63,846 nucleotides of DNA, filler included, from Reclinomonas americana ATCC 50394 (GCA_048213135.1; 7 parts of 4 records of this genome joined end to end with filler, not necessarily neighbours in it), one strand, 5' to 3'; positions 1-63,846 are shown, counted from the first letter of the whole stretch. A program made the numbers and translations. Notes: generated from the letters alone by a model not told the origin.

Positions 1-1177
1 TTGCGCTCCGTTTCCCCGTTCATCCGTCTGGTCGATTCTCTGTGCACTCGCGTTGAAGTCGGTGTCGTTGGTGATGACGAAATGGCCATGGTTGCAGACG
101 AGGCCACTGTGAGGGATTGCACAGCGAAAGCTGTTGTCGCTCTGGCTCGTGGTCTCCGCATCCAACTTCGGCAAGTTTTGTTCCAGTGGGATAATGGTGA
201 GCTGATTGCTTGTTTGCTTGCATCGTGCATACAAAAGAAAACACTCACTCACCGTTGCCATTGATGCGACAGAAACGCGAGCGCGCCACCCGACCGCACA
301 TGTACATCCGCAATTCCCGGCCGACCGAGACGAATCGGGGCACGCAGACTCTCGGTCGGCAGAGATTATTCGACAGGCACTGGTGTTGGCAATCGGCGAG
401 TGCGACGCCCTCATGGGTTCCGCTCCTGCCAGTTCAGATCCTGATCCAGAGCCGCTATCTGACGGACAGCCGGCTGTGTCGCTGCGTTTCATCGTGCAGC
501 ATCTCCTCCCCGATTGCTTCCTCGCCCCACTCACCGGCGCAAGCGGAGTGCTGGTTTCTTGTCGCCGACTCGCGGCACTTGTCGCTGAGTCAACTGCCGT
601 GCTGGAATCTGGACTGCATTTGTGCGATGGCCAGCTTACCGTGTTACTGCTCGAAATGGCTCGGCGACACTCTGCCCCTGCGCTTGGCGGCCATCCGCAC
701 GTCGACGCGTTCAGTCGAGCAATGACAGCTGTTGTCAAATTCGGTCACTGGCAGGCGTTGCAGCGCGAGCTAAACGGTGCGTGCGTAGAGCTGGGGTTGA
801 GGGGTGATGGGGAGGCGAGGGAGCTAGCGTTGGAAGGAGAGAGAGAGGGATGGTTGATTTTATTCTCTGTTTGCACTTATTCTTGTTATTCGCGTCTGTG
901 TATTCAGAATGGTTGGAGAGAGAGAGAGAGAGAGAGAGTTGGAGAAATGCTCTCCTTGATCCGTTCGCACGTATTATTGACTCGTCGACGTGCACGAATA
1001 ACAGCCTCATTGACAACCATCCGGTCAACATTGCTGTTGTGTGGCCGTTCGGCCGCGGACCGCGTATCTTACCTTGCCGATCCGTGGAAAGCCTTCTCTG
1101 CTGGTGCGCCTCCTGATCAATCTCTCGTTCCCCACTTTGCCTTTGCGTTCTTACAATTCTTGTCGAAAAATCAGTGA
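1..1177 (+). CDS. 3' part of an intron-containing gene, product unknown (helical, Leu/Ala-rich)
   Basis: Open frames 1-196, ~272-776 and ~1004-1177 are separated by GT..AG segments containing GA/CA microsatellites. No recognisable motif. Confidence 0.45.
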
Positions 1178-1887
1178 CTTCGGACGGTGGTGAGGGTGCG
1201 ATGAAGGCGCTCGCAGGTGGTGGCGTGAAGGCAGCATTACGCTTCGAAGCCTGCACGCGTGACGAGTTTCGCAATTGCAANNNNNNNNNNNNNNNNNNNN
1301 NNNNNNNNNNNNNNNNNNNNNNNNNNNNNNNNNNNNNNNNNNNNNNNNNNNNNNNNNNNNNNNNNNNNNNNNNNNNNNNNNNNNNNNNNNNNNNNNNNNN
1401 NNNNNNNNNNNNNNNNNNNNNNNNNNNNNNNNNNNNNNNNNNNNNNNNNNNNNNNNNNNNNNNNNNNNNNNNNNNNNNNNNNNNNNNNNNNNNNNNNNNN
1501 NNNNNNNNNNNNNNNNNNNNNNNNNNNNNNNNNNNNNNNNNNNNNNNNNNNNNNNNNNNNNNNNNNNNNNNNNNNNNNNNNNNNNNNNNNNNNNNNNNNN
1601 NNNNNNNNNNNNNNNNNNNNNNNNNNNNNNNNNNNNNNNNNNNNNNNNNNNNNNNNNNNNNNNNNNNNNNNNNNNNNNNNNNNNNNNNNNNNNNNNNNNN
1701 NNNNNNNNNNNNNNNNNNNNNNNNNNNNNNNNNNNNNNNNNNNNNNNNNNNNNNNNNNNNNNNNNNNNNNNNNNNNNNNNNNNNNNNNNNNNNNNNNNNN
1801 NNNNNNNNNNNNNNNNNNNNNNNNNNNNNNNNNNNNNNNNNNNNNNACTTACCGCGTGCCCCCCCCCCCCCCCCCCGAGAGACTGCG

Positions 1888-2758
1888 ATGGCGAGCGGCA
1901 GCAGTGGTGGCGGCGATGTGGCGTTGACCAGCTTGAGCATTCCGCAGCTGCATCACTTGAAGCAGGTGTGTACGCGCGTGGAGACAGTGTTTGAGCATAC
2001 TCTTTTCCTTTCCATCTCTCTCTCTGTGTGTGTGCGCACACGCGTGCGTCGTGTCTCTTGCGCACACGCTTGCGTCACGCACACCATCACAATCAGCACG
2101 CACTTGCATGCACGTGCGTGTGCGTGTGTGAGCGAGCGTGGACATGTCACTCATCCTTGTGCTCTCTCTCTGTGTGAAGAACATGGAGCAAGCGCTGCAG
2201 CACATGGAGACGTCGTACGAGAGCTTGATTCAGGTCAAGCAGACCTTCACAGCCTCGCGTAATGTGGTTCGCGAGCTGGCGCGACAGGATGCTGGTGAGA
2301 AAGAAAGAGAGAGAGACAAGTCGTGCTTTGTGTTGTGTGTGTGTGTTGAGGCGCTTTGGTGCACAGATGCACCGTGCATGATCCCGTTGACACAGTCGCT
2401 GATGGTCACTGGCAAGCTGGCCTCCAAGGACAAGGTCATTCTCGACATTGGCACCGGCTTTTACGTGGAAAGAGTTGCGCGCACTTGTTTCACATTCTCG
2501 CGTGTGCATTCTTCTCTCAGTGACACCGCCGCGCAGAATACCGACAAGGCGTGCGAGTACTTGGAGCGGAAAGCCACCATGGTGGACGAGAAGATCCGCG
2601 AACTGGGCACGCAGTTGGAGCAGACGATGCAGAAGCATCGCATTCTTGCCGAGCACATGCAGCAAAAGTTTGCCTCGGATCCAACGGCGGCCGCGCAATT
2701 GCAGGCGCTCTCTGGTGGTGGTGGCGGTGGCGGTGGTCCCTCATCAGGACCCTCGTAG
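1888..2758 (+). CDS. PFDN5: Prefoldin alpha subunit 5
   Basis: Spliced product MASGSS..LTSLSIPQLHHLKQ|NMEQ..PCMIPLTQSLMVTGKLASKDKVILDIGTGFYVER|NTDKACEYLERK carries the alpha-prefoldin hairpin motif (PLT.S..V.G.L....V.DIGTG.YVE). Three introns. Confidence 0.9.
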
Positions 2759-2831
2759 TCGCGCCTCCGTTTCCAGCGAGTTGGCTGGAGACTTGCTGTG
2801 TTGTTGTTGAGTGTCGATGAAAGCGTGGCGG

Positions 2832-4559
2832 TCACTTGTCGTCACCAAAGAGTCCGAGATCACGCGCCGTCACGCGCGGTGGGCACATGCCGTTGCCGTC
2901 CACACACAGCAGCTCACAGACAACGTTGGTGGCGTGACGCAACACTCCCTGGACGACCACCGAGGGTTCCACGACATCGCCATCGGCGGCGGTGTCGAGC
3001 GAGACACTGTTGCGGGCCAGGGTCTGGGGGATGCACGTCAGCGCCGATGCGTAGGCCTCGCAGGCGGGCGCCTCTGGCCGGTCACCGTGCGCCGCCACCC
3101 ACTCGAGCAGCGCTCGCGACAGCGCCGTGTACGTGGCCCCGGCTCCCGGCACCACGTACGGATGTCGCTGCGTGGCCTCGCAGGCACACAAGGCGTCCCA
3201 CACACATCGCTGCGTCTCCTCGCACAACGACTCGGTGGGGGCGCGCACCACCATGGTGCACAGCGGTCGTCCGGCCGACGACTCGATCAGCACGCCCTCC
3301 TGACCGGCGGCCGTCCACTGTCGCAGCGACTGGACGTGGCCGAGCACGCCGTCGGCCTCTGCTGCGAGCAGCGAGACATCCGACACCACACGGCAGCCGC
3401 ACAGCTGCGCCACACTGTCGGCAAACTCAAAGCCCGCGTTGCCGATGCACACGACGCCACGCTCCGCAAAGTACCTGCCCGCAAGAGCCGTGAACGAGAG
3501 ACACACACAGACGAGAGCATCATCCGCCACGCAACTGCTCCGCCACGTGGTGAATCAGCGAGTGGTTGACCACGACACGAGCACCCGTGGCCACCATGCG
3601 CTCACACAGCATGCGCATGGCCTGTCGTTCGGCCTCGCTGACCGCCACCGCCGCCTGATCGTCGTCGGCCGCCACCGCTGCCGCCGCTCCAGTCTCCGGA
3701 TGCAGTCGGTCGAGGTGCAAACGTGACACCAGCACCGGCACATTGGCGACTGCCTGCGGTCCGCCGAGCCCAATCGAGCGCTCCGACAGCACCACGCAGC
3801 GACGCAGCACCTCGGTCTCCGTCACACTACCGCCAGTGGCCAGCACAAAGCGCACATCGCGTCGCACATGCGGCAGCGTGCACATCACCGCCTGCGCGCA
3901 CACGCGCGACAAGTGCTCCCGGTGCGGATTGGAGCTGAGCGAGGTGGCGGCCACGGCCACCGCCCACGAGCCATCATCATCGCCGCCGCCCTCCATCGCG
4001 CGCACTGCCGTCTGCAACTGGCGTCGCACTCGTCGCACACACCACTCGCACGACTGCCGAAAGGCCTGCACGATTGCCGATCGCGACATGCGCAGCGACT
4101 GCACCAGCAGCGATCCACTGCGCAGCAACTCGGCGCTCAACAGTGCCACCGACGTCGTCCCATCACCCACTGTGCGATCCTGCTCCTCACTGGCCTTGAC
4201 TACTTGCAGCGCTGCCCACATGCATGGAGGTGGGGAGGTGAGGAAGACTGTGAGGAGGAGCACTCACATGTACCTGCCGGATGTTGCAGATCCAGACGCC
4301 GCATGACAGTCGCACCATCGTTGGTGGTAAACACATGATCCCGCGCGTCGACAATGACCACGTCCATGCCAGACGGACCTGCACGCCACACAGAGAGCAA
4401 TCAATGATCATCCTTGCTTGTCCAGTCTTCACATTCGCTCACTGACTGACCGAGTGTGGGTCGCACAATGTCGGCCAGTGCACCGACGGCCTGCGCATTG
4501 CTGCGGAGCGCCTCCTCCGCCGACTGCGTCTGTCGCCAGGCGGTCTGCGGTCGCTGCAT
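2832..4559 (-). CDS. Divergent group II chaperonin, CCT-beta (TCP-1 beta)-like paralog
   Basis: Motifs TLGPSGMD, TNDGAT, QHPA, VGDGTTSV, WDALC and VVPGAG. Apical segment VNHSLIHHVAEQ|YFAERG resembles CCT2 INRQLIYNYPEQLF. Three introns, including 3475-3535. Confidence 0.8.
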
Positions 4560-4642
4560 TACTCTGTCCTGTTCGTTTTGTTGATCGCGATCCGTTACAT
4601 TGATTTCGGTCGCGCGAGAGAAGACAACGTTAACCGTGCGAG
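4560..4642. promoter_or_regulatory. Putative bidirectional promoter (83 bp) between divergent start codons
   Basis: CCT-like ATG at 4559 (-) and in-frame TPR ATG at 4643 (+). Inferred from geometry only. Confidence 0.4.
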
Positions 4643-7120
4643 ATGATGGACGGGCAGAGAGCACCGCGGCAGCGAGCGCGGCGGTCGACGCACTTGTCAC
4701 CGGCGGCCACGAAAGGTTTTGCGATCAGCGTGTGTGTAAGAGCCAACTCATGCCTCATTGAGAAAAACAAACACAGCTGCGGAACTGATTCGTCGTGGCG
4801 AGTTTGACGAGGCAGCGCATGTGCTGCGTGAGTCTCTGCAAGGCGGTGAAGTGGGTGGCTTTGGAGCGGAGCGAGCAGAGAGCACACACTTGCTGGGGTG
4901 TGCTTTGTTCGGAAAGGGCCATTGGAGAGAAGCGGCACTTCAGCACGCTCGTGTACTGGCACGCGAACAGCACCTGACAAGAGTCGGACGCGCGCGTGAG
5001 GTAAGAGAGAGTGAGAGTGTGTGACAGGCTGGGTGAGTGAGCACACAAGTGTCTCATCGTTCGGAGGCAGTTGCTGGCCGAGCGTCGTCTGTTTCATGCG
5101 GCTCGGCATGGTCTGGCAGTTGCGCTGTCGCGTTCCGATTGCCCACGCGATCTGACTGATGCTGCCAAGCTGCACCGCGAGTGCGTGCGATTGCGGTGCG
5201 TGCAGCTGGACGTGTGAGCTCTGCGTGTCAGTCAGTCAGCAATGCTCACCTTGCGTTTGCGTACTCAGCACTCGTGAATTGGGATCCGAGTCGCCCGAGA
5301 CGCTCTCGTCGCTGCACAACCTGGCGTGCGTTCTGTGCCGCCTGTCGCAGTACGAGGAGTCGGAGGGCCTGTTCCGGCAGTGTGCCGAGGGACGCGCACG
5401 AGTGTTGCCGCCCGGCGATGCGACAACGCTGCAGTCGTTGGCCAATCACGGCCATGTGCTGCGCCTGCTGGAGCGCCTGGCCGAGTCCAGCGAGGTGCTT
5501 GAGAACTGCGCACAGATGCAGGCCACGTGGTTGGGTGTCGATCACCCGGACAGGTTATCGACGCTGCATTCGTGGGGGCTCACACTGGAGGCCATTGGTG
5601 ATCATGTGCTGGAGAGCGCCGAAGACGTGCTGGAGGAGTGCTGGCGATTGCGCACCACGAAACTCGGCACCTCTCACCCCGACACGTCGAGCACACTGAC
5701 CGCGCTCCAGCGCGTGCGCACCGCCATTGCCGGCCTCAGCACCACTCTGAGATTAGCCCCGGCTCCGTATGAAGGTTTGATTTATCAAGTGTGATGGGTG
5801 GGACTTGCATCACTGACGCGTCGGTGCAGCTGCCACACCCACCAGCGCATTGTTGAGCTCCACGACGGGCAGTCAGGGACTGTTGCTGACTGCCGAGGAC
5901 GGGGAAGACGACGAGAGTGACTCGTCGCCCGAGTTGCGGGGATTAGAGAGACCGACTCCCACCGACGATGAGTTGTTCCTGGACGGTGAGTGGTTGGAAG
6001 AAGGGGAAGGAAGTGAGGCGTACTCTTGAGCTCATTGATCGTTCTCCAGCGTTTTCACCAGACACTGGCATGGTTGCGAAACAACAAGCCGTGCCTGTCA
6101 TGTCGCCGCTGTCATCATGTTCGTGCAGTTGCTGCTGTCACTTCCCCCGTCTCCAGTTAGTGACACACACGCGTGCAGGTGGACAACTGCCTGTCTCTGT
6201 CTGGAGTGAGCACGACGACCTGAATGCAAGCTCAGGCGATCCCTTGGTGCTGGTGGACCTCGATTCCGACGACAGCGTGGATGCGGTGGGCGTAAAGTGT
6301 GTGTCGCCCACATCGTCGTCGTCGTCGTTCGATTTCGACGACACGTACGAGGACGCACAGCCGACAGCCGATTTTGACAACTACATTGTGGTCAGCGGTG
6401 GCGGCGGTGGCGGCATCGTGCTAGTGACGGACAAGGACGGCGACGATGAGGGCAAGAGACCTGCCGAGTCACCTGTCAAGTCTGCCACACTGGACACGGT
6501 GGTGGCCGACGACTCGGTCTCGTGCGCCAAGTGCGTTGACACTTGTGACGACGAAAAGGCTCGAGGTGCGTGTGTCGACGCCATTCGGCGCTGTGAATGC
6601 GCGCCACTGACTCACCACGTCGACATACAGAATTGCGAAACCGGTTTTCGCCGTCGACCGGTGAGTTGTCTCATCTCAGAGAGTACATTGGTGTTCATCC
6701 AAGCCCACGTCTCATTCTCAACAATTTTGGTGCAGACATTACTGCGGTGCTGGACTTTGTGGGCACACAGTTCCAGTGGCCGGCGGCAACCCGCCAGAAT
6801 ATCGAGACAATTCTCCGAGATCAGGTGCGTGCTGCAGCAGGGCAAGTTACCCCTGCATGCGTGCTCTATCGCTAACAAAAGAGAAAACACGCACACACTA
6901 CAGGGCTGCTTCTGCGTTCTCGGCTTGTGGATGCTGCGAATGTTTCGTCCGCCATCAACATTGTCGCTGTTCGAACACTTGCTCATTCTCTTTCTCTCTC
7001 CCGCCTTGCAGCGATCTCGCCAACAAGGACCTCAGCGCGAAACTCGGGCTCACACTTGGCACCTCACGAGCACTGGAGTGGTTCCTCAACGAGCTGACAT
7101 TCGCCGGATTGCTGCGATGA
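4643..7120 (+). CDS. Kinesin-light-chain-type TPR protein with acidic linker and possible C-terminal SAM-like helical domain
   Basis: Repeats LGSESPETLSSLHNLACVL, LPPGDATTLQSLANHGHVL, LGVDHPDRLSTLHSWGLTL and LGTSHPDTSSTL. Phase-consistent exons continue to ..DLSAKLGLTLGTSRALEWFLNEL..* at 7120. Confidence 0.7.
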
Positions 7121-7193
7121 ATGCTCTCAGAGAGACAATGTACGAAATGAGTCACAAAGCCGTCGCAGTCTTCACCCTCGCAAGGAAGCAGCC

Positions 7194-7562
7194 ATGTTTC
7201 GCAGCTTCTTCTTCAAGCCCAAGAAGCTGTTGCGATGCTCACAGTGCCTTCACACGCACTCACTCAAACACTCACTCACACTCTCTCGCACACAGGAAGC
7301 AAAGTCTGCGCACTGCACACACTCGTCTCCGCCTGCTCACCAACAAGAAGCTTAATGCCGTCAAGGTGCGTGGTCTCTCTTGCACACATACACACATACA
7401 CAATCACTCACTCTCACACGCACACAGGTTTCGCGACGCGGTGTCGCACAGGTGCGTGTGCTCCTCATTCACAACTTGCTCTCTCTCTCCTTCTCACACA
7501 CACACGCTCTTCTCCACAGCTTCTCTCTCAGAAGAAGTTTGACTCGGCACGCATTCGAGTTA
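7194..7562 (+). CDS. IST1: IST1 (ESCRT-III-like regulator of Vps4), 5' part; truncated at contig linker
   Basis: Not visible as one ORF. Spliced MFRSFFFKPKKL|KQSLRTAHTRLRLLTNKKLNAVK|VSRRGVAQ|LLSQKKFDSARIRV matches the IST1 N-terminus (FK..L...L.....RL.LL..KK......R..IA..L......ARIRV). Confidence 0.85.
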
Positions 7563-7606
7563 NNNNNNNNNNNNNNNNNNNNNNNNNNNNNNNNNNNNNN
7601 NNNNNN

Positions 7607-7618
7607 TTAATTAATTAA
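7607..7618. other. Artificial six-frame-stop contig linker TTAATTAATTAA (also 20876-20887, 34611-34622, 56284-56295, 58174-58185, 59910-59921)
   Basis: Identical 12-mer centred in equal-length N runs at six places. Confidence 0.97.
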
Positions 7619-7662
7619 NNNNNNNNNNNNNNNNNNNNNNNNNNNNNNNNNNNNNNNNNNNN

Positions 7663-10600
7663 GGCGGTGGCCTCGGATGCTCTGGCGCAGTCGCAACACA
7701 ACCTGGCAACTGCAACTGCTGAGCGTGACGAACTGCGTACAGCATTGGCGACAGCGCATACTGCGGCGAAAGCACAGCGGGAGGTGGAGCGAGAGGTGCG
7801 CGCCGAGTTGGAGGAGGCTCGTCGCCAGGTGGCCGCTGGTGAGCAGACAGCAGAGGAACTGCGTGGCACGGTCGCGCACTGGCAGGGAGACAGCAACAAG
7901 AAGGCCGCTGAGCTCGTCACGCTGGTCGCCGTCCGCGATCGTCTGCAGCAGGAACTGGCTGCCGTGACGCAAAAGCACCACGCAACAGTGGTTGAGTTGG
8001 AAGAGGAACGGCAGGCGCGGCAGACGGTAGCCTCGGGCAAGTCGTCGGTGGAGGATGATCGAAACAGCCTGCAGCGTGATTTGCAGGTGTGCTGCTTGTT
8101 TTCCCCCGCTGCTTCACATGTGCTCGAGAGTCGTGCTCACCACGCACAACTACGTGTGCCTCGCACAGCGAGTGACAGCCGAGCGTGCCCAGATGGAGAC
8201 GGCGTTGCATGATCTGCGTGCGGCGCACGCGAAGCTGGCCGACGACAACGTGGCACTCGGCGCGACTCGCCACGAACTGGCGACGTTGGTCGCCTCACTG
8301 GAGGAGACCATCCGTCAACTTCGCAGTGAGTTGCGCGACACGGTGTCGGCACGCAATGTGCTCGATGCCAAGCGAGTGGCCCTGGAGCAAGACCTGGCGG
8401 CAGTCGCGGCCGACTTGGAGGCCGCGCGATCCGACGTCACCGCCCTGCACCGCCGGCTGGCCGAGAGTGAAAAGACGTGCCGCACACTCGGTGACCGGGT
8501 GACGCAACTGGAGGCGGAGTCGGCGTCGCTTACTACCGATTTGCAGGCGGTGCGATCAGAGAACGAGCAGGTCAATGCCACCAATTCTCGTCTGTCACAG
8601 CAGCTGGCGCACAGCGTACGGGAGGGCGAGACGACAGAGGGCGCGAGACGTGTGCTGGCCCAGCGGCTGAGTGACACGGAGGAGTCGCTGCGTGAGGCGC
8701 ACGACGAGGCACAGATCTTGCGCCGTCAGCTGCAGGAGGAGGTGGCCAGTGGAGCCGCCCGGCTGGACGAGAGTAGGCGCGAGCACGAAAAGACCGAGAG
8801 CCAGCGGCAGGCGCTGGCCGACATTGTGTCGCGTCTGCGACACGAGGCCACCGAGCGCGGTCACGAGCTGTCGACGACGACCGCAGAACGCGATCGACTG
8901 CGCGTCAACCTGGAGCAAGATGCGATGGCTCACCAGGCCACCGTCGAGCACCTCAAGTCCCAGCTGGAGGATACTCGTGCGGCGCTGGAGGCCGAAATGA
9001 CCAAATCGAGAGGCCTCGAGCGCGACCTGGCGAACACGCAGAGTGAGCGTGATCACGCTGCAGCCGACGGTGCACGAGCTGGTGGCGAGTTGAAGCAGCT
9101 GCGTGAGGAGCACGAGGAACTCGTGGCTCTCCAGCAGGCTACCCGGGCGGAGCTCGACGAGGCGCAGCAACACGGGCGACAACTGACGGTCTCCCTGGCC
9201 AAGGTGACCAGTGAGCTGGAGGCCACATGCGTGGTTCGCGATGGCCTGCGTACCGATCTCAGTCAGCTGCAGCACGAACACACCGAGGTGTTTGCGGCAC
9301 ACGAACAGCTGAAGGCCGACTACAGTGTGCTGGATCAGGAGAAGCGGCAACTGGAGTTGCAGCTGCAGCGCACCAAGAGTTCGCTGGCCACCACCGAAAA
9401 GGAGCGCGACTCGCTGCGTGAGGCTCTGGTTCTTTTGCAGACAGAGTACCACGCCGAGTGTGATCGTAGTGCACAGCTCAGCGAGCACGTCGACATGCTT
9501 GTGCATTCGGCCGAATCATTCACGGTGCTTGGGCGTGGTGCGGCTATTGACCTTGAGGAGCCGACGGACATGGGCGCGTACGGGTATGCGGACGACGACG
9601 ACTCGATGGCCTTTATCGACACCTCTGGCGAATCGCTGGCCGTCTCCGAAGGTCACATGGCTGGCGAGGCCACTCCTACCGGAGCGAGTGCAGCCGGAGG
9701 CACTGCCACTGTACCACTGTCTAGACAGAGCAAAGCCAGTGGGAGCGGTGCTTCACTGCCTGCTGGTGCTGCTGCGGCTCCCTTGTCGGTTCGCACTGCG
9801 AAAGCTGTGGGCGCCGCCCGTCTCCCAGTGTCGAGCGGCGATGAGATGGTAGTCGCGATGGAGCTCGCGGACGCCGACGAAGATGTGGAGGTCGACGCTG
9901 ACGCTGATGTGGCTTTGGTCACCACCGATCGCGGATCGCCGCCGGTGACACTCGGTTCGGCGTCTGCGGTTCTGTCCAGTGGAGTGCCGCAGGCAACACA
10001 CGCCGGGTCTCCGTCGAGCATCTCCACTCCAGCGATGCACGTGGGAGGACCAGCGTCGACACCCCATGCTGGGTCACCGTCGGTGGCCGGTGCTTCAAGT
10101 GCACCGCCACAAGGCGTCGCAGGCAGCGCGGCAGTGGCCGCACCTCCGTCGGCGCACGTCGGTGCATCAGCTGCTTCGCCATCTGCAGCATCAGCCGCTC
10201 AGGCGGCGGTGCATGCTGCAGGGCATCCGTTGAGCTCACCGCACACTGTAGCCGACGGCGCCGGCCCTGCCACCGCTTCACTGCCACCGACCGCCTCCGG
10301 CACTGTCGCCCACCCGACGGCTTCTGCACCACCTTCAAGTGTCGGTGGTTCCAGTTTGCCGCCGCAGGGCGATGTGGGCAGCGCAGCGGCGTCCGTTCCG
10401 CCGTCAGCTGGTTCTGCCGGCGCTCTGTCCTCAGCGATTGCTGACGATGCAGCTCCTGTCGCCATCCACCACGTTGGTGGAGCACCGCCTTCCGGCAGTG
10501 ATGTGAATTCTTCACATGCCGCCGCCGGAAGTGCAGCGTCGGTGGTCTCGGCACCAACACAAGCAACACATGCCGGATCGGCAGCGCAAGTCGGTTCTCC

Positions 10601-23900: not shown

Positions 23901-26900
23901 TGAGAGACAACACACCGCCAGTCATGCCAGGTTGCAGCGGATCGTTAGCCGGACCATCGTAACGCACACGCACGCCTGGCGGACGAATAAGGACATGTTA
24001 GACAAGTGCGCCCTACCACTGCTCGCACAAAAACAAGTATCGTACCAATGGCAAACTCGGTAGGAATCGGAGCCTTCGGCGCCGGATCGTGAGCCAAGCG
24101 CAATTCCTCCACTGAGTAGCAATCGCCAATCGCTGACAGGGCAGTGATTGTCTGCAGCTGCATCGGCACCGCGTCCTCTCGAATCGGCAACGGTGTGAAG
24201 TCAGGGGTTGTGCACGGCGCCGGGACAACTACGCACGTCGATTTCTCGCCGTCAACACCAGCAACAACAACAAGTAGACGGAATAACATCAAGGCCACGC
24301 TCACTACGCAACTCCAGCTCGGCTCGCCGTTGAGGCCAGTGCGCTGCGAATCGTCGCGCACCACGTCACGCACCGAGGCCAATGGCAATGAGACCTACAT
24401 CGCAGGGCACATGCAAGTTAGAGTCCGACTTGTACGCGCGCGCGACAAGTGAGGCGCACGCAACTCGGCCCTCGGCGTCGTCGGGGATGCGCATCACAAA
24501 CTTGAACACAGACAGGGGCACCGACACGTGCGTGGCACCTTCTGCGCGCAGCTCCTCGCATGCGGCCTCCATCAGCAGATCCGAGTGCGCACCCTGTTCC
24601 ACCACTCCCTCACACACGAGTTCTGCCAGTGCACGTCAGACACTCGCACAATGCGCACACAGAACAACAGATGCAGTCGACACACCGTGCACAATGTCCA
24701 TGGGCTCGGCGGGCGGCAGCGGCACCACCGGCTGTGCGACAGCAGCGGACGAGGACGAACCTGCTGCAGCATCGGCGTCCGATGCAGCACTCGGGCCGAG
24801 CAGACGTGCCGTGTCGACGAGTGGCGCNNNNNNNNNNNNNNNNNNNNNNNNNNNNNNNNNNNNNNNNNNNNNNNNNNNNNNNNNNNNNNNNNNNNNNNNN
24901 NNNNNNNNNNNNNNNNNNNNNNNNNNNNNNNNNNNNNNNNNNNNNNNNNNNNNNNNNNNNNNNNNNNNNNNNNNNNNNNNNNNNNNNNNNNNNNNNNNNN
25001 NNNNNNNNNNNNNNNNNNNNNNNNNNNNNNNNNNNNNNNNNNNNNNNNNNNNNNNNNNNNNNNNNNNNNNNNNNNNNNNNNNNNNNNNNNNNNNNNNNNN
25101 NNNNNNNNNNNNNNNNNNNNNNNNNNNNNNNNNNNNNNNNNNNNNNNNNNNNNNNNNNNNNNNNNNNNNNNNNNNNNNNNNNNNNNNNNNNNNNNNNNNN
25201 NNNNNNNNNNNNNNNNNNNNNNNNNNNNNNNNNNNNNNNNNNNNNNNNNNNNNNNNNNNNNNNNNNNNNNNNNNNNNNNNNNNNNNNNNNNNNNNNNNNN
25301 NNNNNNNNNNNNNNNNNNNNNNNNNNNNNNNNNNNNNNNNNNNNNNNNNNNNNNNNNNNNNNNNNNNNNNNNNNNNNNNNNNNNNTGCAGCGATGGATCC
25401 TCCGGTTCGAACGGCGAAATCTGCAAGAACCACAACACCATGAGATGCACACATGCGCCGCGGCGCACACACGGATTCCATGCTACTCACCGCCACCTCG
25501 GCAGCAGACAGATACTCTGCCAGCGACAGCTGCAACTCGGCGAACGAGCCGTCACGAGTGGCCGTCTCCATCAGCTGCGCCATGCGCATAAAGATCACCT
25601 CCACCATGGCATCGCGAATCATCTTCTGACTCGGTATGCTCTGCGTGCAACACCACATGAGTAAGAAATGTGCATGGGTCACACATACACACATCCACAC
25701 AACCCACCTTGTTCAGTGTCGTCACCAGCGACAGATTCTCGACCAAATTCTGCAAAACGCCATTACAAGGGCGGTAAGTTCCGTGGTGCGATCACCACTG
25801 CATGCCCCCTCTCCTACGCAACGCTCTCGTCAAGACGCTGGAAGAGCGTCTTGATCACGCCCTTGTAATGCACCGGGTTCGGGTGCGGGACCGAGGCGAT
25901 CCAGTTCAACAGAGCCACCACCGGGTACGAGCCTGTGCCATTGTCAGCGCTCAGCTTCAGTCACACGTACACAAACAGACACACACACACACTCGACGCA
26001 CCGAGCTCATCCATGACTTCCACAAAGCGAGACAACGCACTCTGCACATTGTCGAGCGACACGCTGCGCGACACGCTCATCACGTCCATTTCCTCGACCA
26101 ACAGTTTGGCCAGGCGCACGGCGTCCGACAGACGCGGCAAGTGCAATTTCTGGCTCTTGTTGGCCAACTGAATGACCACATCGGTAAGGACACGCAGGCG
26201 CGACACCAACACCTGCTCCGCGTCGCGCTCGACAGCCAACAGATACTCATGGTCCTGCGGTCACGAATGCACACTCAGCGTCATTGCCACTCTCCCTCTG
26301 CTCCGCCCTGTTCCACACGTACCGCTGGCTTGCCATCTCGCACCTCCAGCTGGAGGCTGCGCACCATGCGCACAAAGGTCGGAATCACATCGGTGGCCAC
26401 TGTGCGGCGAGGTCAGCAAATCACGCCGTGAGTCGACAGGTTTTTACCCCCCAAAGAACACGCACAAGCAATCTGCTTCGGCAGCGAGGTCAACAGGCGG
26501 CTGAAGATGCGCAGGAAAGAGACCTGCGTGGATGCCGTGGAGGCGCGCTGCTTCGTGAAGCGCACAAAATCGCTACAAATGACAATCACAACGGTGAGTC
26601 ACCGACACAAGTCACGCACGAGACGTCGCATCCCTCACCGATACGCGCGCGGGAAGCTGAGCAGGAAGAGCTTGGAGAGACGCGAGTGCGGATCCACCAC
26701 CTTGGGCTTGCTCACAATGCGCAGCTTGGTCTCGTCGTTCTCAATCGCAATGCACGGAGTAAAATCGCCGTCAAACATCGGATACGTTGTGCGCACTGTT
26801 GAAACGGACAAGTCAACACACGCGCACAGCAGCGTTTCTGCACCACCAAGCGTACCTTGCCCGTTGAACGTGAAGAAGACAATGTTGCGGTCGTCGGTGG

Positions 26901-29900
26901 AGCACACGCCACAGCCGACGCGTGTACCCGGAGTCGGCAAGCAGACGGTCTCCATCAGGGCGGTGAACGCCTTCGGGCGGCAAACGCCAACAGCGAAGCG
27001 ACCAGATGAAATCGATCCAGAGTGCATGACCTCCACCTCAAAGTACATGGACGTGCCGGGATTCAGCACGCGCTGGCCCACCGACGTCCACATGAGGCCG
27101 CTGTTGACAAACCTGTGCGCACCAAAGAGCAAACGGGAACACTTGTTGAGTCGACAGCCCCAGTAGCACACATGCACTGACGGGACGCAACGGAGAATTA
27201 AAGACAAGCGACTGCGTGTCGTCCTTCTCCACAATCTCGTACGGCTCCGTCCACAGGTCATTACGACCGAGCTTCACCGCCAGGTGCTCGTTGAACACCG
27301 TAGTGACAAGAGAGGCAATGTGTGCACCTGGCGAGAGACACGATGAGCGACGTGCCGACAGACTCACACTCTCAACGAGCACCCACCAGCATCCTCGTGC
27401 ACAGTCTTCTGCAGAGACTCGATAATGCTCTGCTGCAGGTGCTCAAGGGTTACTCCGTCGGTGCCAGCTGAGAAGGCATCGCGACGCAGCGATTCACGCG
27501 CCACGGCCTGCAGCTGCGGGATCTGCAAACACGACCATTCCATTTCAGCATCGCAAGCACAAAAAAGCAGCAACAAATGTCGAAGACTCACCAGAGGGAC
27601 GCCAGTCATGGTACCGCTCGATGGCAGCGGATACACCATGCACTGGTCGGTGGGTTCGGCGGGCTTCTTGCTCTTGTCGTCCTTGGCCTTGTCGCCCGAG
27701 GCTGCCGGCTTCTTGTCCTCTTCCGGCGGCACCAAGACCGACGTGAACACGACCACCACCGACCGGCCAAGCGCGACATTGAAGGTGTCGCCCGCGGCGA
27801 TTTCACGCGCCGAAGAGAGGCCTTCGATGATAAGTTTCGTTGGCAACTCGGTGGCTGGATCGGCCACTGGCGCATCCACATCATCGCAGAGAATGTTGGA
27901 GGAAACAATGTGCTCCAAGAAGAAGGAGCTCCACTCGTTCGACATGAGCGACAGGTCTTGCACCAGTCGGCGAGCCACCGACTTGAGCATGGCAGATGTC
28001 GCAACGCGGCTATATATGACCGCCGATCAGCGCAATTTTTCAAGAAAAGAGCACACCATGCAGTGAACTTACCGATTTGGTGACTGCGACGGCGCAGTCA
28101 ACTGCACCTCCTCACCACTTGACGCTGAGCGTGGTCGGGTCTTGGCCGGCGATCCAACAACCGGCGATCCCAGCACCTCGCTATCGTCAGCGCCGCCGTC
28201 GGTGCCGCTGTCGTCGTCCGTGAGTTCGTGCGAAGGTCGCTTGCGGCCGGCATGTGCCACATCACCACCCGCTGCGGCCGTCGGTGCCGCGGCCGACGAG
28301 GACGAAGCGGGTGGCGCTGAGCTGCCGCTGCCTTCACCTGCCGTGGACTTGGCGGCGGCAGCACCAGCTGCCAGTGGTCGGCGACGATAATCAGCGGCCA
28401 GCGCACGCGCATACCGGTTGGGTGTCTCAAATAGCGTCGCACCGGCAACCGACGATACATCTTCCAAAATCTGCACAAGCACTTTTAAACGTGGTGGCCG
28501 ACCACAAATGCGAGTGGCGTTACGCACCTTGGCATCTTGCTTGGTCATGGACGCGTCTACTGCAAATACAGGCGTGCGCGAGTACGCCGGGTCGTGCGCC
28601 GGAGCGGCGGCACGGAACAGCTCCAGAATGATGTTGCGCTGCACAAACGGAGAGCGCACAAGTGAGAGACGGTGTGCAAGATAGTAAACTGGAATGCAGG
28701 CAAGGTACCTTTTGCCCATCCTTGCGCCAGCTCTGCACCAATGCGGGATTCTGTGGGGCCAGCAGCAACGCGAGCAGCAGCGAGCCCCACTCCACCACGT
28801 CGGCCGAGATGCCCCTGATCAAGCACAGCTGTCGCAGGCGAAGCGAGTGTGTGTGTGTGAGTGCGCTCACACAAGTCTACGCAAGACAACATACACACAA
28901 ACCTCGACCAGAAGGATGCAATTGTTCGACTCGCGCAGCAGCGCCAGTGGGTGGTTGGGCGCGTTGGGCTTCGCCGCTCGTCCAACCATGGTGAAGAGCG
29001 ACAAAATGTCCAGCACACGCTCCTCGGCCGCCACAATCTCGTCCGTAAAGACCGCGCGTCCGTCGCGGGCGTACGCCACCAGCTCACTCGCAACAGTCAG
29101 GAACACGTCAATAACACCGTTGATGGCGGCATTCATCTGGGCGCGCGCCGAGCGGCGGATTTCCTTGCCCGTGTCGACCGACGAGTTGCTGCAGAGTGCC
29201 AGCAACTGCAACAATTCCCATCCACCCGGGGTGGCCTGCGCAACCCACCATCGTCAGCGCACCAGACACAGATACTTCCCCCACACAGTATCAGGAACGC
29301 AACATCGCCCACCAGGGACAAGACGCGCTTGACAAACTCAATAAAGTGGCCCCGCTCGTGATACCCGAAGCAGAAGATGCTCCAGAGCGGCAGCAAGTGC
29401 GCCAACAGCAGTGCTGGCGAATCGTCGTCGTCGGCACCGGGCGACGCCAGCGACAAGGTCTTGTGGAACGCCGTGTCCAACAGCAGCATGAGGGCATCAC
29501 GCTCCACTGGCTTGATGTGCGGCAAATGGTGCGACAGCACATTCATCACCGAGCACGTCGTGTCGGCACGACTCAACACCGAGTGACCAGCTGCAGTGCG
29601 TGCACCATAATTTCAGCAAACAGCGGCACAGATCACAACGCAAGGGCGGGCATTACGCAACGGAGCAGCTGGAACCACTTGTTGGCCACCATGCGTCGGA
29701 ACAGCGTGCGCTCAAACACGGTGAGCACACGCGAGCTCAAGGACGGCGCATGAACCTTCTCCGCCTGCTGTACGCTGACTTGGAACATGGAGGCCATGTC
29801 GGAGGCCGAGCGTGGCGCAGGAGTGGCCAGCTGCGGGTCGGTGGCCAGATCGAGCAGACGGCACAGCAACTGCAGGCCGGCCGCATAGTAGTAGACACTT

Positions 29901-32900
29901 TCCGCGTCCTTGATTGCCAGATCGTACAGTCGAGTGACGTCGACGCCATCGCGCAGGAAGAACTGCTTCAGTGCCAGAGTGTACTTGGACAGGTGCGCGG
30001 AATCGACGCCACGCGCCTCGAAACCAGACACCACTGCACACACACTGCGTGGTGAGTCGACAACACACACGAAAGCAAACCGCGTACGGGAAGGGAGACG
30101 CACGGGGAGTGGTGTCCGCGAAGGGATTGTGGCCACGAACGCCCGGAGTGGCCACTGCGTCAATCAGAGACGCACCACTGATCATGCAAAAAGGAAAAAA
30201 ACATGTGGGGTGAGCAACAGCACCACAGTTGCCTGTGGGTGGACACATTGCAAACCTGCGCTCCGGAATCGAGTGCGTACGAGTGAGATCCAAAAAGTCG
30301 GGATCAGGGCTGAAGAGGGAGGCGTCGGGTCCATCGGTCGGTCGCTGCTCGGAAGAGAGCCACGGTGAGAATGTGCATCTCAATACACACCACAGCAATT
30401 AGCACTCACGTATTTGAAGCAAAACAGCAAATCGGCCTTGGCCAGCAGGTCGGCCACCATCGCGGCCCATCGCGCCTGCAGCCACGCATGCTTGCCCTCC
30501 TCGCTGCGATCGTGAGCCGTCGCTGCAGACGCACGTGTCGGCACACACAGGTACACACACAAACGAGGCAGAACACAAGATACACACCTTGCGGCGACGC
30601 CTTGAACTCGTCGTACGCGGTGGCCTGCTGCTGCTTCAAATCGCGCAGCGCGAGCGCCACTATGCGATTGATATTCTTCCACGAGCTCACCAGCTCCGGA
30701 GGCAACATCGGATCCACACGGCTGCCGTCGGAATCCCGCTGCGACAACTGCAGCGCAACCTCGTACATCTCCTCGACCAAGTGCAGATTCTTAATGGCCA
30801 CACACTGGAAGGCCAGCTCGACGCCCTCGGACGACTCCTCGAATCCGCGCGGCGGTTTCACAGACTGCGAAGCACAGCGTGGGGTGTGAGGATACCACAC
30901 ACCGTGCGCGCTGTAACATCACGCAGCGAATAAAAAATCAACATACCGAAGTCTTGGAGAAGCGCTGCACAAACAGCTCTGCCACCTCGTCGGCCAGTGC
31001 GGCCTCTGAGCCAGGCTCGGCCACATGACGAGGGCACGGTCCGCCGAATGTTTTGCTGACAAAGTCAGGAACCTGCATGTCGAATGTGGTGAGCAACAGG
31101 GAGGACGGAAGTCGAAAAAATGTGAAAGGACGGTAGGGGGGGGGGGGGGGGCGACCTGCTTCTCGAGTTGCCGACGCAAAATGTGCTGCAGGATGCGAAC
31201 ACCCGGGTGACACTCGCTCATGGGATCGACGGTGGGCGCCGCTGCCGCTGCTGCATAGTCCGCCGACGTGGGCGACCGCGTGGCCTACACAGTGCTTTAC
31301 AGTGAGTCGTGTGGACTACTTGTGTTCCCCTCCAGTTGCCACACACACACACGCCACTCACATCAGCATTCAACGCCATTCCCAGACTCTGCGAGAGAAT
31401 CTGACGGATCTGCGGCGGGACACTGCCGTAGGCCCCGAAGTGATGAGTGTCTCGCGCACGCAGCGACATGTGTGTGCGAGATTGTGTGCAACGCAACAAA
31501 GCAAGCTCGGCTCCCGCGGCCGCCGACGAGGGACCGCGACGAATCGAGGGCACGTCCTGGTCGAGGCCGTCGACGCCAAGTGGGCCGGTGAAAAAGTATG
31601 CCGTCTCTGTTTGGTGCGTCGTGTCGACTGCTTGGCACAGCAGCAAGGCCGGGGCCGACATGACGCAGCCCTCCACAATGTCAATCAGCGAGCTAATGGT
31701 GAGACGCTCCACATCGGCAACGTGGAACGACAGCACCGTCACGTGACTGCAAGGGGGGAAGAACAACGCCGCGCCTGATAAGCACAAAGAGAACGGAACA
31801 CACTATTGCTCTCTCCACGCAACCTGGGCGGCAGGTGAATGGGACGCAGCGGCGACACGGCATGGATCAACGAGCGCAGCTCCTCCAACAGCGACATCAG
31901 CGGCAGCGAAATAGCGCTCCAGTAGCGCAACACTTGCGACGTGATTTTCTCCATCTGCAGGCACACTCAAGCTGTGAACATGGCGCCACGAGACAAACCA
32001 GTCACACAAACAAACAAGCAGACGAACCGGCAGCGACTCGGAAATGAGATCCGCCAGCGACGGAATCAGGCTCAGAGCCTGGTGGCACACGGCAAAGAAC
32101 ACGGGCGCCAGCTGCGTCAGCGCAATGGCGCGCTTCTCGAATCCCCACGCCTGCGGCGACATCCATCCACCAGTCAAACACAGGGCGCGATAACGGGAAC
32201 GCGCACCATGCAGCAGGCGACACTTACCGGTTCGCTAATGAGCTCCACCATGCACTGCACTTGCATGGCCACGACGTGCGACACTTGCGACAGATCAGTG
32301 GCACCATAGAAAGCATTGCAGGCGATGGTGATGAGTTCAGTCAGGATAGTTCCCTGCACGGCCGTCAACTCGCCCTCGGCCATGGTGGCCACCAAGCGCA
32401 GAATGTAGGCGACGAAGTGGTTCACTCGACCCTCTTCCGTCACCTGCGTGCGCACATGAGGTCAGAATGGAACGCACGTGAGATGGCCGGGATGGCACGC
32501 ACCGAGAACATCAGCTTGTGCACAATCTGTGGGTTCTTAGCCGCATGTCGCAGCAACTGCACAGCGTACCGCAACTCCGCCTGCGAGTGTCCCTCGCGAC
32601 AACCCTGCGACACACGATCCACCACATCGGCGGGCGAGTACGAGAGGCCATAGGCCTTCAGGCAGATGCTGCCGCACTCCTCGCACAGACTCAAGTCTTC
32701 GGCATCGGAGGAGGACGCAAGCGCGGTTTCCAACTCACGCAGGGCGGTAAACGCCGAGGCCAAGCCCACAGCCATCTGGTGTGACGAAGAGTCACCACCG
32801 GCACCACTTGCCGCCGCCGCATCCTCGGCGACACGAGCCGCCACGGTGCTGTCGCGCGTGAGGCGTCGTGCGATAAAGAGGCAGTCGGCCATGATTGAGC

Positions 32901-34566
32901 GCAGCAGCAACAAGGCTGGCGATGGCAAAAGGAGGAGAAAATAATAAGTGTCAGCGAATTGTGAAACAAGATCAAACAAGAGCGAGCGTGTGCACACAGA
33001 CCTCGCGGATCCAACTGATCGCGGTGTTGCAGCTTCTGGGTGAGGAACTTGATGACGTGGACCAGGAACGCGGGCGTCTCCGGGGACGCCACCACGCTCT
33101 TGACCAGGCCGAGACCGGCCATGATGCGTGCCGCCAGCGCCAGCGGGCGTGAGGCCTCTGCGCCCAGCTGACGCAAGCGGTTGATGCGCTTCTCCACCTT
33201 TTCAATGTCGGTTTCCGTCGCATCCTCGCTGGCCGACTCCAGGTGACCGGACACGGTAAGACCGCGTGCTTCGGCCGCCCACGTCACTTGCTCGACGCCA
33301 GTGCCGACACCAAATGTGATAATGTCCGACGCCACACTGGCCAGCGGAACCTGCACCCCAGGTCATTCTTGCGTTAGAGAGCTCAGCTCGACATTTCGCG
33401 GAAACCCAATAGAAACTCACTCGTGGTTGCTCGCTGACAACCAACGTGTTGGTTGCCGGATTGTACACAATCTCCACACGGCGAACATCCTGGGAGCCGC
33501 CCTCCACTGGAGTTGAAATGTCGACACTGTACGTGTGTGGCTTGACGTGCAAGGCGCGCACCGCGACCTCGTTGTTCTTGATCCGAATGGACCCTTGTTG
33601 ACGCGTCTTGGACTTGGCCACGAGCTCGCCGGAGCTCTCGTTGTAGACGTAGGTGTTGCGCTGGAAACGCGCCTTCTTGGAGAAGCAGNNNNNNNNNNNN
33701 NNNNNNNNNNNNNNNNNNNNNNNNNNNNNNNNNNNNNNNNNNNNNNNNNNNNNNNNNNNNNNNNNNNNNNNNNNNNNNNNNNNNNNNNNNNNNNNNNNNN
33801 NNNNNNNNNNNNNNNNNNNNNNNNNNNNNNNNNNNNNNNNNNNNNNNNNNNNNNNNNNNNNNNNNNNNNNNNNNNNNNNNNNNNNNNNNNNNNNNNNNNN
33901 NNNNNNNNNNNNNNNNNNNNNNNNGAGAGAGAGAGAGAGAGAGAGAGAGAGAGCATGCATTGAGCGGGTGCATGAAGGAAAAAGCATCACTGAGGAGCGC
34001 GCTCACCACCACCGACATCATTACCACATGCTCCGGCATAGGTTCGCTATCGGGGGACAGCTGCTGCGCGGGTGGGCGCTGCACAGGGAACCGACGTGGC
34101 AGCGTCGTGACGCGAATGACTTCCAGCGAAAGCGGCTCCACCAGCGCAAACTCAGGCTGTACACCGGGCCGTCGCACAAAGAGCAGCAGATGCGAGCCGA
34201 GTCGTTGCAGACCAAACACAGTGACTGCCGTTGGCACAGTATCGTCTTTGTGTGAGCGGCACGAAAAAAAAGAATGTGAATACATGAGGTGGAACACAGT
34301 GCGCAGGGTGGAAACAGAAAAAAAAACGAGTGACAGGGTGCACACAAACACACAAAAACACACAACACACAAACAGTGCGCGCAGTGAAGACGAACCACG
34401 TGGGCGGGGGAATGTCAGCTGGCGACTGGTGAGTACGCGACTCTCGGTCGGATCAATCTGCAGCACCGACATGAAGCCATTGGCCCACGCCATGTACAAC
34501 TTGTTGCCTGTGCGACGTGACCGTGAGGGCGGGTGGGTGGACGGCGTCGCGAGACACGCGCTTCAG
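20932..34566 (-). CDS. Giant HECT E3 ubiquitin ligase with internal SPRY-like domain; both ends truncated
   Basis: HECT N-lobe WSVKLNGERAIDA|GGPYREVFSFMCSELQ..TPN..FMPNP..FLGFLMG..LALDLP.FF.KL at ~21000-21450. SPRY-like YFEVEV..FAVG..RVGCGV..VFFTFNG at ~26700-27110. Dozens of minus-strand exons lie between and upstream; assigning them all to one gene is inferred. Confidence 0.75.
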
Positions 34567-34666
34567 NNNNNNNNNNNNNNNNNNNNNNNNNNNNNNNNNN
34601 NNNNNNNNNNTTAATTAATTAANNNNNNNNNNNNNNNNNNNNNNNNNNNNNNNNNNNNNNNNNNNN

Positions 34667-35211
34667 ACCACACTCGCCCACCAGCTCGGTAAGTCGCTCA
34701 TCCTCCTCTGCGCTCCACTGCAGCGCCCGCGTCCACCGCTCTCGACACTGCCGCTCACTGCGCCCTCCACTCATGCGTGCAGCCACCGCGGCCCAGCTGC
34801 CAGTGCCGAGCTCGTCGACCGCCTCTGCTAGCATGTCGTCTTCACCGGCGGTCCACTCGGAGGCTTTGATGTGCAGTCGCATCCAGTGCTGCCGACACTG
34901 CTGCACGGTGCGACGCGGCACTCGCGCTGCCACGTCTTTCCAGTTGGCGCCGACTTCCTCTACTGCGCGTTGCAGCAGCATGTTCTATGCGTGCGCGCGT
35001 GGTAAGGGAGACAGACACAAACGCGCATATGTGTGCTCTCTCTCACACACACACGCACCTCTTCTTCAGTCCACTGAATACGGTTGCCTTTTCGGTGGCG
35101 AGCCGACGAGACTCCGGCCGCCGCCACCTGCTGTGCACGAGTCAGTGTGCGCGCGCAGTGACGATCAGTATTTCGGAGACTATAGGCATCATTCACCGGC
35201 GGAGATGACAT
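34667..35211 (-). CDS. Multi-repeat Myb/SANT DNA-binding protein (at least 3 repeats; 3' truncated)
   Basis: WTEEE|NMLL..W..VA..VPRRTVQQCRQHW; WTAGEDDML..W..VA..GRSERQCRERW; WSAEEDERL.. Confidence 0.9.
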
Positions 35212-35396
35212 TGATAGGAGGAAGAAAGAGAGATGGGGACAGGCTACTGTGAACAGGAAGGAGACCACGCCCTGCGCTTGTGGCAGCCTGTGGCGGCAAT
35301 GGGAGGAAGAGATAGAGTAAAGCAAGGGCGACGTTTTGTTGTGTCCTGGAAGGTGCTTTCCCGCGCATCTCCCTTGTGTGTGTGTGCGTGGCATCA
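35212..35396. promoter_or_regulatory. Putative bidirectional promoter (185 bp) between Myb and MYST genes
   Basis: Divergent ATGs at 35211 (-) and 35397 (+). Geometry only. Confidence 0.4.
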
Positions 35397-37272
<1,876 letters not shown>

Positions 37273-37382
37273 GACTTGTCCAAACGACAATGGTGAAACA
37301 CAAGACTACGCAATGCTGTATTTTTTGGGGGGGTCAAGCCACTGTCTCTCTCCTGTCTGTGTGTGCCTCTCCCGATCACTGC

Positions 37383-39410
37383 TTATCGGTCGACGGGCAC
37401 CTCCCAGCCGGCGAGTACCGACCGTGTGCAGTCGCCCTGGGTCGGCGCCGCGGCGGCCACCGTGATGTAGACAAACGGCGCGCCGCGAACCCACATGATA
37501 CTGAGCGCCGACGTGCCGCACTGCATTCGGCGAGGGGAGCAAATGAGAAATGAGAATGTCGCCCGACACAGGCACCACGACTCACCAAGCTAGTGTTCGC
37601 ATCCAACGTGAATGCCAGCTTCAACGCGCGAGACCGCAAGTCAAGCAAGTACACACCGCGTCCGGTGGCCGCCCACGCCACAAATGTGCTCGTGGCGTCC
37701 ACAGCCGGTGTCGCGTAATACTCAATGTTGCTGCAGTCGTTGGCTGTGCAGACCACCAGCCGGTGAGTCAGGGGAAATGAAGAAGAAAACAATGACGGGC
37801 GGCGAACCATCGGTGCAATTGAACGGCTGGGAGACGGAGAAGACCAGGCCGCCAGAGGCCAGATCAATGACCTCGGTGACGATGGTGACTTGCGTCGGGT
37901 TGAGCCAGTTGGGTGTGTACAGTCCACCAGTGGAGACGGCACGCGGCGTCGTGTCGAGCCACGTGGTTTGGAGGCTCACGGAGCACGCAGACTTGGTGAG
38001 TGTGCACGCGGAGCCGGTGCACGACTCGAGGTACCACGCACGCCCGGCAGTCGCCGGGCACTCCGACTGTGTCTTGCTCGACACCACCAGCAGCGCGCTG
38101 ATATCGTTGGAGGCCTGCATCAGCGAGCCAGCCAGCGGCGGCACCGCGTCCGGCAGCGGAACTGACACCGGGGTCAGCGCTCCCTTGCTGTCCAATGTGA
38201 GGCGGTACACACGGTCGCCAAACACCAGAGCCGTGCGTGTGGTCGACGTCGGTGAGCGGTCCAGCCACACGTGGTGGTCGTTGGTGCCGACGGCCGGCAC
38301 CACAACAGTGCCAATCTGCTCACCGGTCTGCGCGTTGAACCACACCAGTGTCGCCTGCACGCACGCACAATGAGAACAAGGGAAAGGGGCGGAAGAGACG
38401 ATTCTGGCGTCGTGCACGCAACAGTATAGTCGGGGTTGATCATCGTGGCAAGACCAAGAGTGCCGTCGTACGACAACTGCACGGCATTCTCCACCGGATT
38501 GCCGATAATTTGCCCGGCCATGGGCGGCATCCGCAGCTGCCACAGAGGATCGCCTCCCAACGAGCCATCCTTCCACCCGTACACCACACACTGCGCATAC
38601 TCAAACTCACACCCAACGGCGGCCACCGTGCCGCTTCCCAGTGCCGTGTCCACCGCATAGCCCCAGTGATTTCCCGGTCGTCCGCTCTGCCGCGCGCACC
38701 AAAAGAGATGAGCGATCAGAGAGCAACAGTAGGAAACGGCAATAACAGCTCAACGCACCCACTCGATGCGCCCCGAGTTGACATGCACCGACACCAAGTG
38801 CGGATCGCCCGAGTACTGATAGCCTGCGCAGTCGGACAAGTGAGCCACAGAGCTCATTTTACCTTCTCTCTCTCTCCCCTCGCATCGCACACTCACCAAA
38901 CACCGCCACACCAGTGCCCGCAAAGACCACCGCCAGTCGGTTGCTGGGAATGGCCGGGGCCGTGATGTTCCACACAGGAACAGCAGCAAGAGGCTGATTC
39001 CACTCATCTTCACACACATACACAAGGAGATGAGCAGGCAGGCACGCCTTCCCTCTCTACACACGCCCTCCACTCCACTCACCATTCACACGCTCATGCG
39101 CGTGCACAAAGCGATGCATAATTCCACCGTCATGCGATTCCTTTGCCACGTGCACGTGTGCGTCTCCTCTGAGGTGTTGTTGTTGTTGGTGATGCAGGGA
39201 AGGAGAGGCCGAGTGAGTGGAGGAGGGACGCAGTCGGTGATAGCCGCGGACGCGCGTGGAGCGGAATCCTTGCGGTCGGATGACTGTTTGTGACCGCTCG
39301 TGCGCCTCCCTTGCCAGCACCGATGGAGGTGAGCACAAGGCGATCGCGAGGATGAGCAAGAGGAGGAGGAGACTGAGGAAGGGGAATGTGAGGTTGGCGC
39401 GCGACGACAT
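37383..39410 (-). CDS. Secreted protein with signal peptide, His-rich N-terminus and beta-propeller-like body
   Basis: N-terminus MSSRANLTFPFLSLLLLLLILAIALCSPPSVLA; His-rich stretch; strand-like blades such as LVWFNAQTGEQIG, EVIDLASGGLVF and VYLLDLRSR. Stop TAA at 37383-37385. Confidence 0.6.
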
Positions 39411-39462
39411 GATTGAGGAGAGCGGTGTATTGTTGGACGAACAGGACGAGCGATGATGATCC

Positions 39463-42073
39463 TCAAGTGCGCGGGAGAGCCACCCAGCGGTACTCGAAGG
39501 GCGCCAGTTCGGCTGTCAGCGCGGCGCTCTCGCGGATGGAGATTGGTGGGCTGGAGGTGGGGAGCAGATCGGCGAGGTGCACGCCGGCTTCCACGATCAG
39601 CGGGTGTTCGGCAGACACGGACGAGTGCAGCGAGGACAACTGGATCGACGACAGGAAAGATATGAGTGGTGCGGTCGCAGAGGGTGGTTGAAGAGGTAAT
39701 GTACCTCAATGGACACGGTTTGGGTGGCGTCGGTCAGGTTGGACAGCACCAGCACGGCGTCGTCGTCGGTGGAGCGGACGCACACCAGCACGGCTTCGTT
39801 GCTGCAGTAGTGTCGTGCGTCAGAAGAGGTTACACGCGAATGGGCAGAGACAGCACGCAACTCGGCGCTCGGCCACGCGCACTGCCCACGGGCGAACGCC
39901 TTGTGCTGCTTGCGCACGGTGATGAGCTTGCGTATGGCGTGCAGAATGCTGTCCGGATCCGCTTCGGCGGCTGCCACGGACACACTGCGTGCGCAACACA
40001 GAGGAGGGTGAGATGCCGTGTTCTGCGGCAGTGGTGTGGGACTGACTCACCGGCTTGCACCAAACTGCGGACTGGCCACCACCTGGCAGTACAGCTTGTC
40101 GGCGGGGGCGTCGGAAAAACCTGCATTTGCTTTTTCGCCGTCCCTGCGTTGCGCGGTGAGCGAGACAACAGCTGTGTGTGTGAGCGGACAGCAGGATCCC
40201 ACAGTACCATTGCATCGGTGTGCGCACACCATGACGGTCCTCCAGCCAGATGTTGTCGCCCATGCCGATTTCATCGCCGTAGTAGATGATCGGTGATCCG
40301 GGCAGAGAAAACAGCTGCCGATTCGGGTCACAACACGAGACGAAGAGAGCAGGATGGTGCAGCAGCCACGTACCAGTTCGTGAGCGAGCTTGATCTTGCG
40401 AGCATCGCCGTCGAGCTAAACGGTGAGAGAGTGCTGGTCAGTGCGCAGGGCGAAGGGGGAGGAGGAGGAGGACTGCACAATTCTCACCAGCGGCGCGAGG
40501 CGACGGCGAATGCCCTTGTGCAGCTTCATGCGCGGCTCCGGTGCGTACTGCTGCCACATCCACTCGCGCTCCTCGTCGGTGACCATGCCGGCCAGTGCCA
40601 GTTCATCCTACACGCCGTGTCAGCAGATCTTGACCACACACGCACACGCACGAAGAGAAACAAGAACGCAACATGATTGCGCAAAAACGTGCACAGCGAG
40701 CAGCCGGCGGGAAGCGGAGGAGTGCGCTTGACAATGGACACCAAGTCGTGGCCGACGCCCTTCTTCAGCGCCATGTAGAAGCGTGGCATGAGGGGGAAGT
40801 TGAAGCACATCTGGAACTCGTCGCTCTCGCCAAAGTACGGAATCAGTTCCTCGGGCCACATGTTGGCCTCCGAGAGCAGCAGGCGATCGCCGCCAAACTC
40901 CTCCTCCACCACGCGACGCATCTTCTTGATGAACGCATGCGTCTCCGGCAAGTTCTCGCACAGCGTGCCTTCGCGCTGGTACAGGTACTGCGGGAAACGG
41001 AGGTGAGGAAGGACAAGGGGGGAGAAAGGATGAGAGGATGAAGGACGTGGGGAGGAGGAGGGACAGAGGAGGTGAGCGAGAGAGAGTGCAGGAGAGGAAA
41101 CAATCACGCAACGGGAACGGCGTCGACACGGAAGCCGTCGACGCCCTTGCTGAGCCAGAAGCGCATCACGTCCAGCATCTCCTGGTGCACCTTGGGATTG
41201 TCGTAGCTGTGACATCGCAGAGTGAGGGACAGTCAGGGAGCACACGAAGGGGACGGAAAAGCGGGAGCGCACTTGAGATCCGGCTGCGTGTGGAAGAATC
41301 GATGCCAGTAGTACTGACCGCGCACTTCATCAAACGACTGCGAACAGCATGAGCACTCAAGCAACAACACACTCGCTAGCACCGCCTCCACCACACACGC
41401 ACCCAGTTGGTGGAGTACGTGTCGCAAAAGATCACAGGCACACCGGCGTAGCGATCGGGCGTGTCGGACCACACAAAGTAGTCGCCGTACGGGCCCGTGG
41501 GATCTGCACGCCAGCCAGTCAGTCTCGCTATGATGTGTCACACGCACACGACAGCCGTCGGTACTGACCGGTGCGCGAGGCCTGGAACCACGGATGCTGA
41601 TCGGAGCAGTGGTTCGGAATGAAATCCATGATCAGACGCATGCCGCGTGCATGCACTGTGGATGCATGCATGCACAGATGAGGAGAAGAGAAGAGAGGAG
41701 AGCTCCCAGTGCCTGCTGAGGCACACACACTCACCAGCCTCGACCAGAGCGATCAAGTCATCGACAGTGCCATACGCAGGCAACACCTGTGTGTAATCCG
41801 CCACATCGTAGCCGTCGTCGTACAATGGCGACGGGTACGTCGGCAGCAGCCAGATGACATCCACGCCCAGCGACTCAATGTGATCCAGCTTGGCCTCCAA
41901 GCCACGCTGCGTCCATGCATGCATGCATGTCATGCAAGAGGAAGGAGAGACATGCACCTGCGCGCGCGCACACGAACCAGATCGCCGTGCCCATCGCCGT
42001 TGGAGTCGTAGAACGCACGTACGTAGCACTCGTACAGCACAATGCCGCGAGTGTACCACGCAGGATCGCTCAT
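39463..42073 (-). CDS. treS: Trehalose synthase / maltose alpha-D-glucosyltransferase (GH13, TreS type) with 13 introns
   Basis: [113 protein letters not shown]. The catalytic D/E/D residues are intact. Confidence 0.95.
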
Positions 42074-42425
42074 TGGAGATTTTTGACAAGTGCGATGCGA
42101 CGGACGCCTTCCGGACACGCTCAGACAGCAGACCTCATTACAAAACACAAGGAGGCTGTTGATGAGGGAGCTGCTGAGTGGAGCTGATTGATACCTGCAG
42201 TTAACCAAGGGCGTTTGCGAGGATGTTATTTTTGAAATCCTTCTTCCACATCGCTAGCGTGCTGCGTTGATCGGTGTGCCTGACGCCTGGCGGCTGCTGG
42301 CAGACACGAAGGAGAGAGGCAAAGAGGAACCTGTGAGACATGCACTCACTGAACCGCAGCAGCGCACAGACAGACAGAACATCCGCCTTGAGGAGAAACA
42401 CGTGCGTTCATTGCCACAAGCACTC

Positions 42426-42668
42426 TCACTTTGCTAACCCCTGCTGGATGGACTGCGCGAAGCTTGTTTGCACCTTGGTCACCAGGAACATGGAGATTAA
42501 CGAGAGCACGACGGCAATAACAGCGCCCGACACTAGGCCGAAGAATCCAAAGCACACGGCCAGGAAGATGGCCCCGAGCAGGATGTTTTGCACAAGGCCC
42601 TCTGCCACCTGGAACCCCGGTGTGATCTGCGCCTGCGCGCTGCCAGCACTGCTGGTCCTCGCGCCCAT
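42426..42668 (-). CDS. Possible small two-helix membrane protein exon; ends uncertain
   Basis: Hydrophobic NILLGAIFLAVCFGFFGLVSGAVIAVVLSLISMFLV followed by a GTGAGA donor-like site. Confidence 0.4.
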   Translation of the reverse strand: MGARTSSAGSAQAQITPGFQVAEGLVQNILLGAIFLAVCFGFFGLVSGAVIAVVLSLISMFLVTKVQTSFAQSIQQGLAK

Positions 42669-42893
42669 TGCACAAAAAAGCCAAGACACGACAGCCAAGC
42701 CGAGAATTGTCCATCGGCATGTGACGCGACAGCGACGCGACGGTGATGAGCCTGGCCATGGACATACAAAACGCAGGTGTTTATTTACAAATGCCCATTC
42801 ATGGAACCCGAAAAAGAGACGCAGACAACCGGGAAACAATGAATACAAGTCACCGGGTCCGCATCTCCGACGCCTATAGCGTAGGCCTCTCAA

Positions 42894-45800
42894 TTACAAC
42901 GCAAACGCCATGGCCACAACAGCACCAATCGCGATCAACACACTCCACATAGACGAGTTCGCCGCGAAACCGGCACCACCGGTCGTCGACACACGCAGGT
43001 TGGCCGACGGAATCGACTGGCCAAACGAGTTGATGGCGCGCACATTCACCACGTACGGCGTGCCAGGCTGCAGGTTGGCCTGGACAAACGTGTAGTTGGC
43101 ACGCGCCGACGACAATGACGACAACGACGACGACGACACTGACGGCGTCGAGTCGGCAGCGTTCTTGTAGCCAACAAGCACATTGCCACCGTTCTCCGGG
43201 AACGTCTGAATCATGTACGTCGTAATCGGTGCCAGACCAGTGTATACAGGCGTTGAGAAGTTGATGCTCATCGATGTGTACGTGGTCGGCCCTTGAGTCG
43301 GAGCCGACGGCGCCGCAGGCTGAGCCGTCTGCGACAGCGAACCGTAAGTCGGCGTGCCAATGTTGTTGTCCACTGCGCCATGTGAGCCCTGCCCGAGGCC
43401 CACTGCATTGCCGCCAATCAGCACCATGCGGTAGCGCGACGACGGCTTGATGGTATGGAACAGCTGCACGCAAGTGCCTGCCACCGCCGGATTGGTGCCG
43501 CTGCCGAGCACAGCAGTGTTCAGGCCCAGGCCATCAGCCGCAGCCGGATTGCCAGTCGACGCCAGGAAGCGGGTCGTCCACTGCCAGTACACCAGGTAGT
43601 AGGTGGCGGCCGCAGTCGTGCCCGAGCCCACCGCAGTCCACGACACGCGGTACTCGTTGGCGGCGTAGAAGTCCAGCGACGGGGTGCCAGCAGCCGGCAC
43701 AATGCCAGTCGTGGTCACCGGCGACGCCTGGATGTAGATCGACAGCGAGTTGTTGCCCGTGCCAATCGAGTTGGTCGCGTTCAGGAAGAAGCGGTAGAAG
43801 TTGCCGTTCACCACCGTCACAGACGCCGTGGTGTCGGTGGCACCCAACGCCGCCGCCGGGTTCGACGCAGTCGTGCCCGACGCACCAGTCAGCGACTGGC
43901 CAGAGATGGCAGTCGACGCGCCAGTGGCAGTCGTCCACGAGAACGCAATCGCCGTGCCAGTGTTGCTGGTCACCGCAAAGTTGGTCTGGTCGTTCGGCAC
44001 CTGGCCCGTCAGCACGTTGTTGTTGAGGCCGTTGCCGAGGATGCCGTCGCCGAAGGTGGCCTGGGTGGTCGACGTGCCAATGCCGTTGATGCCGCGCACA
44101 TCGACAAAGTAGTTGGTGGCGTCGGTGAGGCCGCGGATCACAGCCTGCATCACCGAGGTGATGTTCTGCGTCAGCGTGCTGGCCGTAGCCGCGCGCCACG
44201 ACACCTGCCACTGGTTCACAAAGCCCTGGCCACCAGTCTCCTGCGGCTGTCCCCAGCTGAGCCAGATCGAGGTCGAACGCTTGAGCAGAAGGTTCGACGA
44301 CAGCGACGTGATGCCGCTCGGGCGCTGCGGCGACGTGGCCGTGGTGATGGTGATGACCGACGCAGACGAGGCAGTCTGGTAGCCGTTAAACGACGCCACG
44401 CCAATGCGGTACTTGGTGTTGGAGGTGAGGCCGTTCACCAGCAGCGACGAGGTGGTCGAGCCGAACGAGCCAGTGAACTGAGTCACAAAGTTGTCCGGCA
44501 CGAAGGCAGTCGAGGTGACGTTCGTCAGGTTCTGCACCAGCAGCTGCACACCGACAAAGTTCGCGAAGCCGTCCGAGGTGGTCAGCGAGTACTGCGTGCC
44601 GACCACAGTCGACGGAGTCGACAGCGTGAAGGTGACGTAGCCGGAGCCAGTCGTATCGGTGGTCAGAGCCGGCAGCGGGTACGGGCGCACAATCGAGTTG
44701 GCAATCTGCGACAGAGTGCCCGACTGAGCACCGTTCTGCGTCGAGGTCACGCCAGAGTCCGAGCGGGTGTTGGTGGCCTGCACGGCGTAGGTGTACGACT
44801 TGCCCGGAATGGTCGGGAACGAGAAGTTGGTGGTCAGCGTCGTCCACGTGTACGTGCGGGTGCAGTTGTTGGTGTTCTGCGTCACAATGTAGCCGTTGAT
44901 CGACGTGCCGCCAATGCCAATCGGCGACGCCCACGAGATGCTGGTGAGAGTGTCGTGATAATAGTTGCCAGCAAAGCCCACACCACCAGCCAAGCCGCCT
45001 TGTGAGTTCGCCACACCAGCAGTTAGTGTTGGTGCCGCCGGGGTAATCGGTGCGTCATCTGTGGTAGAAAGAAGGGACGCGGTGGTGGATTAGATACTGA
45101 TATTCAAAACAAGCAGATGGTTCCCTGTCTATCTCCCCCTATCCCCTCTCCTCTCCTCTTTCTTTCCCCTTTCCTTTCCCCCTTTCACGCAACTGGTGTT
45201 GTGAGTGGTCTGAGTCAGCGGGCCAGCAGCCGTGGCCGAGTTGGTCGAGCCGGCAGTGGCGTACACCTGGTACGTGTACGACGTGTTGGCAGTCAGCGTC
45301 GTGTCGGCAGTGTAAGCGGCGGTCAGCGCCCAGCCAGCCGGCAGGGTCACCGTGCCCACAGACACCGGGGTCGCGCTGCCCTGGCCGCGGAAGATCGTGA
45401 ACACCGTCACCGCGTCCGAGCCAAAGTTCTGCGGAATCGTCCACTGCAGGGAGATGTTGGTGAGGCCGTACTGCGTCACCGCCAGGTTGGTCGGCGGGTT
45501 CGGCACGACACCGGTGGCAGCCGGAGTGGTGAAGTTGATGGCAGTGCTGAACACGCACGTCACCGGGTTCGCGACCGTGCCAGCCGGGTTGAAGGGCGAG
45601 GTCGGGAAGGCAATCGAGAACTGGTTGCTGGCGCAGATCTGCAGGTTGACCGAGGTGCCAGCCGGCAGGCCAGTCACGTCAATGTAGTAGGTCGACAGGT
45701 TGTTGTTCCACGACGCCGCAGCGCCAGTGCCGTTGGTGGACGGGATGGAGCTGGTGTCAATGTTGACGGCAGAGCCGGCAGTGGCCGCAGTCACCGACGA

Positions 45801-47215
45801 GGCGCTGGTGGTCGAGTACACCACACGGTAGGCGCTCAAGTTCGGGGTCGGCGTCGACAGGTTGCCCTGAGTGGCGCTCGAGGTGGCGGTGTTGGAGCCG
45901 CCGACGCTGCTCGGGGTCGAGAAATTGAGGCGCACGCCAGTCGAGAACAGCCGCGAGTACGCCACACCAGTGGGCGCAGCCGGCACTGTACCGTTGTTGT
46001 CGGTGGTGGCTTGGATCGAGCTAGAAGCCGACGCGGTGGTGTTGCCGTTGACAGTAAACTTGGCCTTGACCGTGTACTGCGTGACAGCCACAAAGTTGTT
46101 GGCGGTGCCGCTCACAGTGAAGCCGGTGATCTGCTGGTAGAAGCCAGAGTTGTACGAGAACAGGCCGAAGAACGAGGTGGCGAGCGTGCCGTTGCCAGTC
46201 GCGCCGGTGGTGATGGTAGGCTGGTCAGTGCTGGCGTTGGTCACCGTGTAGGCGGCCGTCGGCGCAGCGCCAGTGTCGCCAGTGCCAAAGGTGACCGGGT
46301 AGTTGAAGGCGACCACAAACGACGTCGAAGTGACCTGGTCCACGGAGCCAGTGTACGGAGCCACAGTGTAGCCAGTCGGCGTGGCCGGCGCACCGGACGC
46401 CAGAGTCACCGTCACGGCGGTCGAGAACGTCAGGTTGGCACCGTTGGCACCCGGAGTGCCGCTGCCGTTGTTGTAGGCGGCCGAGATGGCGCAGCTGGTG
46501 CCAGTTAGACCAGTGACCTTGACAAGCACGCGGTTGCGCGACAGACCAGAGCTGCCGGCCGGGATGCCGAAGTCGGTCAGGTCGGCAATGGTGGTGACCA
46601 CAGTCACCGCACCGGTGCCGCAGTCCGACTTGACGTACCACGACGGAGCGCCGCCGATCACGCCCACATTGGCCGCCACACCCTCCCACTCCACCCACGA
46701 CGACGTCGAGGTGATGTAGCGCACGTTGGACGACAGCGTCGGCGCCGCAGTCGACACCTTGGTGTTGTCAGAGCCGCTGGTGGTCAGAGTGCCGCTCCAA
46801 GCCGTGGCCGAGCGATTGACCTGCGATTCAGTCCACACGTTGATGGTGTAGCCCTGGCCAGTGGTGGCGTTGGCGGCCGCGAGCGTAGCCAGAGTCACAC
46901 CGCGCCACGCATTGGACGAGATGTTGGTCTTGGTGACAGTGGTGGGACCAGCGTCGCCGACCAAGAACGCGCGGTAGGCAGTGGTGCCGGTGGCGAGGTT
47001 GGTGGTCTGCAGCACGGTGATGGTGGTGTCAATGTCCTGGAAGGTGCTGGCAGTGGCACCGACGGCAGAGTTGGAGGAGAGACCGCCCTGGCCGACAAGG
47101 TCAGTCGGCAGCTGCAGCCAGATGGTGGCCTGGGTGCTGCCAATGTAGTAGATGGCGTTGGTGCCGGCGGTGGCGGCCAGAGGGCGGGCTGTTTGTCGGA
47201 GAAGAGACTGTGAGT

Positions 47216-47282
<67 letters not shown>

Positions 47283-47864
47283 GTGACGACGGTACGGTAC
47301 GGTACGGTAGGTAGGTAGGTACGGTACGTCGTACGTCGACGACGGTCGGCGGACGGACGGACGGACGGACGGTACGGTANNNNNNNNNNNNNNNNNNNNN
47401 NNNNNNNNNNNNNNNNNNNNNNNNNNNNNNNNNNNNNNNNNNNNNNNNNNNNNNNNNNNNNNNNNNNNNNNNNNNNNNNNNNNNNNNNNNNNNNNNNNNN
47501 NNNNNNNNNNNNNNNNNNNNNNNNNNNNNNNNNNNNNNNNNNNNNNNNNNNNNNNNNNNNNNNNNNNNNNNNNNNNNNNNNNNNNNNNNNNNNNNNNNNN
47601 NNNNNNNNNNNNNNNNNNNNNNNNNNNNNNNNNNNNNNNNNNNNNNNNNNNNNNNNNNNNNNNNNNNNNNNNNNNNNNNNNNNNNNNNNNNNNNNNNNNN
47701 NNNNNNNNNNNNNNNNNNNNNNNNNNNNNNNNNNNNNNNNNNNNNNNNNNNNNNNNNNNNNNNNNNNNNNNNNNNNNNNNNNNNNNNNNNNNNNNNNNNN
47801 NNNNNNNNNNNNNNNNNNNNNNNNNNNNNCTCGTCGTCGTCGTCGTACGTCGTACGTCGTAGTA

Positions 47865-47918
<54 letters not shown>

Positions 47919-50900
47919 AGAATGGTGCGCAACTGGTGGCGGTGTAGAAGTTGGTGCCACCTGCAGTCGGCGACGCGGCAGCGGAAGAGTTGGTGCCACC
48001 GTTGTTCGTGACGGAGAAGGCGACTTGCGGCCAGTACTGGCGGCCGGGGAGGAGGCCGGAGAGGGTGACCTGCCAGGCATCGAGATGACCAGTGGCGGGC
48101 TGGTTGCTGTTGGCCGTGATGGTGAGGCCCGAGGCGACAGCGACACCGCGCACGTTGGCAGTGCCAGTGGCAGTGAAGCCGTAGACGCTGGCAGCAGACG
48201 AGGCGTTGACATTGGCCTGTTTGGCAACGTACTGCGCACCGCCGGCGGTCATGTTGATGACAAACGTCAGCGAGGTGTCGGTGATGTCGATGACGGTTAT
48301 AGAGTTGGCGGCCGTCAGGATGCCGGCATTGTTGCCGGCGCCGGAGCCAGTGACCGCTGAACCACTGGTCATTGTCACAGTGCCCGTCCAGGGAATACCA
48401 GTAGTAAAGGTTAATGGGAGGACCAGGCCGATGTTGCTGTCGCCGATCGCGTAACCGAAGCCAGCACCACTCAGCACAACAGTCACAACGCCTGTTGCGC
48501 TCACTGTCAGGTCGCCCGAGGCAGCGTGGCCGGAGCCGCCATTGAGGCTTACACTGCTCACGAAGCTCGTGACGCCATATCCGGATCCGTTTGCGCCCGC
48601 TGGTATGTTAACGGATGCTGCAGCTCCTCCTGTAACGGTGGCAATTGTGACAATAGCCTGGTTCCCGATTGCCGGGGTCGGAAATGGGGTGTTGCCGTAG
48701 AGAATGGTGCACGGACCAGTAACGCGGACTGTGTCACCGGCGTGATAACCGGCACCAGCCTGTCCCGCGGTGATCCAAACAGTAGAGATGTAGCCAGCGG
48801 CGTCTACCACAACTTCAAGTTTCAGGTTTGTTCCAGTGCCGGTGGCGGCAGTAGTAGCGCACCAACTGTAGAACTTGCCGTAAAGAGTGCCTGTCGCGTT
48901 GTTCTGCCTCAAAATAACAATACCGCCTGCAGCCGCGTCGGACGTGTTGGCGTTGGCGGTGCAGCAGTACAGTGACACAGGAGTGCCGGAGTTGACCAGG
49001 GTGTAGTTAACGCCAAACGTGGTGTTCGCAGCAAGAGTAGTGCCACGGATGGCCACGATAAACTTGGAAGCGGACAGAGCTGTCGCCGTGGTGGTGCCGT
49101 CCAAAAAAGCAAAGTTAGCGGCAGCCACAGCCGCACCGTTGCTCGCGAAAGTGGCGCCGGCGACAAAGGAAATGGCGTTCATACCGCCGACAGCAGTGCC
49201 AGTGGCGGCAGTCGCCACCACGCCACGCTGAGTCGGCGAGCCGACATTCATCACCACAAAGTTGTTGCCGACGGTAACAAAGGCGGTAGCGTCGGTGACG
49301 GCAGTGCCAGAGCGGTTGAACCAGACGGCGTTGGTGGGAGCAGTCTTGGCAAGAGAAGTAATGAACGCGACTGCGCCGTTGGCTGTTCCACTGGAGGCGT
49401 TCTTCACCACAAGGTTCACAACGCCATCAGCAGTGGCATTGAACGTCATAGTGCCAGCGAGGTCGCTCGGGCCCATCGTCAGAGTGCCGACAGTGGCATT
49501 AGCAACGCCGTTGGCGCCGAAAGTGTACGGAGTCGCACCAAAGCCACCGTTGCCGATGACCGTGGCAGCAGTCGTGTTGGCCAGGCAGTTGATGGTGGTG
49601 CCACCAGTCACCGACCAGCAAGCCACCAGAGTCGGGGCAGCGATAGTCGGGTTGGCGGCGGCGCTGAGGGTGAGAGTCTGCTGCGAAGCAGTGTCGAGAG
49701 CGGCAGTGCCGTCGCCGTTGGCGTTCTGAGCGAGCACACGGACGCGGTACGTGGTGATCGCGGCACCGTTCTGAGTCGTCGGCAGCGCCGAGATGAGGAT
49801 GTGGCCGCCAGACACACGGCCAAAGGCTGTGTCAGTCACTGGCGTGCCAGTGGGCGTCGAGAAGGCATTGTAAAGCGCACCGCCGTTGCTCAATGCCGCA
49901 GTCTCCACATTCCAGCCAGAGATGACACCGCCAGTCACCTGAGGCGAAGTCCAGGAGATGAGGCCGCCATTCGAGGCAGGAGCCACGATGGTCGGCAAAC
50001 CGACCTTGCCCGGAGACTGCTTGCCGTCCTGGGTGGTCACCGTGGCGGTCTGCGAGCAGAGGAGAGGCAGGTGGGGTGAGCAAGCTGCTGCACACAGTGC
50101 ACACAAAATCACACAAAGACAAAAGACGCAACAGTGCTCCACAGTCCAAAGCCCCACTGGCCCACAGCGCGTACGCGCACCACGTAGCCAGTGCTCGGCT
50201 GCAGCAGGCCGGACGACGCGGTGGCACCAGTGCCCGACACCACGCACGACTGCTGCGAGAACGGCACGCTGTACGTGTTGGCGAACGGTGCGATCGCCGC
50301 ATTGGCGTTGTTGCCGTTGGTGGTCTCAGTGTAGAAGGTCACCGGCGTCCAGGCAGTCAGCGAGCTGCCCGTCGAGCTGCGGATCTGCACCTGGAAGAAC
50401 GGAGTCTGCAGCTGGTTGAAGTTGGCGACGTTGCCGGAGCCCGTGGCGCCAGTCTGGCCAAGCTTGATCGGCGGGTAGAACGACAGCACAAACGAGGTGG
50501 CCGACGTGTAACTGATGGCCAGGTTGGTCGGCTGGCGCGGAGTGCCAGCGAGCGGGACTGTGACAGTCTGCGACGACGTTCGCGCGCCCTCACCGTACGC
50601 GTTGACCACGTAGGCCTGTGGGTGGTGGGAAAGAGATGCGATGAGTGGGGGCATGGGAGGGGGGAAAGAGGGGAGAGACAAAGGACGCAACGGCGATGGT
50701 GTACTGCACGCCCTCCTGGATGTTCTGGTCAAAGTAGCGCAGAATCATGCCGTAGCAGCCGGCGCCGCCAGAGGAAGGGCCGCCGTTGGCCGCAATGGCG
50801 TTGACCGACGAGCACTGTTGGTGGAGGAGAGAGGAGAGGGTGAGAAGAGGAAAGGGAGAGGGAAGGAGGAGAGAATGCACACGCAACAGTGTACTTGGTG

Positions 50901-51027
50901 GTGCCACCCTCAGCGCCGGTCACATCGACACCGAAATCGGAGGGCGGCGTGTTGCCCTGGTTGACGGGGGTCGTCCAGTTGACCCAGATGGCCGACTGTG
51001 AGCCAGTTGGGGAGGAGGTGTCGAGGT
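42894..51027 (-). CDS. Very large fibronectin type III repeat surface glycoprotein with GPI-anchor-type C-terminus
   Basis: Many FN3 signatures (P.PPTNL..ISLQW..P, V.GL...T.Y...V.A.N..G). T/A/S/G/V/N-rich with very few charged residues. Ends ..GGAGFAANSSMWSVLIAIGAVVAMAFAL* with no cytosolic tail. Exon phases match across the 47380-47829 gap. Confidence 0.85.
47221..47279. repeat. (GA)n microsatellite in an intron; similar tracts flank gaps at 33925, 47870, 58100 and 58230, and (GGA)n at ~51105
   Basis: Direct observation. These tracts coincide with assembly breaks. Confidence 0.9.
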
Positions 51028-51584
51028 CTGCGTTCATAATGAGAGTGAGACAGTGTGGTACGATTACGAGCAACGAGGAACGAAGAAACACAGAAGATGA
51101 CGAGGGAGGAGGAGGAGGAGGAGGAGGAGGAGGAGGAGGAGAAGAAGAAGGAGGANNNNNNNNNNNNNNNNNNNNNNNNNNNNNNNNNNNNNNNNNNNNN
51201 NNNNNNNNNNNNNNNNNNNNNNNNNNNNNNNNNNNNNNNNNNNNNNNNNNNNNNNNNNNNNNNNNNNNNNNNNNNNNNNNNNNNNNNNNNNNNNNNNNNN
51301 NNNNNNNNNNNNNNNNNNNNNNNNNNNNNNNNNNNNNNNNNNNNNNNNNNNNNNNNNNNNNNNNNNNNNNNNNNNNNNNNNNNNNNNNNNNNNNNNNNNN
51401 NNNNNNNNNNNNNNNNNNNNNNNNNNNNNNNNNNNNNNNNNNNNNNNNNNNNNNNNNNNNNNNNNNNNNNNNNNNNNNNNNNNNNNNNNNNNNNNNNNNN
51501 NNNNNNNNNNNNNNNNNNNNNNNNNNNNNNNNNNNNNNNNNNNNNNNNNNNNNNNNNNNNNNNNNNTCTCCCACTACCACTCAC

Positions 51585-54500
51585 CAACTCCAAGGCTCCC
51601 AACTTGCGTGTACTGCGCAAACGCAGCATTGCTCCATCGCACACACAGCACATATGATCCCGCCGCCACACTGCTCGCATTCACCGCAAGCACCATGCTC
51701 GTCGGCAGCGTCGACGACGACACACTGATCACGGCAGTCGTCGCCGCCGCCGCACAACTCGTCGAAATCACAAACGCCGCCGTGTCGCCGCTCACACTCA
51801 CCAACGAGCTTCCCGTCAACGCGATCGTCTGGCTCGGTGTCGTCACCGTGAACACGGCTCGAGGTACCTGAGTTGACCACGTGGCTGTGCGTGCACACAA
51901 AGAGTGTCAATCAATCAGTCACTCACTCACTTGCCCCACCAAGCTCCTTCCCAAAATACTCACCAACATTCAGAGTCGACGGAGTCGCACTCACTGTTGT
52001 ATATGCACTCGTCGCCAGCCACCGCACACACACCGTGTACGCCCCGGCTGCAGTCGCGCTGGCGTCAATCGTCAGTGTGATCAGAGTGTCCACCGTCCGC
52101 ACGCTCGTCATCGTCACCACACTCGACGGCGTGCCAGTGCACGTTCCCGACGACAGCACAAACGCCAGCGGATCGGTGCTCACGTCTGGCATCGCAGTGC
52201 CGCTGATTTGGATCGTTCGCCCAGACAGTGCGGCCATCGCAGGTGGATTGACACCACTAGCCGACGCCACCACCAGCTGTGTGGCGGCCACAAGCGAATA
52301 GTTGCCAGCACCGCCAAACTGGATGCACACTGCACAGTACCCGGCACTCACGGTCGCCGCCGTCGCACCCTGGGCCGTCACGACCAACACATTCGCTCCA
52401 GCCGTGCTCACCAGAGACTGGTTCACCATCACCGGGAAGCTGCCGCCGCTCGCCGTGCACGCCATCGATCCCACCTCCAGTCGCACATTGTCCGACATGC
52501 TCAGCGCACGCCCAGAGACAGAGAACACCGCACCCGCACCACTGATGTTGATCGCACTTGGCGCGTATCCAGTTGTCGAAGACACTGCATGAAGGCGAAC
52601 ATATCATCAGACAGCTGACTCGCTGAGAGCTCTCTCGTTCACATATGCGTACTCACCAACAGTGAGCGTGCCACCGACTTTTACAAACGTGCTCGTTCCG
52701 TTGAACTTGCCGCACACCGAGTATGGTCTGCGCATGCACACGTGTCAGAACAAGTTTCACCGCTGCCAAAGAGTCATGGAGAGCAGCAAAGACACACCCG
52801 CTGCTCATGATTGTGTTGGCGGCAGCCGTGCTCGCCACCACAGTTCGCGCGCCAGCAACACCGCCGATACTCGCCGCAGTCACCAACGGAATCGTTCCAC
52901 CAGTACCCGGACACACTGCTCCCGATTGCAGACTGAACACGTCTGTCGTCGCCAATGCCAGTCCAGTGATCGTCACCTGCGCACCAGCAAACTGCGCGAG
53001 AATCGACGACGGCGAGAACGACGTGCCGCTTCCCACTGAATTGCAAAACACGCACACACAGAAATTCATGAGAGGGGAATAAGGTACGCGCGCGCAGAGC
53101 CACCGCCGCACTCACCCACACTCAGTTGAGTCGCGCCCACAGTCGTGAATGTTGCAGTGCCAGTGAACTGGATGCACACCGCATACAGTCCCACCGTAGT
53201 CAACGTCGACACAGCTGCCGGCTGCACCGCTAGCGTGCGAGCTCCCGCTGCGCCAGCGTACGTTGGCGATGACAACCCAATGCCGAGGCCACCCGACGCA
53301 CACGTCGTCACGCCGAGTTGCAGCTGCACAGCATCGGTGGCCAGCAACCCAGGTCCGGTCACTGTCACTTGCTGTGATGTTGACTCGGCAAGAATCGTCG
53401 CAGGTGTGAAGCCAGTCGTCGACGGCACTGTGTAAAGAATGCACAGTCACAATCACACAATGTTTTGCGTGCCGACACACAGCTCACACCAAAATAACAT
53501 ACCAGCAGCCAGCTGCGTGACGCCGACACGGACAAACGATCCTCCACCACCATACTGGATGCTGCATATGAACGAAAGAGAGAGAGAGAGATTGGCATGA
53601 AAACGCTTCGTACTCCAATAGACACAATGCACTCACCACACAGCATACACATCCGTCGGTGCAGTTGTCACAGCCGGAACCGATGCAGTCAGCGTCCACG
53701 CTCCTGCGGATCCCGTCCGCGAAGGCGAAGACGACACCAGGTTGCCGCCACCAGAGCACACTGTTCCCGATTGGATTCGAATCTTGTCGCTGGTGCGCAA
53801 CCCCAGACCCGATATCGTGATCACTTGTCCAATAGTCTCCGCCAGGATCGACGCCGGCAGGAACGATGTCGCGTTCGCCACTGCACCGCGCTCACAAGTC
53901 AATCGATTGCTTCCACAGCATTCTCTCACACACTCACTCACTCACCTCCTGTGAGTTGTGACGCAGATACTTGCACCCACGTGCCCGTGTTGGAGACGTA
54001 CTCCACACACACAGCAAACGTGTCGGGACTCGCTGACGGCAACGCGAGACCTGTGCCGCCCACGGTTGCCACAATTTCCGTCAGAATCACCGAGTTGAGT
54101 GTCGCCGCAATCGTCTGACCCGATCCAGTACAATTGCTACCCGGCATGAACATCACTTGATTGATCGACAGCGTCGAGAGGCCGGCGCCAGTGATCGTCA
54201 CTTTCTCCGTCGGCACCTCGGCCATGATTGATGATGGACTGAAGGCCGACACCGTTGCTGCACCGCGCCGAAACACACTGTCAGCTCAGACACTCATGCG
54301 TGGCGAAAACAAGGGATCGATAGTGAAGAACGAAACGGACGAGTAGCTGGGTCGAGCCGACCTTGAAGTACGAGCCAGTCGAGGAGAAGCGGACACACAC
54401 GCTGTACGCTCCACCCACCGTCACACCGCTGCCGCCAACGTTCTGTTTGTAGACTGTTGATGTGCCGCTATTTGCACCAGACAGAGTCACGGAACCCATC

Positions 54501-55709
54501 GCAGTACCAGCCGGCGTGCAAGTTGTGTTCGGCTCGAGCAGGATGGATGTCGCGCCGATGAGGAACTGCCCGGTGATCGTCAGCTGTTGCGAACTGCTCG
54601 ACGGTCTAATTGTGGCAGGTGAGAATGCCGTGGCAGCTCCTGCAAGGACAGGTGTTAAGAATGGCACAACAATACACGGGCGACAGGAGGAGGTTCGAAC
54701 CAATCTGGATGCCAACGGCATCAATGTACGACTGCGTCGCACTCCAGCGCACGCACACTCGCTGTGCGCCGACTGCACTCGCACCCGACGCATCGACTGT
54801 CATGGTGATACTCGTGCTGCTCACGGTCGTGATTGCTGTCACAGGGGCCACAGCTGACACGGTTGAGCAGTTGGCCGAGATCACCACGCCAGCCGCATCG
54901 AGCGTCGGGAATGCAATGCCAGTCAGAGTCAGAGATCGACCAGTCAGTGGCTCCAGCGTGGCTGGCGTTGTCGATGTCACTTGGGCTGTGCGACGGTATC
55001 AAGCGTGAGAAACAATCGCTCACAGCTCAGTGAACGGCCAGACATAGCGCACCAACGTTGATGGAGATTAAGGATGCATAGTTTCCGCCGCCGCCGGCAG
55101 TACTGCCACACAAAAAGTAGGTGCCACCAGAGCTTGTTCCACCATTCACAGTCAAAGTGGCCGTTGTGTTGCTGGTGTATGTCACCATGCTCACGCTGCT
55201 GCCAGTTACTGCAGCGGTGCATGCAGATGTGGTGCCAAGTCCAAGTGGAGTCCCGACACCGGTCAGATCAATCAGACCCGCCCCTGTAATAACCACAGTC
55301 GTTCCAGTAGACATTGCGACCGTGGGCTGCGATACAGATGACACAGTGCCTGCGCCACGCCGAAATCGAGTGAGCAATAACACCCGCTTACGTAGATCGC
55401 AGAAACGCACGCAAACACGCACCGATGCTGAATGGAGACAGAATTTGATTGTACGCCGCCCACGAGTCGTTGCTCAGACGCATACATACTCGGTATACGC
55501 CTCCCGGCGATGTCGACGATACCACTGTCATGGTGATTGATGCCGCCGAAATAAACGCGTTCGTTGTCGATGACCCAGCCACCGCTGTCGGTGATGCTGC
55601 ACTGCAATTGGCGCTGGCGGTGATCACAAACGCCAACGTGTCGGTCGACACATCGATCAGGCCAGTGCCGCTCAGAGTTGTCGGGTACGAGGCCGAGGCG
55701 AATACACCA
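51585..55709 (-). CDS. Array of ~10-11 Ig/IPT-like ~100-aa repeats, roughly one per exon; probably the N-terminal part of the FN3 surface protein
   Basis: Each unit: F(S/T)P..I.......TITG.GL...C...G.Y.VC(V/I)(R/Q)(W/F).....V....L.V, usually ending at a phase-1 G|GTGAGT donor. The last donor (51584) and next acceptor (51028) are both phase 1. Confidence 0.75.
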
Positions 55710-55771
55710 NNNNNNNNNNNNNNNNNNNNNNNNNNNNNNNNNNNNNNNNNNNNNNNNNNTGTGCACCTGCA

Positions 55772-56148
55772 GGCCAAGCGACGGGCGTGTCTCCGCAGGC
55801 GGTGTATCGTGGAGCGGCATCGCAGGAAGTGCGACTCACTGGTGCCGGTATGGTGAACGTCGCGAGCGATGCAAGTGCAGTGGTAATCACGACGAGCTGT
55901 ACGTCGACACCCACCGCGGCGACTGGCACAACGGTGACAACGACGTTCAGCTCGTCATCGACGATCCGGTTGTTTATCACCACGACGGCGGCGGTTTGTT
56001 GCTGTTGCTGCGACTTGAGAGACGCCCGCGCGTGTGCTTATCTGAAGCGACACGTTGCAGACACCAACTGGCACTGCGTACCTTATCTGCTTGCGGTGGT
56101 CGAGCACCGGACCGTACTTTGCACTGGCCGTGCCTCCATTTGCTGTCG
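55772..56148 (+). CDS. One more unit of the same Ig/IPT-like repeat, on the opposite strand
   Basis: SPQAV..VRLTGAGM..SC..|TPTGTAYLICLRWSSTGPYF..FAV followed by G|GTGAGT. Confidence 0.65.
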
Positions 56149-56406
56149 GTGAGTGAGTTGGATGAAGCACTGTGAGAAAGGGGTTTGTTGTGTTTTTCTC
56201 AGGCTGTCTCGCAGCTGTGGTGACTTCTTCGAATCCGACNNNNNNNNNNNNNNNNNNNNNNNNNNNNNNNNNNNNNNNNNNNNTTAATTAATTAANNNNN
56301 NNNNNNNNNNNNNNNNNNNNNNNNNNNNNNNNNNNNNNNAGTGGGAGATGCTGGAAAGACACTCTCTCTGTCATGATGTGTTGAGCTCATTCGTTCATGT
56401 GTGCAG

Positions 56407-56710
56407 TGAGTTCATGGCCGTCAAGGGCTCCAACATCTACAACGCCTTCGCGAAGCGCACTCTGCAGTACCACCACGTGATCCTGCGCAAGGAGGGTCGC
56501 AGCGCGGCGGTCGCGAGCGCTGGCTCGGCGTCCTCGTCGTCGCCGGTGTCGTCCAGGTCACCACCGTCGCCCACGGCCGCTGGCAACGCCGGTACCTTTG
56601 TGGCGCCGCCCGTGTCCGACACCAATCGTTGCGCGCTCTTGTGTCTACTCTCGTGCACAGTCGAGTGCCGTCGCTCATTCGTGTGTTATGCAGCCACCAC
56701 GGTCGAGTAA
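56407..56710 (+). CDS. 3' fragment of a gene, possibly a class I SAM methyltransferase C-terminus
   Basis: EFMAVKGSNIYNAF....QYHHVILRK followed by a Ser/Pro tail. Family resemblance is weak and from recall only. Confidence 0.3.
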
Positions 56711-56869
56711 TCGGAACCCCTCATAGTCATTGTTACAAGCGCCCCGCACACAGCACACCTGCACACATCCACATCCAAGACACCGCATCCTGTTGTGCAG
56801 TAAAAAAAACGCGGGTGCTCCTCTGCCACTACTCTATTCCTGTGCAACCTGTGTACATTTTTCACATTA

Positions 56870-58094
56870 TTACTTCTTTCCGCGCTGCGCCTTGCCCGAC
56901 GGTCGCAGCAGTGCCGGCATCAGCTTGCCGGTCGGTCGCAGTGCCATGGGGATCTGATCGTCGCTCAAGCCGCGCACCGACAGCAGCCGTGCCGCGCGCT
57001 CCAGCGGGGTTCCACCGCACTGTGGGCGAGAAGAGATGAGCACGCACATCATGGGGAGGCACTACCATTTGCACATGCACACATACACACCTTCAAGTTC
57101 CGGCGTGTCAACTCATTCTTCAGTGCCTCGGCACCGTATCGACTCAGCAGCTCCTCCGGCGTGTCCATATCAAGGTGAATGCCGGCCGTCGGACTGCCCG
57201 ATGAGCCACTCACGTGACTCTCCTCCTCGCTTGCCGGTGGCGACGGTGCCGAAGATGCTATCGCTGCCGCAGCAGCCGCAGCGGCAGCGCCAGTGGTGGC
57301 AGTGGTGGTGGTGGTCGTCGTCGTCGTTGTCGTCGTCGTACTCGACGACCCTCCATGACGGCGGTGACCCTTCTCTTCCTCCTCCTCGTCCTCCTCCTCT
57401 GCTTCTGCTTCCTCGTCGTCACTATCCACTGCTCCATCCACACCAAGCAACGCATCGTCCAGTGCACGCATGTGACGAGAGCGCTTCCGGCGCGGCTTCA
57501 GAATCGCATCCAAGTCGCCCTCCGCCACACGCTTCTCGCCACGACGTCCAGCCGCCGCCGATCGCAGCTCGCGCATACCAGACTCCAAGCTCTCCACAAT
57601 CGCCTCGCGGTGCTTCTCAGTCGACTTGCCGTACTCGCGCAGCGCCGATTGCAACTATCGTGTGACACGAGAGAGTCAATAACCGCCACGACGAAGAGAA
57701 TGAGAAGGTCTCTCGCTCACCTGACTGCGCTCCTCCGCCATCCGGTTCTCGCGCTCAATCCACTTGCGATCCTCCGTCACCTTCGTGCGGTTCTCATCCG
57801 AGTCGGCCGCCACCGCCGTGCGCACCACCTCCTCCGTGTGCACATGACGCAGACGACGACCCTCCAAATCGCGACACGAGTCAAAGTTGGTCTGTGGAGA
57901 TGAGAGCAATCGAAAAAAGTCAGATAAGAGAGGGGGAAGGGGAAGGAAGAGAAAGAGGAGGAGCTTCATCTCTCACACAGACACTCAGAGAAGAGGAGTA
58001 GCATGCAATGATCGCTTCTCCTCTCTCTCAGTCTCTCTCCACTCAAGAAGAGAAAAGAAAAAGTAGAGAAGGGGTGCGCTGATTGTTTCTTCCT

Positions 58095-58129
<35 letters not shown>

Positions 58130-58229
58130 NNNNNNNNNNNNNNNNNNNNNNNNNNNNNNNNNNNNNNNNNNNNTTAATTAATTAANNNNNNNNNNNNNNN
58201 NNNNNNNNNNNNNNNNNNNNNNNNNNNNN

Positions 58230-58273
<44 letters not shown>

Positions 58274-59245
58274 CTCGCAAAGAAAGAAGGGATGAGAGGA
58301 GTAGGATGCGTTGAAAGCGGAGAAGAGAGATAATGGTGGAAAGCTTGGCCTGTTTCATCTCTTCTTTCATCTCTCTCCCTCTTAACTCGCAAAGATAGAA
58401 GAGAGAGAAGAGGAGCAGGTTGTGTTCACTGTGTCTTCCTCTGTTTCTCACTCTCGCTTTACACTCACGCAGAGCCACAGAAGCGGAGAAGAGAGAGAAA
58501 GATGGAAAGCGTGGCCTGTTGATTCATCTCTTCTTTCATCTCTCTCCCTCTTCACTCGCAAAGATGGAAGAGAAGAAGAGGAGAAGGACACCTTCACTAC
58601 TTCTTCCTCTCCGCCTTCTCTCCCTCTCTCTCCTTCTCTCTTCACTCACAAACATGGATTCGAGACAACAGAGAGAAGAGTACGTTTGTGCTTCATGTCT
58701 TCTTCCTCCCCTTTCTTCTTCTCACCTCTTTCTCTCTCTTCTCTCTTCTCTCCCTTCTCTTCCCTCTTCTCTTCTCATCTCCCTCACATGTCACTCAGAG
58801 TCCCAGTGCACTTCGACCCGACTTTCTTTCACGCAACAGTCTTCTTCTGCCCAACTCGCCGCGGGGCACCACGCAAAAGCGCGCCAAAACCACCCTTGCC
58901 ACCGCACAACGCTCCATCGCGCCACACAAACTCCAAAAACACCGTCACAACAACAACCATCTGCGCCGACATGGCCACCGCGCGCTTTCTCTCCTCGTGC
59001 ATCACACGTTCCCAGGTAAGAGGCTGCGACGCTTGCTGCTTCCCATTGGTGACAACTGATGCAGTGGTGGACAACACTGTGCGACCGGCCCAGCGCCACG
59101 CCATGTGCTGCGCGGGAATGCCACACGCGCGCTCCACGCGCTGACACACGTGTTGCAACGATGCAGCCTGTTGCTCATTGTCGAACGCAAGGCATAGCGT
59201 GCGTCGTCCTTGCGACACGGGCAATCCGCTCACGATGATCTGCAT
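56870..59245 (-). CDS. SDE2: SDE2 (ubiquitin-fold-activated splicing / replication-stress factor)
   Basis: N-terminal UBL ending LCGGKGGFGALLRG..KKT|TNFDSCRDLEGRRLR, an acidic linker, and SAP-like GAEALKNELTRRNLK|CGGTPLERAARL. Intron 57892-58837 spans a contig linker in frame. Confidence 0.93.
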
Positions 59246-59604
59246 GACGATGATTGAAATGTCCTGAGAGTGTCATGCAAGCCAAGGTCAAAGAATCCCC
59301 GTCGAATCCCCTTCGTCCACAACTGCTATTGCGTTCGTCGTAAGCTGGTAGAGAGGGATACGCGTGCATATCGGCGACAATAGCAGGGAGAACACTTCAG
59401 CTGCAGCATGGATCGCGAAGTTGCGAAATCGAAGTTGCTGGCCGTCGCCGAACGTTCACTGCGGCTGGTGCTTTCCCGCTGCACATCCTTGTGCATCTTA
59501 CGCACTTTTGCAATTACACAAAGTACAGAAGAGTTTCCCGAGTGCGAGAACTTCATCACGCCCTGCACCTTTGTTCGAAGTCACTTCTTCCTCCCACTCA
59601 CGGC

Positions 59605-62600
59605 ATGAGCGACGCATACGCGCGCTTTGTCGACACGGAGCCGAGCGAGTATCCTCGCGCTGGGCCTCTGCTTGTGCCGCAACCCGCTGTGCCTCTTGCT
59701 GTGGCGGCGGGCGAGGACGACAGGCGGAGTGCATCGTCGGCGGAGAGCTCTCTCTCGCGTCGTGCGTTGTGGATGCGCGAAAAGTGGAGACAGCGTCTGC
59801 CGCCGCCGCCGCCCTCTGTCTTGTGTAGATGCTGCAAGGGGAAGAGACCACGCAGCAGCAGCAGCNNNNNNNNNNNNNNNNNNNNNNNNNNNNNNNNNNN
59901 NNNNNNNNNTTAATTAATTAANNNNNNNNNNNNNNNNNNNNNNNNNNNNNNNNNNNNNNNNNNNNACCACCAGCTTGTGAGCGACCGTCGTGCGCGCTCC
60001 ATCTCACGGTGTGAGCGTTGCGGGGGCGCAGTGCGCAAGGCGACGTGACGGCCGACGTTACAATCACGGTGGCTGTCTCTGGCTTCTATCGGATGATCTA
60101 CACCATGGATGGTCTTGTGGTCAACGGTCACCAGTTTCAGATTGTCAACAACCAGCCGCAACAGTCGCAGGTCGGAGTTGGTGTTCATGCTGCGTTCACA
60201 CACGGGTGAGTAAGTGCGGTGACTCTCACCTGTTGGGATACCGCAGGTGTGCGCCGCGGTGAACATTATCTCTTCGGTGCCGTCACGAGTCAGCATCGAC
60301 GCACAGTTTCCCGAACCACTGGCTGTGCAGGTGCGGGCGGGCTCTGGCGACGTTGTGTAATGTACGTGCGTGTGGAACTCACCAGCGGCACTGCAGGTGG
60401 TGAATTCGCAAGGCGCACCGGTTTCCGGCATCGGAGTCGCTCCATTGTTGTGGGATGCTTTTCAGGGTTCTATTGGCATCAATTTTCAGATTCCATGGTC
60501 GCAGTTCCTGAACCCCAGCTTTAACGGATTGCCTGTCAATGCCACTGGCATCGCCATGCTGACGAATCTCAGTATCGTGAACGGTTGGTGTGACCCGTGG
60601 AGAGTATTCTGCCGATACAAACAGTCGCTGACATTCTCTTTCCACGGAGCACAGCGTACTCGAATACCGTCGGCTTGCTGGTTGCTGCCGCCCTCCAGGG
60701 CAGTTCAGATACACAATGCTTGTCTGACATGACTGTCATGCCACTGATCGGCATTGACGACGCTGGTGTGTGTGGGAGCATTCGTTGTTCGTCTCCGTGC
60801 GCAAAAGTCACTCATCGTTCCCTCCATATAGTCACCTCCTTCTCCGTGGCGACGCCACCTGTTTGTGGGCAAGCTGGCGACTTGCTTTCTGTGCAGCCCA
60901 AGATCTGTTTACAAGGCCCCAAGGGTCCACTCGCCGGACGACAAGTGCAAGTCGCCATCTCGACGGGGCAAGTGGGCAGTCTAAGTAACGTCCCAAGCGA
61001 GTGGCTGGATTACCTTTTCTACAGCAGCACGGTGGGTACAGAGACCTTGCTTCTCTTGTTGTCGTCGTCGCTTTGTGTCGTTGACGCCGCTCTGGTGCAC
61101 CGCAGGCCGCCATCTGGGGCAGTCACTTTTTACTCGGTTATTCCACAACCACGCCAACCATTGTGCGTCTCGTCGCTTTTCCGTTCCCTGCTGTGATTCA
61201 ATTGTGGCTCATTCGACTCTTGTATGTGTCCAGTTATATGGCTCCTACAACTTTTCGTTTGTGCCAGTCTTCACCTCTCCACAACTGACAGATTCAACTG
61301 GTGCGAAGCTGTTCACTGCACGCTCCAAACATGCTGTGCTGACAGAATGTTGCAGGGTGCACAACGATGCAGCTGGGCGTGCGCAACGGTTTCTACCAGG
61401 ACTTGCCCATGCTCGTTGCGTGTGATGCTTGGAAGAATGTGTCCTCGTAGCGGCAGTTCACGCACTGAAAGGTGGCTCCTTTGCGCACAGTCCGTGTCAG
61501 GCGGTCGCATCGGCGGCTTCTTCACCATTCCCGAATGCCCCAACCCAGGTACTGATGCCCGTCACCCGCACCGCCCTTTGTAGGTCTCTCAGCTCACATT
61601 CCGCTGTCGCAGTAACGAGTCTCGTGTACGTGGCACAGCCGGGCGCCGGTGGTCCCAACGCCGAAGTCGATGTCGGCGTTGTGTTACCGAATCAGCCCGT
61701 GGTGCGGGCAGTGATTGATCCCACACTCGGTCGTGCGGACAATATACCGTTGCGCAAACGAATTGCGTCTCTTCGTCTTCACACGCTCACTATGCGTCCT
61801 TTTCCTCCACAGTATATTTGTGCTGTACAACAATTCGACATTCACCGCCGAAACCTACGCCATGACGGACACCACTGGCACTGCTACATTTTCAGGTGTG
61901 GTGTTAAAATGTGCACTTGTTGCCGACAGGCCTGTCTCATGCTACAATATGCAGAGATCGAGTTTGCAGGCGGTCTCACCGGGAACTACAGCCTACAATT
62001 CTTGATACCGTACGCCAACAACTTGATCTTGTCGCCGCTGTCTCAGCCGGTGCAAGTGTACAATCCACTGCAACAGCTGGCCGTGTCGTGGACTGCGCCC
62101 GAGTTCATCAGCTCTGGCTTCCCACTGCCATCGGCATTCCAGCCCTCCGTTCGCCTTGTGGTTCGATGCACACCGCTCCCTTGCCGCGATCCACCTCTGG
62201 TGCACTCATCATCTCCGCTCTGTTGTTTGCCGCACAGTTCGACAACACGCCGACTCCGTTCCCAGCAGTGACGGTGACAGCTTCCATTGTAACTCCGGTC
62301 GGCATCAAGTCCCCGGCGACGCTCTTCAACAATGTGGTCAATACGAACACCATGGGCGTGGCGCAGTTCACCGATCTCACAATCAATGGTCCGCCAGGTC
62401 GCTACCAGCTGCAGTTCACTGCCTACGGCATCAACAGGCGAGTGCTCGCCGATAATCGTCTCGTGTTTATTGCCACTGCGCTGACTGACATTCGTCTTGC
62501 GCGCAGCGTGCCGAGTCCGACAGTAACAGTGGCGCTGGAACCAAATTCACTGACGGTTGTGAGCCAGCCAACGTCGCTTGTCATCGGCCAGCCGACAAGT

Positions 62601-63846
62601 TCGAGCATATGCATCCAGGCCACAGTCACCCTCCAGTATGGATTCGAGACAGGCACAATGCCAGTTGGCAACACTGGCATCTTTCTGTCGATTGCTGGTG
62701 TGTCGCCGTCGGCAGTGGCCACCGCTGGTCAGCCGGAAGTCGGCGATGCACAACAGTTCACCTCTGCCAGCACCGGTCAGGTGTGCTACAGTGGCGTGAT
62801 TCTGCCGTGGGGCAATGCAGGTGAGAGCTGCGACAAGCATGATTGTTGTGAGCACTCCCTGTTGCCGACACGCCTCCTCGCAGGCGTGTACAACATCACG
62901 GCACAGACGCCAAGTGGCGACGTCTCCGTCCAACTGCAGCCGATTCAAGTGACCAATCCTGTGGACAAGGTGGTTCTCGTGTCTACTCCTGCCTACATTA
63001 CTCTCGGCGCGCCGTTCTCGGTGACGGCTCAGGCCCTCGACATCAATGGTTACAGTGGGGTGGCAAGGGGAGCGATTGTTGACTTGTACACACGCCTGAC
63101 TTGAAACATAACACAGGCATGCCGATTCCGGATGTCCTGTGTGTGGTAGCCGTGCCAAATTCTGTTTACACGCTACAAAATGTGCGTCCGTCGCTGTTTT
63201 TCGTGTTGGTGTTGTTGTCGTGTAAGCTCACTTGGTTCCGTCGAGCAGGTGGCGTCGATCAGCAACGGTCAGGGTATGGCTGTGTCTTCGGGCACCGCCG
63301 TGACCATCGGGCCGTCAGCTACCAACTTCCAGTTGCTGGTTCGTGTTTGTGTTTGTTGCCGTGTGGTTGCTGCTGCTTTTGAGAATCATGTTCTTCGGTT
63401 GCAGGTGTTTTGTGAGGGAAGACCGTCACCTCTCTCCGGCAACATCTTGTTCGACAATCCCACGCAAGCCAGTGCGGCTGGAATTGCAAACTGGCAGGTG
63501 TGACACACTTTGCGTGTGTCTCGCACTCATTTACTCTCATTTGCTCAACGACATCGACGACCACACAACACAGTCCAAGTTGTACATTCTTGGAGCAGTC
63601 AGCTTGCCGATCCTGTGGAGCACAACTGGTGAGCATCATTGCCGCACACCTCTCGTTCTCTCTCGCTACAGACTCACTCTTCTTGTGTACGATGACAGCT
63701 TGGACTGCACGCGTGTCATTTTTTGTCGGCTTTATTGGCGTCCTCGGTTTCGCGGCTTTCGTCATGTTTTACCTGGTGGCCTGGGCCAACTACAACACGA
63801 TGGTCAGTGACTGCAAGAAGAAAGCACGTTCGACAAAGTCCTTTTG
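59605..63846 (+). CDS. Large membrane protein with invasin/Big-like Ig repeats followed by transmembrane helices; runs off the window
   Basis: Repeats such as QPVVRA..AMTDTTGTATFS..GNYSLQF and QPSVRL..NTNTMGVAQFTDLTINGPPGRYQLQF. Hydrophobic LYILGAVSLPILW and FFVGFIGVLGFAAFVMFYLVAW near the end. The start at 59605 is tentative because a linker gap intervenes. Confidence 0.65.

Follow-up and report, generated by a model that had tools for sequence, protein, structure and literature searches.

Recognition of 5' splice sites is generally held to depend on a single, almost universal 5' sequence of U1, and registers offset from it are deemed rare exceptions. A stretch of 63,846 nucleotides from Reclinomonas americana ATCC 50394, a single 64-kb window that may not represent the genome, raises the question whether a eukaryote can use a second, abundant class of donors whose signal lies one base further into the intron. 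The original prediction had listed 24 introns of this kind with starts of the form H/GTTNCG (the slash marks the exon-intron border), which are called class 2 here.

When the letters were checked, all 24 listed sites had a non-G base at −1, C at +5 and G at +6, as had been stated. Their status as intron starts is supported for 22, by protein homology for seven, by domain motifs and reading frame for four, by the frame alone for one and by a gene finder for ten (Table 1). Two sites stay donor-like candidates, namely 47933, which is cut short by an assembly gap, and 58837, for which no acceptor was found and which may simply be the end of an ORF. Twelve further candidates were absent from the list. 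In the curated set of 124 introns from the window, 34 have GTTNCG donors and 75 have GTNNG donors. The heptamer GTTGCGT occurs 34 times in the window against 13.5 expected; it is the exact start of 21 of the 27 class-2 members called by the finder, and in the RNA the next base after GUUGCGU is usually G. Roughly one intron in four in the window carries this rigid start signal.

Table 1. Class-2 introns and candidates in the window (exon in lower case; L, listed in the original prediction; N, new; finder, gene finder).
Feature	Position	Strand	Donor and 3' end	List	Evidence
Prefoldin gene	2474..2536	+	aga/GTTGCGCGC..GCGCAG	L	Pfam prefoldin match ends exactly at nt 2473
CCT-like chaperonin	3475..3535	-	gca/GTTGCGTGG..GGGCAG	L	PDB alignments
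TPR gene, candidate	5119..5268	+	gca/GTTGCGCTG..ACTCAG	N	finder only; splicing required, no alternative GT; weak acceptor, 150 nt
Intron	6942..7011	+	aat/GTTTCGTCC..TTGCAG	L	reading-frame chain only, inspected manually
IST1-like gene, first intron	7229..7295	+	gct/GTTGCGATG..ACACAG	L	frame change gives MFRSFFKPKKL-KQSLRTAHTRLRLLTNKK
Coiled-coil/cyclase gene	11928..11995	+	cga/GTTCCGTGG..GTGCAG	L	finder, even without donor model
Cyclase domain	15396..15460	+	aaa/GTTACGTGA..CTGCAG	L	yields ..GSFILK/GVSEPEEVIEV..
Candidate	19698..19987	-	ggt/GTTGCGTGG..ACGCAG	N	finder only; 290 nt, atypical length
XLF-like gene, candidate	20121..20186	-	gtc/GTTTCGTTG..GCGCAG	N	finder only; read-through open, alternative donors present
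Intron	21535..21611	-	cac/GTTGCGTGT..CCGCAG	L	finder; splicing required
Intron	21780..21840	-	ggt/GTTGCGTGA..GCGCAG	L	finder; splicing required, no alternative GT
Candidate	24229..24312	-	gga/GTTGCGTAG..GCGTAG	N	finder only; poor acceptor
Candidate	24395..24464	-	cga/GTTGCGTGC..ATGTAG	N	finder only; poor acceptor
Candidate	25750..25822	-	agc/GTTGCGTAG..TTGCAG	N	finder; stop 6 nt into intron, no alternative GT
Candidate	27113..27191	-	tcc/GTTGCGTCC..GCACAG	N	finder; splicing required
Intron	29236..29303	-	gat/GTTGCGTTC..GCGCAG	L	finder
Candidate	29591..29661	-	tcc/GTTGCGTAA..CTGCAG	N	finder; splicing required, no alternative GT
Candidate	31423..31497	-	ttt/GTTGCGTTG..CGGCAG	N	finder only; read-through open
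Candidate after G	31747..31823	-	cag/GTTGCGTGG..TTGCAG	N	finder; required by frame change f1 to f0, inspected manually
MYST, intron 1	35476..35542	+	gac/GTTGCGCGC..GCGCAG	L	read-through hits TGA; frame resumes in Tudor-knot exon
MYST, intron 2	35612..35683	+	gca/GTTGCGCGC..GTGCAG	L	GT..AG-only spliced alignment to P0039
MYST, intron 3	35782..35856	+	cga/GTTGCGTCG..GTGCAG	L	donor from P0039 alignment
MYST, intron 4	35920..35995	+	cat/GTTGCGTGC..ATGCAG	L	spliced alignment to P0039
Intron	38355..38422	-	act/GTTGCGTGC..GTGCAG	L	finder, all passes; no alternative GT
TreS	39802..39861	-	cga/GTTGCGTGC..CTGCAG	L	gap-free spliced alignment to P0001
TreS	40608..40672	-	cat/GTTGCGTTC..GTGTAG	L	gap-free against three homologues
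TreS	40988..41112	-	ccc/GTTGCGTGA..CCGCAG	L	gap-free; sets GT..AG register
fn3 gene	45059..45193	-	cca/GTTGCGTGA..CCACAG	L	finder, all passes; splicing required, no alternative GT
Donor-like site	47830..47933	-	cca/GTTGCGCAC	L	putative intron enters (CT)n, then N gap 47380-47829
fn3 gene	50050..50132	-	act/GTTGCGTCT..TCGCAG	L	finder; stop 21 nt into intron
fn3 gene	50616..50691	-	gcc/GTTGCGTCC..CCACAG	L	finder, all passes
fn3 gene	50815..50887	-	act/GTTGCGTGT..CAACAG	L	finder, all passes; no alternative GT
TIG gene, candidate	54258..54336	-	tcc/GTTTCGTTC..GTGCAG	N	finder, even without donor model; no alternative GT
Weak candidate	56628..56693	+	atc/GTTGCGCGC..ATGCAG	N	very small, low-scoring predicted gene
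Donor-like site	58826..58837	-	act/GTTGCGTGAAAG	L	stop 6 nt on, then GA-rich sequence
Intron	61749..61812	+	acc/GTTGCGCAA..CCACAG	L	finder; splicing required

The TreS and MYST genes were analysed by spliced alignment that was blind to the motif and allowed only GT..AG introns. Among the 22 introns placed in this way, six start with GTTGCG (binomial p 1e-9). TreS, aligned to the bacterial homologue P0001, has 13 solid introns, three with GTTGCGT and ten others, and the junctions ..DAVP/YLYQ.., ..FLRNH/DELA.. and ..AWPSA(D)/NEAV.. at donors 41112, 40672 and 39861 are gap-free. In MYST, nine introns were aligned to P0039, three of class 2 (35612, 35782 and 35920) and six others, and a fourth class-2 intron (35476) was placed by the frame; the acceptor of 35782 is ambiguous, being GTGCAG in the finder call and a site 9 nt downstream in the alignment. 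Splicing is also required at the chaperonin donor 3535, which lacks an alternative in-frame GT within 30 nt and whose product ..VAEQ/YFAERG.. aligned without gaps to ..YPEQLFGAAG.. of CCT2. To our knowledge, the prefoldin family lacks the 63-nt in-frame insert at 2474. For the cyclase intron at 15396 the alternative donor 15401 hits a stop. The gene at 7229 is presumably IST1-like, judging from its start motif.

Homology covers only seven class-2 members, and the support for the remainder comes largely from a self-trained gene finder, whose donor score uses intron positions +3 to +9 only and which still makes errors. In its last pass, 9 of the 24 listed sites went undetected, and MYST 35612 and TreS 39861 were called wrongly. 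Splicing is required to keep the frame in 22 of the 27 finder-called members, and for 11 of the 27 no alternative in-frame GT lies within 30 nt. An unsupervised two-component model recovered the class from predictions that had been made without it. GTTGCG stands at an exon-intron border in 24 of its 78 sites, against 0 of 32 for GTTGAG and 0 of 56 for GTTGTG among the predicted introns of the window (together 0 of 88), zero counts that are partly model-dependent because the last finder pass scores C at +5 favourably. If the class were mostly an annotation artefact, with the junctions misplaced by a reader and a finder that both favour a chance-enriched word, the partial homology support, the two sites outside the supported 22 and the weak acceptors of several new candidates would be explained. 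However, the motif-blind alignments, the concordant CCT, prefoldin and cyclase junctions and the border counts speak against an artefact, which we consider very unlikely.

The choice between the two classes is coupled to the last exon base. In the curated introns, G stands at −1 in 1 of 34 class-2 donors and in 58 of 75 GTNNG donors (Fisher p 3e-14), and in the homology-placed subset alone in 0 of 6 against 12 of 13 (p 2.6e-4). The G at −1 reported for the other donors of MYST (6 of 6) and TreS (9 of 10) was reproduced by the spliced alignments. The claim that class-2 donors occur only after a non-G exon end describes a strong bias correctly but is too strong, since candidate donor 31823 follows G (CAG/GTTGCGTGG). 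Whether a separate rule governs this position is doubtful: the scarcity of G at −1 of class 2 resembles that at −2 of ordinary donors (1 of 34 vs 7 of 62, p 0.25), and it looks like the slid counterpart of the latter. Taken together, letters, frames and alignments support class-2 introns as real, abundant and coupled to the −1 base.

The position of cleavage is set by TreS 41112. At its gap-free DAVP/YL junction the conserved Tyr codon TAC opens the next exon, and a slide by one base, which would change this codon to GAC, is excluded; the proposed GT..AG cleavage is borne out here. The chaperonin junction EQ/YF, which had been named for the same purpose, fixes the frame but leaves the register free because the next exon begins with G. 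At the 3' end, 22 of 25 short class-2 members finish with CAG, like ordinary introns. The acceptor YRCAG and CTSAY-like branch motifs are common to both classes, those of the CTCAC/CTCAT/CTGAC type lying 11-42 nt from the 3' end in either, and the lengths are alike (median 73 vs 66 nt). No class-specific k-mer survived multiple-test correction when class-2 and ordinary introns were compared. With GT and AG at the positions required by the proteins and with a shared branch motif and pyrimidine-rich tail, the class-2 introns are classed, from sequence, as U2-type GT-AG spliceosomal introns.

For U12-type introns, the 5' consensus is RTATCCTT and the rigid branch site near the 3' end is TCCTTRAY. 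Class-2 introns are like them in their rigid 5' signal, in their independence of an exon-end G and in sharing genes with ordinary introns, but differ in the GTTGCGT consensus, in the lack of a rigid near-3' branch site and in 3' signals that are indistinguishable from ordinary ones. They were rejected as U12-type candidates, the members reading GTTGCGT in place of RTATCCTT and showing no class-specific 3' motif. A distinct system akin to the minor spliceosome, with snRNAs of its own and grown to serve a quarter of the introns, would fit a rigid signal that ignores the exon end, but not a 5' sequence unlike the U12-type consensus, nor a branch and acceptor that match ordinary introns with no feature of their own; we regard it as highly improbable. 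The class-2 share of 34 of 124 introns in the window is far above the human U12-type share, given as about 0.36% in an excerpt of PMC4856993.

An identical start of 7-8 nt in many unrelated genes could also be the conserved end of inserted elements (introners), a relic of origin and not a splicing signal. In an all-against-all blastn of 117 predicted introns, only two short matches appeared and none joined two class-2 members, so that the copy-to-copy similarity of introner-type introns was absent. The class-2 introns also have no common 3' end, and an origin relic appears extremely improbable.

Relative to the ordinary G/GURNGU(G), the class-2 signal is displaced by one nucleotide into the intron. 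Scored with the ordinary donor matrix, on which ordinary donors reach 3.66 nats, class-2 donors reach 3.51 nats at register +1, −9.78 at 0, −9.45 at +2 and −1.05 at −1, a comparison with some circularity, as T+3, C+5 and G+6 belong to the class definitions. The columns free of the definition give a mean of +0.18 per column at +1 and negative values in every other register, a signal resting mainly on two positions, G+4 and U+7. Moved by one base, the ordinary preferences are matched at G+4, G+6, U+7, G+8 and on the exon side, and mismatched at +5: ordinary donors have A, C and T at +4 in fractions of 0.39, 0.29 and 0.31, whereas class 2 has C at +5 in 34 of 34. The description of the motif as the canonical signal slid by one base thus holds for the register, since the matrix fits only at +1, but not for the invariant C at +5, GTTGAG and GTTGTG never being donors. 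Nor is G/GTGCGT the local canonical donor, as had been assumed; GTGCGT (7) ranks behind GTGAGT (13) and GTGTGT (9) among the commonest ordinary donors.

In excerpts of PMC11732430, PMC11842720 and PMC10581693, two major donor classes are distinguished by exon-side strength (U5 loop 1) versus intron-side strength (U6 ACAGA box, LUC7-dependent). As in the classes outlined there, one class in the window leans on the exon-end G and the other on the intron side, with an inverse coupling to −1. Unlike those classes, which in these excerpts keep G at +5 and an unchanged register, class 2 has G at +5 in 0 of 34 donors and at +6 in 34 of 34, within a fixed UUGCGU displaced by one base.

Pairing was predicted with a standard U1 11-mer, a model that may not correspond to the host's U1 and that ignores pseudouridines and U1 proteins. 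Ordinary donors gave −6.83 kcal/mol, with 70 of 75 in the canonical register and an AUC of 0.845. For class 2 the energies were close to zero, with a mean of −1.27 kcal/mol, with 11 of 34 in the +1 register and 1 of 34 in the canonical one, and the AUC against decoy GT sites was 0.307; shuffled class-2 sequences gave −2.56 and the decoy sites −2.90 kcal/mol. The standard U1 would pair better with an A at +5 (−3.73), a base that no class-2 donor has there.

Mammalian 5' splice sites in shifted (+1) and bulged registers were reportedly described by Roca and Krainer in 2009. Class 2 is like these donors in that GU is cleaved, the recognised signal lies one base downstream, G is at +6 and not at +5, and the exon-end G is dispensable. 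It is unlike the mammalian shifted donors in being nearly invariant, with a C at +5 that is the worst choice for the standard U1 and a predicted pairing below that of random GT sites. An excerpt of Tan et al. 2016 (PMC4856993) puts the validated non-canonical registers of human together at about 1.5% of 201,541 donors, whereas the single class described here comprises 34 of the 124 introns in the window.

If one standard U1 snRNA simply paired with class 2 in a shifted register, or with a one-base bulge, and no special component were involved, a logo that is offset by exactly one base would be accounted for, T+3 then pairing with A7 of U1, G+6 with C4 and U+7 with A3. The class-2 exon side, where G is scarce at −1 and C makes up 41% at −2, follows the ordinary −2/−3 pattern, which would favour a shift over a bulge, and the PMC4856993 excerpt documents the shifted register for human cells. 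However, because the pairing of class 2 falls below that of random GT sites, and with the better-pairing A at +5 absent and C invariant, a plain shift would be insufficient, and we hold it to be rather unlikely. The supposition that class 2 is read by shifted pairing to the standard U1 is not upheld by these predictions.

A G at position 5 of U1 would place 30 of 34 class-2 donors in the +1 register, but the best single altered U1 is predicted to reach an AUC of only 0.64-0.66 for class 2 and to lower the fit of ordinary donors. No snRNA genes were found within the window. From the pairing model, class 2 is likely to be read by a changed or additional recognition RNA or by a protein.

We propose that class-2 introns would be removed by the ordinary, major-type splicing machinery and that the reader of the ordinary signal, or a near duplicate of that reader, would engage them in the +1 register. 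The first G of the intron would then stand in for the last G of the exon, U+3 for U+2, G+6 for G+5 and U+7 for U+6, with cleavage kept at the first GU. Since +5 and +6 are always CG and the standard U1 pairs very poorly, the reader would most likely be an RNA with G and C opposite these positions, which could be a U1 with a changed 5' end or an additional U1-like RNA; otherwise, a protein may hold the standard U1 in the offset register. Our confidence in the whole, that is, real major-spliceosome GT-AG introns with a rigid GUUGCGU read at +1 in one of these ways, is evenly balanced. The narrower case, in which 5' splice sites would have a second recognition RNA (a U1 variant or novel small RNA with a 5' end complementary to GUUGCGU) and the major spliceosome would serve two donor classes, we consider unlikely. 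If it were true, about a quarter of all introns would be committed to a third mode of recognition, in addition to those of U1 and U11.

Recognition could also be independent of U1 pairing, with a sequence-specific protein, or U6/U5 acting early, binding UUGCGU and marking the GU just upstream. The rigid heptamer, the below-random complementarity to the standard U1 and the lack of help from the last exon base are consistent with this, but this reading leaves the one-base-offset resemblance to the ordinary logo to chance. We know of no candidate factor and judge such recognition to be quite improbable.

The class also has a practical side for annotation, since gene finders that have learnt one donor matrix splice these genes wrongly; a finder pass with a single donor matrix recovered 8 of the 24 listed sites. 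The nearest relatives of the TreS gene are bacterial and it contains both class-2 and ordinary introns, so both classes may have been gained after transfer. A eukaryote with about a quarter of its introns on a rigid offset signal that fits the universal U1 badly would be a natural experiment. Class 2 would test what determines the cleavage site if it is out of step with the recognised signal, whether the 5' end of U1 is able to diversify, and how donor classes arise.

The donor letters of the 24 introns in the original prediction were read directly. All had the form H/GTTNCG (the slash marks the exon border) with a base other than G at the last exon position (-1), as had been stated; 20 were GTTGCG, and one each was GTTTCG, GTTCCG, GTTACG and of the GTTGCGA type. 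GTTGCG occurred 78 times in the window on both strands, against 64 expected, and GTTGCGT occurred 34 times, against 13.5 expected.

Intron starts were then placed with a spliced protein-to-genome aligner that accepts GT..AG introns only, uses BLOSUM62 and a flat intron penalty, and contains no donor motif. When the trehalose synthase gene TreS was aligned to its bacterial-type homologue P0001, 13 solid introns were obtained; a fourteenth, at the C-terminus where conservation is lacking, was doubtful. Three of them start with GTTGCGT (41112, 40672 and 39861). The ten other donors were ctg/GTTCGT, ctg/GTGAGT, ccg/GTCAGT, tgg/GTGCGT, caa/GTGCGC, ctg/GTGAGA, ctg/GTACGT, atg/GTACTG, ccg/GTGAGT and gag/GTACAT; nine follow G. 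The junctions DAVP/YL, FLRNH/DELA and AWPSA(D)/NEAV were gap-free in tblastn with three homologues. The MYST gene, aligned to its relative P0039, showed nine introns, with GTTGCG at 35612, 35782 and 35920. All six remaining donors follow G, and one of them, GTGCAA, has no G at +5. The -1 bases of the non-class donors in TreS and MYST thus match those predicted. P0032, which matched MYST best among the representative proteins searched (E 1e-85, over three stretches), was dropped as a junction template; its acetyltransferase core is internally duplicated, probably through an error of assembly or of protein prediction.

Site 35476, ahead of the stretch of MYST that the alignment covers, is demanded by the reading frame, and the support for site 6942 is likewise its reading frame. 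In the CCT-like chaperonin gene, VAEQ/YFAERG joins opposite YPEQLFGAAG of CCT2 in two PDB searches. At site 2474 the Pfam match to prefoldin stops at nt 2473, and at the cyclase site 15396 the exon ending in FILK continues as GVSEPEE. Site 7229 opens a short gene start (7189-7370, + strand; MFRSFFKPKKL / KQSLRTAHTRLRLLTNKKLNAVK), which is probably similar to the N-termini of ESCRT-III regulators of the IST1 type; the gene enters a gap at 7563. Two listed sites are candidate donors: the sequence after 47933 leads into an N gap, and 58837 is without an acceptor.

The window is eukaryotic, of about 58% G+C, with scaffold gaps and many introns, which are short. Its genes were mapped by scanning 150 stop-free ORFs against Pfam. 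An Rfam search of the window gave no match, no tRNA genes were found in it, and an atlas comparison returned generic fn3 clusters only.

Genes of the window found by the Pfam scan of stop-free ORFs
Gene	Position	Strand
Prefoldin	2.1-2.8 kb	+
CCT-like chaperonin, divergent	2.8-4.4 kb (2835-4400)	-
TPR gene		
Coiled-coil and class III cyclase gene, long	8-15.6 kb	+
XLF		
MYST acetyltransferase	35.4-37.2 kb	+
TreS, trehalose synthase of the alpha-amylase family	39.5-42.1 kb	-
fn3 proteins		
TIG proteins		
SDE2		

The names of the MYST relatives were spread over green algae, Ancoracysta and one stramenopile. In a word-based search, the nearest relatives of TreS were bacterial or metagenomic, with at most 75% identity over the exon used, and included Acetobacteraceae, Pseudomonadota and Deinococcus. 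Despite these bacterial-type relatives, TreS has 13 spliceosomal introns, in which both donor classes occur; a reasonable guess is that it is a gene of bacterial ancestry that gained both intron kinds later. Within the CCT/thermosome family the CCT-like chaperonin is divergent. In PDB it was matched no better than E 1e-17 to 1e-19, in part by CCT beta and in part by an ancestral group II chaperonin; two word-based homologue searches found no relatives of the gene, and a scan of metagenome contigs found none of its exon.

Runs of (CT)n/(GA)n were strongly in excess (CTCTCT 197 times against 46 expected), and they make up several introns as well as the edge of the gap at 47830-47918. TTAATTA-type words recur 24-fold in the window. 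Six identical 100-nt spacers (44 N, a 12-nt word, 44 N) lie at 7563-7662, 20832-20931, 34567-34666, 56240-56339, 58130-58229 and 59866-59965. They fit candidate stop-in-all-frames linkers joining contigs; a search for the linker TTAATTAATTAA gave no lead.

A self-trained gene finder, combining a three-periodic Markov coding score with an acceptor matrix, recovered 8 of the 24 listed sites without a donor model and also 8 with one donor matrix. These passes picked in-frame GTGTGT-like sites and were left out of the counts because homology contradicted the choices. When a two-component mixture was fitted blind to positions +3 to +9 of the imperfect predictions, a 20% component read T-G-C-G-T. 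The mixture then served as donor score in the final pass, on intron positions only, so that the -1 base stayed free. This pass called 117 introns (27 GTTNCG, 74 GTNNG, 16 other), recovering 15 of the 24 sites and adding 12 candidates. Splicing was needed for the frame in 22 of the 27 GTTNCG calls, and 11 of the 27 lacked an alternative GT in frame within 30 nt. G stood at -1 in 1/27 GTTNCG and 54/74 GTNNG introns (Fisher p 1.2e-10).

For a curated set, the finder calls in TreS and MYST were replaced by the homology-placed ones and five hand-checked sites were added. Among its 124 introns, 34 were GTTNCG (27%), 75 GTNNG and 15 other, and the class was spread over at least 15 different genes of the window. 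G at -1 was found in 1/34 of the class versus 58/75 of the ordinary GTNNG donors (Fisher p 3e-14), and in the homology-placed subset in 0/6 versus 12/13 (p 2.6e-4). The rule that the class occurs only after a non-G base therefore holds for 33 of 34 members and is too strong as worded, since 31823 (CAG/GTTGCGTGG) follows G; its 77-nt intron has a TTGCAG acceptor and is required by a frame change. Conversely, the homology-placed donor at 41272 (- strand), caa/GTGCGCTCC, is of the ordinary type after a non-G base, so that non-G at -1 alone does not force GTTNCG. Three finder-called donors, 12841 (+), 15122 (+) and 55259 (-), read GTATCGATG, GTGTCGGTG and GTGTCGGGA; they have C+5 and G+6 as in the class, with T at +4 and without T+3, and could represent either another offset form or errors of the finder.

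It had been proposed that the class is the canonical motif slid one base into the intron. With the GT columns left out, the ordinary-donor matrix gave the class 3.51 nats when read one base further in (register +1), against -9.78 in register 0, -9.45 in +2 and -1.05 in -1; for ordinary donors, scored on their own matrix, the value was 3.66. In columns free of the class definition, register +1 alone was positive (+0.18 per column), chiefly through G+4 and U+7, with slight help from -1 and +8. The avoidance of G at -1 (1/34) exceeded what base composition predicts (p 3e-4) and what GTTGCG words away from predicted borders show (11/54, p 0.025); it did not exceed the depletion of G at -2 in ordinary donors (7/62, p 0.25). 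The proposal was partly borne out, the matrix fit speaking for it and the bases at +5 against a pure slide. Ordinary donors of short introns were GTGAGT (13), GTGTGT (9) and GTGCGT (7), with A, C and T about equal at +4. In the class, C occupied +5 in 34/34 members, and exon-intron borders took up 24/78 GTTGCG but 0/32 GTTGAG and 0/56 GTTGTG, both counts following a finder pass that itself favours C+5. The homology-placed subset had C+5 in 6/6, with a probability of 6e-4 under ordinary +4 frequencies.

Pairing was modelled by folding positions -4 to +10 of each donor with the standard U1 5' 11-mer, as given in PMC4856993; pseudouridine and proteins have no place in this model, and the organism's own U1 may differ. 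Ordinary donors paired at -6.83 kcal/mol, 70/75 in the canonical register, with an AUC of 0.845 against 600 decoy GT sites. The class reached -1.27 kcal/mol, 11/34 in register +1, with an AUC of 0.307; shuffled class members (-2.56) and decoys (-2.90 kcal/mol) both paired more strongly. An A at class +5 would give -3.73 kcal/mol. When 16 U1 sequences differing at positions 5 and 6 were compared, the standard sequence was the best fit for ordinary donors. The class moved into register +1 only with variants that have G at position 5 (30/34, -5.2 to -6.8 kcal/mol; AUC 0.64-0.66), and ordinary donors fitted these less well.

The 3' ends were alike. Both classes use a YRCAG acceptor (C at -3 in 22/25 class and 57/60 ordinary introns) and branch motifs of the CTCAC/CTCAT/CTGAC type, with similar base composition and median lengths of 73 and 66 nt. 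No 4- to 6-mer told their 3' parts apart after multiple-test correction, and in this comparison a U12-like system was not supported. An introner origin was rejected since a blastn comparison of the 117 predicted introns with one another gave two short matches only, so the introns are not a repeat family. Cleavage slid by one base at both borders (HG/TT..AGN) would keep the frame, yet it would change the conserved Tyr codon at TreS 41112 from TAC to GAC and each CAG/ acceptor to CAGN/, and was rejected on these two grounds. Of the two junctions said to fix GT..AG cleavage, TreS 41112 does so through its Tyr, whereas chaperonin EQ/YF does not, because the next exon starts with G and both cuts would yield an identical mRNA.

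Non-canonical registers validated in human cells account for about 1.5% of donors, according to PMC4856993, compared with 34/124 GTTNCG donors in the curated window set. Two-class U5/U6 or LUC7 donor schemes are described as keeping G at +5, whereas the window class has C+5 and G+6. Searches of freely available article text, for GTTGCG/GUUGCG donors and for shifted base-pairing or a shifted register, brought up no account of a class like this one.

Taken together, our results confirm the original observation and partly support its interpretation. The GTTNCG donor class is real and abundant, and is probably read one base out of register. Neither the fixed CG nor the poor pairing is explained by a plain shift on standard U1. 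We therefore favour the view that the offset reading is stabilised by a specific partner, which would be a U1-like 5' end, altered or additional, or, failing that, a protein.
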